Under the pieces are notes generated by a model. That model worked only from the letters and a program-made list of their open reading frames with translations. It searched no databases and was not told the origin of the DNA. Positions 1 through 64,000 of a stretch of DNA of 64,000 bases are shown here, piece after piece (the stretch's first letter is position 1; the number at the start of each line of letters is the position of its first letter). The translations under genes and the position numbers were made by a program. The DNA comes from an uncultured Nitrospiraceae bacterium (GTDB lineage Bacteria > Nitrospirota > Thermodesulfovibrionia > Thermodesulfovibrionales > Dissulfurispiraceae), in assembly GCA_963705105.1 (NCBI GenBank), contig CAVPIW010000007.1:224001-288000 (forward strand), read 5' to 3'.

Positions 1-182
1 CAGGAAAGGACATAGTCGATGTACTCGTTTCCGTCAACGTCAAATATCTTCGATCCCTTTGCGCTTTCAATATAGAGTGGCGAACCGCCCACGGCCCTGA
101 AGGCCCGCACGGGGCTGTTCACACCCCCCGGCATGAGCTCAAGTGCCTGCCGGTAAAGTCTCCTCGATTTGTCCCGTTTCAT
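1..182 (-). CDS. hemL: Glutamate-1-semialdehyde 2,1-aminomutase, 5' part (runs off window)
   Basis: Manual translation [70 protein letters not shown] upstream. Confidence 0.95.
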
Positions 183-255
183 GGCGTCATACCTCTCCGC
201 TGATGTTTTTTTCCGACCCGCCCTTTTCCCGTGGCGCAAAGTCCTCTGTCTGCAA

Positions 256-446
256 CCCTGTCATCGCATACACACCCTCTGGAAAGGCGGGGTGCATGCG
301 CCGAAAACCTTGCTGCGGCGACACCTATAACGTCTCAGAAGAAGTCGTTTCAAGCCGATGGCCTGAAAAAGCCGGCCTTTTTCTGATACTCACACTGACA
401 CTGCTTTTCAGGGCGCTTCGCCCCGCCTTTTCACATGACTGCGCAG
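256..446 (+). mobile_element. MITE family A copy (left type 1 + short right module), diverged
   Basis: GGAAAGGCGGGGTGCATGCGCCGAAAACCTTGCTGCGGCGACAC ... CTCACACTGACACTGCTTTTCAGGGCGCTTCGCCCCGCCTTTTC. Confidence 0.85.
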
Positions 447-564
447 TCAAGTCAATGTATCACAGACATTTTCAGGATGTCAAAGCAAAGACCGTCAGGT
501 TTCTCCGGCCCGTCCTCTTCCCTGTGACCCCGACCAAGGTTTCCCAAGGTTACGATCGCCTAAT

Positions 565-891
565 CAGGAGTTGCGCGTCACGCGTTATCCTGTGGCTCCC
601 GCACAGCCATCGACATCGGCACGGAAAAAATACAAGACGGACGACAGACGATGGTCTTCCTATCCATAGCTTTCAGAGCCTTCTGGCCGAACTGGCAACC
701 CGATGCCGTAACCGATGTCGAGTACAATCGCAACCCGATACACTGACATTCGTTCAGCATACAGAATACAGTCCGTTACAGGAGAGAGCCATGCAACTAC
801 TGGACGTGTTGCCAGTATAAAAAACCTGACATGATGATTTCTATTTGCATATCATCAGGTTAGTTTGTCCCTCTGCTGGAACTTCGACCTA
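565..891 (+). pseudogene. IS1634-family transposase C-terminal remnant with probable right end
   Basis: YPVAPAQPSTSARKK / frameshift / TRRTTDDGLPIHSFQSLLAELATRCRN...SPLQERAMQLLDV resembles IS1634 C-termini; GGAACTTCGACCTA end-like motif at ~878-891. Confidence 0.75.
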
Positions 892-1193
892 AAAGTAGCG
901 GATAGTAGTCGCATTTAATTTTGGAACTGTGGAAAGATATTCCACATTATATGAGCATGTCGCGACGTAACCGACATGTTAACGCTCTTGTTATACCACC
1001 CAATAGGTCTAAAATGTTAATTTTGTCGTATAATTTGGGAACATGTTGCGACGTGTGCGTGCCAGGATCATGAATCATTGTTAAGATCGACCGGTCAGAA
1101 CGACACGAATACGCAGTCGGCGTTATGCCATAAGGGCAGCTCAGATTCGGGCATTATTATGATAAGCTTCTTCATGAATGCGCACCCAATTAT

Positions 1194-1755
1194 ATGCCGC
1201 TCTCTCTGAACGAGATGAAAGACCGCGCCCTTTCCTTTTCTCGCGAGTGGGAAGGAGAACGTACAGAACGCAGTGTGTCATGGATGAAGAGGGGTCAGCC
1301 CGCCGTCGCAACCTTGGTGCCCCCAGCCAAGCTTATTTGTTTTCGGCATGATATCGAGTAAAATGCACATGGCTTGGGTAAAATATGTCTGTGGTCGGAT
1401 CAAGAGTGACTATCGATATACAGGGCAAATCGTTTACAACAACTTCCCCTGGCCAGACAACCCAACGGACAGACAGCGCAAAGCTATAGAGCAGGCCGCA
1501 CAGGACGTGCTCGATGCCCGCTTTGCCCATCCGGATTCATCGCTTGCAGACCTGTACGATCCGATATCCATGCCGCCGGATTTACGGAAGGCTCATCAGG
1601 CCCTTGACAAGACTGTCGATGCCGCATATGGAAAGAAGTTCTTTGATTCGGATGCTGATCGGGTTGCATTCCTGTTCGAGCTATACAACCATTACACAAA
1701 TATGATGCCAGCTTCGGCAGAGAAAATAAAAAGAGGCAGAAGAAAGGAGACATGA
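1194..1755 (+). pseudogene. MmeI/YeeA-like type IIL restriction-modification gene with large internal deletion
   Basis: N-terminus MPLSLNEMKDRALSFSREWEGE (1194-) is joined out of frame to the C-terminal domain FGMISSKMHMAWVKYVCGRIKSDYRY...YNNFPWP...SLADLYDP...AHQALDKTVDAAYG. Confidence 0.85.
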
Positions 1756-1899
1756 TTACGGACAAGGAATAATCAGCGAATAGATGTACGGACTTCAATG
1801 GGGCGACTCTTAAGGTTTATGGCTTTATAATCCTAGGCGGCCCGTAGGGCATTCTTTTTAGACGGGTGGCAGACAAGTTATTATATAGAAGCGCAAGCC

Positions 1900-2256
1900 A
1901 TGAAACAGACGAACAAAGCGAAGAATAAAAACAAATATCTTTCTGCCGAGACGATTCTCGCTATGCTGAAGGAACACGCAGGCGACTTGAGGAAATGCTC
2001 TGTCATAAAGATAGGCCTTTTCGGGTCTTATGTTCGCGGTAGTCAGAAAGGGCGGAGTGATATAGACCTACTTGTGGAGTTTGACACATCGTCCTTCGGA
2101 GAGAATTTTGGAGGATATTTCGACACATACATGAGGCTTACTTTGCTGCTGGAAACTATACTCCACAAAAAGGTGGACCTCTTGACCAGCGAGATGATCA
2201 GCCCGCATATCAAGCCGTACGTCCTCAAAGAGGTGAAATATCTTGAAGGCATCTAA
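1900..2256 (+). CDS. Minimal nucleotidyltransferase (MNT/MntA-like antitoxin)
   Basis: GLFGSYVRG...SDIDLLVEF motif; overlaps downstream HEPN gene. Confidence 0.9.
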   Translation: MKQTNKAKNKNKYLSAETILAMLKEHAGDLRKCSVIKIGLFGSYVRGSQKGRSDIDLLVEFDTSSFGENFGGYFDTYMRLTLLLETILHKKVDLLTSEMISPHIKPYVLKEVKYLEGI

Positions 2257-2596
2257 ACCCTTTCTGATCCATATCGCCGAGGAGATACGTTATCTCGAGA
2301 AGAACTCCGCAAATCTCACCTATGACGATTTCATGCAAAACGAGACTTATAGGAGAAGTTTTGTTCGTGCTCTGGAAGTGATCGGAGAGGCTGCAAAAAA
2401 TCTTCCGCAGGGCTTCAGAAAGCGTTATCAGCAAGTCCCCTGGAAAGAAATTGCCGGCCTCAGAGATGTATTGATTCACCAATACTTCGGCATCAACTAC
2501 ATTTCATTATGGGACATTGTTAAGAACAAGATCCCGGTTCTCAGGGACCAAATAGCGGCTATCCTGAATGAATTGAATTCCGTTACAGAGAATTAA
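2243..2596 (+). CDS. HEPN/DUF86 (HepT-like) RNase toxin
   Basis: LEVIGEAAK...VPWKEIAGLRDVLIHQYFGI, RX4H motif. Confidence 0.9.
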   Translation: MKASKPFLIHIAEEIRYLEKNSANLTYDDFMQNETYRRSFVRALEVIGEAAKNLPQGFRKRYQQVPWKEIAGLRDVLIHQYFGINYISLWDIVKNKIPVLRDQIAAILNELNSVTEN

Positions 2597-2786
2597 TGCC
2601 TTCGGCGGGCGAGCCGCCATACAACAGCACATAGAGTAGCCCCATTAGATTCCCCTATACTTTGGAACAAGTTGCCCGCTTCCGCGGAAAAAAGATAAAA
2701 TATATAATTAACTGGCGGGGGGACAGTGTCGTTCCCGACGGCCACGATGCCCGCCGTGCGATAAAAAAAGCCTTGAAGGAGGATCT

Positions 2787-3257
2787 ATGAAAAGAATCAT
2801 TATCGTCGTCCTGATGCTGATATCCTTTGCCGCTGCAGCTTACGGCCAGGAGGCGCAGGAAAAGAAGGCACAGCCCGCTGCGCCGCAGGCGGGTCAGCAG
2901 CAGATGCAGATGTGCCCAAAGATGGGCGCAATGGGAGGACAGGGCATGCAGGGAGGTATGATGGGCATGCAGGGCATGAAAGGCATGAAGTGCCGGTGCA
3001 TGATGATGCAAGACATCGTCCCCATGATGAAGGAAGTCATGGGCATCCAGCAGAAGCTGATTGCGGGGGCGTCCGACACCGAGAAGAAGAAAATGTCCGA
3101 TGACCTTGCCCGGATGATCAGCCAGATCGACTCCATGAGCACCGGCATGGGCGGCATGGGGATGTGCGGCATGATGAACATGCAGCACGGCTCCCCGGCC
3201 GGCCAGGACGATCCTGCAAAGGCCGGCGAAAAAAAGATGCAAGAGCACAAACACTGA
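2787..3257 (+). CDS. Exported Met/Gly-rich protein, possibly Cu/Ag-binding
   Basis: Signal peptide, many MG/MM repeats, several Cys, C-terminal EHKH; GAAGGAGG RBS. Confidence 0.8.
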   Translation: MKRIIIVVLMLISFAAAAYGQEAQEKKAQPAAPQAGQQQMQMCPKMGAMGGQGMQGGMMGMQGMKGMKCRCMMMQDIVPMMKEVMGIQQKLIAGASDTEKKKMSDDLARMISQIDSMSTGMGGMGMCGMMNMQHGSPAGQDDPAKAGEKKMQEHKH

Positions 3258-3271
3258 GAATATCAGGCGAA

Positions 3272-3303
3272 GAGGGGGAAGGGGACATCTCCCCTTCCCC
3301 CTC
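3272..3303 (+). terminator. GC-rich hairpin after Met-rich gene
   Basis: GAGGGGGAAGGGGA-CATC-TCCCCTTCCCCCTC inverted repeat; no U-tract. Confidence 0.45.
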
Positions 3304-3380
3304 AACATCATACAGCAACACCCTGCCGTTTTGCGCAACGCTGCGGAGCGTCACGTCGCCGCACGCCGGAGGGCATCCCC

Positions 3381-5627
3381 GTGGAATCTTATGAATCCCT
3401 GATCCATGAACTGGCCGAATTAAAGGGCCTCGTGCCGGACTATTGGGACGTCTTCGGCACCAGGCACTTCACGACGATCGAGACGAAAAAGGCCGTCCTG
3501 AAGGCCATGGGGAAACGGATCGATTCGGAGGATGCGCTCCGGCAGGAGATAGAGGCGGAGCGGCGCAGGCCCTGGGACACCTTCATCGAGCCTGTGCTGG
3601 TCTTTACCTTTTCCGGTCAGCCCGTCACACTGTCGGTCTATGTCCCTGTCGCTGAGGGTCGCGAGCGGGAACTCGTCATCGCCTTCACTTTCCGGGACGA
3701 GCAGGACGGCCGTGACGATTTCAGCCTTTCGGGCGGCGACATCGTCGTGTCGGATCATCGATGGTTCAACGGTGTCAGGTATGCGAAGATCGGTGTGACG
3801 GACCGGAAAGTGAGGCCTCCGGGATATTACACGGCGGAGGTGTCCTGCAAGTCCCCTGCACTCGATCTTTCGGGGACGACGGCGCTGATCATCGCCCCTG
3901 AGCATTGTTACATCCCGCCTGAGCTCGAACAGGGCCGGTGTTGGGGGGTCTCTCTTAACCTGTACTCCCTGAAGTCCCGTCGCAACTGGGGCATCGGAGA
4001 TTTCTCGGACCTGATGGATGTCATTGGGGAATCCTCTGCGCAGGGATGCTCGTTCGTCGGGATCAATCCTCTCCACGCTATACCCAACAAGAGACCCTAC
4101 GGCGTGAGCCCCTATTCCCCCGTGAGCAGGCTCTACCGGAATTTCATCTACCTCGATGTGGAGAGGATCCCTGAAGTGCGCAAATCGAGACAGACCCAGG
4201 CGATCCTCCGGTCAAAGACGTTCAGAAAAAAAATCGAAGAGACGAGAGAATCGGACCTGATCGATTACAAGGGAATCGCCTCGCTCAAGCGGACCATCCT
4301 GAGACACGCCTTTGACGAGTTTTTCGCAGAAGAGCTCGGCGAAGGAGCGGTGAAAAGCCCCCGGGCTGCGCAGTTCCGCGATTATGTCGAGCGGGAGGGA
4401 GAGGTCCTCCAGTCCTATGCTCTCTTCATCACCCTCTGGGAATACATGAACAGCATCTGCAAAGTCTATGCATGGCAGGACTGGCACGAGGAGTACCGGG
4501 ACCCGTCCAGTGCCGCCGTCAGGGCCTTTGCATCGGAACAGCAGAAGGAAATCACCTTCCTCAAGTATCTGCAATGGCTGATTCATGAGCAATTGGAGCA
4601 GACGTGCGCTCATGGGCGGGACGCCGGCATGTCCGTCGGTCTCTATCAGGACCTCGCCGTCGGCTCCATCGGCGGGGGGAGCGATGCCTGGACATTCCAG
4701 ACCTGCATCGCCCGGGGCATCGAGATCGGCGCACCGCCGGACGAATTCAATCCCACGGGCCAGTGCTGGGGGTTCCCGCCGTCAGTGCCGGACAAACTGA
4801 AGGAGACGGGATACCGTCTTTTCATCGATACGATTGGCAAGAGCATGCAGCACAGCGGGGCCGTCAGGATCGACCATGCTCTCGGGCTCTTCAGGCTCTT
4901 CTGGGTCCCCGAGGGGATGACGGCGGCAGACGGCGCCTATGTGCGTCAGCCTGCCGACGACCTGCTGAAGATCATCGCCCTCGAAAGTGTCAGGAACAAA
5001 ACGATCGTCATCGCCGAAGACCTCGGAACGGTGGGGGAAGATGTCCGGGATATCCTGTCGCGGCACCGTATGCTCTCCTACCGTCTGCTGTACTTCGAAC
5101 GGAACTACCCTGATCCGTCCTTCACGCCGCCCGATCGATACCCAGATCTGGCCATTTGCGCCGTGACGACTCACGACCTGCCCACACTGCCGGGATACTG
5201 GACATGCCGCGATATCGTGGTGAAAAGACACCTCGGCATTTTGAGCGACAAGAGCACACAGCACTCCCTGGCCGAGCGGGAAAGGGACAAGGGACTGCTG
5301 CTCGTCACTCTCAGGGCACGGGGCCTCCTTCCCGGGGATTTCCCGGAAGATCACCGTCTCATCCCGGAAATGACGGACGAGCTCTGCCTCGGTGTTTACG
5401 AATACCTGGCGCAGACGCCCTGCAAGCTCACGGGCGTCAGCCTCGACGATATCGCAGGCGCCGTCGATCAGCAGAACATGCCGGGCACCGTGGTGACCTA
5501 TCCGAACTGGCTCCAGAAAATGCCCGTCCCTTTCGGCGAGCTCCTGGGAAGCCCGGTCTTCACTCAACTTGCGGACCGCTTTCGCCGGTCCGGGAGGTGC
5601 GTGAGCGCGGGAGAAGAGACGCGGTGA
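3381..5627 (+). CDS. malQ: 4-alpha-glucanotransferase (amylomaltase, GH77)
   Basis: GIGDFSDL, SPYSPVSR, DLAVG, GAPPD, RIDHALG, IAEDLG, TTHDLPT, QNMPGT. Confidence 0.96.
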   Translation: MESYESLIHELAELKGLVPDYWDVFGTRHFTTIETKKAVLKAMGKRIDSEDALRQEIEAERRRPWDTFIEPVLVFTFSGQPVTLSVYVPVAEGRERELVIAFTFRDEQDGRDDFSLSGGDIVVSDHRWFNGVRYAKIGVTDRKVRPPGYYTAEVSCKSPALDLSGTTALIIAPEHCYIPPELEQGRCWGVSLNLYSLKSRRNWGIGDFSDLMDVIGESSAQGCSFVGINPLHAIPNKRPYGVSPYSPVSRLYRNFIYLDVERIPEVRKSRQTQAILRSKTFRKKIEETRESDLIDYKGIASLKRTILRHAFDEFFAEELGEGAVKSPRAAQFRDYVEREGEVLQSYALFITLWEYMNSICKVYAWQDWHEEYRDPSSAAVRAFASEQQKEITFLKYLQWLIHEQLEQTCAHGRDAGMSVGLYQDLAVGSIGGGSDAWTFQTCIARGIEIGAPPDEFNPTGQCWGFPPSVPDKLKETGYRLFIDTIGKSMQHSGAVRIDHALGLFRLFWVPEGMTAADGAYVRQPADDLLKIIALESVRNKTIVIAEDLGTVGEDVRDILSRHRMLSYRLLYFERNYPDPSFTPPDRYPDLAICAVTTHDLPTLPGYWTCRDIVVKRHLGILSDKSTQHSLAERERDKGLLLVTLRARGLLPGDFPEDHRLIPEMTDELCLGVYEYLAQTPCKLTGVSLDDIAGAVDQQNMPGTVVTYPNWLQKMPVPFGELLGSPVFTQLADRFRRSGRCVSAGEETR

Positions 5628-6772
5628 CCTTCAGCGATGTGAGGAACATCCTCGTCATCAAGCTGCGCCACATCGGCGATGTCCTGCTGACCGTGCCGGT
5701 CTTCAGAGCCCTGAAAGAATCCTTTCCGCAGGCGCGTCTCACGGCCCTTGTCAACGCCGGCACCGAGGATGTCCTCCGGGGCAACACACTCATCGACAGG
5801 GTCATCGCCCTCGACCGGTCCGTGAAGGACCTCTCTCTCCCGGTCCGTCTCGTCCGTGAGACGGCTTTCATCGCCGGCATCAGGAAGGCCCGTTTCGACA
5901 TGACCGTCGATCTTACGGGAGGCGACAGGGCTGCCCTCCTTTCCCTGCTTTCCGGGGCGGTCTACAGGATCGGCTGGATGCCGAAGAAGGGATTCCCGGG
6001 AAAGCGTCGTTGTTACACCCATCTCTGCAAGCCTGACAGCACCCGGCACATGGTCCTCCAGAATCTCGACGTCGTCGCCCGATGGGGGATCGACACGGAC
6101 GATCTCTCCGTCGAAATGCCTGTCACCCCTGAAGACCGGGCTGCCGTCGATGCCCTGCTCGGACGGCACGGCTTCAGCAAAGACGGCAAGGCCGTCCACA
6201 TCCATCCCACATCGCGCTGGCTCTTCAAATGCTGGAACGACCGTTTCATGGCCGGCATAATCCGCCGTCTCCTGAAGGAGGGCGCGACAGTCATCGTCAC
6301 CAGCTCCCCCGACCGGCGGGAGATCAGAAAAGCGAAAGCGATCCTGTCCGCCGCCGGGCCGGACGACCACCTTATCGATCTCTGCGGCAGGACGACGCTC
6401 AGGCAGCTTGCCGCCGTCTCCGGGAGGTCCCGGCTCTTTTTCGGCGTCGACTCGGCGCCCATGCACGTCGCCGCCGCCACGGGCATACCGGTCGTCGCCC
6501 TCTTCGGTCCCAGCGGCGCCTTCAACTGGGGACCGTGGTACAACGGGGGATCGAGGAGAGAACTGGAAGCGGCGGAAGGGACTCCCTATCCGCGGAGAAA
6601 CGGAATTCAGACCTTCGGCACCCACACCGTCATACAGGAGGACTTCGAGTGCGTGCCCTGCGGCAGTGACGGCTGCCAGGGAAGCAAGATCAGCCGGTGC
6701 CTCGAGGAGCTCGGCGTCGACGTGGTGACGGATATCCTCCTGGAAAAACTACACGCCGGGGTTCGGCAGTGA
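5624..6772 (+). CDS. LPS heptosyltransferase (GT9, RfaQ/WaaQ-like)
   Basis: ILVIKLRHIGDVLLTVP, HPTSRWLFKCW, GVDSAPMHVAAA; GTG start overlaps malQ stop. Confidence 0.9.
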   Translation: MTFSDVRNILVIKLRHIGDVLLTVPVFRALKESFPQARLTALVNAGTEDVLRGNTLIDRVIALDRSVKDLSLPVRLVRETAFIAGIRKARFDMTVDLTGGDRAALLSLLSGAVYRIGWMPKKGFPGKRRCYTHLCKPDSTRHMVLQNLDVVARWGIDTDDLSVEMPVTPEDRAAVDALLGRHGFSKDGKAVHIHPTSRWLFKCWNDRFMAGIIRRLLKEGATVIVTSSPDRREIRKAKAILSAAGPDDHLIDLCGRTTLRQLAAVSGRSRLFFGVDSAPMHVAAATGIPVVALFGPSGAFNWGPWYNGGSRRELEAAEGTPYPRRNGIQTFGTHTVIQEDFECVPCGSDGCQGSKISRCLEELGVDVVTDILLEKLHAGVRQ

Positions 6773-7860
6773 TCACCGTCCTGCACACGGAATCATCGAC
6801 GGGCTGGGGAGGGCAGGAAAACAGGACCGTCAGGGAATGCCTGGGCATCAGGGACCTCGGGGCAAGACCGGTTATACTCTGTCAGCCCGGCAGCGTGATC
6901 GGCCAGAGGGCACGCGGCGAGGGGATCGATGTGAGGACGGTGCCGATGCGGAAGAGTTACGACATCGGCGCGGTCCGCTCCATCCTGCGTGTGATCGGGG
7001 ATGAGAAGGTCGACGTGGTCAGCACCCACAGCGGCAGGGACAGCCTCCTCGCGGGCGCTGCGGCAAAGCTCTCACGACACGGCCCCCGGGTCGTGAGGAC
7101 CCGGCATCTCGCCCTGCCCATCACCTCCCGTCTGTCCTATTCCCTCTTTCCGAACCGGATCGTTACGGTGAGCGAATCCGTGCGCCGTGATCTCATCGCC
7201 CGGGGGCTGCCGCCGGAAAAGATCGTCACCGTTCACACCGGCATCGACCCCGCAGTGTTCGATCCCGGCGCGACACGCGGCACTTTCCGTCAGGAGCTGG
7301 GTTGCCCTGAGAGTACACCTCTCGTCGTCACGAACGCCATCTTCCGCATTAAAAAGGGACATCATATCCTGCTCGAAGCGGTCCCCTTCGTCTTGAAAAA
7401 GATCCCCGAGGCCCTCTTCGTCTTCACGGGCAACGGCCCGCAGCGGGCGAACATCGAACAGAGAATCGGAACCATGGGACTGTCCGGAAAGGTCGTCCTC
7501 ACCGGCCTCCGTCAGGACATCCCGGACGTCCTCAGGTCCGCGGACCTCTTCGTCCTGCCGACGCTCCAGGAGGCCCTCGGGACGGCCATCATCGAGGCGA
7601 TGGCGATGGAGAAGCCCGTGATCGGGTCGAATGTGGGCGGTGTGGGGGAGCTCATCCGCGACGGCGTCAACGGGTTCCTCGTCGAGCCCCGGAACCCCCT
7701 GACTTTAGCGGAGGCGATCGTGAGGGTCCTTGGCGACAGGGACCTTGCCCTGTCAATGGGCAGGGAAGGGAGGAGGATCGTCCTTCAGCATTTCACTGTC
7801 CGGCACATGTGCGAAAAAATGTACGGGCTCTATGTGAGCCTCCTGGGAGGGAAAGCATGA
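6769..7860 (+). CDS. Glycosyltransferase family 4
   Basis: HTESSTGWGGQE, EALGTAIIEAMA; GTGA overlap. Confidence 0.9.
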   Translation: MITVLHTESSTGWGGQENRTVRECLGIRDLGARPVILCQPGSVIGQRARGEGIDVRTVPMRKSYDIGAVRSILRVIGDEKVDVVSTHSGRDSLLAGAAAKLSRHGPRVVRTRHLALPITSRLSYSLFPNRIVTVSESVRRDLIARGLPPEKIVTVHTGIDPAVFDPGATRGTFRQELGCPESTPLVVTNAIFRIKKGHHILLEAVPFVLKKIPEALFVFTGNGPQRANIEQRIGTMGLSGKVVLTGLRQDIPDVLRSADLFVLPTLQEALGTAIIEAMAMEKPVIGSNVGGVGELIRDGVNGFLVEPRNPLTLAEAIVRVLGDRDLALSMGREGRRIVLQHFTVRHMCEKMYGLYVSLLGGKA

Positions 7861-8666
7861 ACAGACCAGTTCCGGTGCTCATGTATCACCACATCAGTCC
7901 TCACCGGGGCGACACGGTGACCGTTACTCCCTACGTGTTCGACGAACAGATGGCCCATCTGCGGAAAAAAGGTATCCGGACCCTCAGGCTCGAAGAACTC
8001 CTGGCCCTTATCCTCGGGGACCTGACGGTGCAGGAAAAGGCCGTCGCAGTGACGTTCGACGACGGCTGGCTCGACAATTACCACTATGCCTTTCCGGTCC
8101 TGAAAAAACACAATGTCAACGCGGCGGTCTTTGTCGTCACCGACCGGGTGGAACGGGCCACCCGCACGATCCCTGCCGACGGACAGTCACGGGTGCCGAC
8201 GCACAAGGAGGCCAAGGACTTTCTCAAAAAGGGGGAAGACTTCAGGGTCTCATTGAACTGGGCACATCTCTCCGACATGACCGGGAGCGGCGTCGTCGAT
8301 GTCTATTCCCACACGAAGAGCCACGCCCGCTGCGACGAACTGTCTGCAGACGACGTGCGGACGGAACTGGCGGGGTCAAAGGACCTCATCGAACGCAGGC
8401 TCGGGAGGGATTGCCCCTTCCTCTGCTGGCCCTACGGCGCCTATAACAAGGAGACCGTCGCCATGGCGATGGAGACGGGCTATGAGGCGCTCTTCACTTC
8501 CCGCCACGGTGTTGCGGGAAAAGGTTCCGATCCCTTCGCTATCAACAGGATCGTCGTCAAGGACGGCGTGGCATGGTTCCGGAAGCGCCTGTCCGTCTAT
8601 ACACATCCGATCCTGTCGCGCTTCTACCTGGCCTTGAAAGGGAAGGGCAAAGCCGACACGTGCTGA
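7857..8666 (+). CDS. Polysaccharide deacetylase
   Basis: VLMYHH, TFDDGW, SHTKSH, CWPYG. Confidence 0.9.
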   Translation: MNRPVPVLMYHHISPHRGDTVTVTPYVFDEQMAHLRKKGIRTLRLEELLALILGDLTVQEKAVAVTFDDGWLDNYHYAFPVLKKHNVNAAVFVVTDRVERATRTIPADGQSRVPTHKEAKDFLKKGEDFRVSLNWAHLSDMTGSGVVDVYSHTKSHARCDELSADDVRTELAGSKDLIERRLGRDCPFLCWPYGAYNKETVAMAMETGYEALFTSRHGVAGKGSDPFAINRIVVKDGVAWFRKRLSVYTHPILSRFYLALKGKGKADTC

Positions 8667-8670
8667 CCTC

Positions 8671-9798
8671 ATGAGACTGCACCCTTTCGACTCCCTCCTA
8701 TACCTGACGCTTCGCCTGCTGAAGACCCTCGACAGGAGGCAGACCACGCTGGAGCACTTCGATCCTGCAAAGGTCAGGCGGATACTCGTCGTCTCCTCGA
8801 CGGCCATCGGCGACACCCTTCTTTCGACCCCGGCCATCAGGGCGGTGCGGCAGGAGTACCCGCACGCTCGGATCATCGCCCACTTCAACGTGAAGAACAG
8901 GGAGCTCTTCGAGAACAATCCCCACATCGACGGGATCATTCCCTACCACGGAGGGTACAGGCGCTTTTTCAGGACCGTCCTCGAATTCCGGAGGCACCGC
9001 TTCGATCTCGCCCTGATCTTTCATGGAAACGAACCGCAGGCGACCCCCATGGCCTATCTCTCCGGAGCCCCCTTCATCATGAAGATACCCGTGCCGAAAC
9101 AGTACGGCTTCCTCCTGAGCAACAGGACGAACTGTTTCAGCGACCCCTGGAGCCACCACGCCATCGAGGTGAGGCTAAAGACGGCTGAGCTCGCCCGGTG
9201 CATGTCTCAGGACAGGCGCATGGTGCTCATCGTCGACGATGAAGACAGGAGATGGGCTTCGGCATTCCTCTCCGCTTCCGGCGTCAGGCCCGGCGATGTT
9301 GTCATCGGTTTTCAGACAGGTGCGGCAACGCCGCAGAAGACCTGGCCGGAGCGATCATTCATCGAGCTGGGGAAGCGGCTCCTGGCGATGGACGGGCATA
9401 TCCGGATCATCCTGACGGGTTCGGCAGGGGAGCGTCCTGCCTGCGAGAAGATGGCCCGTGAAATCGGGGAGGGTGCACTCTCCGTTGCCGGCATCCCCAC
9501 GCTGAAACAGCTCGGAGCCCTCGTGGAGGCCCTCACCCTGCTCGTGACGAACGACACGGGGACCATGCACATCGCCGTCGCCCTGCAGACGCCGACGGTA
9601 TCTCTCTTCTGCCCGACGAACCCCCTCGGTGTGGGACCGATCCAGGACCGGGATCTGCATACCGTCGTGCACCGTGATAAACCGTGTTCTCCCTGTCATT
9701 CGAAGAAATGCGACGATCCCTTCTGCATGGGGCTCATCCCCGTTGACGACGTCTTCCAGGCCGTTTCCGGGCGGTTACATGCGCATCGCCCTGTATAA
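8671..9798 (+). CDS. Glycosyltransferase family 9 (heptosyltransferase-like)
   Basis: STAIGDTLLSTP, TNDTGTMHIA. Confidence 0.9.
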   Translation: MRLHPFDSLLYLTLRLLKTLDRRQTTLEHFDPAKVRRILVVSSTAIGDTLLSTPAIRAVRQEYPHARIIAHFNVKNRELFENNPHIDGIIPYHGGYRRFFRTVLEFRRHRFDLALIFHGNEPQATPMAYLSGAPFIMKIPVPKQYGFLLSNRTNCFSDPWSHHAIEVRLKTAELARCMSQDRRMVLIVDDEDRRWASAFLSASGVRPGDVVIGFQTGAATPQKTWPERSFIELGKRLLAMDGHIRIILTGSAGERPACEKMAREIGEGALSVAGIPTLKQLGALVEALTLLVTNDTGTMHIAVALQTPTVSLFCPTNPLGVGPIQDRDLHTVVHRDKPCSPCHSKKCDDPFCMGLIPVDDVFQAVSGRLHAHRPV

Positions 9799-10891
9799 CC
9801 TGACGACGACAACGAAATCGGGAGGCATCGAGACCTTCAACTGGGAACTGGGGAAAGCCCTTGCCGCGCGGGGTCACCGCGTCGACCTCTTCGGCGGCAT
9901 AGGCTCAAAAGCCCGCCCCGGTCAGGACGGCCTGTCAGTGCGCCTCTATCCGTTCCTGGCGAGGGAACTCATTCCCAACCTGGGCACGAGGTTCAGGAAA
10001 TTCGCCGAACGGCTCTCCTTTGCGCTCTTTGCCGTCCGGGACCTCGCCGGAGGTCGCTACGATTTCATCTATGTCTCGAAACCCTTCGACATTCCGGCGG
10101 CCCTCGTCGCATCGCGCATGTCCCATGCGCGGGTGATCTACGGCTCCGGCGGCACGGAGTTCTTCCCCCTTTATGGGTCCCTCGTGAAGAAGGTCGACCA
10201 GATCTTCGCCTGCAGCGCCTTCAACGCATCCCAGATCGAGGAGTATTGCGGTGTGAAGCCCCGTGTCCTATACAACGGCGTCAATACGGATCTGTTCCGC
10301 CCCCTCCCTCCCGATGAGACACTGAGGAGCAAGGTCGGACTCGGCCGGGATGATTTTGTCCTTATGAGCGCATGCAGGCTTGTGGGATGGAAAGGCATCC
10401 AGGTTGCCCTGAAGGCGTTGCAGAAGATCCTCCGGAAGGGCCTTGCCGTGCAGTATGTCATCATCGGCGACGGTGAGTATAGTCAGGACCTCAAAGCCCT
10501 CTCCGAAGGACTCGGCATCGCGGAGAGGGTCCACTTCACCGGTTCCGTAGAGAACGCCCTGTTGCCGAATTATTATTCCCTGGCCGGTGCCGCAGTTTTC
10601 CCGAGCATCGCCAACGAGACCTTCGGCATTGCGATCGCCGAGGCGATGGCCTGCGGCATCCCTGTCCTGTCGACAACCGTCGGGGGCATCCCCGAGGTGG
10701 TTGGAAACGCCGGCATACTCCTTCCCCCCTCTGATGAAGGAGTCCTCGTCGATGCGCTGGAGAGCCTCATCGCCGACCCTGATATGCGGAAAGAGACGGG
10801 AGCGAGGGGAAGAGAGCGTGTTGCTCAACGGTTCGGCTGGGATGTTATAGTAAATATTTTCGAAAACTATCTGGGTATAAAAGGATCATAA
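9779..10891 (+). CDS. Glycosyltransferase family 4
   Basis: SGGIETF, RLVGWKG, ETFGIAIAEAMACG. Confidence 0.9.
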   Translation: MRIALYNLTTTTKSGGIETFNWELGKALAARGHRVDLFGGIGSKARPGQDGLSVRLYPFLARELIPNLGTRFRKFAERLSFALFAVRDLAGGRYDFIYVSKPFDIPAALVASRMSHARVIYGSGGTEFFPLYGSLVKKVDQIFACSAFNASQIEEYCGVKPRVLYNGVNTDLFRPLPPDETLRSKVGLGRDDFVLMSACRLVGWKGIQVALKALQKILRKGLAVQYVIIGDGEYSQDLKALSEGLGIAERVHFTGSVENALLPNYYSLAGAAVFPSIANETFGIAIAEAMACGIPVLSTTVGGIPEVVGNAGILLPPSDEGVLVDALESLIADPDMRKETGARGRERVAQRFGWDVIVNIFENYLGIKGS

Positions 10892-10906
10892 ATACGTGGA
10901 GAAAGC

Positions 10907-12136
10907 ATGATAGCCGGGATGACGGGAAAAGACGGCACATTGCCGGACCGGACCCTCGTCACCGGCATGGAACTGGGCACGTACGTTTTCACCCTGCTCA
11001 TGTTCGCAGGCGCTTTCGGGACGATCAGGGAAGCCGGCCTCTATCTGCCGCCCGCGCTCTGGCTGATCCGGTGCGGCCTCAGACGGACGATCGACCTCAA
11101 CTGGCGTGAGCCTCTCTTTGTCTGCCTCATCGCACTCTCCGTCTCAGGGTTCCTCTCGTCATTCCTCGCTCATGGGCTGTCGCAGGCTTTGCTCCTTTTC
11201 AAGAGGGAATACCTCAAGATGATCCTCCTGTATTGCGTCATATCGACGGTGTTCACCCCTGTGAGAAGGCTGGAATCGCTGTGCCGGTTTCTCGCTTTCG
11301 CCGGTCTGCCCTACCTGCTCTACGCGGCATACACGCTCAGCGTCAATCTCGTGCAGACGGGCACGACGGTGTATCTGGAAACCCGTTACTTTGCGACGAT
11401 CATCATCTTCTTTCTCCCCTTCTTCCTGCTTCAGAGCGCTACGACACCGGCCGGACGATGGATGGTGTGGAAGGTCCCCGTTGTCGTCTCTTTCATAGAA
11501 CTCATCGTCATCGGCGTCAGAGGGAGCTGGCTCGCCGCGGCGACGATCCTCGCCATCTGGCGATTGTCCTGGAAAAGACCCCGGCATAGGTGGAACGTCA
11601 GGAGAGCCATGCTTGCCGTTGTCGTCGTCCTCCTCGGCGTGATCGTCGTCTTCCTCCTCTTTCCCTCCCAGTTTCAGCTTATCCGCGAGCATACCTTCGC
11701 CGTCATCCAGATGTCGCTCCGGCTGGAGGGATGGGAGGTCTTTGTCGCCATGGCTCTCGACCGGCCGCTATTCGGTCACGGTCTCGACGACACGAGCATG
11801 TCCGCCCGGTTCAAAGAGGTCTACAGGGAGATGAAGGGGACGGAAGTCCCGCCGCTGGTGCCGACGACGCCCCACAGCCAGTTTCTGAAGATCTTCTACC
11901 AGCAGGGGCTTCCCGGTCTCCTGCTGTACCTGTCGCTGCTTCTCCTCTTTGTCTGGCGTCTCATTTCAACAGCCGCCCGGAGACCGGGAGTATCGCTGGG
12001 GATCGTGGCTGCGCTGATCGCGGGATGCCTCGGCGAGTATGCCCTGCACTGCCTGATCGAAGACAGGAGTCTCATCCCCCTCGGCGTGCTCCTTGGAATG
12101 GCAGGGGCCTTCATCGGTCCGGGGAGGAAGCGGTGA
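10907..12136 (+). CDS. O-antigen ligase (WaaL-like) membrane protein
   Basis: Multiple TM helices, RGSW, RPLFGHG, PHSQFL, in LPS operon. Confidence 0.85.
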   Translation: MIAGMTGKDGTLPDRTLVTGMELGTYVFTLLMFAGAFGTIREAGLYLPPALWLIRCGLRRTIDLNWREPLFVCLIALSVSGFLSSFLAHGLSQALLLFKREYLKMILLYCVISTVFTPVRRLESLCRFLAFAGLPYLLYAAYTLSVNLVQTGTTVYLETRYFATIIIFFLPFFLLQSATTPAGRWMVWKVPVVVSFIELIVIGVRGSWLAAATILAIWRLSWKRPRHRWNVRRAMLAVVVVLLGVIVVFLLFPSQFQLIREHTFAVIQMSLRLEGWEVFVAMALDRPLFGHGLDDTSMSARFKEVYREMKGTEVPPLVPTTPHSQFLKIFYQQGLPGLLLYLSLLLLFVWRLISTAARRPGVSLGIVAALIAGCLGEYALHCLIEDRSLIPLGVLLGMAGAFIGPGRKR

Positions 12137-13305
12137 AGCAGCCCGTCACGATCGTGTATCCCGTTCCGGAAGCCCTCCCAGACCCGAGGGCGCGCTTCAT
12201 ACAGATCGTCAATACCTGTTCCGCCCTTGCGCAGTCCGGTGTGAAGGTCGTCCTCATCTGCGGCGGGGGCAGGGGCGCTACCCGTGACGAGATCCTCTCA
12301 TTCTACGGCATTCCCGACCACGAGAACCTGGTCATTCAACCCCTCCCGATGCTGCGAAGGGCCGGCGTTGGTCATTTCAGCGTTTCCTGGCACGGAGTGT
12401 TCCAGATCAGCCTCTTTGCACACCTCATGAGGGAGAGATCGTACAGAAAGGCATGGACGGTGCTCTTCGTCAGGCACCTGAAGCTTGCGGCCTTCCTCCT
12501 GAAGTGGAAGCGGCTCATCCCCTTCCCGATGATCTTCGAAGTCCACGAGATCTTTCACCTGACGACGGTGAAGAAGAAAAAGAGGGATTTGCTCAAGGCC
12601 CTGGAAAAGCGAGTCTACCATCGTGCCGATGCCATCGTCGCGATCTCTCACGCCATCGAGGACTTTCTCGTTGCCATGAATATCCCCGGGTCGTCGATCC
12701 ACGTCATCCACAACGGGATCAAGAAAGAGTGGTTCGACCTCCACGGCCAGGCGAGTCCCTCCTACATCTGCTATACCGGGAGCCTCTACGCATGGAAAGG
12801 CGTGGACACGATCATATCAGCCATGAGATACCTGCCCGGCGAAAGACTGCTCATCGTCGGCGGCGGCAGCCGGCTTGACGAATTGAAGAGACTGGCCGAA
12901 AGCGAGGGCGTTTCCGACAGGGTCGTCTTTGCCGGACCGGTTCCCCACTCGGCCATACCGGAGTATCTTTCGCAGGCGAAGATCACCATTCTGCCCAATG
13001 TGCCCGACGGCCCGACGGAGTTCTCGTCACCGCTGAAGCTCTTCGAATACATGGCCAGCGGCATCCCGATCGTGGCAACGGACATTCCCGTTTTCCGGGA
13101 GATCCTCACGGACAGGGTGAATGCCATGATCTGCAAACCGAACAACCCCGAGACACTGGCGTCCTGCATAGACGGGATCGTCCACAACCGGGACATGGCG
13201 ACAGAGCTCGGCAGGAGAGCGAAGGAGCTCGCGATGAATTACACCTATGAAAAAAGGGCCGAGAAGATCCTCTCCGTCATCGCCGGCATCCTCCCGCAGG
13301 CATGA
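12133..13305 (+). CDS. Glycosyltransferase family 4
   Basis: YTGSLYAWKGV, SPLKLFEYMASG. Confidence 0.9.
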   Translation: MKQPVTIVYPVPEALPDPRARFIQIVNTCSALAQSGVKVVLICGGGRGATRDEILSFYGIPDHENLVIQPLPMLRRAGVGHFSVSWHGVFQISLFAHLMRERSYRKAWTVLFVRHLKLAAFLLKWKRLIPFPMIFEVHEIFHLTTVKKKKRDLLKALEKRVYHRADAIVAISHAIEDFLVAMNIPGSSIHVIHNGIKKEWFDLHGQASPSYICYTGSLYAWKGVDTIISAMRYLPGERLLIVGGGSRLDELKRLAESEGVSDRVVFAGPVPHSAIPEYLSQAKITILPNVPDGPTEFSSPLKLFEYMASGIPIVATDIPVFREILTDRVNAMICKPNNPETLASCIDGIVHNRDMATELGRRAKELAMNYTYEKRAEKILSVIAGILPQA

Positions 13306-14309
13306 AGATCCTCTTCATCAGGCGCGACAACATCGGCGACCTCCTCTGCACGACGCCGGCCGTGAGGGCCACTCGCCTGCATTTTCCCGACGCGACGATC
13401 GGCATGCTCGTCAACACATACAACGCAGAAGCCGTCATGAACAACCCCGACATCGACCGGCTCTACATGTATGAAAAAGCGAAGCACGCGGTGGGTAAAG
13501 GCAAACTGTCCGTCTGGAGGAGCAACCTGGACATACTCCGCCGCGTCCGTTCGGAATCCTATGACGTGGCCATCGGATGCGGCTCCTATTCGAAGAGACT
13601 CGCGCGGTACACCTTCTTCACGGGTGCACCAAAAAGAATCGGGTATGTGAAAGAACATGTGAAAGCGCCCTGGTACACCGTGCCGCTGCCCGACAGGCAG
13701 GAGCGTCTCCACGAGGTGGAGCGGACCTTCAGGCTCCTGGCACCCCTCGGGATCGGCGGTGAGCCCCCGCCTATGCGCGTCGTCCCCGGTGATGATGAGG
13801 TTCGCCGAGTTCAGGCGATTCTCAGGGAGGCTGGAAAGAAGCGCGGTCCCGTGATCGCCTTCCACATCAGCAGCAGGAGGCGGGAGAACCGGTGGGATGT
13901 GAAGAAATTCATTGAGCTCGGTGAGCGACTTTCCCGTGAAGCAGACGCCTCCATTCTGCTCCTCTGGGCGCCGGGCAGCCACGACAATGTCACCCACCCC
14001 GGCGATGATGAAATGGCGGCGACCATTGTCGACCGGATGGAACCGAAACCGGTGGCCTGCCCGACGGCCCGCCTCGCAGAACTGATTGCAGCACTCAGCG
14101 TGTGCAACCTCGTCGTCTGCTGCGACGGAGGAGCGATGCACATCGCCGCAGCCCTCGGAAAGCCTCTCGTCGTCCTCTGGGGCTCGACGGACCCGGCCCG
14201 CTGGAGTCCCTGGAAGACGGCGCACGTCCTCGTGAGTGACGGAACGGGGAGGGCTGAGCATGTGCCGGTGGAGGCTGTCCTGGAGGCGATAAAAAGCATC
14301 CTGCCGTGA
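13302..14309 (+). CDS. Glycosyltransferase family 9
   Basis: RRDNIGDLLCTTP, DGGAMHIAAA. Confidence 0.9.
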   Translation: MKILFIRRDNIGDLLCTTPAVRATRLHFPDATIGMLVNTYNAEAVMNNPDIDRLYMYEKAKHAVGKGKLSVWRSNLDILRRVRSESYDVAIGCGSYSKRLARYTFFTGAPKRIGYVKEHVKAPWYTVPLPDRQERLHEVERTFRLLAPLGIGGEPPPMRVVPGDDEVRRVQAILREAGKKRGPVIAFHISSRRRENRWDVKKFIELGERLSREADASILLLWAPGSHDNVTHPGDDEMAATIVDRMEPKPVACPTARLAELIAALSVCNLVVCCDGGAMHIAAALGKPLVVLWGSTDPARWSPWKTAHVLVSDGTGRAEHVPVEAVLEAIKSILP

Positions 14310-14322
14310 TCAGCGGTCATGG

Positions 14323-15555
14323 TCAGTTCATTTCGTAGAGAAGCCGTACCTCTTCGGCTGAAAGAGGCCTGTCATAAATGCGGGTCTCTCCTATGCCGCC
14401 CTTGAAGGTGAAGAACCGGCTGTTCGATCGCGCCGCCAGCGTCGTTCCCCTGCCTACCGAAAAGACATTTTTAAAGGGGACATCGGCGAAGAATTTCATT
14501 GTCCCGGCATTGCCGGCATTGTAATGACGCTGCGCCATCTCGACGCCGTTAAGGTATCCCGTGTTGCCGGCATCGCTCACAACAGCCGCGAAATGGTACC
14601 AGCGTCCCTGCGCAAGATTGACTCCGGAATCGAAGCAGAGGATGAGCTTGCCGTATGCGGCGACGGTGAAGTATAGTTTTTCGTTCGACAGGCTGTTCTG
14701 ACCGACTTCGATGACGAGGAAGTTGTTGAATCCGTTCTCGCCGAGATAGAGGACCGGCGACACGGCATTTCCCAGGGGAATCCCCTCGTAGTAAAACCAT
14801 ACCGAAATGGTGCCCTGCTTCAGCCTGCCGACGAGATCGGCGGCCCGTGACGGCAGGTCCGCCTCGCCTGTCAGCCCGTTGAAGGAGACGGCATAGCCCG
14901 ACGCCGGCCCGGACGCCCAGCGGCCGCCCAGGATCGTCCCGTGAAGATTATTGTCCGAATGATCGTGGAGAATCGTCCCCGTCCCCTCGGAGAAGGGATA
15001 ATACAAGGCGAGCCCTTTCCCGGGATCGGGAGGGCTCAGGGGTATGGAGAAGTCCGTCATCCAGAGCATGAAGCTGTCGAGGCTCCGGCGGGGCGTGACG
15101 AGGAGGGCGACGGTATAGCTCCCGGCAGGAATGGACGATGCGGGGAGACTGAAGAGGCTCTCGTCGACGGGATCAGGCGCCGTCGTCTTTCTCCACGGTT
15201 CCGCCTCACCGGAGAGGAGTGCCTGATAGACGTCTTTCACAGGAATGGACTGAACGGACCCGTCCGGTTTCATGTTAAAAACGACCGATGTATCGAGCGA
15301 TGAAAGGATGATGACGTACATGTCGACGGGACTGTTGAACTGCTGGATTTTCACGCTGATATCGAGGTTGCTTCCCCCGTTGACGGCAGGTCCTATGCCG
15401 ACCGGCCTGGCCTGAGCCGGGTCATCGTCGACGACGGGCAGGGCCACAGCATCGTAGGTGAACGTCCTCTGTCCGCTCAGGACCGCGGCGAATGCCGGAC
15501 CGGCGCTGAGAAAAAGCACCATCGCAAGCAGCATGATCGTCAGACTTCTTTTCAT
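14323..15555 (-). CDS. Secreted protein: uncharacterised N-terminal domain + LamG/concanavalin-like domain
   Basis: Signal peptide; LYYPFSEGTG, GRWYHFAAV, FKGGIGETRIYDRPLSAEEV. Confidence 0.85.
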   Translation of the reverse strand: MKRSLTIMLLAMVLFLSAGPAFAAVLSGQRTFTYDAVALPVVDDDPAQARPVGIGPAVNGGSNLDISVKIQQFNSPVDMYVIILSSLDTSVVFNMKPDGSVQSIPVKDVYQALLSGEAEPWRKTTAPDPVDESLFSLPASSIPAGSYTVALLVTPRRSLDSFMLWMTDFSIPLSPPDPGKGLALYYPFSEGTGTILHDHSDNNLHGTILGGRWASGPASGYAVSFNGLTGEADLPSRAADLVGRLKQGTISVWFYYEGIPLGNAVSPVLYLGENGFNNFLVIEVGQNSLSNEKLYFTVAAYGKLILCFDSGVNLAQGRWYHFAAVVSDAGNTGYLNGVEMAQRHYNAGNAGTMKFFADVPFKNVFSVGRGTTLAARSNSRFFTFKGGIGETRIYDRPLSAEEVRLLYEMN

Positions 15556-15649
15556 ATCGTTTTACCCCTGTCCGGATGATTGTGAATGCTGAAGATATAG
15601 TTCTGTTATCGTCCGTTGCGGCGCATCGATGCAGTGTCCCGCAGGTTTA

Positions 15650-15836
15650 CCGTATCGTTGCAATACACTCCCGGGAAAGGCAGGGCGTATGCGCCGAAAA
15701 CCTTGCTGCGGCGACACATTTCCGTTACGAAAGGGAATATTTTAAGCCGATGGTCGAAAAGTGAGCTTTTTAATGACACGCACACTGACACTGTTTTTCA
15801 GAGCGCTTCGCCCCGCCTTTCAATGCAACTGCAAGG
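15650..15836 (+). mobile_element. MITE family A copy (left type 1 + short right module)
   Basis: CCGTATCGTTGCAATACACTCCCGGGAAAGG ... GCGCTTCGCCCCGCCTTTCAATGCAACTGCAAGG. Confidence 0.9.
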
Positions 15837-15889
15837 AAAGGACGTTGAATTCCGATTGGATTTTATTTCCCTTTATGATATGGTTAGAT

Positions 15890-16306
15890 ATGATTCGCTT
15901 TAAAAAGATTCCTGAAGACATTCACGAAAGAATCGGTCTCCTGACCGATATTTTCTCAGAAGATTCCAACATCGTCTTTGCCTATCTCTTCGGAGGATTG
16001 CTAAGAGATAAAGCGAGTCCCTTGAGCGATGTCGATGTGGCAATATATGTGAATAATGTGAAAAGTCTGGATTATCTCGCCTTATTCGGCAAGATTTCGG
16101 AAACCCTTTCCACCGATGAGATCGACCTGGTGGTCCTGAATTCGGCGCCCGTCAGCCTTGCCGGAAGGATCGTGCAGAAGAGAAAAGTCCTGATCGACAA
16201 GGACCCTTTTTTGAGACACAAATACGAATCGCGGATGCTGAGGGAATTTTTCGACTTTTCAGTAAAAGAACGGGAGATTCTTCACCGGAGGTACGGCATT
16301 GGTTGA
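15890..16306 (+). CDS. Minimal nucleotidyltransferase (MntA-like antitoxin)
   Basis: IVFAYLFGG...SDVDVAIY, IDLVVLNSAP. Confidence 0.88.
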   Translation: MIRFKKIPEDIHERIGLLTDIFSEDSNIVFAYLFGGLLRDKASPLSDVDVAIYVNNVKSLDYLALFGKISETLSTDEIDLVVLNSAPVSLAGRIVQKRKVLIDKDPFLRHKYESRMLREFFDFSVKEREILHRRYGIG

Positions 16307-16463
16307 CAGTCTCCTGGTGGGAAGAAAGCTTGGGCAGATCGATACTTATCTGAAGCAGATCGGGGATTACTCGAAGATTTCGCTGACACAATACAAGGAC
16401 GACTGGAAACAGTACAAGAAAAGGATCATTAAATACTTATCCGCGCAGGAAAGCAGCAAATAA
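16299..16463 (+). pseudogene. HepT/DUF86 toxin with in-frame internal deletion (54 aa)
   Basis: Manual translation MVDSLLVGRKLGQIDTYLKQIGDYSKISLTQYKDDWK|QYKKRIIKYLSAQESSK; N- and C-terminal helices present, RX4H core absent; overlaps MNT stop. Confidence 0.7.
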
Positions 16464-16486
16464 TCCTCTCCTGCCGCAGTCCGGGC

Positions 16487-17281
16487 TTACTTCGCCGCGA
16501 TCCACCCGGCAATCTTTGTGACAACTACCCTCTCATTTCCGTTAAACCCATGGAAAGCGAAAGCCTCGCAGGGGTCTCCGCGGTCTTCACCGCCTGTGAC
16601 GGTGATGAGTTCTTTTCGGGGCGCCCCTTCCAGTCTTTTCATGAGCTGCGGAATGTCCCTGTACAAGCAGTGCTTGCAGCCGTCCATTTCGTGGTGCACA
16701 ACGAGGATGGGAACGGCTATGGATCCCAGCGGCATTGCCGGCACGGGACGACTCTTGTCGTCAGTAAGTATCGTTGAGGTCAACACGAGCCCGTCGGGCC
16801 CGCCGTCTTTGACCCCGAGTTGTGTCGCTACGAAGGCGGCTGATTGGGTCCCCCGGCTCGTCCCGACAAGCCAGACCGGCACATTGTGCTGTTTCTTGAG
16901 CCACGCAATGACCGCCTTGACGTCCTCGACATGTTCGGCCTTTTGACGGAAACCGCCGAGGTATGGAGGATTCTGCCGGTCCGACGGCGCATCGATGACC
17001 AGAACAGACAAACCATTGTCGGCGAATTCCTGACGCGTCCGGACCAGGAAATTTTCCTTGCCCCATTTGAGGCTGCCGTTTTGAGATATCTGGAGACCGC
17101 CGTGTCCTCCGGGGAACAGTATGACCGCAGCCTTGGGATTCTCCGGTGACCGATAAAGAAACCTCTGCGTGACGCCGGGACGGGTCGGGACGTCGACGAC
17201 CTTTTCCGGGACCTGCGCGACGACACTTTGGCTGATAAAAATCATTGCGACAAAACACCAGAATGCAAGCAGCTGTTTCAC
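16487..17281 (-). CDS. Exported alpha/beta hydrolase
   Basis: Signal peptide, GTSRG nucleophile motif, HHEMDGC, FHGF. Confidence 0.85.
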   Translation of the reverse strand: MKQLLAFWCFVAMIFISQSVVAQVPEKVVDVPTRPGVTQRFLYRSPENPKAAVILFPGGHGGLQISQNGSLKWGKENFLVRTRQEFADNGLSVLVIDAPSDRQNPPYLGGFRQKAEHVEDVKAVIAWLKKQHNVPVWLVGTSRGTQSAAFVATQLGVKDGGPDGLVLTSTILTDDKSRPVPAMPLGSIAVPILVVHHEMDGCKHCLYRDIPQLMKRLEGAPRKELITVTGGEDRGDPCEAFAFHGFNGNERVVVTKIAGWIAAK

Positions 17282-17378
17282 AAGACCTCCTTCCCGGCCG
17301 TCTTATCATCGCGAAGACCCGGCGCTTTCCGCCCCGCCTTCACAGGTGGTTTAGCTTTGTCGGGGTTCTCTTCTTTAA

Positions 17379-17590
17379 CTTTATCGTTGCAATACAGTCC
17401 CGGGAAAGGCGGGGCGTATGCGTCGAAAACCTTGCTGCGGCGACACCATAACTCTCACAGAAGACAACCTTTCAAACCAATGGTCGACCACACAAAGAGT
17501 GGACTCCTGAAAGACAAACCTGACGAGGAGTATCGTCGCCTTCAGCAAGGCTTTGAGGCACTTCGCCCCGCCTTTCTATGCACCTCAAGG
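17379..17590 (+). mobile_element. MITE family A copy (left type 1 + long right module)
   Basis: CTTTATCGTTGCAATAC... CACAAAGAGTGG... TCGCCTTCAGCAAGGCTTTGAGGCACTTCGCCCCGCCTTTCTATGCACCTCAAGG. Confidence 0.92.
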
Positions 17591-17690
17591 TAATTTAACT
17601 TGTATCACATAATTCTTTCACTATTCTTTCACTTGCCCATGAGCAATATTAATGAATTTCTATTAATAGCTTCAACGGACCGTCAGCGGC

Positions 17691-20426
17691 TCAGCGAGGC
17701 GTTATCGTCAGGCTGACATCGCGGGACGTGTTTCCATCTCCGTTGGACACGTTGACGAAGTCCACCGTGGCCGTATGCGAGCCTGCTGAAACATCGTCCG
17801 GCGACAGCGACACGGTCACGTTGACGCTGTCACCCGGCTCCAGCTTCCCCCGGGCGCTCGTCGCCCCGACAACGGGGCTTCCCACGATCGCAGACACCTG
17901 CTGAAAACCCGTCATTATGTCATTTTTTTCCACGTGGACCCACCACATCGACCCGGTCGCGGACCAGTTCAAAGGGGCATGGCCCGTGTTCTTCAACGTA
18001 TACACCTTCTTTGAGGGAGTGAAGGGTCCTCCTACAGGGCCTGAGGAGGGGAAGCCCCCTGCAGGCGCCACCTCCAGCGTTCCACCCGCGCCACCCTGCT
18101 TGAGCGGCCACTCATCGCCGATGGGACACCACTCGGGCGATCTGAGTTTCTTGCCCAGGACCTTGACCTCGGCGCCGACGCAGACCTCGTAACCCGCCGA
18201 GAGGGTCCAGGACAGGGGAGGGGCCCACGCCGCCATCTTCAGGTAGCCTTTCGCGTTCACAAAGGGCCCTCCCGCGCCGTAAAAGAGCATTGCCAACTCG
18301 GGGCTCACATAACCCCTGAGCGAGGCCGCCGTGGACACGGTCGGTTCCTGAAAATCGAGATTCCTCGTGGTCTCACCGACGGGACTCCATCCCTTCTTTC
18401 TCTTGTACCTGACGCCGGCCTTCAGTGACGTCTCCACTTTTACTCCCGCCGTCACCCCGGCATCCGCATGTCCATCCACACCCACGTATAAACTCACCTT
18501 CGGCACGACGACGAGACAACACCCTATGAGCATGGGCTTGAAGGCCTTCTCCGCTATTTTTACCCTCCCTTCTCCCTGAAAGTTTCCTGTCACGCTCGCC
18601 GTCAATTCATTGGTGTTGGTGATTTTCAAGATCGCCCTGAAGTCCTTGACATAGGGAAAAATGAGATTTGTGCAGCAGCCGATGTGCAGCCCGAAGTCAG
18701 GTTCAAAGCCGACCGTGATGCGACCCCTGAGCGTCACGCCGTGGACAGACCTGTTGAAATCTCCTCCCATATCGGCAGCGGGGTCTGAAACCGCGGGCGT
18801 GATGTCATTGATGACCTTGTCGATTTCAAGTTCGATCTCCGGCCTGCCGGCGACTCTTCGCACTGCGACAATCCTGACCCCGCTCTCGAGTCGTGTGGAC
18901 GCCAGATCGATCTCCAGGTCCTCAGCGGACGCAAGAAAGGTCCCTTCGATCACCGCATCCTCGAGGGTGGCGTCTTCCGTCTCAATCTTCAATTCCCCAT
19001 GGGATGTCGCCATGCCGACTATCCGCCGAATGAAGCCGGTGCGGGCATTGTTTACAGCATCATCGGTTTGCTCGACAACAGTGCTCACAATGATGTCCCC
19101 GGCCTGAAGGGGGACCAGATTCAGAATCCGGGGATCGAAGTAATAGGCGGTCCCCTCCTGCCGGAGGAGAAGGCTTACCGCCGCTGCATCGAGTATCCTG
19201 ACCGAGGGGTCGAGCTTCGTCTCTTTGAGAGCGAACGTGGGCTGAACGGTCCTGTTCCCGTTGACGGTGACGGTGCACGTCCTGTTGCTCGGGGTCCAGC
19301 CGGGCATCCCGTCGCACCCTTCCCAGGCATGAAACACCGAGTCGGCATCCGGGGTGGCCGTCAAAACGACGGTCGTGCCCGGCCGGTATGACGCAGAGCA
19401 CGTATCGCCGCAGTTGATTCCGCCTGCATCGCTTGTGACAAGGCCGTTGCCGAGCGTTTCCACCGTGAGGGTCGTTGAGGACACTTCTGCGCCCCAAAGG
19501 TAGAAATGATCGAGGGAGCCCGTCGGGGTTACGACGACATAGAACTTATACACCCCCGGGGGAAGAGTTGATAGGGATACGTCCGACATGACGGTTTCCA
19601 GGACAGGCCCGGTGTGATTCTCTTTCCATTTCACGATACCGGACGAAAAGGGCGAGAGTTCATTCAGACCGTTGAGGAGGTAGATGTTATCCGGATCCAC
19701 GGCGGGCCAAAACGTGGCAAGATAGACGTCCACGGGCGAGGAAAACTCAGGAAGGCCTATCCTGACCGTGAGGACATCTTCACCGGTTGCCGCAGATCCG
19801 AGGCCGATCGGGCTTGCCTTGCCGGCAATCGTATGAACGAGCGGCATGGCCGTTGCCTGCAGGGCGAAAGACTCCTGTCCCGCCGGAGGGGCCATCCGGC
19901 CGGGAGGCACGACAAACGATGTTTTGTAGAGAATGCATCTGCCGAGATCGTCATGGGGGGTGATCAGGAGGTACAGGTAGTATGTCCCCGGGGGGAGGCT
20001 CTGCACCGGCATGCTCCCGTAGAGAGACTCCTCGACGGGGGAGGAAACGTTGTCCTTCCATTTTGCAGGTCCCGAAGAAAGGGCAGCGACGGAAAGGTCA
20101 GGCCTGATGAGGAAAATTTCGGTATCCAGAAACGGAGCATGGATGGCGAAATATACGTCAACAGGGCCGGAGAACTGCGGCAGAGCCACCTGGAGGGTGA
20201 CGTTGCCGCCTGTCCCTGCGACACTGCCGACGCCGACGGGCTTCGCAGACGCGGCCTGCAGGCTCGGAGCCGGATGCTGCACAGGGTCGTACTCGATGAC
20301 CTCCTGTCCCGCCGGCAAAGGAGCAACTTGTGCTTCCGCCGCGACGACACAGAAAAATCCGAAGATTACAGAGAAAACCGTCATCCACACCACCGCAACC
20401 GATGCCATCTCCAGCAGCCGTTTCAT
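17691..20426 (-). CDS. Large secreted/surface protein: two copies of an uncharacterised N-terminal domain, InlB B-repeat-like domain, C-terminal BACON/Ig-like domain
   Basis: Signal peptide; GINCGDTCSASY..VVLTATPDADSVFHAWEGC; YTLKNTGHAPLNWSA. Confidence 0.8.
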   Translation of the reverse strand: MKRLLEMASVAVVWMTVFSVIFGFFCVVAAEAQVAPLPAGQEVIEYDPVQHPAPSLQAASAKPVGVGSVAGTGGNVTLQVALPQFSGPVDVYFAIHAPFLDTEIFLIRPDLSVAALSSGPAKWKDNVSSPVEESLYGSMPVQSLPPGTYYLYLLITPHDDLGRCILYKTSFVVPPGRMAPPAGQESFALQATAMPLVHTIAGKASPIGLGSAATGEDVLTVRIGLPEFSSPVDVYLATFWPAVDPDNIYLLNGLNELSPFSSGIVKWKENHTGPVLETVMSDVSLSTLPPGVYKFYVVVTPTGSLDHFYLWGAEVSSTTLTVETLGNGLVTSDAGGINCGDTCSASYRPGTTVVLTATPDADSVFHAWEGCDGMPGWTPSNRTCTVTVNGNRTVQPTFALKETKLDPSVRILDAAAVSLLLRQEGTAYYFDPRILNLVPLQAGDIIVSTVVEQTDDAVNNARTGFIRRIVGMATSHGELKIETEDATLEDAVIEGTFLASAEDLEIDLASTRLESGVRIVAVRRVAGRPEIELEIDKVINDITPAVSDPAADMGGDFNRSVHGVTLRGRITVGFEPDFGLHIGCCTNLIFPYVKDFRAILKITNTNELTASVTGNFQGEGRVKIAEKAFKPMLIGCCLVVVPKVSLYVGVDGHADAGVTAGVKVETSLKAGVRYKRKKGWSPVGETTRNLDFQEPTVSTAASLRGYVSPELAMLFYGAGGPFVNAKGYLKMAAWAPPLSWTLSAGYEVCVGAEVKVLGKKLRSPEWCPIGDEWPLKQGGAGGTLEVAPAGGFPSSGPVGGPFTPSKKVYTLKNTGHAPLNWSATGSMWWVHVEKNDIMTGFQQVSAIVGSPVVGATSARGKLEPGDSVNVTVSLSPDDVSAGSHTATVDFVNVSNGDGNTSRDVSLTITPR

Positions 20427-20477
20427 AACACTCTCCTCATAATAACCTTATGCGCCCCTGTTTCCTTGAGGTTGTTC

Positions 20478-20582
20478 CACCCTTGTCCATAATATTTTGC
20501 AGCGAGACCTTGACAACGAGGACAGGGCGTGGTTTCTGAAGCATAATTCACGGTTGCCCTGCACGAAAAGACGGTGCAAAAC
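20478..20582 (+). repeat. Family C repeat, copy 1 (~105-bp direct repeat of 20780-20884)
   Basis: CACCCTTGTCC..AATATTTTGCAGCG.GACCTTGA.AACGAGGA..GGTTTCTGAAGCATAATTCACGGTTGCC. Confidence 0.85.
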
Positions 20583-20779
20583 AATCAAAAACCCTTTATT
20601 CAACGAATATCAGATTATCGGGGTCCTGTCCAATGATAATTTCTTATATGCTGATGATCCCTGCTAATAGCGACGACCCGCCCGAAAAGCATGGCGTTCC
20701 GCGGTATTGCGACGCTGGTGTCGTTGTGGGCGGGCATGACGGTTTTCTATTGATGCCGGGATGGCTTATAGTAAGAAGT

Positions 20780-20884
20780 CACCCTTGTCCGAAATATTTT
20801 GCAGCGGGACCTTGAAAACGAGGATAGGGTGTGTTTTCTGAAGCATAATTCACGGTTGCCTTGCGCGAAAAGACGGGGCAAAAC
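20780..20884 (+). repeat. Family C repeat, copy 2 (runs into MITE A copy)
   Basis: Near-identical to 20478-20582. Confidence 0.85.
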
Positions 20885-21049
20885 GCTCTGAAAAACAGTG
20901 TCAGTGTCAGTGTGAGTGTCCGCAAAAGGTTAATTTTGTTTGATCGTTGGTCTGCAATGGTCTGCACGGGAAGGCAGAGGTTTCGCAGCACCGATGCTTT
21001 TCGGCGCATTCGCCCCGTCTTTCCTGAGATCTCATTGCGGTGATAAGGG
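20853..21049 (-). mobile_element. MITE family A copy (left type 2 + short right module)
   Basis: GAAAAGACGGGGCAAAACGCTCTGAAAAACAGTGTCAGTGTCAG ... GGTTTCGCAGCACC... CCCCGTCTTTCCTGAGATCTCATTGCGGTGATAAGG. Confidence 0.85.
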
Positions 21050-21137
21050 TTTATTATGCGAAGAAATCATGCCCAATCCTCGTGTCACGTTATTTTGAAC
21101 AATAGTAAGAAGTACTATCTGCAAGGAGGTTTGTCCC

Positions 21138-21494
21138 ATGAAGAAAGGTTTGACAATAGTCGCCGCGGTGATGTCCGTCTGCCTGATCGGCCCGCTACAT
21201 ATGGCATCAGGCACTACGAAGCAAAAGACGGGGGAGTCGCTCTTCAACCAATTCTGCGCCGAGTGCCACGCCGATGGCGGCAACCTCATGAACCCACAGA
21301 AGACGCTGAGCAGGAAGGACCGTGAGGCGAACGGCATCAAGACGGCCGAGGACATCGTCAACAAGATGAGAAACCGGGGTCCCTTCGCGTCCCATCCGAG
21401 CAGCCGGACGACAATGAAGACATTCGACGAGGCCACCATTCCCGTCGATGACGCGTACAGAATCGCGAGGTATATCCTGGAAACCTTTCAGTAA
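21138..21494 (+). CDS. Monoheme c-type cytochrome (c6/c553-like)
   Basis: Signal peptide, GESLFNQFCAECH (CxxCH), distal Met candidate in TTMKTF. Confidence 0.88.
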   Translation: MKKGLTIVAAVMSVCLIGPLHMASGTTKQKTGESLFNQFCAECHADGGNLMNPQKTLSRKDREANGIKTAEDIVNKMRNRGPFASHPSSRTTMKTFDEATIPVDDAYRIARYILETFQ

Positions 21495-21510
21495 TAAAGA
21501 CAGTGTCAGT

Positions 21511-21927
21511 GTGAGTGTGGGTGTCAGTGAAAGGAGCGTTTGTCAAAAACGAAATGTTGACGCCCTCGAATGACTCAGTGACTTAATGACCCAATGACTC
21601 AATGACTATAGAGGTGAGTGTGGGTGTCAGTGAAAGGCGTGTTTGTCAATAACGAAATGCTGACGCCCTCGAATGACTTAATGACTCAATGACTCAATGA
21701 CTGTAGAGGTGAGTGTCAGTGTCAGTGAAAGGCGTGTTTGTCAAAAACGAAATGTTGACGCCCTCGAATGACTCAGTGACTTAATGACCCAATGACTCAA
21801 TGACTATAGAGGTGAGTGTCAGTGGAAGGAGCGTTTGTCAAAAACGAAATGTTGACGCCCTCGAATGACTCAGTGACTTAATGACCCAATAACTCAATGA
21901 CTATAGAGGTGAGTGTCAGTGGAAGGA
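21511..21927. repeat. Compound tandem array: 4 full units (103, 95, 103, 97 bp) + partial fifth
   Basis: Unit = GTGAGTGT(GG/CA)GTGTCAGTGAAAGG..GTTTGTCAAAAACGAAATGTTGACGCCCTCG + (AATGACTC-like)x4-5 + TAGAG; starts 21511, 21614, 21709, 21812, 21909. Confidence 0.95.
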
Positions 21928-21976
21928 CGGATTCTCGCGCAAAGACGCCAAGTTCGCCAGGCACGGCCAGAATATA

Positions 21977-22171
21977 CCTTATCGTTGCAATACACTCCCG
22001 GGAAAGGCGGGGTGTATGCGCCGAAAACCTTGCTGCGGCGACACCTTAACCGTAACAAAAAGTATCTTTCAAGCCAATGGTCGAAATATGATCCTCTTTA
22101 CTCACACTCACACTGTCACTGTCACTGTTTTTTTAGAGCGCTTCGCCCCGCCTTTCTATGCAACCACAGGG
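21977..22171 (+). mobile_element. MITE family A copy (left type 1 + short right module), TSD TATA
   Basis: TATA[CCTTATCGTTGCAA...ATGCAACCACAGGG]TATA. Confidence 0.93.
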
Positions 22172-22237
22172 TATATTCCACACACAGACACTGTCACCGT
22201 GCGGACACTGCTCAAGCGGCCTGTGGTATAGTACTGT

Positions 22238-22618
22238 ATGCTCTACGGTAAGAAGGCTATAGAGGAGGCCGTGCTGGAGATATGGGACAACCCGTCTCCG
22301 GAGCGGGATTACGAGATCTCCATCTCCTTCCCCGAGTTCACCTGCCTGTGCCCCCGCTCCGGGTACCCCGACTTCGCAACGATCAAAGTGCTCTACGTGC
22401 CGGACGCGAAGATCGTGGAGCTCAAGTCCTTCAAGCTCTACCTGAATGCATTCCGGGACCGGCACATCTCCCACGAGGAGGTCACGAACAGGATATTCGC
22501 GGACCTGGAAAAGGCCCTGGCGCCGAGGTTCCTCGAGGTGACGGGCGACTTCAACCCCCGGGGCAACGTGAAGACCGTCGTGCGCGTTACGGCAGGGCGG
22601 ACCTCGCCTTCTCGATAA
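22238..22618 (+). CDS. queF: NADPH-dependent preQ0 reductase
   Basis: [36 protein letters not shown]. Confidence 0.96.
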
Positions 22619-23198
22619 ACTGCCGCATCTTTCTCAGGTCCTTCTTGCCTTTCTCCGACTCGATCCCGCTGCTGACATCCACGCCGTAGGGTCTGACCCA
22701 CTGGATCGCCCGCCCGACGTTGTCGGGATTCAGGCCTCCCGCAAGGATAACACGGCCGAACCTGCGGGCCTCCTTTGCGATGTCCCAGTTGAAGATCTGC
22801 CCCGTGCCGCCGTAGGACACGGGTGAATAGGTGTCGAGAAGGAGGGCCGACACCCTGTATCTCTCCAGAGGCCTCAGGTCGGTGAAGTCCTTCACTCTGA
22901 GGGCCTTGACGACCCTGTTCCAGTGCCGGCAGACATCGGGAGGCTCGTCGCCGTGGAGCTGAACGACGGAGATCCCCGTCTGCCTCACAATCGCGGTGAT
23001 GCGCTCCGGTTTCTCGTTGACGAAGACCCCGACGGCAGCGACGAAGGGCGGCAGGAAGGAAATGATCTCTGCCGCCCTTTCGGGCTCTATCGACCGGGGG
23101 CTCCTGTCAAAAAAGACGAAGCCCAGCGCGTCGGCGCCGTAATCGGCAGCGGCAAGGGCATCCTCCGTGTTGGTGATGCCGCAGATCTTGATCCTCAT
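22587..23198 (-). CDS. trpF: Phosphoribosylanthranilate isomerase
   Basis: [32 protein letters not shown]. Confidence 0.96.
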
Positions 23199-23211
23199 GA
23201 ATGCAAAACCA

Positions 23212-24564
23212 TCAGATCACTGCAAGCTTCGCGAGGGACTCCCGGATCTTCTCCTCGGGATAGGCGTAATCGATGAGCTTGCCGGCGAGGTAATCCGCAT
23301 AGGCGGCGAGGTCGAGATAGCCATGGCCGCTGAGGTTGAAGAGGATGCACTTCTCCTTTCCTTCCTCCTTGCAGAGCAGGGCCTCATCTATGGCCGCCCG
23401 TATGGCGTGGGCGCTCTCGGGGGCGGGAATGATGCCCTCGGTCTGCGCAAAGGTCAGGGCAGCTTCGAAGATCGCCGTCTGCCCGTAAGATTTCGCCTCG
23501 CAGAGTCCGTCATGATAGAGCTGTGACAGGAGCGGAGAATCGCCGTGATAACGGAGCCCGCCCGCATGAATGCCGGGAGGCATGAAGTCGTGGCCGAGGG
23601 TGTACATCATGAGGAACGGCGTCAGGCCGACGGTGTCACCGAAATCATAACGGAACTCTCCCTTCGTCAGGGTGGGACAGGAGCTGGGCTCGACGGCGAT
23701 GGCCCTCAGCTCCTTGCCGTTGATCTTGTCCAGGAGAAAGGGGAAGGCGATGCCTCCGAAATTGCTGCCGCCGCCGCAGCAGCCGATGATGATATCGGGA
23801 TAGTCGTTGACGAGGGCGAGCTGCTTCTTCGCCTCCAGACCGATGACGGACTGGTGAATGACGACGTGGTTCAGGACCGAGCCGAGGGCGTAGTTCGTGT
23901 CGCCGTGGGTCGCCGCATCCTCGACGGCCTCGGAGATGGCGATGCCGAGGCTGCCCGGCATGTCGGGATCGGCCTCGAGGAGTTTCCTCCCGGAATTGGT
24001 GACCGTCGAGGGGCTCGGGTGAACAGTGGCGCCCCAGGTCTCCATGGCGATCCTGCGATACGGTTTCTGGTCATAACTCACGCGAACCATATAGACGGTG
24101 ACCTCGATGCCGAAGAGCTTGCCCGCAAGGGCCATGGAGGATCCCCACTGCCCGGCGCCCGTCTCCGTGGCGATCCTCCTGATGCCCGCCAGCTTGTTGT
24201 AGTAAGCCTGGGGAACGGACGTGTTCGGCTTGTGGCTGCCTGCAGGGCTCACGCCCTCGTACTTGTAATAGATCCTGGCCGGGCTGCCGATCGCCTTTTC
24301 GAGCCTATGGGCCCTGTAAAGAGGGGAAGGCCTCCAGAGCGTAAAGATGTCGAGCACTTCCCCGGGGATGTCGATCCACCGCTGCGGGCTCATCTCCTGT
24401 TCGATAAGGCCCATCGGAAAGATGGCCAGCAGGTCGTCGGGTCCGACGGGCTGCTTCGTCCCCGGGTGGAGAGGCGGCTTCGGAAGATTCGGCATGTCGG
24501 CCATGATGTTGTACCATTGACGGGGTATTTCACTCTCAGGCAGGATGATTTTCGTCTCTTGCAT
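23212..24564 (-). CDS. trpB2: Tryptophan synthase beta chain type 2 (TrpB-like)
   Basis: [39 protein letters not shown]. Confidence 0.94.
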
Positions 24565-24722
24565 GATCCCTCCAGGATGTTGTTTTTCTTATATACGTAA
24601 CGTCCCCCGGCGCCGTCAAGACGGGCATGATCGCTTCGGGCCATTACCAGTATATCATAAAGAGATATGTGATATAATAGCAGATTCATGAGGCTGAAAC
24701 GCATTACTGGAGGTGATCGCCC

Positions 24723-25925
24723 GTGAGTGCGCGCACGGAAAGACTTCCCGACGGAAAAGGGTATTTCGGCGCTTTCGGCGGACGGTTCGTGCCGGAGACG
24801 CTGATACCCGCCCTCGAGGAACTCACAAAGGCCTATGAGGACGCCTGCGAGGACCCTTCATTTCAGGCGACGATCGATCACCTCGGAAAGACATATGTCG
24901 GGCGGCCGACGCCGCTCTATTTCGCCCGCCGTCTCACGGAGCACCTGGGGGGAGCAAAGGTCTACCTGAAACGGGAGGACCTTGCCCACACGGGCGCTCA
25001 CAAGATCAACAACGCCCTCGGCCAGGCACACCTCGCCAGAAGGATGGGAAAGAAACGGCTCATCGCCGAAACGGGCGCCGGTCAGCACGGCGTTGCAACG
25101 GCAACGGGCGCTGCGCTGACGGGACTCGAATGCGCGGTCTACATGGGGTCCGACGACATTCAGCGTCAGATGCTCAACGTCTTCAGGATGAAACTCCTCG
25201 GCTCGGAGGTGATCGAGGTGCCTGTCGGTTCCCGCACCCTGAAGGACGCCATCAATGAGGCATTGCGCGACTGGACCACGAACGTGAGGACGACCCACTA
25301 TGTGCTGGGCACCGTCTTCGGACCTCATCCCTTTCCCCGGATCGTGCGGGACTTCCAGTCCGTCATCGGCAGGGAAACAAAACGGCAGATCGTCGAGGCA
25401 GAGGGAAGGCTGCCGGACCTGATCATCGCCTGCGTCGGCGGCGGCAGTAACGCCATGGGCATCTTCAACGATTTCCTCGCAGACGACGTCGCACTGACCG
25501 GCGTCGAGGCGGGGGGAAGGGGCATAGCCACGGGCGAGCATGCCGCGCGGTTTGCAGGCGGCTCCCTCGGCGTCTTCCAGGGATGCAAGAGCTACCTGCT
25601 CCAGGACGACGACGGCAACGTCCTCGGCACCCATTCCGTATCGGCCGGTCTCGATTATGCGTCGGTGGGACCGGAGCACTCGTACCTGCGGGAGCAGGGT
25701 CGGGTGACCTACCGGTATGCGACGGACGACGAGGCCCTTGCGGCATTCGAGCTTCTGAGCAGGACCGAGGGGATCATCCCGGCCCTCGAATCGGCCCACG
25801 CCGTGGCTGAGGCCGTCAAGCGCGCCCCGGAAATGCCGGCGGAGGCGATCATCGTCGTCAACCTGTCGGGCAGGGGCGACAAGGACGTTCAGCAGGTCGC
25901 CCGCCTTAAAGGCTTCGGGATGTGA
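24723..25925 (+). CDS. trpB: Tryptophan synthase beta chain
   Basis: [42 protein letters not shown]. Confidence 0.97.
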
Positions 25926-25938
25926 GGGGCAGGGACCG

Positions 25939-26736
25939 GTGACGAGAATCGGCGAGACCTTCGGCCGCCTCAAATCGCAGGGACGCAAGGCATTCATTCC
26001 CTATATCATGTGCGGCGACCCCGACCTGCGCAGAACCCGGGAGCACCTCGCTGTTCTCATCGAGGGCGGCGCCGACATCGTCGAACTGGGGGTGCCTTTC
26101 TCCGACCCCCTCGCCGACGGCCCCACCATCCAGAGGGCCGCGGAGCGGGCCCTGGAGGCAGGCGTCACCCTGCGCACGATACTCCCCTTCGTCCGGGAGC
26201 TTCGCCGGGATTGGGACATCCCGATCGTGCTGATGACATATTACAATCCCGTCTTCAGGTACGGCGAAGAGAGGTTTCTGATCGATGCCGCCCAGGCGGG
26301 CGTCGACGGGCTCATCGTCCCCGACCTCCCTCCCGAGGAGGGAGATTCGCTCCGTCTGCTCGCCGCCCGCGCAGGGATAGACACGATTTTTCTCGTCGCC
26401 CCGACGTCCGGGAAGGACCGGATTCAGGCGGTCGTCACTGCGAGCAGCGGTTTCGTCTATTATGTATCGATGACGGGCATCACCGGTTCGCGGATCTCCG
26501 TCGACAGTGCGCTGATGAATCACCTGAAGGCGGTCAGGGAGCGGACCGACAAACCCGTCGCAGTCGGTTTCGGCGTGTCGACGCCTGAAGATGCCGCCGT
26601 CATCGGCTCTCTTGCCGACGGCGTCATCGTGGGCAGTGCAATCGTCAAGAAGTTCTATGAGCATCCCAAGGGGGCCCGTGACTTTATCGTCTCCCTCAGG
26701 AGAGCGATCGACAGCGGCCCCGGCGCGGGGGCATAG
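25939..26736 (+). CDS. trpA: Tryptophan synthase alpha chain
   Basis: ELGVPFSDPLADGPTIQ, GITG, VGFGVS. Confidence 0.97.
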   Translation: MTRIGETFGRLKSQGRKAFIPYIMCGDPDLRRTREHLAVLIEGGADIVELGVPFSDPLADGPTIQRAAERALEAGVTLRTILPFVRELRRDWDIPIVLMTYYNPVFRYGEERFLIDAAQAGVDGLIVPDLPPEEGDSLRLLAARAGIDTIFLVAPTSGKDRIQAVVTASSGFVYYVSMTGITGSRISVDSALMNHLKAVRERTDKPVAVGFGVSTPEDAAVIGSLADGVIVGSAIVKKFYEHPKGARDFIVSLRRAIDSGPGAGA

Positions 26737-26783
26737 AAAAAGCCGGTGAGAGCCCCGGCAATCGTCGGAATGACAGGGATCCT

Positions 26784-27647
26784 ATGGCCTGGTTCAAGAA
26801 GAAAAAAGAAAGCAAAACGGACCGCAAGGTGAAAATTCCCGAGGGACTCTGGGTGAAGTGCGACAGTTGCCGGGAGATCATCTACAAGAAGGAGATCGAA
26901 AAGAACCTCCAGATCTGCCCGAAGTGCAATTACCATTTCCGCATCAGTGCCACGGAGCGCATCCATTTTGTCGTCGACGAGGGCAGTTTCACGGAGCTCG
27001 ACGCCGGCCTCGCCTCGCCGGACCCTCTCGATTTCAGGGATACCATTTCCTATGGGGAACGGCTTGACGAAAACAGGAAGAAGAGCGGGCTGAAGGAGGC
27101 CCTCATATACGGTGAAGCGGCGATCAACGGCAGGCCCGTCATCATCGGCATTATGGACTTTTCCTTCATGGGCGGCAGCATGGGCTCCGTTGTCGGTGAG
27201 AAGATCGCCAGGGCCGCCGAACTGGCCCTGGAACGCCGCATTCCCCTGATCACCGTCTCCTCCTCGGGCGGCGCGCGCATGCACGAGGGCATGTTCTCGC
27301 TCATGCAGATGGCAAAGGTATCGGCGGCGATCGGGAAGCTCAGGCAGACGGACGTCCTTTACATATCCGTCCTCGCCGACCCCACCTTCGGGGGTGTGAC
27401 TGCCAGCTTTGCCATGCTCGGTGACATCATCATCGCCGAACCGAAGAGCCTGATCGGGTTTGCCGGGCCCCGCGTCATCGAGCAGACCATAAAGCAGCAG
27501 CTTCCGGAGAACTTCCAGCGCGCCGAGTTCGTCCTCGAACACGGGATGATCGATCTCGTCGCAGACCGTAAGGAGCTGAAGCAGACCATCTTCAGGCTCA
27601 TCGACCATTTCATGCCGGCCCCGCCTGGAACACCGGACAACACATGA
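26784..27647 (+). CDS. accD: Acetyl-CoA carboxylase carboxyltransferase beta subunit
   Basis: LWVKCDSC..CPKC zinc finger, GGSMGSVVGEK, SGGARM, IGFAGPRVI. Confidence 0.97.
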   Translation: MAWFKKKKESKTDRKVKIPEGLWVKCDSCREIIYKKEIEKNLQICPKCNYHFRISATERIHFVVDEGSFTELDAGLASPDPLDFRDTISYGERLDENRKKSGLKEALIYGEAAINGRPVIIGIMDFSFMGGSMGSVVGEKIARAAELALERRIPLITVSSSGGARMHEGMFSLMQMAKVSAAIGKLRQTDVLYISVLADPTFGGVTASFAMLGDIIIAEPKSLIGFAGPRVIEQTIKQQLPENFQRAEFVLEHGMIDLVADRKELKQTIFRLIDHFMPAPPGTPDNT

Positions 27648-27699
27648 GATCATTGCTGTCCAGAAGCAGGACTTTGAGGCGCTTCGCCCTGCCTTTTCA

Positions 27700-27911
27700 C
27701 CTTATCGTTGCAATACACTCCCTGGAAAGGCGGGGTGTATGCGCCGAAAACCTTGCTGCGGCGACACCTGTATCGAAAGGGCAGACGAACTATACGCCAA
27801 TGGTCGATGACACAAAGAGTGGAATCCTGAAACACGAAACTGACGAGGCGTATCGTCGCCTTCAGCAAGGCTTTGAGGCGCTTCGCCCCGCCTTTTCATG
27901 CAACAGAAAGG
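27700..27911 (+). mobile_element. MITE family A copy (left type 1 + long right module), TSD TTCA, inserted into a right-end remnant of an older copy (27670-27699)
   Basis: GCGCTTCGCCCTGCCTT TTCA[CCTTATCG...CAACAGAAAGG]TTCA. Confidence 0.93.
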
Positions 27912-27948
27912 TTCATACATCTGCAATCAGAAACAGGACCGTTGTGTA

Positions 27949-29295
27949 ATGAGCTACGCTGAGGCGATCGATTACCTGTACGGTCTCCAGAAGTACGGCG
28001 TCAAGTTCGGCCTCGACAAGACGCGGTCGATCCTGGAAGCCGTCGGCAACCCCCACCAGTCATTCCGCTGCATTCATGTCGCCGGCACGAACGGCAAGGG
28101 GTCCATCTCCGCGATGACCGCCTCGATCCTCGCCACCACCGGCCGCACTGTGGGGCTTTTCACATCCCCCCACATGGTGAGCTTTACCGAGAGGATCAGG
28201 GTCGGCAACGTGCAGATCCCTGAAGCGGATGTCGTTCGCCTCACCGACGAGATACGGGACGCCATCGCGAGGGCGACACCCCGCATGCCCGACCCGACGT
28301 TTTTCGAGTTCGTAACGGCAATGGCCTTCCTCCACTTCAAGAGAAACGGCGTCGACCGGGCCGTCCTCGAAGTCGGCATGGGCGGCCGCCTCGATTCGAC
28401 GAATGTCATCATGCCCGCGGTCTCCGTCATCTCCCGCATCAGCTATGACCACAAGGACTTTCTCGGGTCTACCCTGACGGCCATCGCCGGAGAAAAGGCC
28501 GGGATCATCAAGGAGGGCATCCCCGTTGTCTGCGCTTCCCAGGACGACGAGGCCTTCAAAGTTATATCTGACAAGGCGCAGCAGACGTCATCCACCCTCT
28601 ACCTGTTCGGCAGGGATTTCGGGGGCACACTGACATCATCAGGCCCGGAGGGCATCGTCTTCGATTACAGCGATCAGGACCTTCATCTGCGCGATCTGAC
28701 CGTTCCTCTTGCCGGCGAACACCAGCTCTTCAATGCTTGCCTGGCTATCAAGGCGGTCCGCGTCGCCTTTGGCGATGCTCCTGAGCCCGGGGCCGGATAT
28801 GCCGATATCGTCAGGCTGGGGCTTTCCCGCGTCGTCTGGCCGGGCAGGCTCGAGTTCGTGAAGGGCGACCCGCCGATGCTCATCGACGGCGCCCACAACC
28901 CCGACGCCGCACAGTCTCTCGCCGCTTTCGTGAAAAAACACCTGGCAGACAGGAAGATCATCCTCATCCTCGGCATCATGGCCGACAAGGACATCGCGGG
29001 CATCATGACGCCCCTCCTCCCCCTCGGATCGGCGGTCATCCTGACAGCCCCCAATTACGGCAGGTCGGCCTCTCCTGCGCAGCTTGCGGAGCATGCGCGC
29101 ACCCTCGGTTTTCCCGGGTGCCTGACAGTGGAGACGATCAGGGAGTCGCTGTCAAGAGCGAAGAAACTGTCTTCCTCGATGGCGCCCGGCGGAGACGGCA
29201 TCATCCTGATCACCGGTTCCTTTTTCACTATCGGAGAGGCAAAGGAACTGCTCGGTGAGCGGCCCATACTCGGCGATCTGAGAGAAAAGCTTTGA
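27949..29295 (+). CDS. folC: Folylpolyglutamate/dihydrofolate synthase
   Basis: HVAGTNGKGS, FTSPH, EVGMGGRLDSTN, WPGRLE, DGAHNP. Confidence 0.96.
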   Translation: MSYAEAIDYLYGLQKYGVKFGLDKTRSILEAVGNPHQSFRCIHVAGTNGKGSISAMTASILATTGRTVGLFTSPHMVSFTERIRVGNVQIPEADVVRLTDEIRDAIARATPRMPDPTFFEFVTAMAFLHFKRNGVDRAVLEVGMGGRLDSTNVIMPAVSVISRISYDHKDFLGSTLTAIAGEKAGIIKEGIPVVCASQDDEAFKVISDKAQQTSSTLYLFGRDFGGTLTSSGPEGIVFDYSDQDLHLRDLTVPLAGEHQLFNACLAIKAVRVAFGDAPEPGAGYADIVRLGLSRVVWPGRLEFVKGDPPMLIDGAHNPDAAQSLAAFVKKHLADRKIILILGIMADKDIAGIMTPLLPLGSAVILTAPNYGRSASPAQLAEHARTLGFPGCLTVETIRESLSRAKKLSSSMAPGGDGIILITGSFFTIGEAKELLGERPILGDLREKL

Positions 29296-31358
29296 TCGTC
29301 CGCCTTCTCGCCCCTGTTTATGCGATCCTCCTCTCAGCCCTGTCAGCTCTGCTCCTGCCCGCCCATGCCGCCACACTCAAGGCCGATTCTCTCGAATATG
29401 TCAAAAGTGAAGACAAGTTCGTCGCCTCCGGCAACGTGCTCATCGAGCAGGAGGGAGCGAAGGTCTACGCGGACAAGGCGGTCTATTACCAGTCCGTCGA
29501 CTATGCCGAGGCTTCCGGCCATGTGCTGTATGAGGATGCTGAGGCGATCATCCGGGCCGAGGAGGCGGAGCTCCGTCTCGACGCGAAAACGGGCAGGATA
29601 CGGAACGCCGTCATCCTCTTCAAGCGCGGCAACTACTGGCTGAGCGGCAACAGCCTGGAAAAGGTCGGCGAGGACCACTACAGGGCCACCGAGGCGACCT
29701 TCACGACCTGCGACTCCGCCCCCCTCCTGACGCCATCGCAGTTCAGGGACATCTCCGTCGACATCCCCCTCTCGGAAGGACAGCGCGCCTTCGTGGCCGA
29801 GCGGCCCGACTGGTGCTTCAGGGGAAAAGACGTGGACATCGTCCTCGGGGAAAGGATGATCGCCCGGAATGCGAGCTTCCGCGTCCGGGGTCTGCCCGTC
29901 TTTTATTCACCCGTCGCCTGGGCGCCCGTCATGGTCGAGCGCCAGACGGGGTTCCTCTTTCCCACCATCGGGAACAGCTCCAGGAAGGGTTTTCAGTTCA
30001 GCCCGTCCTTCTTCTGGGCCATCGACGACAACATGGATGCCACAGTGTACCTCGATTATTACAGCAAGCGGGGTCTCGGAACGGGGCTGGAGTACCGGTA
30101 TGTCGCGCCGGAATTTTCCGGCGGCTGGTTTGCCTATTACATCAGGGACCGTGAATTCAACGAAGATTTTTTCGAGATCAAGGGGATCCACACCCACAGG
30201 AAGGGCCCCCTCCAGGGCTTTCTCGACGTGAATTATTTAAACGACACGGACTTTTACCGGGAATACGGCTTCACCAGGGGGAAAGATCTCTACAGCGGAT
30301 ACGGGTACAAGGGGGACATCTGGATCGACCGGTTCCTCCAGTCCACGGGTGAAGTCGCCATGCCCCTGCGGAATTCCCGTCTCTATCTGATCGGCCAGTA
30401 CTGGGTGGACCTGAACTCCGAGGACACCCGCCCTCCACAGAAGCTCCCTGAATTCGGCTATGCCGTCTATCCGACGGATCTGGGCCCCTTCAAATTCTCG
30501 CTCACCGCCGGCGCATCGAACTTCGTCCGCGAGGTCGAACCGAGCGGACAGCGCATCGACATCATGCCGACCCTAACGCACTCCTTCGGCGACACGGTGC
30601 AGTTTTTCCAGTCGCTCTCCCTCAGGGAGACGGCCTACAGCCTCAGGAATGAGGGTTCCTTCGAATCGACGCAGCACCGTGAAACCCTCGGGTACGAAGC
30701 ACAGGCCCGGATGCGTCTCTCCCGGAAGTACCAGGACCTGCTGCACATCATCGAGCCCACCCTGGAATACAGCTTCATTCCCGATACGGTCGACCTGCCC
30801 CTCTTCGACTCGACGGAGCTGTTCAACAAGATATCCGAGATCAGGCTCTCCGTCGTCAATACCCTGATCTCCAAAGGCCTCTTCGTGACGACGCGGCTGA
30901 CCCAGCCTTACGATTTCTACGGGGGAAGGCCGACGGACCCCTTTCTTCCGACGCGCCTCGAGGTGGCCATGAAATCGCCCCTTCACCTGCGACTGGACAT
31001 GCGGTACGACTTCTCGAAAAACAGGACCGATGTCATCAACAGTGAGATCGCCGTGCCGATCGGCAATCTGGGGAGCGTCTCGGCGGGAGAACGGTATGAC
31101 AAGTCGAACGATCTCCTCTTTTTTACCCTCGGCTTCGATGCCGCCCTCACGAAGAAAATGGCTTTGAATGCGAGCATCTGGTACGACGGCAAGGGCGAGG
31201 GGCTGCGGGAGTCGTCCGTGCGGGCCGTCTACCGGGAACAATGCTGGGTTCTCAACCTCATGTTCACGCGGAAGCCGGGAGACGCGACGAGACCCGTCGA
31301 ATACAACGCCGCCTTCAATATCGAGCTGAGGGGTGTGGGGACCCTGAAATTCCTGTGA
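29292..31358 (+). CDS. lptD: LPS assembly outer-membrane protein LptD
   Basis: ADSLEY, ATFTTC, RQTGFLFP, C-terminal QCW beta-barrel end. Confidence 0.88.
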   Translation: MIVRLLAPVYAILLSALSALLLPAHAATLKADSLEYVKSEDKFVASGNVLIEQEGAKVYADKAVYYQSVDYAEASGHVLYEDAEAIIRAEEAELRLDAKTGRIRNAVILFKRGNYWLSGNSLEKVGEDHYRATEATFTTCDSAPLLTPSQFRDISVDIPLSEGQRAFVAERPDWCFRGKDVDIVLGERMIARNASFRVRGLPVFYSPVAWAPVMVERQTGFLFPTIGNSSRKGFQFSPSFFWAIDDNMDATVYLDYYSKRGLGTGLEYRYVAPEFSGGWFAYYIRDREFNEDFFEIKGIHTHRKGPLQGFLDVNYLNDTDFYREYGFTRGKDLYSGYGYKGDIWIDRFLQSTGEVAMPLRNSRLYLIGQYWVDLNSEDTRPPQKLPEFGYAVYPTDLGPFKFSLTAGASNFVREVEPSGQRIDIMPTLTHSFGDTVQFFQSLSLRETAYSLRNEGSFESTQHRETLGYEAQARMRLSRKYQDLLHIIEPTLEYSFIPDTVDLPLFDSTELFNKISEIRLSVVNTLISKGLFVTTRLTQPYDFYGGRPTDPFLPTRLEVAMKSPLHLRLDMRYDFSKNRTDVINSEIAVPIGNLGSVSAGERYDKSNDLLFFTLGFDAALTKKMALNASIWYDGKGEGLRESSVRAVYREQCWVLNLMFTRKPGDATRPVEYNAAFNIELRGVGTLKFL

Positions 31359-32247
31359 ACATCGTCGTCAACCTGAACAAGCCGCGGGGCATGACCTCCT
31401 TCGAAGCCGTGGCCGCAGTCAAGAGGCGATTCAAGGTGAGAAAGGCCGGCCATGCCGGCACGCTCGATCCCCTCGCCACGGGCGTGCTCGTCGTCTGCCT
31501 GAACGAGGCGACAAAGATCGCCGGGGTCCTGTCCCACTTCGAAAAGGAATACGTCTTCACTGCCCGGCTCGGCGAGGCAACCGATACCTATGACGCAGAA
31601 GGCTCCGTCATCAGGAGGGTGGAGGATGTGTCCGTCACGACGGACGAGATACGCGCTTGCTGGAACGGTTCACCGGCGAGATCGAGCAGGTCCCGCCGAT
31701 GTACTCGGCAATCAAGAGGGAGGGCCGGCCCCTCTACGAGCTGGCGCGCAAGGGGATAGAAGTCGAGAGGGCGCCCAGACGGGTCATGATTTCCTCTCTC
31801 GACCTCATCGCCCATAGCGGGACGTCACTGACCCTGCGGGCGGTCTGCTCTACCGGTACATACATTAGGTCGCTCTGTCACGACATCGGCGAGGCCCTCG
31901 GCGTCGGCGCCCACGTTGCGGAACTTGCAAGGACAAGGGTCGGGGCTTTCGGCATAGACCGGTCCGCCGTGCTCGACGAACTGCCTCTGAAACAGGAATC
32001 CCTGTGGACGATCGATGATGCGCTGGACTCGCTGCCCGAGGTCCGGCTGAGCGGGAGCGACCTCAGGAAGGCGAAGAACGGCAACCCGATCAAGCCCCTT
32101 CCTCCCGAGCTCTTCGTCATGGGCATACGCGGCGGTGTCCAATTGAAGGGGCAGCGGGTGCGCCTCAAGGACCCCGAGGGCCGCCTCTTTGGCATCGCGA
32201 GGGCCGGCGCGGACGAGCTCCGGATCGAGCGGCTCTTCAACATGTAA
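31355..32247 (+). pseudogene. truB: tRNA pseudouridine(55) synthase, split by a 1-nt frameshift near 31655
   Basis: KAGHAGTLDPLATGVL in one frame; EQVPPMYSAIK, GTYIRSL in another; junction GAG ATA CGC GC TTG CTG GAA. Confidence 0.85.
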
Positions 32248-32262
32248 ATAAAGGCAGGCACG

Positions 32263-32940
32263 ATGAACCTGACGACACAGAGGGCTCACATCGGATTCTG
32301 GGACGCCTTTGCGCCCTGGTACGAGAAGTGGCTCTCCCGGACGGCATACCACCATCCTATCGTTCATGAGATAAGCGGCATGCTGGAGCCGGGCTGGAGT
32401 GTCCTTGACATAGGCGCCGGGACAGGTGTCCTCTCCCTCCCATTGACCGCATTGGGGTGCACCGTCGAGGCCGTCGAGCCCTCGGAGGGCATGAGGCGGA
32501 TATTCACGGAGAAGCTGAATTCGCTGAGGGTGACGGGCGTCGACATCTCTCCTGAGCGATGGGAGACCTATAGGCGGTCCGAAGGGAAGGCCCCGGACCT
32601 CATCGTCGCCTGCAACAGCCTGCACCTCGTCGACGGTGGCATCATGGCGGCCATGGAGAAGGTGTTCGCCCAGGGAGCGGGCAACCTCTGCCTCGTCACG
32701 GAGATCAACCTGGACAGGTTTGTCGACTTTAAGGAAATCGGGAGGCTGCAGAGGGATTACGACTTTCTGTACATAAAGAATTTCACCGTCGACAGCACCT
32801 TCTACTTCGACTCCATGGACGAGGTGCCGGACCTGTCGGAACTCCTCGGCAGGAACATCGACGCGGTCACGACGAGAAACGCCGTCTTCGAGCGCGACAG
32901 CACAGACATCGCCCTGCTGTGGTGGGAGAGGAGAACATAA
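32263..32940 (+). CDS. Class I SAM-dependent methyltransferase
   Basis: VLDIGAGTG, AVEPSEGM. Confidence 0.88.
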   Translation: MNLTTQRAHIGFWDAFAPWYEKWLSRTAYHHPIVHEISGMLEPGWSVLDIGAGTGVLSLPLTALGCTVEAVEPSEGMRRIFTEKLNSLRVTGVDISPERWETYRRSEGKAPDLIVACNSLHLVDGGIMAAMEKVFAQGAGNLCLVTEINLDRFVDFKEIGRLQRDYDFLYIKNFTVDSTFYFDSMDEVPDLSELLGRNIDAVTTRNAVFERDSTDIALLWWERRT

Positions 32941-33135
32941 CGCAGCAACCGGCTTGCACGTATATTAAAAGCGGGGCGGAGCGCCTCTGATTGCACTGCC
33001 CGTCAAGCCGGTTGTATTGCAGATCACATATTGCGCTGCAGTGGCATATGCAATATACTTAGACGGTGCGGGCTCCAGGCGCCGCCCGGTTCGTCCATCG
33101 GACGGACGACGACATCATTCAGCGAGGTGGAAACT

Positions 33136-33603
33136 ATGAAGCGCACAGTCGTGATCGTTCTTGTTCTGATGTCTGTCGCAATGATTCTTCCCTTTACCGC
33201 CCAGGCGGATGATCCAAACATCTGCATCAGACTGACGCCGGAGGCAAGTGCAGTGGGAGCTCCTGTGGTCATCCTTGACGTGTTCGCGAGCAACAAGGCC
33301 GGCAGCAGGGCCACGGTCTACGGTCTGAACGGGACCGCTTCGTCGACGATCCAGTCATCGAACCCGCCGACGGAGCTCTTTTACCTCCTGAGCGGCACTG
33401 CCTATGTCACGACGAGGACGACCATCGAGCTCTCCCTGACCGGCACTGCTGAAGACGAGACCTGCGACTGCATCAGGGAATCGGTTTTCCACGTCATATT
33501 TGACGGCAAGAACGACCGCTATTTTCAGACGATCAAAGGCGCCAGAAACGTCGTCGTCACCGGCACGGCGGACGTTTCGCGGGATTGCGGCAAGAAGAAG
33601 TAA
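33136..33603 (+). CDS. Exported hypothetical protein
   Basis: GAGGTGG RBS, signal peptide MKRTVVIVLVLMSVAMILPFTAQA. Confidence 0.75.
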   Translation: MKRTVVIVLVLMSVAMILPFTAQADDPNICIRLTPEASAVGAPVVILDVFASNKAGSRATVYGLNGTASSTIQSSNPPTELFYLLSGTAYVTTRTTIELSLTGTAEDETCDCIRESVFHVIFDGKNDRYFQTIKGARNVVVTGTADVSRDCGKKK

Positions 33604-33607
33604 GAAA

Positions 33608-33643
33608 AGGATTGCGGCGGAAGCGGGGAGGTGCCGCAATCCT
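33608..33643. terminator. Hairpin between convergent genes
   Basis: AGGATTGCGGC ... GCCGCAATCCT. Confidence 0.55.
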
Positions 33644-33679
33644 CGTCATTAATCGCTATGTGAACAAGTAAGTACGGAC

Positions 33680-34045
33680 CTATGTTCGGCGCTTGAAAAG
33701 CACCCTTTTCCCGATAAGCATACTGACCTCGTGAAGCGTGTCGGGGTGGTTGAGCTCTTTCCAGTTCTTGTGAACAAACTTATCCTTCCAAAAGGTCTCC
33801 TGATGCCTGCCATACACCCATACCCCCTCCCTTGATGCCAAGACAAAGGTGCCTGATCTCAAGTGCAAGGCATATGACTTCGCCTAGTCGAAGGCGTCGT
33901 TAAGAAGCATATCTGTCCCATGGGAGTATTTCGCTTCCAGAACCATCCGGGCTGAGTCACCGTCGCGAGTGGTCACGTGGCCAAAAACGTAATCAGGGAT
34001 CATCCTTTCCCGGCGACCAAGATGGAGCCGAACTTGTAAATCATT
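33680..34045 (-). pseudogene. C-terminal fragment of HsdR_N-like PD-(D/E)xK restriction nuclease with premature stop
   Basis: Manual translation QVRLHLGRRERMIPDYVFG...VLEAKYS...DAFD*AKSYALHLRS; TAG at 33884-33886 replaces Q of QAxSY. Confidence 0.7.
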
Positions 34046-34185
34046 TTACCCGAAAGTTTCTCGACTCCCTTCTTTCTTGCTTGACTCACTGCATTCTTTC
34101 CGAATAAGATGAGATACGATGAAATCGTAAATTGAAGAGTAATGGCTGGCAATAACAACGAAACACAGGATCAGTGAGGCTATAC

Positions 34186-34386
34186 ATGACAAGGGTACAG
34201 GAGATCGAGAAGACAATCCTTTCCCTCCCGAGAAAGGAATACGAGGAACTCAGACGTTGGTTCCTGGAAAGGGACTGGGACGAATGGGATCGGGACATCG
34301 AGAATGATTCAAGGACAGGAAAGCTCGATTTTCTGATACAGGAGGCAGCTGCGGCGAAGCGCAAGGGAAAGCTCCGCGATCTCTAA
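34186..34386 (+). CDS. Small antitoxin-like protein
   Basis: WDEWDRDIENDSRTGKLDFL motif typical of partners of ParE/RelE-like toxins; adjacent gene pair. Confidence 0.75.
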   Translation: MTRVQEIEKTILSLPRKEYEELRRWFLERDWDEWDRDIENDSRTGKLDFLIQEAAAAKRKGKLRDL

Positions 34387-34387
34387 G

Positions 34388-34672
34388 ATGCACCGAGCCA
34401 CAGAGCAATTCTGGGATCGTTACGGGCGATTACCTCAAGATGTCCGGGATCTTGCCGACAAGAGCTTTCAACTCTTAAAGGAGAACCCCGGACATCCATC
34501 TCTCCGGTTCAAGAAGGTCGGTGGGTTTTGGTCGGCGCGAGTCGGATTGGGGCACAGAGCTCTTGCGGTGGAGGACGGCTCTGACTTTATCTGGGTTTGG
34601 ATCGGCAATCACGACGAGTACGACGCAATGATCCGACAGCGCCCCGGCGGGCAAAGAGGCGTCAGACCTTGA
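34388..34672 (+). CDS. RelE/ParE-like toxin
   Basis: FWDRYGRLP...NPGHPSLRFKKV..WSARVGLGHRALA..WVWIGNHDEYD. Confidence 0.8.
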   Translation: MHRATEQFWDRYGRLPQDVRDLADKSFQLLKENPGHPSLRFKKVGGFWSARVGLGHRALAVEDGSDFIWVWIGNHDEYDAMIRQRPGGQRGVRP

Positions 34673-34685
34673 ATTGTGACTTTAT

Positions 34686-34812
34686 GCCATCAACCTTCTG
34701 GCCGCTCTACCATCCTTCACTTTGCGGGATTCAAAAGGACATATCTGCTCGCCTGCGAGACAGGCGTCCTTGTCAACGCCCCGGGGTATTCGATGCTTAG
34801 CGGCCTGCCCAT
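34686..34812 (-). pseudogene. Collapsed REP-associated tyrosine transposase (RAYT) relic
   Basis: Starts MGRPLSIEYPGAL (cf. MARPLRIEYPGA); followed by YVLLNPAK*RMVERPEG*W (cf. YIxLNPVRAxMVxxPExYxW). Confidence 0.6.
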
Positions 34813-34824
34813 GGGGTGATTTCA

Positions 34825-35113
34825 CCTCATCGTTGCAAAAACACTCCCAGGAAAGGCGGGGTGAATGCGCCGAAAACCTTGATGCGGTGACACCTTAACC
34901 TTCACAGAAGATAGCATGCAAGCCGATGGTCGATCACACATACAGTTGAATCCTGCAGGGGCCGTTCCCCGAACGGCCCGACATGAATGCCGCGCCCCAT
35001 ATGGATCATTTCAGGCAAAGGGCTGAACAAAATTAACCCTTTACGGACACTCACACTGACACTGACACTGTTTTTCAGAGTGCTTCGCTCCGCCTTTCAA
35101 TGTAGCTACCGGG
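34825..35113 (+). mobile_element. Composite MITE family A copy (289 bp), TSD TTCA, with internal REP-like hairpin
   Basis: TTCA[CCTCATCGTTGCAA...GGGCCGTTC-CCC-GAACGGCCC...CGCCTTTCAATGTAGCTACCGGG]TTCA. Confidence 0.9.
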
Positions 35114-35128
35114 TTCACACCAAACGGT

Positions 35129-36580
35129 CTATATAACGTAGAGGTCCACGTACTCGTGCACCGGCATGACCTCCAGCCTGCCGCGGTCGAGCGACGCGTC
35201 CAGGATCGCCTGCTGCTGCTTCTGCGGGAAGCGCCGGGCAAGGTTGGTCCGGAACTTTTCCACCAGAACCGGCATGCCTTCCCCGCGGCGGCGGCGGTGG
35301 CCGATGGGGTACTCGACCACGATCTCCGGCAGCGCCGTTCCGTCGTTCAGTTCCACGGTCAGGCCGTTGGCAATGGACCGCTTCTCCGGGTCGTGGTAAT
35401 CCTTCGTGAATTGAGGGTCTTCGAAGCACGTAATCTTGTCGCGCAGCGCATCTATTCGGGGGTCCTCAGCAACGCTGTCCTCGTAATCGGCCGCGGTGAG
35501 TCTGCCGAAGAGGAGGGGCACCGCCACCATATACTGGATGCAGTGGTCGCGGTCCGCCGGGTTGTTGAGCGGCCCCTTCTTGTCGATGATGCGGATCGCC
35601 GCCTCGTGGGTGCGGATACTGATCTTCCTGATGTCCGCCGCGCTGCGGCCCATGCCCTTGAGCTTCTCGTGGAGGCTCATGGCGCATTCCACAGCGGTCT
35701 GGGAGTGAAACTCCGCAGGGAAGGAAATCTTGAAGAGCACATGCTCCATGACGTAGGAGCCGTAGGGACGCTGAAACGCAAAGGACTTCCCCTTGAAGAG
35801 CACGTCGTAGAAGCCCCAGCCTTTGGCGGTGAGGACGCCGGGAATGCCCATCTCCCCCTTCAGCGAGAAGTGCGCGAGCCGGACGGCGCGGCTCGTCGCG
35901 TCACCGGCTGCCCAGGACTTGCGGGAGCCGGTATTCGGCGCATGGCGGTAGGTGCGAAGCGACTGACCGTCGACGAAGGCCTGTGATACGGCGTGTATCA
36001 CCTCGTCACGCGTCCCGCCCATGAGCCAGGCGCAGACAGCGGCAGATGCGACCTTGACGAGCACCACGTGGTCGAGGCCGACGCGGTTGAAGGCGTTCTC
36101 CAGGGCTATGACGCCCTGTATCTCATGGGCCTTGATCATCGCCTCGAGCACGGTCTTCATGATGAGGGGGTCCTTTCCCTGTGCGACGCCGGTACGGGAA
36201 AGCCAGTCCGCCGTGGCAAGGATGCCCCCGAGGTTGTCCGACGGATGGCCCCACTCCGCCGCCAGCCAGGTGTCGTTGAAGTCAAGCCACCGGATCATGG
36301 CGCCGATGTTGAAGGCCGCCTGGACGGGGTCGAGCTGGAACTGCGTGCCAGGTACTTTCGCGCCGTTCGGGACGACGGTGCCCGGCACGACCGGGCCCAG
36401 CAGCTTCGTGCAGGCGGGATAGCCGAGCGCCTCCATGCCGCAGCCGATGGTGTCAATGAGGCAGTAGCGCGCCGTTTCATAGGCCTCGCCGGATGTGATC
36501 GTGTAATCCCTGACATAGTCGGCGATGTCGGCAAGCACTTTGTCGGGTTCGGGTCTGACGTTAGAGATGTATGAACTCAT
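35129..36580 (-). CDS. prpD: 2-methylcitrate dehydratase
   Basis: [43 protein letters not shown]. Confidence 0.97.
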
Positions 36581-36615
36581 TGTTTCTCATCCTTTCAACA
36601 GTCTGGAGCCTGTCA

Positions 36616-37785
36616 TTACCGGTCCTTGATCGGCACATACGACCGGTCGTCGGGGCCGGTGTAGTTGGCTGACGGCCGGATGATCTTGTTGTCCATGCGC
36701 TGTTCGATCGTGTGCGCGCCCCAGCCGGTGGTGCGCGAGATCACAAAGACCGGCGTGAACAGGGGCGTGGGGATGCCGAGCATATGGTAGGCCACGGCAG
36801 AGTACCAGTCGAGGTTCGCGAACATGTTCTTTTCGCGTTTCATGACCATTTCGATCCGGTCTGCGATGTTGTGGAGGTTCACGTTGCCGCCGTCCTCGCA
36901 CAGGCCCCTGGCGATCGCCTTGATGACGGGGTTCCGCGGATCGCTCACAGTGTAGACCGGATGGCCGAAGCCGATGACGATCTCTTTCCGGGCCACGCGC
37001 GCCATGATGTCAGCCTCCGCGTCGTCCGGCGTCCGGTAGCGCCGCTGGATCTCATGGGCCGCCTCATTCGCGCCGCCGTGCTTGGGGCCGCGCAGCGCAC
37101 CGATTGAGCCGGTGACCGCCGAGTAGATGTCCGACAGGGTCCCGGCGATGACACGCGTGGTGAACGTGGATGCCGCGAACTCATGTTCGGCATAGAGGAT
37201 AAGGGACTGGTCCAGCGCCTTCTGATGCAGAGCGGAGGGCTTCCTGCCGTGCATGAGGTGCAGGAAGTGGCCGGCCACGGTCTCGTCGTCCGTTTCAACC
37301 TCAATCCGGCGCCCGTTCTGGGAGAAGTGCCACCAGTAGAGCAGCATGGAACCGAAGGACGCGATCAGGCGGTCAACGATGTCCCGCGCGCTCTGTACGT
37401 TCTGGTCCTCCTTCTCGGGCAGGACCGTGCCGAGGGCGGAGCAGGCCGTGCGCATCACGTCCATGGGATGGGCCGCTGCCGGGATGTGCTCCAGGATGGC
37501 GCGCACATGGGAAGGAATGCCCCGGAGCTGAATCAGCTTCTTTTTATAGTCCTTGAGCTGCGACTCCGTCGGGAGGCCTTCGTGAATGAGGAGATGAGCC
37601 ACCTCCTCGAAGGTCGATTTCTTTGCGAGCTCAACGATGTCAAAACCCCGGTAGTGCAAGTCGTTCCCGGTGCGGCCCACGGTGCAGATCGCCGAATTGC
37701 CCGCAACCACGCCGGAGAGGACGACTGACTTCTTCACTTTTGGGGCAGCGGCGTCCGCTGCCGGTGTGCCTGTGCTGCTGCTCAT
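36616..37785 (-). CDS. prpC: 2-methylcitrate synthase
   Basis: [33 protein letters not shown]; between prpB and prpD. Confidence 0.95.
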
Positions 37786-38672
37786 GATTTTGCCTCCTTG
37801 GAAAAGATCGCATCGAGTTTTTGTTCATAGGCATGGTAGCCGAGATGATCGTAGAGTTCCTCGCGGGTCTGCATCAGGTCCACAACATTCTTCTGGGAAC
37901 CGTCCTTCCGGATCGCCCCATAAACCGCCAGGGCGGCCTTGCTCATGGCACGGAAGGCGGAGAGGGGGTAGAGGACGAGGCTCACGCCGGCGCCGCGCAG
38001 CTCTTCGACGGTAAAGAGGGACGTTGAGCCGAATTCCGTGATGTTGGCCAGGATAGGAACATTAACGGCCTGCGCGAACTGCCTGTACGTTTCCAAATCC
38101 TTCACCGCCTCAGGAAAGATCATGTCCGCGCCGGCCTCGACGCATGCAGCGGCCCGCGCGACGGCTGCTTCGAGCCCTTCGACGGCAATGGCATCTGTTC
38201 TGGCCATAATGACGAAGCCGGGGTCGGTCCGGGCATCAACGGCTGCCTTGACCCGGTCCACCATCTCCTCCTTCGGCACGATCGCCTTGCCCGGCCGGTG
38301 GCCGCATCGCTTCGCCTGGACCTGGTCCTCCATGTGGACTGCTGCGGCCCCGAACTTGATCATAGATTTGATCGTACGGCCGATATTGAATGCGCCGCCC
38401 CATCCGGTGTCGATGTCCACGAGAACGGGAAGGTCCGTGATGTCGGTGATGCGACGGACATCGGTCAGGACGTCATCCATGGTGCTGATACCCAGATCGG
38501 GGATCCCGAGGGAACTGGCGGCAACGCCGCCTCCCGACACATAGAGCGCCCTGAATCCCGAGTGTTCGGCAAGCCTGGCTGCATAGGCGTTCACGACGCC
38601 GACGACCTGAAGCGGCCGTTCGGCCTTGACGCCGGCGCGGAAGCGGGTGCCCGGTGAATTCTGCTGCGTCAT
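37782..38672 (-). CDS. prpB: 2-methylisocitrate lyase
   Basis: [29 protein letters not shown]; start chosen after GAGGTG RBS. Confidence 0.96.
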
Positions 38673-38756
38673 GATACTCACCTCTTTGTCCGGATTACCA
38701 TTAGTGTCCAAAATAACGTGGCACGAGGATAGGACGTGCTTTCTTGGCAAAATAGA

Positions 38757-38923
38757 CATTGTCGTTGCATAGAAAGGCGGGGCGAAGCGCTCTGAAAAAT
38801 AGTGACAGTGACAGTGTGAGTGTCAGCATATTCCCACCTTTCTTATTATGGTACGGTGTCGCCGCATCAAGGTTTTCAGCGCACACACCCCGCCTTTCCA
38901 GAGTCCCTATCGCAACGACAAGA
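38757..38923 (-). mobile_element. MITE family A copy (short type)
   Basis: GTTGCATAGAAAGGCGGGGCGAAGCGCTCTGAAAAATAGTGACAG ... GGTGTCGCCGCATCAAGGTTTTC...CGCAACGACAAG. Confidence 0.9.
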
Positions 38924-39128
38924 TCGTTTCCCTTTGTCACAAATTCTATCATTAACTTGATTCTAGTGCAAATAATCGATCAAAATACCGGCGTTGAGTA
39001 CAAGTGACGGACGGGTCACCTTGTAGATGAAGAGGGAAACATGCATGGCCCGCTTTTCATCCTGAATAATGAACATACTTTACCGGCCGGCGCCGACCGG
39101 CTGGATCACGATTGTAAGGAGTCCTGCC

Positions 39129-39668
39129 ATGGCGAATAAACCAGTGAAGAAGACCGTCGTGACAAAGAAGAAGGAGGTCGTGAAGAAAAGCGAGACGGCT
39201 CCGGCAAGGCGGACTGTGACTGCGAGAGCGGCCGCGCCGAAGAGGGGTGCCGCGGAGTTCAGCGTGAAAACCGGTATGGAGATCACTGCCATGTTCCCGG
39301 ACACCATTGGCCTGACCGCGAAGGTTGCCGAGGCAGTGGCGGCTGAAAATGTGAACATCCTTGCGGCTACGGGATATTCGGCCAGCGGCTTTCGCGAGAA
39401 GGCGACCTTCACGCTTGTCGTGGACGACTATGCCCGGGCCGAGCAGGCCCTGCAGCGCATCGGCGCCAACGAGATCCATCAGTCCACGGTACTGCTCGTG
39501 GAAACGCCGAACCGGGTCGGCGCGCTTGAACGCATCGCAAAGCTCATCGCCGGCGCGGGCATCAATATTTTCTATTTCTACGCCACCACCAGTTCGGGCG
39601 ACACGGCGACCACCGTCATGAAGACGGCAGACGACACGAAGGCGATCAAGGTGCTGAAGAAGGCATAG
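39129..39668 (+). CDS. Tandem ACT-domain protein with Lys/Ala-rich N-terminal tail
   Basis: PDTIGLTAKVAEAVAAENVNI; PNRVGALERIAKLIAGAGINI. Confidence 0.85.
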   Translation: MANKPVKKTVVTKKKEVVKKSETAPARRTVTARAAAPKRGAAEFSVKTGMEITAMFPDTIGLTAKVAEAVAAENVNILAATGYSASGFREKATFTLVVDDYARAEQALQRIGANEIHQSTVLLVETPNRVGALERIAKLIAGAGINIFYFYATTSSGDTATTVMKTADDTKAIKVLKKA

Positions 39669-39672
39669 TGTA

Positions 39673-39884
39673 CCTTCCCGTTGCATGAAAAGGCGGGACA
39701 GAGTGCCTCAAAGCCTTGCTGACAGCGAGCATGATCATCTGAAATTGGACATTGGGGATTCCACCCTTTGTGTCATCAACCGTCATCCTGACATGATCCG
39801 TATGGAAAGGCAGAGGTTTCGCAGCACCAAGGCTTTTCGGCATCTTCGCCCCGCCTTTCCGGAGGCCCTATTGCAACGATAATG
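39673..39884 (-). mobile_element. MITE family A copy (left type 2 + long right module)
   Basis: CCTTCCCGTTGCATGAAAAGGCGGG ... CCCCGCCTTTCCGGAGGCCCTATTGCAACGATAATG. Confidence 0.9.
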
Positions 39885-40014
39885 TTCAGCGTCCAGTGAC
39901 GTACTCTTGAGGATAATCCAAACAGGGGCCGCTCTCGGAAAAACGGAGGTCGTCCCACGCCGGAGACCTCCGCGTTTCTGAGATCAATCGGAACCTGACA
40001 GCCCTATTGCGGAA

Positions 40015-40413
40015 CTATTTTGCGAGTGCCTTTAACGCCTTGGCATCATCGGCCGTCGACAGGATGGCCGTGCAGGTCTTGCCGGTGAATGCCGTGCCGT
40101 ACGTGTAATTGATGTTGACACCCGCCGCGGCGATCTTCTGCGCGGCCTTCTGCATCTCTCCCGGCTTGTTCGACATCTCGAGGGCGATCACACTCTCTTC
40201 CTTCACGGCGGCGCCCATTTTTGCGATCGCCTTTTTCGCCTTCGCGTTGCCGTCGGTGATGAGCATGAACTCTGCCTTCCCATTCATCGCATAGGCGCAA
40301 CTGGCGACGATGTTCACCTTTGCGGCAGCGATTGCGGCCGCAATGTCGGACAGGAGACCGGGCCTGTCATCCATCACAAACTGGAGCTGTTTTTCCTTCC
40401 GAGCCTTTGCCAT
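40015..40413 (-). CDS. Tandem ACT-domain protein
   Basis: DDRPGLLSDIAAAIAAAKVNI; NKPGEMQKAAQKIAAAGVNINYTYG. Confidence 0.88.
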   Translation of the reverse strand: MAKARKEKQLQFVMDDRPGLLSDIAAAIAAAKVNIVASCAYAMNGKAEFMLITDGNAKAKKAIAKMGAAVKEESVIALEMSNKPGEMQKAAQKIAAAGVNINYTYGTAFTGKTCTAILSTADDAKALKALAK

Positions 40414-40707
40414 ACACCCACCTCCATCAGATTTTTCTTACATTAATATCAGAAAAGCGAGAGGAATTCAAGAATTATTTTTTCACATTGTGATTCATGC
40501 CCATCATCACATTTCCCCCCTTGTCAACAAATGCTTGGCACTCTTACTTCCCTCACCTGCCGATTCTATTACTTGATTGTTGCCTCAACATGTTGATATG
40601 CCGGTCTTTCTGTTGTCTTTCTGTTTGACATAACCTATCTTTTCCGATAAGATTTAAATGTCATCGATAGCCAATAAATAATGATAGACTGACAAAGACC
40701 CGAGCCT

Positions 40708-40944
40708 ATGTTCAGAAACCCACAGAATGCTTGGCTTCTTCTCGGTGATCAAGCATCGTACTTCACGCCCTCTGAATTACGAAAGGTCAGACGGCAAAAT
40801 GAAAAGGGGCGAATTGAATCGTGGACGTGTTCTCCGCGGGTCGAAGAGGGAGATCTCCTCTTCATCTATTTCACCTCTCCGCGAAGTGCTGTCCATTTCG
40901 TCTCGCGTGCGATATCACGACCGCATGTCGCTACCCACCACTGA
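40708..40944 (+). pseudogene. Truncated EVE/PUA-like domain fragment
   Basis: NAWLLLGD...WTCSPRVEEGDLLFIYFTSPRSAVHFVSRA then abrupt end. Confidence 0.5.
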
Positions 40945-41096
40945 TGCTCAGAAACCTGACTTATTGAGTTTACTCCCATCGTCCGGTCGCGACTTGCCTT
41001 CAGCTCTCACTTGTGATAGCATCCATTAGAATGAGTGTTCTGCGGACAGCAACTGACATTTGCCAACTGTAGTATGACGATTACGGAGGGTAGTGG

Positions 41097-41402
41097 ATGA
41101 GGCCGGTTGTTCAGGATCGTGAAAGCGTTCTTGAGGTATTGAGAACATACAAACAAGAGTTTGAGCGGCTATATGGTATTACAGCAATAGGAGTATTCGG
41201 TTCAGTGGCCAGGGGCGAGACCTGTCAGGGCAGTGACGTGGACGTTGTTGTGCAAATGAGAGAGCCCAACCTTTATTACATGGTACACATCAAGGATGCG
41301 CTTGAAAAAGCATTCCACGTACATGTAGACATTATTCGTTACCGTGAAAAGATGAACCCCTTCCTGAAAAAACGAATCGATAGGGATGCGGTATATGTCT
41401 GA
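41097..41402 (+). CDS. Minimal nucleotidyltransferase (MNT antitoxin)
   Basis: IGVFGSVARGE..SDVDVVV. Confidence 0.9.
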   Translation: MRPVVQDRESVLEVLRTYKQEFERLYGITAIGVFGSVARGETCQGSDVDVVVQMREPNLYYMVHIKDALEKAFHVHVDIIRYREKMNPFLKKRIDRDAVYV

Positions 41403-41781
41403 CCCCAACCTGGCAATTGAGATTCTTGAGCAGATACTCGAAGCCACCCTCAGGATCGAGCGCCGCTTTGGTCCTATCCGTCAACCCGATGATTTCCTGG
41501 CCACCGATGAGGGGATTGATCGCCTCGACGCAATCAGCATGATGCTGATCGCCATTGGCGAGAGTCTGAAACACCTGGACCGGGTGACCAGCGGGGAACT
41601 GCTGCTGAAATATCCCGGCGTGGACTGGAAAGGCGCAAAGGGGGCGCGGGACGTCATCTCACATCACTATTTCGACATAGACGCTGAAGAGGTCTTCAAC
41701 ATCTGTCGGAATGATATTCCCGCATTGATCAGAACCGTTAAAGAGATGATTGAGGACCTGAAACGCGGTGCCACCTCCTGA
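41395..41781 (+). CDS. HEPN/DUF86 toxin
   Basis: LIAIGESLK, WKGAKGARDVISHHYFDID (RX4H). Confidence 0.9.
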   Translation: MSDPNLAIEILEQILEATLRIERRFGPIRQPDDFLATDEGIDRLDAISMMLIAIGESLKHLDRVTSGELLLKYPGVDWKGAKGARDVISHHYFDIDAEEVFNICRNDIPALIRTVKEMIEDLKRGATS

Positions 41782-41819
41782 AATGCTCCGTGAAACCACG
41801 TGAACATCTCAGGAGGGCA

Positions 41820-41996
41820 TCACGGCGAGCTGCGAGCTGTCGTCGTCTTGTCCCGGAGCAGGAGCACCCCTTTCCTGATGAGAAAACCGACGGAGATGAT
41901 GGCGATGACGACGAGGAGGATAGACCCGAGGAAACCGACGGCGATGAGCATGACTGCGCTCAGGAGGACTTTCACGAACTTGCCGATTGCGCTCAT
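41820..41996 (-). CDS. Small membrane protein (58 aa), not in ORF track
   Basis: MSAIGKFVKVLLSAVMLIAVGFLGSILLVVIAIISVGFLIRKGVLLLRDKTTTARSSP; host-like codon usage. Confidence 0.55.
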   Translation of the reverse strand: MSAIGKFVKVLLSAVMLIAVGFLGSILLVVIAIISVGFLIRKGVLLLRDKTTTARSSP

Positions 41997-42008
41997 GGTC
42001 AGATTTTA

Positions 42009-42070
42009 CCTCATCGTTGCAATACACTTTCAGGAAGGGCGGGGTGTATGCGCCGAAAACCTTGATGCGG
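42009..42070 (+). mobile_element. MITE family A left-end fragment
   Basis: CCTCATCGTTGCAATACACTTTCAGGAAGGGCGGGGTGTATGCGCCGAAAACCTTGATGCGG. Confidence 0.85.
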
Positions 42071-42074
42071 ACGC

Positions 42075-42803
42075 TCAGGATGATGCGGGACCGTCGCCCT
42101 CTTCTCCTGTTTCCGGAGGGCCTGACTTTCCGGCGCTTCCTCCCAAAGTCTCTTCAAGCCTGATCGTCCTTTCGATCGCCCCGGAGAGATAGTCCCGGAA
42201 GCGTTCCGGGATGAGCCACTGGATGCCGAGCTTCTCGGCCCAGGCAATCAGTCCCTGGTCGGCGGTGACAAGGACCGCATCGAGCTCCCGGGCGAGGAGG
42301 AGAAGGTCCACATCCTCCCTGCTGTCGATGACTCCCTCCCTGAGGGCTTCCCTGTACTTTTTCCTCAGGTCCTGGATGATCTCGTCGGGCTTCCTCTGCT
42401 CGGCGGACCTGACGGCCTTCTCGGCGATGCGCAGCCCCTTGTTGACCCTGTCGCGCAGGTCCTCGATCAGCTCGTAGAGCACGAACCCGGGGATGGGTAT
42501 TTCATGCCTCCGCGGCGGCCGCTGGTGGAGAATGAGGAGGAGGTCGCCGGGTATGCGGCTCTTGTCGACGAAATTGAGGAGTTCGCTGAAGGTCGAGGGA
42601 GGCATATAAAATTCGAGCACGTGGATCTGCGACGCGAGAAAGAGAAAGGTCTCCAGGGCCTCCGTCGGCGTCGTTCCGAGGCTCATCCTGACGTCGGGAT
42701 TGACGAACAGGCTCGTGTCGAGGACCACCTTCCGGGGAGGAGGAAAGGGGGAATAGGTCCGCCGCGTATCGGGCGAAGTGTCTTCCCCGCCGGCTTCAGG
42801 CAT
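42075..42803 (-). CDS. HARP (homolog of Aquifex RNase P; RNA-free RNase P, PIN-like UPF0278)
   Basis: VLDTSLFVNP, FYMPPS, RVNKGLRIAE, LRKKYREALREGVIDSREDVDLLLLAREL, TADQG. Confidence 0.9.
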   Translation of the reverse strand: MPEAGGEDTSPDTRRTYSPFPPPRKVVLDTSLFVNPDVRMSLGTTPTEALETFLFLASQIHVLEFYMPPSTFSELLNFVDKSRIPGDLLLILHQRPPRRHEIPIPGFVLYELIEDLRDRVNKGLRIAEKAVRSAEQRKPDEIIQDLRKKYREALREGVIDSREDVDLLLLARELDAVLVTADQGLIAWAEKLGIQWLIPERFRDYLSGAIERTIRLEETLGGSAGKSGPPETGEEGDGPASS

Positions 42804-42827
42804 CGTTCGTTCCCTGCAGGTTCTCCA

Positions 42828-43268
42828 TCAGTGATGATATTCCATGCCTTTCTGTATCGTGAATGCCCTGTATATTTGCTCCAGGAGGACGAGCCTCGCC
42901 ATTTCATGGGTGAGGGTCATCCGGGATAGCGCAAGTATGGTGTCCGCCCTGTCACGGACTTCCCGGGAAACGCCGAAGGGTCCTCCCAGGACAAAATCAA
43001 TGGCAGGCCTTTCACCGAGAAGGGAGGCAAAACCGGGCGATGTGAGTTCATCACCTTTTTCATCGAGCAGCACAAATGACTGTGTCTGCCTGATGATCCT
43101 CGACCCCTCCGCTGCAAGGGCCTCTTCCCTGCTCTTCCCCCGCCCTTCCCGGACCTCGACGACGGAAACCCGTGCGAAGCGCCCCAGGAGTTTCAGGTAG
43201 TGATCGATGCCCTCAGTAAGATAACGCTCTCTGGTCCTGCCGGGCCAGACGATCCGGATCTTCATCAT
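42828..43268 (-). CDS. rlmH: 23S rRNA (pseudouridine1915-N3)-methyltransferase
   Basis: FVLGGPFG, LSRMTLTHEMARLVLLEQIYRAFTI..YHH. Confidence 0.95.
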   Translation of the reverse strand: MMKIRIVWPGRTRERYLTEGIDHYLKLLGRFARVSVVEVREGRGKSREEALAAEGSRIIRQTQSFVLLDEKGDELTSPGFASLLGERPAIDFVLGGPFGVSREVRDRADTILALSRMTLTHEMARLVLLEQIYRAFTIQKGMEYHH

Positions 43269-43605
43269 CGGCTGCGATTCTCGGGGCATCGAGCCAGAGC
43301 TTCTCCAGCTCATAGTATGATCTCGTCTCATCCTCGAAGATATGGATGACGACGTCGCCATAGTCCATAAGCACCCAGTGCGCGTACGTCATGCCCTCGA
43401 TGCTCAGCGGGGTGCAGCCGATTTTTTTCAGCTCTGATTCGATGTGTTCGGCGATAGCCCTGACTTGGGGGATGTTGTCACCGGAGCAGATGACGAAGTA
43501 GTCGGAAATAACGGTGAGACCCTTCAGTTCGAGGATCACGGTGTCTTTTGCCTTCTTCGCCCGGGAAGCCCGTGCCGCCTCCTGAGCCTTCTCTAAACTG
43601 TCTAT
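43213..43605 (-). CDS. rsfS: Ribosome silencing factor; probable ATA start
   Basis: AARASRAKKAKDTVILEL, DYFVICSG, WVLMDYGDVVIHIF, YYELEKLW; AGGAGG 7 nt before in-frame ATA. Confidence 0.9.
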   Translation of the reverse strand: MDSLEKAQEAARASRAKKAKDTVILELKGLTVISDYFVICSGDNIPQVRAIAEHIESELKKIGCTPLSIEGMTYAHWVLMDYGDVVIHIFEDETRSYYELEKLWLDAPRIAADDEDPDRLARQDQRALSY

Positions 43606-43665
43606 GTGCCTGCCTCCTTTCAGAATGATGATTTATTATACCAGACCGTCGCCATCCAAAATAAT

Positions 43666-44087
43666 ATTTGTCGTTGCAATAAAAGGCGGGGCAAAGCGCC
43701 TCAGAGCCTCGCTGATAGCGAGCATGATCGTTTATTATGGTGTATCAGGAATTCACCCTTTGTGACATCGATCATGAGCCTAATGCCTTATCGTTGCAAT
43801 ACACTTCCGGGAAAGGCGGGGCGTATGCGCCGAAAACCTTGCTGCGGCGACACCATAACTCTCACGGAAGACAACCTTTCAAACCAATGGTCGACCACAC
43901 AAAGAGTGGAATCCTGAAAGACAAACCTGACGAGGCTTATCGTCGCCTTCAGCAAGGCTTGAGGCGTTTCGCCACGCCTTTCTATGCAAGGTAATAGTAT
44001 CTTTATGGGAAGGCAAAGGTCTCGCAGCACCGAGGCTTGTCGGCGCCTTCACCCCGCCTTTCCGGAGATCACATTGCATCGATAAGG
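43666..44087 (-). mobile_element. MITE family A (left type 2, long) host copy, TSD TAAT, interrupted by a second copy
   Basis: TAAT[ATTTGTCGTTGCAATAAAAGGCGGGG ... CATTGCATCGATAAGG]TAAT. Confidence 0.88.
43786..43991 (+). mobile_element. MITE family A (left type 1, long) nested in opposite orientation
   Basis: Nearly identical to 17379-17590; flanked by TAAT(G)/TAAT. Confidence 0.92.
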
Positions 44088-44150
44088 TAATCCGACACGA
44101 GGATTGGCCGGAATAATTCCGTTCACTCACACTGACACTCGCACTTTACA

Positions 44151-44936
44151 CTATCTTCTCTTTCGGCGGTCGTCCCAAAAGGCGTTCATTAGGGCCACGG
44201 CGACGATCGCCGCCGTCTCAGCCCTGAGGACCCTCCTGCCGAGGCTTGTTGCCACAAGACCGCACTCCTCTGCTCGCAGCACCTCCTGCTCCGTGAACCC
44301 CCCTTCGGGTCCGACGAGGAGATACACAAGCCCCGCGGCCGTCCTGGCGATACCATCGCCCGCAGGCTCCGCATCGGGCAGGCCCGGCAGAAGGCCGTCA
44401 AAGGCATCGGGAAAATCCCTTCCGCTTTCAGGCCTGAAAATGAGTCCCTTCAAAGCAGGACCGCCCTGCCGCACCACGGTCCCAAACAGCCGGGGCTCGT
44501 GGATACTCGGGATGACGGCGCCGCCGCACTGTTCGACCGCTTCTTCCGCGATTTTTCTCCACCTGCCGACTTTTCTCGTCTCCCTGACGAGGCACCGTTC
44601 GGTGATGACGGGTGCAAACTCCGAGATCCCGAGTTCCGTCGTCTTCTGGAGGACGACATCCATTTTCTCTCCCTTGAGAATCCCCTGGCAGAGCACGATC
44701 CTCAGGTCCTTCTCCGCGCCCCGTCCGTCCTTCCCTTCTCCCGCCATGGCGATCGTGACGGCATGCTTCGACGTCCCCGTCACGACAGCCCCATAAACCA
44801 TGCCCACGCCGTCGATGACGGTGATGTCCTCCCCCTTCTTCACCCTCAGGACCGAGAGGAGATAATGGGATTTCTCCGCAGGCAGGCTGATTTCTCCGCC
44901 CTTTGCGATCACCTCAGGGGGAAGGTAGATTCTCAT
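44151..44936 (-). CDS. rsmE: 16S rRNA (uracil1498-N3)-methyltransferase
   Basis: HYLLSVLR, QKTTELGI, VGPEGGF, LGRRVLRAETA. Confidence 0.95.
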   Translation of the reverse strand: MRIYLPPEVIAKGGEISLPAEKSHYLLSVLRVKKGEDITVIDGVGMVYGAVVTGTSKHAVTIAMAGEGKDGRGAEKDLRIVLCQGILKGEKMDVVLQKTTELGISEFAPVITERCLVRETRKVGRWRKIAEEAVEQCGGAVIPSIHEPRLFGTVVRQGGPALKGLIFRPESGRDFPDAFDGLLPGLPDAEPAGDGIARTAAGLVYLLVGPEGGFTEQEVLRAEECGLVATSLGRRVLRAETAAIVAVALMNAFWDDRRKRR

Positions 44937-44952
44937 GCCGGGAGGGGTTCGG

Positions 44953-46041
44953 TCAGGAGAAGAGGTCCTTCAGCTTGCTCGTGAACCCCTTGGCGTGATC
45001 GGGCGCAGGTTCGCCCGTTATCTTCGCTAACTCTTCCAGCAGTTCACGCTGACGCGGAGTGAGCTTCTTCGGCACCGCAACGGTAATGGTGACGAGCAGG
45101 TCTCCGCGGTGGCTCGTGCCGATTTTCGGCATGCCTTTGTTCTTGATGTGGAATACTTTTCCCGACTGTGTGCCGGCCGGTATTTTCAACGTCGACGGCT
45201 CGTCGAGTGTCGGCACTTCGATCTCTCCGCCGAAGACGGCCTTCGTGAAGGAAATGGGGATATGACAGGATATGCTCAGGCCTTCCCGCCGGAACACGGG
45301 GTGGTCCTCGACGGAAATGACGACATAGAGGTCACCGGGAGGACCGCCGAACGCTCCCAGGTCACCTTCGCCTGTCAGTCTCAAGCGTGTCCCCGTATCG
45401 ACTCCCGCCGGGACCTTTATGGAGATCTCCCGCTGGATCCGCACCCTGCCGCCGCCTTCGCAATCCTTGCATGGCGTCTGGATGATCTTGCCGCTGCCCT
45501 GACATTTCCCGCAGGTCTTGGAGACGCTGAAGAATCCCTGCTGGAACCTGACATGACCCGTTCCCTGGCAGGAAGGGCAGGTGACGGCCGATGTGCCCGG
45601 CGCTGCGCCCGTACCGCCGCATGTGGCGCATGACTGCCACCGGGGCACTTTGATCGTTTTTTCGAGCCCCGTCGAGGCCTCTTCGAGGGTCATCGTGAGG
45701 TTATACCTCAGGTCCGCCCCCTTGACGGGACGGTTCCTCCTCGACCCGCCGAAGGAACCGAAAAAGTCATCGAAGATGTCCTCGAAGATGTCCGAGAACC
45801 CGGCGCCCCCGAACCCCGCCCCGGCCCCTTCCGCCGTTCCGAAACGGTCGTAGTTCGCCCTCTTCTCGGGGTCGCTGAGGCAGGTATAGGCCTCGTTGAT
45901 CTCCTTGAACTTCTCCTCCGCCACCTTGTCGTCGGGATTTCTGTCAGGGTGATACTGCAGGGCGAGCTTCCGGAATGCCTTCTTCAGCTCTTCCTGAGAG
46001 GCGTCGCGGTTCACTCCGAGTGTGGCGTAGTAATCTTTCAT
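44953..46041 (-). CDS. dnaJ: Chaperone DnaJ
   Basis: HPD J-domain, four CxxCxGxG repeats. Confidence 0.98.
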
Positions 46042-46060
46042 CGGTCAGCCGGTATGGTCA

Positions 46061-46271
46061 CCGTGCAGTTGTTTGAAAAGGCGGGGCGAAACGCCTCAAA
46101 GCCTTGCTGAAGGCGACGATACGCCTCATCAGCTTCGTGTTTCAGGATTCCACTCTTTGTGTCATCGACCATTGGCGTATAGTTCATCTCTCGTTTTGAT
46201 ACAGGTGTCGCCGCAGCAAGGTTTTCGGCGCATACACCCCGCCTTTCCGGAAAGCGTATGCAACGATAAGG
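46061..46271 (-). mobile_element. MITE family A (left type 1, long) between dnaK and dnaJ
   Basis: Close to reverse complement of 27700-27911. Confidence 0.92.
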
Positions 46272-46351
46272 TTATTATGTTACGGTGTCGCCGCATCAAG
46301 GTTTTCGGCGCATACGCCCCGCCTTTCCGGAGATCGTATGCGATTATAAAA
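46272..46351 (-). mobile_element. MITE family A left-end fragment abutting previous copy
   Basis: TTATTATGTTACGGTGTCGCCGCATCAAGGTTTTCGGCGCATACGCCCCGCCTTTCC, matches the 52799-52967 copy. Confidence 0.85.
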
Positions 46352-46421
46352 CTCAGAGGCTGCAACCGGCGGCCTCCCCATGCGGGGAGGCTTTGCCGGC
46401 CGCCATATCAGGGTGTGGCGC

Positions 46422-48332
46422 TTATTTGTTTTTATCGACGTCCTCGAATTCCGCTTCGACGACTTCCTCTTCACCGCTCTTCGGCTTTTCACCGGAGGCG
46501 CCGGCGCCGCCTGCAGACTGTCCCTGGGCCGCGCTGTACATGTGCTCGGCGAGCTTGTGAGAAGCCTTGGTCAGCTCGTCGACGGAGGACTTGATCTCCG
46601 CGGCGTCCTGGCTGGTGTCCTTCGCTTTTTTGCACTTTTCAAGGGCTGCCTGGATGGCGCTTTTTTCGGTCTCGCTCACCTTGTCACCGTACTCGCTCAG
46701 AGACTTTTCGACGGAATAGACGAGGGTGTCGGCATGGTTCCTCGCCTCAGCCAGTTCCTTCTTCTTCCTGTCCTCCTCGGCGTGGGCTTCGGCATCCCTC
46801 ACCATCTTCTTGATCTCTTCATCGGAAAGACCGCTCGATGCGGTGATCCTGATGGACTGCTCCTTGCCCGTTCCGAGGTCCTTCGCGGAGACGTGGAGAA
46901 TACCGTTCGCGTCGATATCAAAGGTCACATCGATCTGTGGGAGGCCCCGCGGCGCCGGAGGAATACCCACGAGCTCGAAGACGCCGAGGAGCTTGTTGTC
47001 CGCCGCCATCTCCCTCTCTCCCTGGAACACTCTGATGGTGACGGCGGGCTGGTTGTCCGAGGCCGTCGAAAAGACCTGGGATTTCTTCGTCGGGATCGTC
47101 GTGTTTTTCTCGATCATCTTGGTGAAAACGCCGCCGAGGGTCTCGATGCCGAGCGACAGGGGCGTGACGTCGAGGAGGAGCACCTCCTTGACCTCTCCCT
47201 TCAGAACCGCACCCTGGATGGCGGCGCCGACGGCCACGACCTCGTCAGGGTTCACCGTCTTGTTCGGCTCTTTGCCGAAATGGGACTGGACGACCTGCTG
47301 GACCTTCGGGGTCCTCGTCTGGCCGCCCACAAGGAGCACCTCGTCGACGTCAGAAGGCGACATGGCCGCGTCGCTCAGGGCGATCTTGCAGGGTTCAATG
47401 GTATTGCTGACGAGATCGTCCGTCAACTGCTCCAGCTTCGCCCGGGAGAGCTTCATCAGGAGGTGTTTCGGCCCGGAAGCGTCGGCCGTGACGAAGGGCA
47501 GGTTGATCTCCGTCTCCATGGCCGTCGAGAGCTCTATCTTCGCCCTTTCGGCGCCCTCCTTCAGCCTCTGCAGAGCCATCTTGTCCTGCCTGAGGTCGAT
47601 GCCCTGATCCTTCCTGAATTCTTCCACCAGCCAGTCGATGATCCGGAGGTCGAAGTCGTCACCGCCCAGGTAGGTATCCCCGTTCGTCGACTTCACCTCG
47701 ATGACGCCTTCGCCGATCTCAAGGATCGAGATGTCGAACGTGCCGCCCCCGAGGTCGTACACGGCGACCTTCTCCTCTTTCTTCTTTTCGAGGCCGTAGG
47801 CAAGGGCCGCGGCGGTCGGTTCATTGATGATCCGCAGCACGTTGAGACCCGCGATCTTTCCCGCGTCCTTCGTCGCCTGTCTCTGGCTGTCGTCAAAGTA
47901 GGCCGGCACGGTGATGACGGCGTCGGTCACGGTCTCACCGAGGTAATCCTCTGCGGCCTGCTTCAGTTTCTGGAGAATCATGGCGGAAATCTCGGGAGGA
48001 GAATATGTCTTTCCCCTTGCCTCGACGTGAGCATCCCCGTTGGAGGCCTCTACGATTTTATATGGAAGCCTTTTTCTCGCGTGTTCCACCTGTTTCGTAT
48101 TGAACTTCCTTCCCATGAGCCTCTTTATCGAAAAGATGGTGTTCTCGGGATTCGTTATCGACTGTCTCTTAGCGATCTGGCCGACGAGACGCTCACCCTT
48201 CTCTGTGAAGGCGACGACTGAGGGTGTGGTCCGCATACCCTCCTGGTTCGGTATAACAACGGTTTCTCCACTCATGACGACTGCAACGACCGAGTTTGTC
48301 GTCCCGAGATCGATGCCTACAGCCTTTCCCAT
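46422..48332 (-). CDS. dnaK: Chaperone DnaK
   Basis: [35 protein letters not shown]. Confidence 0.99.
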
Positions 48333-48488
48333 TCTATCCTCCTTCGTAAAATATCAATTGTCATTAAGGTCCGGAATTGCCGGTACCCGATCATATATCT
48401 CTCTATTATACTCTTGTCTGAAACTGCTCTCGGTTAATCCCGGAAAAACGGGGACAGAGACCGGTTTCTGAAGCAGAATTCGCTTTTT

Positions 48489-49046
48489 TTACACCTTCTT
48501 GGACACAGAAACGAGGGAAGGTCTCAGCACCTTCTCATGGAACATGTATCCCTTTCTGAACTCTTCGACCACCATGTTACTCTCTGTTTCAGGCTTCTCG
48601 ACGACGGACATGGCGTGATGATAGGCCGGATCGAAGGGCCGGCCGAGGGCTTCGATCGGCTTCAGCCCGTTCTTTCCGAGGACACGCATCAGTTCCCTGA
48701 GGGTGTTCTCCACCCCCTCACGGAGGGCGAGAAAGGCGTCACCATTACCTTCGCTCGCATGGCTCAGCGCCATATCGAGGCTGTCGATCGCCGGCAGCAG
48801 ATCGTAGACCAGGCTTTCGTTGGCGAACTTGGCGAGCTCCTCCTTGTCCTTTTGCGTCTTCTTCCTGTAATTATCGAATTCCGCATAGAGACGCAGATAT
48901 CTGTCCTTCATTTCGTCGCGCTCACTGCGGATCATATCGAGTTCTGTCTCTCCCTGGCCGGTCCGGGAAGATGAAACCGGCTCAGGCGATTCTGTGCCCG
49001 ATGCATCCTCCGGGTTCACAGACGGCTCTTTATCTTCCAATATCAC
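48489..49046 (-). CDS. grpE: Nucleotide exchange factor GrpE
   Basis: LRLYAEFDNYRK, FDPAYHHAM, KGYMFHEKVLRPSLV. Confidence 0.97.
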   Translation of the reverse strand: MILEDKEPSVNPEDASGTESPEPVSSSRTGQGETELDMIRSERDEMKDRYLRLYAEFDNYRKKTQKDKEELAKFANESLVYDLLPAIDSLDMALSHASEGNGDAFLALREGVENTLRELMRVLGKNGLKPIEALGRPFDPAYHHAMSVVEKPETESNMVVEEFRKGYMFHEKVLRPSLVSVSKKV

Positions 49047-49112
49047 AACCTCCTCCCTTGCAAAATCAGGTCCTGGCGCACAGGAACGGCACGGTCATCA
49101 GGCCGGTCCCGG

Positions 49113-50156
49113 TCAGCGCTCCTCCAGTCTCGTACTCACGAGTTTCGCCGCCATGTCCACGATGGAAATGGCTCTCCCGTAATTCATCCGCTTCGGTCCG
49201 ATCAGCGCGATTACGCCGATAGGCCTGTTTTTTTCCTTGTATGTCGAGGCGACGATGCTCAGGTTCTTCAGTTCTTCAACGGGGTTTTCAGCGCCGATGA
49301 CGATGTGCAGGCCCTCTTCCTCGGAGAGCTCGTTCAGCAGCTTCAGGATCGTGTGTTTTTCCCGGATTGCCTTCGCGAGCTCCTTGATCTTCGTAATATC
49401 CGAAAAATCGGGAAGGTTCATGGCATCGTAAAGGCCTGACACGAACAAATCGTCTCCGGTGAACGACAGCGCCTGATCACAGATCAGCAGCGCCCTGGAT
49501 ACGAGATTCTCGCAGAGCGATTTCTCAGACTGCATCCTTTTGATGAGAGCGCCCCGTATCTCGTCGATCGTGAATCCCGAGAACTGGCTGTTGAGATAAT
49601 CGGAGATCTCATTCAGATTCTTCTGGTTTACCCCGGATCCTCCCCGAAGGATCCTGTTCCGGATGATCCCTTCTTCCGTCAGCAGAATCGCCACGATCAT
49701 GTCATCACGGTATTTGATGAGGTCTATCCTGTTGAACGTCGTCTGCGCCGCCTTGGGCGCAAGGGCGACGCCGATGTAATTCGACATGACCGAGAGCGTA
49801 TTCGTAATAGTGAAGAAGAGCTCGTTGACATCATTCCTGATCTCTATCAGCCTGTTGCTGATCTGCTGAATGAACTCCCTCGTGAGGTCGCTGCTCGCGT
49901 CCCGGCGCACCAGCAGGTTATCCACATAGTACCTGTAACCCCTATCCGTGGGAATCCGGCCCGCCGATGTGTGGGGCTGGACGAGAAAGCCGAGGTCCTC
50001 GAGATCGGCCATGACATTTCTTATCGTCGCCGAGGATATGCCGAAAGGATACCTCTTCGTCAGGAAACGGGAGCCCACGGGCTCGAGCTTGTTGATGTAG
50101 CTCTCAACAATCGCCGAGAGGATATATCGGCTTCTCTCATCAAGGTTGTATAACAT
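49113..50156 (-). CDS. hrcA: Heat-inducible transcription repressor
   Basis: EPVGS, SSATIRNVMADLE, QPHTSAGRIPT, GPKRMNY. Confidence 0.97.
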   Translation of the reverse strand: MLYNLDERSRYILSAIVESYINKLEPVGSRFLTKRYPFGISSATIRNVMADLEDLGFLVQPHTSAGRIPTDRGYRYYVDNLLVRRDASSDLTREFIQQISNRLIEIRNDVNELFFTITNTLSVMSNYIGVALAPKAAQTTFNRIDLIKYRDDMIVAILLTEEGIIRNRILRGGSGVNQKNLNEISDYLNSQFSGFTIDEIRGALIKRMQSEKSLCENLVSRALLICDQALSFTGDDLFVSGLYDAMNLPDFSDITKIKELAKAIREKHTILKLLNELSEEEGLHIVIGAENPVEELKNLSIVASTYKEKNRPIGVIALIGPKRMNYGRAISIVDMAAKLVSTRLEER

Positions 50157-50168
50157 GACAACACCCCT

Positions 50169-50195
50169 TTAGCACTCTCATGCCGAGAGTGCTAA
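50169..50195 (-). promoter_or_regulatory. CIRCE operator (perfect)
   Basis: TTAGCACTC-N9-GAGTGCTAA directly upstream of hrcA. Confidence 0.97.
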
Positions 50196-50197
50196 TT

Positions 50198-50227
50198 AAT
50201 CTAACAGGAATTTCCCCGGTGTGTCAA
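50198..50227 (-). promoter_or_regulatory. sigma70-type promoter of hrcA operon
   Basis: TTGACA (50227-50222), 18-nt spacer, TAGATT (50203-50198), next to CIRCE. Confidence 0.7.
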
Positions 50228-50237
50228 CCTTCCGCTG

Positions 50238-50680
50238 CGGAACAAGACCACGAACACCCGGACGGAAGGCTGATGTAGTGAAAAGCCTTTCCGCTAAGAT
50301 ACCCTATTCATCACCGGACTACACCTTATCGTTGCAATAGGACATCCGGAAAGGCGGGGCGAAGATGCCTCTAAGCCTTGGTGCTGAGAAACCTATGCCG
50401 TCCCATACGGATTATTTCAAGCGTATGGTTGATCGCATAAAAGATGAGATCCCGAATGTCCCATTTCAAATGATCATGCTCGCTATCAGCAAGGCGTTGA
50501 GGCACTTTGTCCCGACTTTTCATGCAACAGAAAGGTACACTTTGCCGTGTCCATTCATAACAGATGCCCGTCAGGCACCAGGCGCCGAACACCTTGAGAT
50601 GTTTCATCATCGCATTGGAAAGGCTCAGAACCATGTCTGCCTTCCCGGCGACAGCGTCGCGATATGCAAATTCAGAATGA
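50238..50680 (+). repeat. Family B dispersed repeat, copy 1 (interrupted by MITE A)
   Basis: Collinear with 59087-59302: GGCTGATGT.GTGAAAAGCCTTTCC..TAAGATACC ... CTTTGCCGTGTCCATT ... CATCATCGCATTGGAAAGGCT. Confidence 0.88.
50324..50535 (+). mobile_element. MITE family A (left type 2, long), TSD TACA
   Basis: GGAC TACA[CCTTATCGTTGCAA...TGCAACAGAAAGG]TACA CTTTGCC; empty site AGAC CACA CTTTGCC at ~59166-59180. Confidence 0.95.
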
Positions 50681-50690
50681 GGCCGTCCCG

Positions 50691-51527
50691 TCACCACTGC
50701 AGCTCGCGTCTCATCAGCTTTTCGTACATCGCCGGTGGGAGAAAGGCCTGGGAGTGGATCTCGTCGCTGTAGTACCTCGTGCTGATCGCGCACTGCCTCC
50801 TCATCTCCCTTAATCCGTGCTTCTTCGACGCCGCTGAGAATGTCCACCAGTTGCCCGCGTAAGTCGCAAGGGGGGCGGTATAGAGATCGACGACGGGGAA
50901 GATGAGCTTCATCTCCTCCTGGACCTCGATAACCATCTCCTTATGGAAATGGAGGGACTCCGAAAGAGTGACGATCATACCCTCACCGGTGAGGGCATCC
51001 TTGACGGACTTGAAAAATTCCACGGTGAAGAGACTCTTTGCAAAACCGATGATGTCCGTCGAGTCGACAATGACGACATCGATGTCCCCGCTCCTGCCTT
51101 TCACGAATTCCGCGCCGTCCATGCACTTGATCTCGACGCGACCGTCGCCGACGCCGGATGAGACGGCGGGGAAGAATTCCCGCGAGACGTTGATGACCTG
51201 CTCGTCGATCTCGACGAAATAGACCTTTTCCACCGTGTCGTGCTTCAGGACTTCCCTGACGACGCCGCCGTCGCCGCCGCCGATGACGACGACCTTCCTC
51301 GGCGCCGGGTGGGCATGCATGGCGACATGGACGAGCATCTCATGATAGAAGAACTCGTCGCGTTCCGTGATCTGCACGACGCCGTCGAGGATGAGCATCC
51401 TGCCGAAATGGGGGTTCTCGATCACCATGATCTCCTGAAAGTCACTCCTGCTCTTGTGCAGGACCCTGTCGACGTCATAGACATACTGGATCGGGGCATA
51501 GGGGTCTCTCTCAAAAAACCTGATCAT
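50691..51527 (-). CDS. speE: Spermidine synthase
   Basis: LDGVVQITERDEFFYHEM, VIGGGDGG, VEID, IVDSTD. Confidence 0.95.
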   Translation of the reverse strand: MIRFFERDPYAPIQYVYDVDRVLHKSRSDFQEIMVIENPHFGRMLILDGVVQITERDEFFYHEMLVHVAMHAHPAPRKVVVIGGGDGGVVREVLKHDTVEKVYFVEIDEQVINVSREFFPAVSSGVGDGRVEIKCMDGAEFVKGRSGDIDVVIVDSTDIIGFAKSLFTVEFFKSVKDALTGEGMIVTLSESLHFHKEMVIEVQEEMKLIFPVVDLYTAPLATYAGNWWTFSAASKKHGLREMRRQCAISTRYYSDEIHSQAFLPPAMYEKLMRRELQW

Positions 51528-51575
51528 ATCGCTGTCCTCCTTGACACACCGGCACGGAAACGCGCCGTCTTCGTT

Positions 51576-52709
51576 TTATATGAGAATCGTCTTCGGAATG
51601 GAAAACCCGTTGAACTCGGAAGCGTATGAGATGGTATAGGCCCCGCTCGACAGTATCAGGATGCGGTTACCGACCTCGGGCTCCGGCAAAAGCACATCCC
51701 GGTCGATCACGTCGAAGCTGTCACAGCTCGGCCCAGCGATCGTCCACCGGACCGGTTCGCTCCTGCTCCCCACGACATATTGGTATTTGATGCCCCCGAT
51801 GCTTTCCATGAGCCCGTTGAAGACGCCGACATCGATATACAGCCAGTTCTCATCGCCCCTCCGGGCTTTCCCGATGACCGTCGACACGAATATGCCGGCA
51901 TCACCGACGACGGACCTGCCGGGCTCGATGTGGATCTCCACATCATCGGGAAATTTCTGCGACAGCGACTTGCTGATCTTCTGCTCTATGTTTTCGACGG
52001 ATGCCACATTCTTGCGGTATCTGATCGGGTAGCCTCCCCCTATATTGAGGATCTTCAGCTTGAGACCCGTCCTTTCAACCGCTTCCCACACCTCTTTTGC
52101 CTTGTCGATTGCGGTGCTCCAGTTGTATACATTGTTGCATTGAGACCCCACGTGGAAGGTAATTCCCAGGGGGGCCAGTCCCCTGTCGCCCGCCGCGAGA
52201 AGGAGTTCCGCGGCCTCATCGGTCTCGACGCCGAACTTCTTGCTGAGCGGCCATTCACTCCCCTCATTCGGAACGGAGAGCCGCACATAGACGCCTGCGC
52301 CGGGTGCGTAACGCGCCAGCTTCTCGACTTCGGCGGCAGAGTCGAAAGCATAGGATTTCATGCCGTACGCGACAGCCTGCTCGAGAAACCGGGGACTCTT
52401 GACGGGGTTGCTCGTAATGATCCTCTCCGGTGCGACGCCGAGGGAGGCGAGGATGTCGAGCTCACCCTCAGAGGCGATTTCGAATCCGACGCCGAGGGTA
52501 TTGAGGAAGTCCACAATGGCGGCATCGGGATGGGCCTTGACAGCGTAAAAGACCTTTGAGTTCCTGATCTTCTTCCCGATGAGCAACACCTTCCCCCGGA
52601 CAATGTCCCTGTCGATGAGGAGATAGGGAGGCGCCAGATCACTCGATGCGATGTAGTCGAGCACCTTATGCCACGTCGTTTTACTGATCGATTCGGGTGT
52701 AATATGCAT
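51576..52709 (-). CDS. Fold-type III PLP ornithine/lysine decarboxylase
   Basis: FYAVKA, KKFG, FHVGSQ, NIGGG, EPGR, GPSCDSFD, GAY. Confidence 0.92.
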   Translation of the reverse strand: MHITPESISKTTWHKVLDYIASSDLAPPYLLIDRDIVRGKVLLIGKKIRNSKVFYAVKAHPDAAIVDFLNTLGVGFEIASEGELDILASLGVAPERIITSNPVKSPRFLEQAVAYGMKSYAFDSAAEVEKLARYAPGAGVYVRLSVPNEGSEWPLSKKFGVETDEAAELLLAAGDRGLAPLGITFHVGSQCNNVYNWSTAIDKAKEVWEAVERTGLKLKILNIGGGYPIRYRKNVASVENIEQKISKSLSQKFPDDVEIHIEPGRSVVGDAGIFVSTVIGKARRGDENWLYIDVGVFNGLMESIGGIKYQYVVGSRSEPVRWTIAGPSCDSFDVIDRDVLLPEPEVGNRILILSSGAYTISYASEFNGFSIPKTILI

Positions 52710-52798
52710 ACGCTGCTCCGTTCAGACCCCTGTTTAGGGGCAAATTGGATAATAAAGGCTTTTCACTCACACTCACACTCACACTGTTTGAGGTTTAA

Positions 52799-52967
52799 CC
52801 CTGTAGTTGTATAAAAAGGCGGGGCGAAGCGCTCTGAAAAATAGTGACAGTGACAGTGTGAGTGTCAGCATATGCCCACCTTAATCTTATTATGTTACGG
52901 TGTCGCCGCATCAAGGTTTTCGGCGCATACGCCCCGCCTTTCCCGGAAGTGTATTGCAACGACAAGG
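52799..52967 (-). mobile_element. MITE family A (short type), TSD TTAA
   Basis: TTAA[CCCTGTAGTTGTATAAAAAGGCGGGG...GTATTGCAACGACAAGG]TTAA. Confidence 0.93.
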
Positions 52968-52991
52968 TTAATTATATATCAACGGGAGGCG

Positions 52992-53067
52992 CTCGTGCCC
53001 AAAGCGGCTTACAGCGTGACATTGAAAACGAGGTTGAGGCATGGTTTCTGAAGCAAAATTCACGGGC
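52992..53067 (+). repeat. Diverged family C repeat
   Basis: CAGCGTGACATTGAAAACGAGG...GGTTTCTGAAGCAAAATTCACGG similar to 20780-20855. Confidence 0.7.
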
Positions 53068-53138
53068 ACCTATCCTCGTGTCAGATCATCCTGGACATCA
53101 GGGAACGGGCGGGGGTCCGTAAAAGGCGGGACTGTGGC

Positions 53139-53178
53139 GTACCGGCGCCGCCGGACGACAAGCCTGCGGCGCCGGTAC
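53139..53178 (-). terminator. Perfect 13-bp hairpin downstream of NosL-like gene
   Basis: GTACCGGCGCCGC ... GCGGCGCCGGTAC. Confidence 0.55.
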
Positions 53179-53191
53179 AATTTGCCGATGA

Positions 53192-53710
53192 TTAGTGATG
53201 CTTGTGCTCGGAACCTTTCATTTTCATCATCTTTCTCTTCTCACGAATCATCTTCGAGTCTTCATACATATCCTCATAGGCAGCCTTGATCGCCTCGTCG
53301 AATGAGGAGATCTTTCCCCCGTTGTCCTTGACGAACTTCTCGGCGTCCTCTTTCTTCGCGAAGGCCCACTTGGCCCTTTTCGTCATCACGCCCATCTTGT
53401 TACCGCCGACGACCCAGACGGCCTTCTCGGCGTCGACGAGATCCTTCGTGTTGAAATCCGCGACCTTGATCTCCTTCGGATTCTTGTCGATGTTGAGGGC
53501 CAGATCAACTGCCGCGCAATGAAGACTGCAGAGGCCGACTTTCATGCCGTCATCATATTCGATGTACATACGGCTGTGCCCGAACTTTTCCCTGTCCATG
53601 CCGCAATACTTGCAGGACTGGATGCCTTCGACAGCCGCCTGTGCGACGGCGATGCCCAGGCAGAAGACCATCAGGAGAGCCGAAATCCCGAAAATTATCC
53701 TTTTATTCAT
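53192..53710 (-). CDS. NosL-family exported metal-binding protein
   Basis: Signal peptide, CKYCGM, CSLHC, VDAEKAVWVVG, GVM...AF; AAGGAGG RBS. Confidence 0.85.
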   Translation of the reverse strand: MNKRIIFGISALLMVFCLGIAVAQAAVEGIQSCKYCGMDREKFGHSRMYIEYDDGMKVGLCSLHCAAVDLALNIDKNPKEIKVADFNTKDLVDAEKAVWVVGGNKMGVMTKRAKWAFAKKEDAEKFVKDNGGKISSFDEAIKAAYEDMYEDSKMIREKRKMMKMKGSEHKHH

Positions 53711-53841
53711 GATTTCCTCCTTGTTTTTCTGACCGAAATAATGCGGACTGAACCATCGTTCCGCGATGCAAAGCACGGGAAAGATGGATTGCAGAAGGAC
53801 GACGCGGATGATGCACTCTCCGCCGGGTCACTTCCGCACCG

Positions 53842-54222
53842 CTAAGGATTTCTCAATGTGGTGTGACGGTTGTCGTCAGGCGGAGGCCTGTCGGGAGGGC
53901 TCCTGTATCCGCGCGCTTCCGAGTCGCTCAGAAAGACGCGCCTGTGAAACAATCCCGTGCTTCCGCCCAGCGATGCCGCAGGTTCGGAGAGAACCGGTTC
54001 GGCGGAAATTTTCTGATCGTCCTTGTCATAGCACGTGCAGAAGCTCACCGTTGCCGCGTGATTATGCGTGCGACCGCAGGCGCAGGCCGCTTTGCCGTTT
54101 CCGCAGCAGTGGCAGAGGACACCGGCGCTCTTGCACGCCGCAGGAGGGCTGTCAGCTCCAACGCCGCCCAGTGTCCAGATGTAAAACGCGATGAAGATCA
54201 GGATAAATCGCCGCTGGACCAT
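53842..54222 (-). CDS. Small Cys/His-rich exported protein
   Basis: N-terminal hydrophobic helix, CHCC..CAC..HNH..CTC, C-terminal PPDRPP. Confidence 0.5.
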   Translation of the reverse strand: MVQRRFILIFIAFYIWTLGGVGADSPPAACKSAGVLCHCCGNGKAACACGRTHNHAATVSFCTCYDKDDQKISAEPVLSEPAASLGGSTGLFHRRVFLSDSEARGYRSPPDRPPPDDNRHTTLRNP

Positions 54223-54355
54223 TTGGTTGTGTAAGTGTCCGTGTCAGTGGCCGTGAAAGGAAAACATTTCAAGTTCATGTCACGCAAAGTTCACTTACCG
54301 TCTCCACATGATAAAATATGACGCATGACAGAGGATTTGTCAATCTTTTCGGATT

Positions 54356-54483
54356 CGTAAAAAGTCGTCATACCCGCGAAAACGGGTATCCAGATTACAA
54401 TAAATGCATAAGAACCATGGATTTCCGTCTGCTCTGGAATGACAGGCGAGGGCTGCGTTGGGCAGTTTAGGAGGTCGTCAATC
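54356..54483. repeat. Palindromic GTCATxCCCGCG..CGGG.ATCCAG-type repeat within CGTAAAAAGT...GAGGTCGTCAAT ends
   Basis: GTCATACCCGCGAAAACGGGTATCCAG ... TGGATTTCCGTCTGCTCTGGAATGAC; resembles widespread RPE/dRS3-like palindromic elements. Confidence 0.65.
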
Positions 54484-54553
54484 TTCGTTCTTGGTTTCTG
54501 TGTCATTGTCGGTTCGAGAGGATCACAGGGTGAATCGTCACCGATTGCCCCGG

Positions 54554-55264
54554 TTAACGGGGCGTCGGGAATGTCTGCACATTCGAAGGTGCCGGCTGTC
54601 CGCCCGGCGGGGCGACAGGCATTGACCGGAACGGGATGACGAGGACCGTCGAGAATGCCCCTTTCTTCAAAGTCAGCCTCACCTTCTCCGGAATCGTCGT
54701 GTTATCGTCCCATTCTTCCACCCACTCACCTTCTTCCTCCGCGGGGGCTTTATAAAAGTACTCAAAAGACAGGATGTCGCAGCCTTCGAAAAGCGTCGTC
54801 GTCCTGTTCTCCTCGATCCCTATGGTGTTTTCCGAGAGGCGGAGGAAAAATTTACCGGCGCTGTCCGCCTCGACGTCATAAGAGACGGTGACGTATCCCC
54901 TCTGGCCCCCCCAGAGCGAATAATTGGAGGCAAACTGCATCGAGTTTTTTCCCCCCTGGAAAAAGTATTTCTGCTCGGCGTCCTCTTCATACGTCAGGGG
55001 CGCCTGTGACTGGATCTGTGCATCGATGACGGACAGGGAAGTCCTGAACCGTTCAAGGGCGTCGGCTTTTTGCTCGCCCGACTCGACGGAACGGGTGCTC
55101 AGCCGCAGGGCGCCGATGATGATGACGATGACAAGGGCGATGAGGGTTATGGAGAGGAGCAGTTCGAGAAGAGTGAACCCGCTGGACGGACCCCGCAGAG
55201 GGGCGGCCCGCAGGAGCAGCTGGAAACGACTCTGCCCGGCGCCGTGTATAGAACGTGTTTCCAT
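54554..55264 (-). CDS. gspJ: T2SS minor pseudopilin GspJ-like
   Basis: GFTLLELLLSI prepilin site; order H-I-J. Confidence 0.8.
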   Translation of the reverse strand: METRSIHGAGQSRFQLLLRAAPLRGPSSGFTLLELLLSITLIALVIVIIIGALRLSTRSVESGEQKADALERFRTSLSVIDAQIQSQAPLTYEEDAEQKYFFQGGKNSMQFASNYSLWGGQRGYVTVSYDVEADSAGKFFLRLSENTIGIEENRTTTLFEGCDILSFEYFYKAPAEEEGEWVEEWDDNTTIPEKVRLTLKKGAFSTVLVIPFRSMPVAPPGGQPAPSNVQTFPTPR

Positions 55265-55275
55265 CCCCCGGCTGC

Positions 55276-55668
55276 CTATATCTTTCGCTTGACGACCCTC
55301 ATGGTCCTCAGCGTGGTGCTTTTTTCCTGAAGCCCCTGAAGCCACCGGACGGTAAGGACGATCTCGTAGAGACGGACCTGGAGTCCTTCCGTCCGTTCTG
55401 CAAGGACTTCGGCAATGGAGACGTCCATCCTGTATCCCATTTCGTCGGTCTCGCTCCACGTCCTCTCCTCGATCTCCGACTCATCGAGGTCCAGGATCTC
55501 CCGCATCCACGACTCCGCCCTGACGACGCCGTTGACCTGTCCTTCCGACATCGAGAGGGCGCGCAGGTTGGCCGAGAAGAGCTGCATGATCACTGTCACG
55601 GCGATTCCGAGGAGTGACAGGGCGACGAGCACCTCGAGGAGGGTGAACCCGCTGTCCCGTGTTTTCAC
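55276..55668 (-). CDS. gspI: T2SS minor pseudopilin GspI-like
   Basis: GFTLLEVLVAL. Confidence 0.8.
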   Translation of the reverse strand: MKTRDSGFTLLEVLVALSLLGIAVTVIMQLFSANLRALSMSEGQVNGVVRAESWMREILDLDESEIEERTWSETDEMGYRMDVSIAEVLAERTEGLQVRLYEIVLTVRWLQGLQEKSTTLRTMRVVKRKI

Positions 55669-56126
55669 CGGACCGACTCCTTCGTCACGACGGACCCGAC
55701 GACGGGATCGAGTTCGATCTTGACGGACCGTTTCTCCGTCGAAAGTATGATCGTCCCGCCCTCCACGCCCCCGCCCGCCCTGAAAAGGATCCGGTGGGTT
55801 CCTTTCAGCACCTCGCCTTCGTAGGGATCGATCACCCTGAGCTGGACCGGCGGAGGGATGACCTTTGTCCCCTTTCCTTCGAGGGTATAGGAGCGGCCGT
55901 CGATATCGATCGTGATCGTCTGGTCTTCACCATGGAGCCGGGCGAGGGCCCGCGCGTGCTTGATCGTTGCGGCGACCTCCCTGGCGGTGCTGCTGAACTT
56001 GCCCGCCGAAAGGGTATTGACGAAAAAAACGGTGACGATGCCGAGAATGATTGCGATGAGCAGCATCACGATGATGAGCTCGAGGAGGGTGAAGCCCCTT
56101 TCGTTTCCCTGTCCTCCCGGCGGCAT
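55665..56126 (-). CDS. gspH: T2SS minor pseudopilin GspH-like
   Basis: GFTLLELIIVM, ARALA. Confidence 0.8.
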   Translation of the reverse strand: MPPGGQGNERGFTLLELIIVMLLIAIILGIVTVFFVNTLSAGKFSSTAREVAATIKHARALARLHGEDQTITIDIDGRSYTLEGKGTKVIPPPVQLRVIDPYEGEVLKGTHRILFRAGGGVEGGTIILSTEKRSVKIELDPVVGSVVTKESVR

Positions 56127-56127
56127 G

Positions 56128-57321
56128 TCAGAAGGGGATTTCGGTGATGCTGAAGATCGCCATGAGCATCGACAGCACGATGAACCCGATGACCAGCCCC
56201 ATTCCGAGGATCATCGCCGGCTCGAGAAAGCCCATAAATTTCTTGATCGACACCCTGAGGCTCCTCTCGTAGGTCGTCGCGACGGTAAGGAGCATCGCAT
56301 CGAGCTGACCCGTCTCCTCGCCGACCTTGATCATCGAGATGGCGAGGGGAGGGAAAATCTGTGCGTTCGAAAGGGGAACGGCAAGACCCTTGCCTTCCTT
56401 CGCTCCCTTGGCGACGGCATCGATGGCCGACGAGAGGACCGTGTTCGTTATGACGTCTTTCGAGTTGTTCAGGGCCTGGAGCAGGGGCACGCCGCTCCGT
56501 AGCAGTGTGCCGAGGGTCCTGCAGAAACGGGCCGTCTCGAGTTTCGTGATCAGTTCGCCCATGAGTTTCAGCTTCAGGGCGTCCCAGTGTCGCCGGCCGT
56601 TTTCGCTCCTGATGTATTTGCTGAAGATGACGGAAAACGCCGCGGCCGCTCCGAGGACGAGCCACCAGTATGTCTTCATCCCGTCGCTGAAGGACAGGAG
56701 CAGCTGCGTCGGAAGGGGAAGGGAACCGCCGATTTCGGCAAAGATGACGGAGAACTTCGGCAGGACGTAGGTGAGAAGGATGATAATCGAAAGCCCGCCG
56801 GTGAGCATGAGAATAACGGGGTAGATCATTGCCGACACGACATGGTCCTTCAGTTCCTTTGACGACTCCAGGAACTCGTTCAGCTTGTCGAGGACGACGT
56901 CGAGCACTCCCCCGGCTTCGCCGGCCCTCACCATGTTGACATAAAGGCGCGGGAACACTTTCGGGTATTTCTGGAGCGCCTCCGAAAAAGAGCTGCCCTC
57001 ACGGATCGATTTCAGCACGCCCTGAATGACGTCTTTCATCTCGGGACTCTCGGAGATTTCGGTGAGGATATTCAGGCCCCTGTCGAGGGGGAGGCCGGCG
57101 GTCAGGAGAGCGGAAAGCTCCGTCGTGAAGGTCAGGAGGTCTGCCTTCGAAGAGCGGAGACTGAAGCGCTTCCCGAGACTCTCCTTCGTTACGGCGATCT
57201 TGATCGGGATAACGCCGGTGTTCTTCAGCCGGTCAACGGCCCCGGGCTCATCGGCGGCCTCGATGAATCCCTCGATGACGGCGCCTTCCCGTGTCGTCGC
57301 CTTATAGGAAAATATGGGCAT
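56128..57321 (-). CDS. gspF: T2SS inner-membrane platform protein
   Basis: AGEAGGVL, SAMIYP, VGEETGQLD, LEP. Confidence 0.92.
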   Translation of the reverse strand: MPIFSYKATTREGAVIEGFIEAADEPGAVDRLKNTGVIPIKIAVTKESLGKRFSLRSSKADLLTFTTELSALLTAGLPLDRGLNILTEISESPEMKDVIQGVLKSIREGSSFSEALQKYPKVFPRLYVNMVRAGEAGGVLDVVLDKLNEFLESSKELKDHVVSAMIYPVILMLTGGLSIIILLTYVLPKFSVIFAEIGGSLPLPTQLLLSFSDGMKTYWWLVLGAAAAFSVIFSKYIRSENGRRHWDALKLKLMGELITKLETARFCRTLGTLLRSGVPLLQALNNSKDVITNTVLSSAIDAVAKGAKEGKGLAVPLSNAQIFPPLAISMIKVGEETGQLDAMLLTVATTYERSLRVSIKKFMGFLEPAMILGMGLVIGFIVLSMLMAIFSITEIPF

Positions 57322-58859
57322 TAAAACTCCTGGGTCACCCTGAGGACCTCGCTCAATGTCGTCACGCCCTGCCTGATCTTTTGTGCGCCGTCCTCGAGGA
57401 GCGTTCTCATCCCGCTTGCCCTGGCGGCCTGCCTGATCTCGTTCGAGTCTGCGTTGGTGAGGATCATTTTCCTCATGGCGTCTTCGACGACAAGGAGTTC
57501 ATAGATGCCCAGCCTTCCGAAATACCCGGTATGGGCGCAGGTCTCACAGCCCCTGCCGCGATGAACAGGCACGTCCTTCCCGATCCCAAGGGAAAGCAGC
57601 TCCTCCCTCCCCGGCGGGTCCGGATCCACTTCCTTGCAGGCAGGGTCGATGACCCTCACGAGTCTCTGCGCCAGAATGCCCCTGACGGTAGATGAGAGAA
57701 GGAAGTTCTCGACGCCCATGTCGAGGAGCCTCGTGATCGCGCTCGGCGCGTCGTTCGTATGAAGGGTCGAAAAGACGAGATGACCGGTCAGGGCGGACTG
57801 GATGGCGATCTCGGCCGTCTCGAGGTCCCTGATCTCGCCGATCATGATGATGTCCGGGTCCTGCCTGACGATGTGCCTGAGCGTATTCGCAAAGTTCAGA
57901 CCGATCTGGGGCTTCACCTGGATCTGGTTGACTCCCTTGAGCTGGTACTCGACGGGATCTTCAACGGTGATTATTTTTCTGTCCGGCGAGTTGATTTTGT
58001 CGAGGGCGCCGTAAAGGGTCGTCGTCTTGCCGCTCCCTGTCGGGCCGGTGACGAGGATGATGCCGTTCGGTTTGTTGATGAGGGTATTGAAAGAGGTCAG
58101 CGTGTCGGGCGGAAACCCGAGCAGCTCGAGGTCGATGACGATCCCTTCCTTCTTGAGGATACGCATGACCACGCTCTCTCCGAACAGGACGGGTATCGTG
58201 GAGACCCTGAGGTCGATCTCGCGCTCGGAGACTTTGAGCCTGATGCGGCCGTCCTGGGGGAGCCTCCGTTCGGCGATGTTCAGTTTCGCCATGAGCTTGA
58301 TCCTCGACACAATCGCCGCCTGGAGCTTCTTCGGTATGGGCTCGATATCGTGGAGCACGCCGTCTATGCGGTACCTGACCTTCAGTTCGTCCTCAAAGGG
58401 CTCTATGTGAATGTCACTGGCGCGACTCTCGACGGCACGGGATATGATGAGGTTGACGAGCTTGATGATCGGCGCCTCGGCGGCGAGATCCTTCAGGTGC
58501 CCGATGTCCTCTTCCTCTTCGCGGAGGAACTCGATGCCCCCGCCGATATCCTCGATGATCCTGTTCATGTTTTGGGAGTCCTGGCCGTAGAACCGCGCAA
58601 GGTATTCGTTCACTGCATGGGGATCGACAGCGAATACGACGACGTCGGCGGAGAGGGCGACCTGCAGGGCGTCGATCGTTTCCTTGTCCTCCGGATCGGC
58701 CATGGCGACCTTGAGGACATTGTTCTTGAATTCAATGGGGACGACGCGGTTTTCCTGGATAAACCGCGACGAGACACCGTTGAGAACAAGGGGGACTTTG
58801 GGGAGGTCTTCGCCCTTGATAAAGGGGATTTCCCCGACGGAAGCTTCTCTGTCAGCCAT
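57321..58859 (-). CDS. gspE: T2SS ATPase
   Basis: ASDIHIEP, GPTGSGKTTT, TVEDPVEY, RQDPDIIMIGEIRD, STLHTND. Confidence 0.94.
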   Translation of the reverse strand: MADREASVGEIPFIKGEDLPKVPLVLNGVSSRFIQENRVVPIEFKNNVLKVAMADPEDKETIDALQVALSADVVVFAVDPHAVNEYLARFYGQDSQNMNRIIEDIGGGIEFLREEEEDIGHLKDLAAEAPIIKLVNLIISRAVESRASDIHIEPFEDELKVRYRIDGVLHDIEPIPKKLQAAIVSRIKLMAKLNIAERRLPQDGRIRLKVSEREIDLRVSTIPVLFGESVVMRILKKEGIVIDLELLGFPPDTLTSFNTLINKPNGIILVTGPTGSGKTTTLYGALDKINSPDRKIITVEDPVEYQLKGVNQIQVKPQIGLNFANTLRHIVRQDPDIIMIGEIRDLETAEIAIQSALTGHLVFSTLHTNDAPSAITRLLDMGVENFLLSSTVRGILAQRLVRVIDPACKEVDPDPPGREELLSLGIGKDVPVHRGRGCETCAHTGYFGRLGIYELLVVEDAMRKMILTNADSNEIRQAARASGMRTLLEDGAQKIRQGVTTLSEVLRVTQEF

Positions 58860-58982
58860 TTTTCATTATACCACAAGAACAGGACCGCGACCCTTCATCC
58901 CGGCTCCCTCCGGTCTTCTGCATGAGCATCCTCATCACTCTCCCTGAAATGTGGTGACGCTGCCTGCTGCGAAAAAGATTAA

Positions 58983-59368
58983 CCTTTCGTTGCAATACAC
59001 TCCCGGGAAAGGCGGGGCTGGGGTGAATGCGCCGAAAACGAGCGACGCCGTGACAGTCATTAAGTCATTAGCCGGCAGTCAAGCGTCGGAACAAGGCCAC
59101 AAGCATTGGGACGGGGAGGCTGATGTGGTGAAAAGCCTTTCCTCTAAGATACCTTATTCATCACCAGACCACACTTTGCCGTGTCCATTGATACGAAAAG
59201 CCCGTCAGGCAACAGGCGCTGAACACCTTGAAATGTCTCATCATCGCATTGGAAAGGCTTTGAACCATATCTGCCTCCCCGGCGAAACAGCATTTAGAAT
59301 GAAATGATCATCGTCGCCTTCAGCAAGGCTTTGAGGCGCTTTGCCCCCCTTTTCATACAGCTCAAAGG
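58983..59368 (+). mobile_element. MITE family A ends enclosing a family B repeat
   Basis: TTAA[CCTTTCGTTGCAATACACTCCCGGG... (family B) ...TCGTCGCCTTCAGCAAGGCTTTGAGGCGC...CTCAAAGG]TTAC. Confidence 0.8.
59087..59302 (+). repeat. Family B dispersed repeat, copy 2 (uninterrupted)
   Basis: Collinear with 50238-50680 minus the MITE A insert. Confidence 0.88.
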
Positions 59369-59442
59369 TTACCTCTGCACGACGGTCGAGAAATCGAAAG
59401 AGGTGTACCTTTCACTGACACTCACACTGATACTGGGGTATA

Positions 59443-60399
59443 ATGACAGATATGTCCGGGTCTTCTTATTCCGTCAGCATCGTCATCCCCACGCTCAATG
59501 CCGAGCGGCACATCAGGAACCTCCTCGATTCGCTGCTGTCGCAGACCGTCCGTTCCGAGATCCTCGTCATCGACTCGTCGTCCGGGGACAGGACCGTTGA
59601 AATCGCGCAGTCCCTGCGGATCCGGACGGAGCTGATCGGGCGGGACGTCTTCGATCACGGCGGAACGAGAAACCTCGGAGTCGCCATGACATCGGGAGAC
59701 ATTGTCGTCTTCCTCACGCAGGACGTCGTTCCGGCCGGCAGGGACCTCATCGGGAATCTCGTTCAACCCTTTCAGGACGAGCGGATTGCCCTGAGTTACG
59801 GCCGGCAGGTAGCAAAAGCGGACGCCACACCGGTCGAGCGGTTCACGCGCTCCTTCAACTACCCCGGCGAGTCCCGTGTCAAGGGAAGAGCGGATGTGGA
59901 GAAACTCGGGATCAAGACGTTCTACTGTTCAAACGCCTGTTCAGCCGTACGGCGCCGCGCCTTCGACGAAGTCGGAGGGTTTCCGTCGCCCATCATCATG
60001 AATGAGGACATGATGATGGCGGCGAAACTCATAACCAGGGGGTACAGCATAGCCTATCAGTCATCGGCGGCGGTGTTTCATTCCCACAATTACTCGCTCC
60101 TGGAGCAGTGCCGCCGCTATTTCGACATCGGCGTTTCGCTGGACAGGAACAGGTGGGTCCTCGGGTATGCCAGGCCCGAGGGCGAGGGTCTCCGGTTCAT
60201 GCGCGAACAGGCCCGGTCCCTCCTTGGAACAGGTCAATGGTACTGGATACCATATGGCATCGCTGAAGGCATTGTAAAACTGCTCGGTTATCGATTAGGA
60301 TTGAATGAACGCCGGATACCACGCTGGATGACAATGGGCCTGACCATGCACCGCCATTATTGGAAAAACGGCGAGAGCCCGGAGCGCCCGGCCCGGTGA
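59443..60399 (+). CDS. GT2 glycosyltransferase (rhamnosyltransferase-like)
   Basis: VIPTLNA, IDSSSGD, FDHGGTRN, FLTQD, HSHNY. Confidence 0.9.
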   Translation: MTDMSGSSYSVSIVIPTLNAERHIRNLLDSLLSQTVRSEILVIDSSSGDRTVEIAQSLRIRTELIGRDVFDHGGTRNLGVAMTSGDIVVFLTQDVVPAGRDLIGNLVQPFQDERIALSYGRQVAKADATPVERFTRSFNYPGESRVKGRADVEKLGIKTFYCSNACSAVRRRAFDEVGGFPSPIIMNEDMMMAAKLITRGYSIAYQSSAAVFHSHNYSLLEQCRRYFDIGVSLDRNRWVLGYARPEGEGLRFMREQARSLLGTGQWYWIPYGIAEGIVKLLGYRLGLNERRIPRWMTMGLTMHRHYWKNGESPERPAR

Positions 60400-60444
60400 A
60401 AGGAATCGTGCGGAGGATCGTCCAAAAAGTGACTGAGGAGAGTC

Positions 60445-60990
60445 ATGCCGTTTAAATTTACGGAACTCGGACCTCCCGGTGTCATGCTCGTCGAGATCGT
60501 CGCCTTCGGCGACGACAGGGGTTTTTTCGCCGAGACCTACAAGATGAGCGATTTCGTGAAGGCGGGCATCGACCGGCCCTTTGTCCAGGACAACTATTCA
60601 CGGTCGGTAAAGGGCGTCCTCCGCGGGCTGCACTACCAGCTCGATCCTCAGGCGCAGGGAAAGCTCGTCAGGGCCGTCGAGGGTGAGATCTTCGATGTCG
60701 CCGTCGACATCCGGAAGGACTCACCGACATTCAGGAAGTGGATCGGCGTCGTCCTGTCCGGCCCGATGAAGAACATGCTCTGGATACCGGAGGGGTTCGC
60801 CCACGGCTTTGTCGTCCTGTCGGATCAGGCCGACGTCATGTACAAGACGACGGCCGAGTATGCCCCGTCGCTCGACCGGGGGATCATCTGGAATGACGCC
60901 GACATCGGGATCGAATGGCCGCTCGTCGATCCGACCCTCTCCCCCAAAGACGCAAAACTCCCCCCGCTATCAGAAGCCGAGATTTTCTGA
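60445..60990 (+). CDS. rfbC: dTDP-4-dehydrorhamnose 3,5-epimerase
   Basis: DDRGFF, GVLRGLHYQ, QGKLVR, GFAHGF. Confidence 0.97.
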   Translation: MPFKFTELGPPGVMLVEIVAFGDDRGFFAETYKMSDFVKAGIDRPFVQDNYSRSVKGVLRGLHYQLDPQAQGKLVRAVEGEIFDVAVDIRKDSPTFRKWIGVVLSGPMKNMLWIPEGFAHGFVVLSDQADVMYKTTAEYAPSLDRGIIWNDADIGIEWPLVDPTLSPKDAKLPPLSEAEIF

Positions 60991-61006
60991 CCGGCACCAT
61001 ACTTTA

Positions 61007-61219
61007 CCTTAACGTTGCAATGGGACCTCCGGAAAGGCGGAGCGTATGCGCCGACAAGCCTCGGTGCTGCGAAACCTTTGCCTTCCCATACAGATCATGT
61101 CAGACAGATGGTGGATGACACGAACGATGAATTCCCGATACACCAATAATAAACGATCATTCTCGCTATCAGCGAGGCATTGAGGCGCGTCGTCCCGCCT
61201 TTTCATTGCAACTGGAAGG
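61007..61219 (+). mobile_element. MITE family A (left type 2, long), TSD TTTA
   Basis: TTTA[CCTTAACGTTGCAA...TTGCAACTGGAAGG]TTTA. Confidence 0.93.
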
Positions 61220-61223
61220 TTTA

Positions 61224-61390
61224 CCTTATCGTTGCAACACACTCCCAGGAAAGGCGGGGTGTATGCGCCGAAAACCTTGATGCGGCGACACCGTAGCATA
61301 ATAAGAAAGGTGGGCATATGCTGACACTCACACTGTCACTGTCACTATTTTTCAGAGCGCTTCGCCCCGCCTTTCCAACCAGCCGAAAGG
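61224..61390 (+). mobile_element. MITE family A (short type), tandem with previous copy
   Basis: TTTA[CCTTATCGTTGCAAC...CCAACCAGCCGAAAGG]TCTA. Confidence 0.92.
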
Positions 61391-61411
61391 TCTATCCCCG
61401 AGCCGCCGGCG

Positions 61412-62860
61412 CTAATGGGCGCCCTCCCTCTTGAGGACGACACGCACCGTCTTGAAGAGGATGACGATGTCGAGCCACAGGTTCCAGTTCTTCACATACC
61501 AGGAGTCGAGGGCTATCCGGTAACTGTTGCTCGTGTTGCTCCTGCCCGAGACCTGCCAGAGGCCCGTGATGCCCGGCTTCGTCAGCAGGATTGCTTCACA
61601 TTGACCTCCGATCTCCCTGACCTCCCTCGGCAGATACGGCCTGGGTCCCACCAGGCTCATTTCGCCCCTGATCACGTTGAAGATCTGCGGCAGCTCGTCG
61701 AAAGACGTCTCCCTCAGGAACCTCCCGATCGCCGTGATGCGCGGGTCATCCCTGAGCTTCCAGTACTGTTCGAATTCCGTCCGTGCCCCGGCGTCCTTCT
61801 CGAGAAGCTCCGACAGCCTCTCCTCGGCGTCTCCATACATCGTCCTGAACTTGTAACACCGGAACGTCCTGCCTCCCTGCCCCACCCTCTTCTGGACGAA
61901 AATGGCCGACCCCTTCGAATCGAGCCTGATCAGCAGGGCGATCAGGAGCATCGGGACGAACAGCAGCGGAAGCAGAAGGATGGAAACGACGACGTCGAAA
62001 CAGCGTTTCACGAGGACATTGAGCGGCTTGGCGAGATTGTTCTTCACCTCGAGCACGATGGCCTGTTCCTGGAAGAAATGCTGGAGGCTCGTACCGAGAA
62101 CAGCGATGCCGTGCATGTCGGGGACGAAAAGGATGCGTTCCACCCTGTGCTGAAGACGGTTGATCAGGTCATGGAGCTTCTCCTTGTCCTCTCCCGGCAG
62201 GGCGATGAATACGTCTGAAATGGCGCATCTCTGCAGGTAGTTCATCACCTTGTCGAGACCGCGGCGGACCTTGATGCCGTCGATCCTCGTGCCGACGACA
62301 AGGGGATCATCATCCACGAAGCCGATGACCTCATACCCGTAATTCGGCTCCTTTTTCAGGGCCCTCATAACGAGTTTTCCCGTGTCCCCGGCCCCTATGA
62401 TAAGCACTTTACGCCTGAAAAGGCCCATCGATCTCAGGATCTTCTTCGACAGGATCCTGGCCAGCGGCAGCAGAGCGAACGCGACGCATCCCATGAGAAA
62501 AACGACGGTCCTCGAAATATGGCCGCTCAGTTGCCCGATCGAGACGATCGTGAATATCCCGATCGTCGAAAAGAAGGTCACCTTCCAGACGCCCTTGATC
62601 TCGTCCCAGAAGGAGAGGCGTTCCGTATAGAGGCCCTCGCGGTAGAAAAAGAAAAGCCATACAAGGAATATCCACCACGTCGTCATGAAACTGCCGAAGG
62701 GAAATTCCGGAGGGAAGTAGGGATAGACAAGGGGCAGGATAAAGGTTCTTATAAACACTGCGAGCTGGAAACTCATGAGGAGGCTGACGATGTCGACAAC
62801 GGCTATGGCTGCCACCTCAGAGATATACTGAAAGCGTGAGAATGCCTGAGTCTTCTTCAT
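61412..62860 (-). CDS. wbaP: Undecaprenyl-phosphate sugar-1-phosphate transferase (WbaP-like)
   Basis: KRCFD, KFRTM, DDPRIT, DELPQ, GEMSLVGPRP, KPGITGLWQVSGR. Confidence 0.9.
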   Translation of the reverse strand: MKKTQAFSRFQYISEVAAIAVVDIVSLLMSFQLAVFIRTFILPLVYPYFPPEFPFGSFMTTWWIFLVWLFFFYREGLYTERLSFWDEIKGVWKVTFFSTIGIFTIVSIGQLSGHISRTVVFLMGCVAFALLPLARILSKKILRSMGLFRRKVLIIGAGDTGKLVMRALKKEPNYGYEVIGFVDDDPLVVGTRIDGIKVRRGLDKVMNYLQRCAISDVFIALPGEDKEKLHDLINRLQHRVERILFVPDMHGIAVLGTSLQHFFQEQAIVLEVKNNLAKPLNVLVKRCFDVVVSILLLPLLFVPMLLIALLIRLDSKGSAIFVQKRVGQGGRTFRCYKFRTMYGDAEERLSELLEKDAGARTEFEQYWKLRDDPRITAIGRFLRETSFDELPQIFNVIRGEMSLVGPRPYLPREVREIGGQCEAILLTKPGITGLWQVSGRSNTSNSYRIALDSWYVKNWNLWLDIVILFKTVRVVLKREGAH

Positions 62861-62970
62861 GGTCCTGAAAATGGAGGAGCCCGACAGGGCGCCTCCGGGC
62901 CGGAGACCCTGTTCAGCCTGCCGATTCGTCTGATGTGCTGCTGCCGGCACAGGTGTCCTGTTCAGGGAAA

Positions 62971-63951
62971 TTAACCGCCGATCTTCGACATGTCTTTCAG
63001 GTGCGAGAATCCATCCTCCCGGCCGATTGAGTGACCCTGGGGCTTGATTTCGACGGCGAGCCGGAGCATCCGCTCTATCTCCTCATCCGGGACGCCGCTC
63101 CGGAGCGGCGTCTTCAGGTCAATCTCCGTTTCAGAAAAAAGGCAGGGCCTCAGCTTCCCGTCGGCAGTCAGCCTCAGGCGGTTGCAGCTGCCGCAGAAGT
63201 GATGTGTCAAAGCGCTGATGAACCCGACGACCCCGCGGGCGTTTTCGAACCTGAAATACCGGGCCGGGCCGGCCTTGCGGACCCTGACCGGCATGAGGGG
63301 ACCGACACGGGAAAGCCTCTCCCTGATTTCCTCTATGGAGATGTATTTCTCCTCGCTCCAGAAATCGCGCGCCCCGATCGGCATGAATTCAATGAACCGG
63401 ACGTGATAGGGCAATGTCTTCGTCATGTTTGCGAAGTCCTCGATTTCATCATCGTTGAACCCGCGGATCGGGACCATGTTGATCTTGACCGGCATCAACC
63501 CCGACCTCTCCGCTTCGTCGATGCCTTCCATGACGAGGGACTTTTCCCCTCCCCTTGTCATCTCCCGGAACCGGTCGTCCCTCAGCGTGTCGAGACTGAT
63601 GTTCACTCTTCTCAGCCCTGCCGCGGCGAGGGGCCGTGCAAACTGCTTCAGGAGCATCCCGTTCGTCGTGAGGCTCACATCCTCGATGCCTTCCGTTGCA
63701 GAAACGGCTTCAATGAGGTGGACGAGATTTCGCCTGATGAGGGGCTCGCCGCCGGTGATCCGGATTTTTCTTACCCCCAGCCGGGCGGCGACGCGGACGA
63801 TACGGACGATCTCTTCATAGCTGAGGATGTGGCGATGGGAGACGGGCTTCACACCCTCGGAGGGCATGCAGTAAATGCACCGAAGGTTGCAGCGGTCGGT
63901 CACGGAGATTCTCATGTAGTCGATCACCCGCTCAAAGGAATCCCGTATCAT
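62971..63951 (-). CDS. moaA: GTP 3',8-cyclase
   Basis: RISVTDRCNLRCIYCMP, FCGSCNRLRLTADG, MSKIGG. Confidence 0.97.
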   Translation of the reverse strand: MIRDSFERVIDYMRISVTDRCNLRCIYCMPSEGVKPVSHRHILSYEEIVRIVRVAARLGVRKIRITGGEPLIRRNLVHLIEAVSATEGIEDVSLTTNGMLLKQFARPLAAAGLRRVNISLDTLRDDRFREMTRGGEKSLVMEGIDEAERSGLMPVKINMVPIRGFNDDEIEDFANMTKTLPYHVRFIEFMPIGARDFWSEEKYISIEEIRERLSRVGPLMPVRVRKAGPARYFRFENARGVVGFISALTHHFCGSCNRLRLTADGKLRPCLFSETEIDLKTPLRSGVPDEEIERMLRLAVEIKPQGHSIGREDGFSHLKDMSKIGG

Positions 63952-64000
63952 CGGCTTTCACCTCCGCTGGACCACTGGGTCCGCAACACTCTTCTCAGCT

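Follow-up and report, generated by a model that had tools for sequence, protein, structure and literature searches.

The window, by which we mean the whole 64,000-nucleotide stretch of DNA analysed here, poses the question of what the short repeat scattered between its genes is, and which enzyme could have spread it. All 19 starts listed in an earlier note on this DNA are real; 17 belong to paired elements, and two (42009 and 46272) are single-end fragments. The copies in the window, which include short, main and second subfamilies, are as follows.

257..446, + strand: old copy of 190 bp with decayed tips, duplication lost
15650..15836, + strand: 187-bp copy of the short subfamily, ACACTG-type repeat interior
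17379..17591, + strand: copy of ~212 bp, main subfamily
20853..21048, - strand: 196-bp copy
21977..22171, + strand: 195-bp copy, 4-bp duplication TATA
27649..27699, + strand: right-arm (right-end) fragment left by an older copy, directly adjoining the element at 27700
27700..27911, + strand: 212-bp copy used as the reference, duplication TTCA, with a fold-back predicted at z = -7.4
34825..35113, + strand: 289-bp copy with additional interior, duplication TTCA
38757..38923, - strand: short copy of 167 bp
39673..39884, - strand: 212-bp copy, second subfamily
42009..42070, + strand: single left-end fragment
43666..44087, - strand: 422-bp span, an older copy with duplication TAAT split by the nested copy at 43786..43997
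43786..43997, + strand: copy of ~212 bp nested in 43666..44087
46061..46271, - strand: 211-bp copy between dnaK and dnaJ
46278..46344, - strand: single left-end fragment, given a start of 46272 in the earlier note
50264..50646, + strand: end-less inner core of ~168 bp, same superfamily, split by the 50324 copy, upstream of hrcA
50324..50535, + strand: 212-bp copy inside the older core, duplication TACA; elsewhere in the genome, 105 paralogous sites are empty
52799..52967, - strand: 169-bp copy, duplication TTAA; contigs from runs X3 and X8 lack precisely this insertion
58982..59368, + strand: 387-bp copy built like a 'Russian doll', its outer arms enclosing an end-less core (59113-59280)
61007..61219, + strand: 213-bp copy, duplication TTTA
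61224..61390, + strand: 167-bp copy in tandem behind the 61007..61219 copy

The element is non-coding and ~200 bases long, with 329 of the 475 paired elements in the host genome (G000) falling between 190 and 225 bp. The length of 170-210 bp first proposed fails for three copies in the window, which are longer (289, 387 and 422 bp), and the copies are not all separate units, since 43786 is nested in 43666-44087 and 50324 lies inside the older end-less core at 50264-50646. One of the three suggested scraps, near 27670, is the right-end fragment at 27649-27699, and those near 17322 and 32968 are undetected by the profile at E<=0.01. An exact match to the proposed termini, CCTT-NNN-GTTGCA and TGCAAC-NNN-AAGG, occurs in the window at just 7 left and 6 right ends, and allowing one mismatch raises these counts to 15 and 12. 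The left and right ends are not equivalent. Gene calls bear out the intergenic siting in the window, with overlaps of a few bases only where ORFs are predicted from their longest start. Both orientations occur, as had been noted, and neither is preferred genome-wide (240 versus 285).

Genome-wide, the load comes to 475 paired elements and 293 single ends at 707 loci, or 3.4% of the genome, in line with the expected hundreds of copies. The window is denser than average: it holds 16 loci, whereas 64 kb of this genome holds 10.8 on average (range 0-19). Because the profile finds 796 non-redundant matches in the genome and 0 in a locally shuffled version of it, a chance origin of the family is excluded. 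Short, multi-copy and bounded by terminal inverted repeats, the family is a true MITE. No two of 135 complete copies are identical; some are 99.5% alike, which indicates fairly recent movement. Scanning one copy for promoters yielded none.

The clearest trace of how the element moved is an exact 4-bp target duplication, present at 87 of the 135 complete copies (permuted mean 8.2, maximum 16 in 1000 permutations). Duplications of 3 bp (1/135) and 5 bp (3/135) are rare, and a TA or 8-9-bp duplication was rejected. The target consensus is T-W-W-A, TTAA making up 14 of the 87. Younger copies more often keep the duplication (27 of the 33 youngest versus 18 of the 38 oldest), so its retention tracks youth. 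The copy at 52799-52967 has an orthologous empty site in two of the four sequencing runs compared (X3 and X8, from two other studies), where 173 bp, the element plus 4, are missing and four shared letters remain at the joint. Paralogous empty sites were also found: 14 of 163 copies tested lie in repeats with 16-141 empty copies, a count drawn from 31 junction matches after eight self or neighbour matches and nine few-copy matches were left out. A 212-bp skip at 43781-43994 was left out of the orthologous evidence because paralogous host copies give the same joint. Insertion sites are polymorphic between strains. The earlier note had proposed a non-autonomous, mobile element and held that sites filled in all relatives would argue against mobility; empty sites exist, both orthologous and paralogous.

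Elements of the IS1380 family have CC...GG ends and a 4-5 bp duplication. In 13 of 390 genomes of the class we identified a clade of IS1380 insertion sequences with MITE-like tips and a 4-bp T-W-W-A target that fits this rule. These insertion sequences, found in related genomes, are ~1.5 kb long with a single ORF; an exact 4-bp duplication flanks 9 of the 13 that are complete, and the clade transposase P0001 and three relatives all score 227-234 bits against the NCBIfam NF033539 cut-off of 180 (4/4). The CC-N-box tip of the MITE recurs at their ends, one MITE tip being of the left-end type and the other of the right-end type. Other IS1380s of the family differ in their ends and share 19-26% identity with P0001, and the best plasmid-borne IS1380s (ISSsu5/ISEcp1 types) are ~24% identical to the clade. 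An autonomous element with MITE tips shares a genome with the MITE in G284 and, as fragments, in G602. G284 holds an intact insertion sequence of the P0001 clade and 411 end motifs (control 0), and MITE copies at 4 of 10 loci examined there share that element's private one-base box change; in G602, the three core-bearing MITEs examined have the same unusual tips as the fragments. Judged from these sequence comparisons, the MITE is likely mobilised in trans by an IS1380-family DDE transposase clade that shares its terminal 13-16 bp, a reading to which we assign a probability of roughly 0.87. Members of the IS1380 family are described as misrecognising their ends in section 7.3 of PMC9330008, and their transposition pathway is given as not known in the review text.

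Several observations weigh against this helper. The host genome gave no sign of it: the best tblastn match to the P0001 clade has an E-value of 0.07, a six-frame hmmsearch was empty, and PF13701 and NF033539 had no match. Neither end pairs 0.3-4.5 kb apart, nor relaxed end motifs, nor the ends of all repeats >500 bp revealed an autonomous copy. No end pair in this genome encloses a transposase ORF, which upholds the statement that the element carries no transposase; the suggested search for such an ORF bracketed by element ends came back empty. In G054, a 160-contig assembly whose MITE copies differ so little that they resemble a recent burst, a P0001-clade helper was likewise not found, and the intact IS1380 present (L167) has the other tip type. 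Among 68 genomes of the family, the P0001 clade occurs in only one and the MITE in 23. Genomes that bear the insertion sequence often have few MITE ends (G256, G491 and G055), and only one insertion sequence (L215) resembles a MITE arm apart from the tips (52 nt, E 0.002), a likeness too limited to establish that the core descends from an insertion sequence. Unpaired ends in G054, G057 and G080 were considered as insertion sequences and rejected as decayed or interrupted MITEs. A pattern scan of genome contigs returned 51 loci, none with a transposase, and one of metagenomes returned a single locus, itself a MITE. Two viral-contig matches are due to chance, viral contigs held no P0001 relatives, and blastn against a plasmid collection gave only chance-level matches of 22-32 nt at E 0.6.

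One alternative is that the MITE is cross-mobilised by a transposase that this genome does contain (IS1634, IS4, IS1182 or other). There are 15 DDE_Tnp_1 matches, several of them multi-copy and intact, and the close likeness of some MITE copies speaks for activity not long past. However, no resident transposase is bounded by MITE tips, the multi-copy IS1634 makes a 5-bp duplication at L012, and the MITE copies, unlike the resident insertion sequences, are never identical to one another. We regard such cross-mobilisation as very improbable.

The history of the element may be longer than that of its tips. The inner core of ~170 bp is found in seven families of the order and in an eighth family, and in three genomes it is flanked by tips belonging to another IS1380 clade, which has only 19% identity to the first. 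For the main clade, the tip match is based on pattern matches and a reading of the ends; the separation of the clades is based on BLAST identities. Six genomes have cores lacking an assignable tip, which counts against the helper reading. The arms covary across genomes, with two-sided changes in 16 of 23 pairs and 0 of 500 shuffles reaching the covariation score. A tentative proposal, which we think somewhat more apt to be wrong than right, is that the core is a hitch-hiker of ancient origin and class-wide range: a fold-back cassette that lacks an enzyme and has persisted throughout Thermodesulfovibrionia by swapping its 14-20-bp tips for those of a passing IS1380 helper, while selection on the element preserved the covarying hairpin and an internal motif so that any tip pair transposes efficiently. 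If so, the core would act as a movable enhancer of transposition and offer a natural map of specificity for the IS1380/piggyBac-related transposases, which are poorly understood.

The covarying arms, together with the strong predicted fold of the reference copy, a length fixed at ~200-215 bp and an excess of G.T over A.C pairs in cross-genome representatives (26 to 5, a count that is not independent because the representatives are related), could also point to a host-selected structured RNA or DNA signal, such as a stability element, terminator or protein-binding site, whose mobility is incidental. Inserted copies, however, decay without strand bias (G.T 174, A.C 165), only 49 of 135 copies give a better RNA fold on the drawn strand, and orientation shows no preference. 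Arm-to-arm conversion would also yield covariation, and sites differ between strains. A host signal has very little probability. Least probable is a REP/REPIN-like palindrome spread by an HUH nuclease (RAYT/TnpA) and not by a DDE enzyme: long inverted arms, intergenic siting and the tip-less cores would suit it, but HUH elements are not known to make an exact target duplication or a precise empty site, and the 4-bp duplication, the precise empty site and the tips shared with IS1380 elements set this MITE apart from REP/REPIN and already largely refute it for tipped copies.

With IS1380 mobilisation as the preferred reading, the transposase would bind the two tips, with the predicted fold-back perhaps helping to bring the ends together, and insert the element at AT-rich intergenic sites. 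Several copying waves may have produced the subfamilies. The helper would later have left this lineage, or be missing from the assembly; if it is gone, copies would now mostly decay. The ~170-bp core is probably older than the tips; at least two IS1380 clades would have carried it, and it was likely re-tipped through the family's loose end recognition, with the arms likely kept matched by arm-to-arm exchange.

Similar to type II MITEs as described in PMC10969869, the element is <500 bp with terminal inverted repeats, direct repeats that become less distinct in older copies, AT-rich intergenic targets, a predicted stem-loop and a likeness to the parent insertion sequence limited to the tips. 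Here, in contrast, an inner arm of ~60 bp and the core are conserved order-wide and the tips vary; the searched passages of that source have 0 mentions of IS1380 or "Nitrospir-". With IS1380 elements (IS1247, ISEcp1, ISPme1 and the TMo modules; PMC9330008, PMC3281130) the system shares a helper that is IS1380 by NCBIfam, ~1.5 kb with a single ORF, and the loose end recognition that offers a route to re-tipping; the MITE differs in carrying no gene, and in its 4-bp duplication from IS1247, for which PMC3281130 lists 5 bp. Copy number and intergenic habit are comparable to ERIC (711 copies in Photorhabdus, PMC10969869), Correia/CREE (up to 2% of a genome, PMC9330008) and MaeMITEa-h (517 copies, 1.8%, PMC2779907), but ends and duplication differ (CREE mostly TA), and 3.4% exceeds the percentages quoted there. 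MITEAba12, as described in PMC6382973, is also family-wide, matched to parent insertion sequences only by its tips and without orientation preference, but is 113 bp long with a 9-bp duplication, <=22 copies, little divergence and no tip exchange described. The TTAA-type 4-bp target recalls piggyBac, for which IS1380 is a prokaryotic outgroup (PMC10813416), but piggyBac is eukaryotic and the MITE's target is looser.

Rfam covariance models gave 0 matches in the window (gathering score) and 0 in the loci of eight relatives (E<=0.1), and we found no description of a MITE family tied to IS1380 in the open literature. The lack of a named family thus holds within Rfam and the open literature searched, and the comparisons suggest a MITE superfamily that depends on IS1380, apparently has no earlier description, swaps the tips around its core and has reached an unusually high load. 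The earlier note had not mentioned the 4-bp duplication, the helper clade within IS1380, the helper's absence from this assembly, the order-wide spread or the second tip type.

New bacterial MITE families are as such routine. Here, hundreds of natural insertions give the target preference (T-W-W-A, 4 bp) and the minimal ends directly, and a single superfamily filling so much of a genome with no helper found in the assembly is a clear case of boom and orphaning. The same core under the tips of two IS1380 clades makes it testable how non-autonomous elements outlive their helpers. In practice, the repeats also disrupt metagenome assembly in this group and can serve as strain markers.

The roughly 200-bp non-coding element of this window is real and mobile, with defined ends, a flanking duplication, empty sites and tips (terminal bases) in common with an insertion sequence (IS). 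It is a MITE by kind, as PMC10969869 defines the term. We recovered all 19 copy starts listed in the earlier note with a profile built from nine window copies; an end-pairing catalogue upheld 17 as paired elements and reduced two to single-end fragments, and includes one nested copy and two copies involving an inner end-less core. In the whole assembly (G000, GCA_963705105.1; 4.23 Mb, 19 contigs, 99% complete), the profile gave 796 non-redundant matches, 273 near full length and 135 with both ends exact, against none in locally shuffled sequence. The predicted hundreds of copies per genome were found, end pairing yielding 475 elements and 293 unpaired ends; in all they cover 144,751 bp (3.4%), spread over 707 distinct loci. 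Published figures include 711 copies of ERIC in Photorhabdus (PMC10969869), 517 MITEs at 1.8% (PMC2779907) and up to 2% (PMC9330008).

Copies are intergenic and occur in both orientations, as first read from the sequence. A simple gene caller predicts 3,542 genes (77% coding). Measured against these, 752 of the 796 matches overlap no gene, 34 overlap one by ≤30 bp, 10 do so partially and none lies inside a gene; between co-oriented genes, 240 copies run along the genes and 285 against. At least six subfamilies are present in G000, with a median nearest-neighbour identity of 94% (maximum 99.5%) and no identical pairs.

An exact 4-bp duplication, with the consensus T-W-W-A, flanks 87 of the 135 exact copies (permutation 8.2, maximum 16 in 1000); duplications of 3 bp occur once and of 5 bp three times. 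It is kept in 27/33 of the youngest copies versus 18/38 of the oldest. Rebuilt empty junctions were sought for 163 copies having a duplication and 31 matched, of which 8 self or neighbor matches and 9 few-copy matches were discounted. The remaining 14 copies, among them window 50324-50535, lie within other repeats having 16–141 empty copies. A separate REP-like palindromic repeat family (at least 26–32 copies) acts as a MITE target in G000 (flanks at contig positions C5:46400, C14:45934, C12:9057 and C5:60781), as do other small repeats (flanks of C6:1013682 and C7:304266). Empty sites in other samples also bear out the mobility proposed earlier: when window 52300-53500 was compared with four public sequencing runs, contigs from two of them (X3 and X8, two studies) lacked the element. 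In these contigs 52794 runs straight on to 52968; 173 bases are missing and 4 letters are common to both sides of the joint, and since the gap equals a 169-bp element plus one 4-bp duplication, this is a precise empty site. Positions 50262-50651, a core with its nested copy, are missing from one X8 contig.

We took the CC...GG ends and 4-bp duplication to indicate IS1380 as the candidate helper family. One of 50 IS1380-containing loci of the host family (L168 in genome G055, encoding transposase P0001) finishes, 23 bp past the stop codon, with a sequence nearly identical to the MITE tip. The transposase bracketed by MITE-type ends, for which a search had been suggested, is found in other genomes, in ISs of the P0001 clade, and not in G000 itself. 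P0001 has matches at E ≤ 1e-30 in 17 of 390 genomes of the class (13 at least 60% identical, 4 distant) and matches in 7 of the 401 genomes sampled across the phylum; its clade is present in only 1 of 68 family genomes. Complete close-clade ISs measure ~1.5 kb (one 1.65 kb), and 9/13 are flanked by an exact 4-bp duplication, in most cases T-W-W-A; all close-clade members with ends in view carry the CC-N-box tip. All four tested clade proteins pass the NCBIfam IS1380 cut-off, and the clade is a large one: of 8,000 proteins scored, 5,452 reach E ≤ 1e-100, and those that have a name are called only "IS1380 family transposase". The IS asymmetry is retained in the G000 MITE, whose left-drawn end resembles IS right ends and whose other end resembles IS left ends.

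Co-residence of IS and MITE in two genomes, G284 and G602, makes the helper link tighter. G284, from another family, holds an intact clade IS and 411 end motifs versus 0 in the control; its MITEs (213–218 bp) have the same core (the inner ~170 bp), and the IS's private one-base box change also appears in MITE copies at 4/10 examined loci. In G602, IS fragments with unusual tips accompany three examined MITEs with the same tips. Against the link stand three genomes (G256, G491 and G055) that have the IS and few extra end motifs, the rarity of the clade in the family, and the negative searches of G000 and G054 given next.

The very high load in G000 appears orphaned. The P0001 clade was not found there (tblastn best E 0.07, hmmsearch empty) or in genome G054; a search of G000 with the transposase domain model PF13701 gave no match, and the IS1380 model NF033539 matched only ORFs of IS1634, a resident multi-copy IS. 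The element had been described as carrying no transposase, and no resident G000 transposase is bounded by MITE tips. Loss of a multi-copy helper through assembly collapse is less likely because multi-copy ISs are resolved in this assembly; among them are a 1.37-kb IS (426-aa ORF) with ~17 copies that are nearly identical, and IS1634 with five. We put at about 0.87 the probability that transposases of the P0001 clade mobilized the MITE in trans during past waves, the helper having since been lost or left unassembled. Independent MITEs have arisen from the same helper clade: locus L269 (genome G263, contig C45) has two 192-bp MITEs with tips like those of the resident IS (L215) and an interior unrelated to the main MITE. 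The left end of the L215 IS resembles the MITE short arm (E 0.002), the sole IS with such a likeness; the core may derive from an IS or may have been taken up by one.

The conserved core stands under two tip types. In genomes G043, G032 and G441 the same core has different tips. At 14/14 of their loci these agree with the ends of L167, another IS1380 (transposase 19% identical to P0001), at 15–18/20 bases, above the 13–15 of shuffles, while 9 control core loci reach 10–12; some of these copies have 5–7-bp duplications. No assignable tips were found on cores of six further genomes. Tips may well have switched between IS1380 clades at least once, plausibly via end misrecognition, and as the cores of the three genomes are alike, a single switch followed by transfer would suffice. 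End misrecognition is described for ISEcp1 and ISPme1 of the IS1380 family (PMC9330008, section 7.3). That the core aids transposition is a tentative suggestion. G000 has 96 full end-less cores, 47 of them enclosed by paired elements (46 with matching orientation), which form a 340–400-bp class. In this class (e.g., window 58982-59368), linkers built from short tandem repeats of 6–10 bp flank the inner core, their number varying between copies. Many internally deleted versions of 48–90 bp, with tips and stem only and with duplications, occur in G284 (L261-L266), and similar 46–80-bp forms in G000; these short versions define the minimal ends. In G054 (L145 and L146), two MITE copies have another inverted-repeat element nested at the same position; it is ~75 bp long, is bounded by CC...GG and may represent a third IS1380-type tip.

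Internal to the tips, both arms contain a stem of ~15 bp together with a conserved motif. Among 14 representatives, stems match their own partner at 79% versus 53–54% between genomes, and 16/23 predicted pairs show two-sided change (20 sequences), with a covariation score reached by 0/500 shuffles and by no slid controls. Because the structure comes from that very alignment, whose sequences are related to one another, this covariation shows matched arms and not RNA function. G.T outnumbers A.C by 26 to 5 among representatives, but the two are about even among G000 copies (174 to 165), and neither strand folds consistently better. Most simply, the arms would be kept matched by arm-to-arm conversion, which would also fit the fact that tip order is flipped from one genome to another.

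With a sequence-only model, the element was found in at least 22/67 other genomes of the family (E ≤ 1e-3, 34 candidates scored per genome) and, in an order sample, in at least 20/150 genomes and at least 7/13 families (E ≤ 1e-4, 15 candidates scored per genome). Examined copies in relatives measure 200–220 bp, share the tips and also have 4-bp duplications, those of G054 being near-identical among themselves. Element-bearing records are labeled Dissulfurispiraceae or Nitrospirae except three, and we infer a host range of Nitrospirota, class Thermodesulfovibrionia. The three (L120, L135 and L140) are labeled delta proteobacterium or Chloroflexota; mislabeling and transfer beyond Nitrospirota are both possible. 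The family apparently has no earlier description: Rfam gave no match, and literature listings with the openings of abstracts showed neither an IS1380-derived MITE family nor any MITE from this bacterial group; subscription papers, supplements or ISfinder could hold one.

Copies in the window adjoin three features:
15890-16463, plus strand: MntA-type antitoxin gene (NF047752, above cut-off), then a short ORF
42075-42803, minus strand: protein of the "RNA ligase partner" family (TIGR03875, above cut-off)
50169-50195: CIRCE-type inverted repeat, perfect 9-N9-9, upstream of hrcA-grpE-dnaK-dnaJ

A MITE copy lies directly upstream of the antitoxin gene, and a fragment just downstream of the TIGR03875 gene, a family we take to be HARP, the protein-only RNase P. 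A core-plus-MITE complex starts ~70 bp upstream of the inverted repeat, presumably a CIRCE motif, and is missing from an X8 contig.
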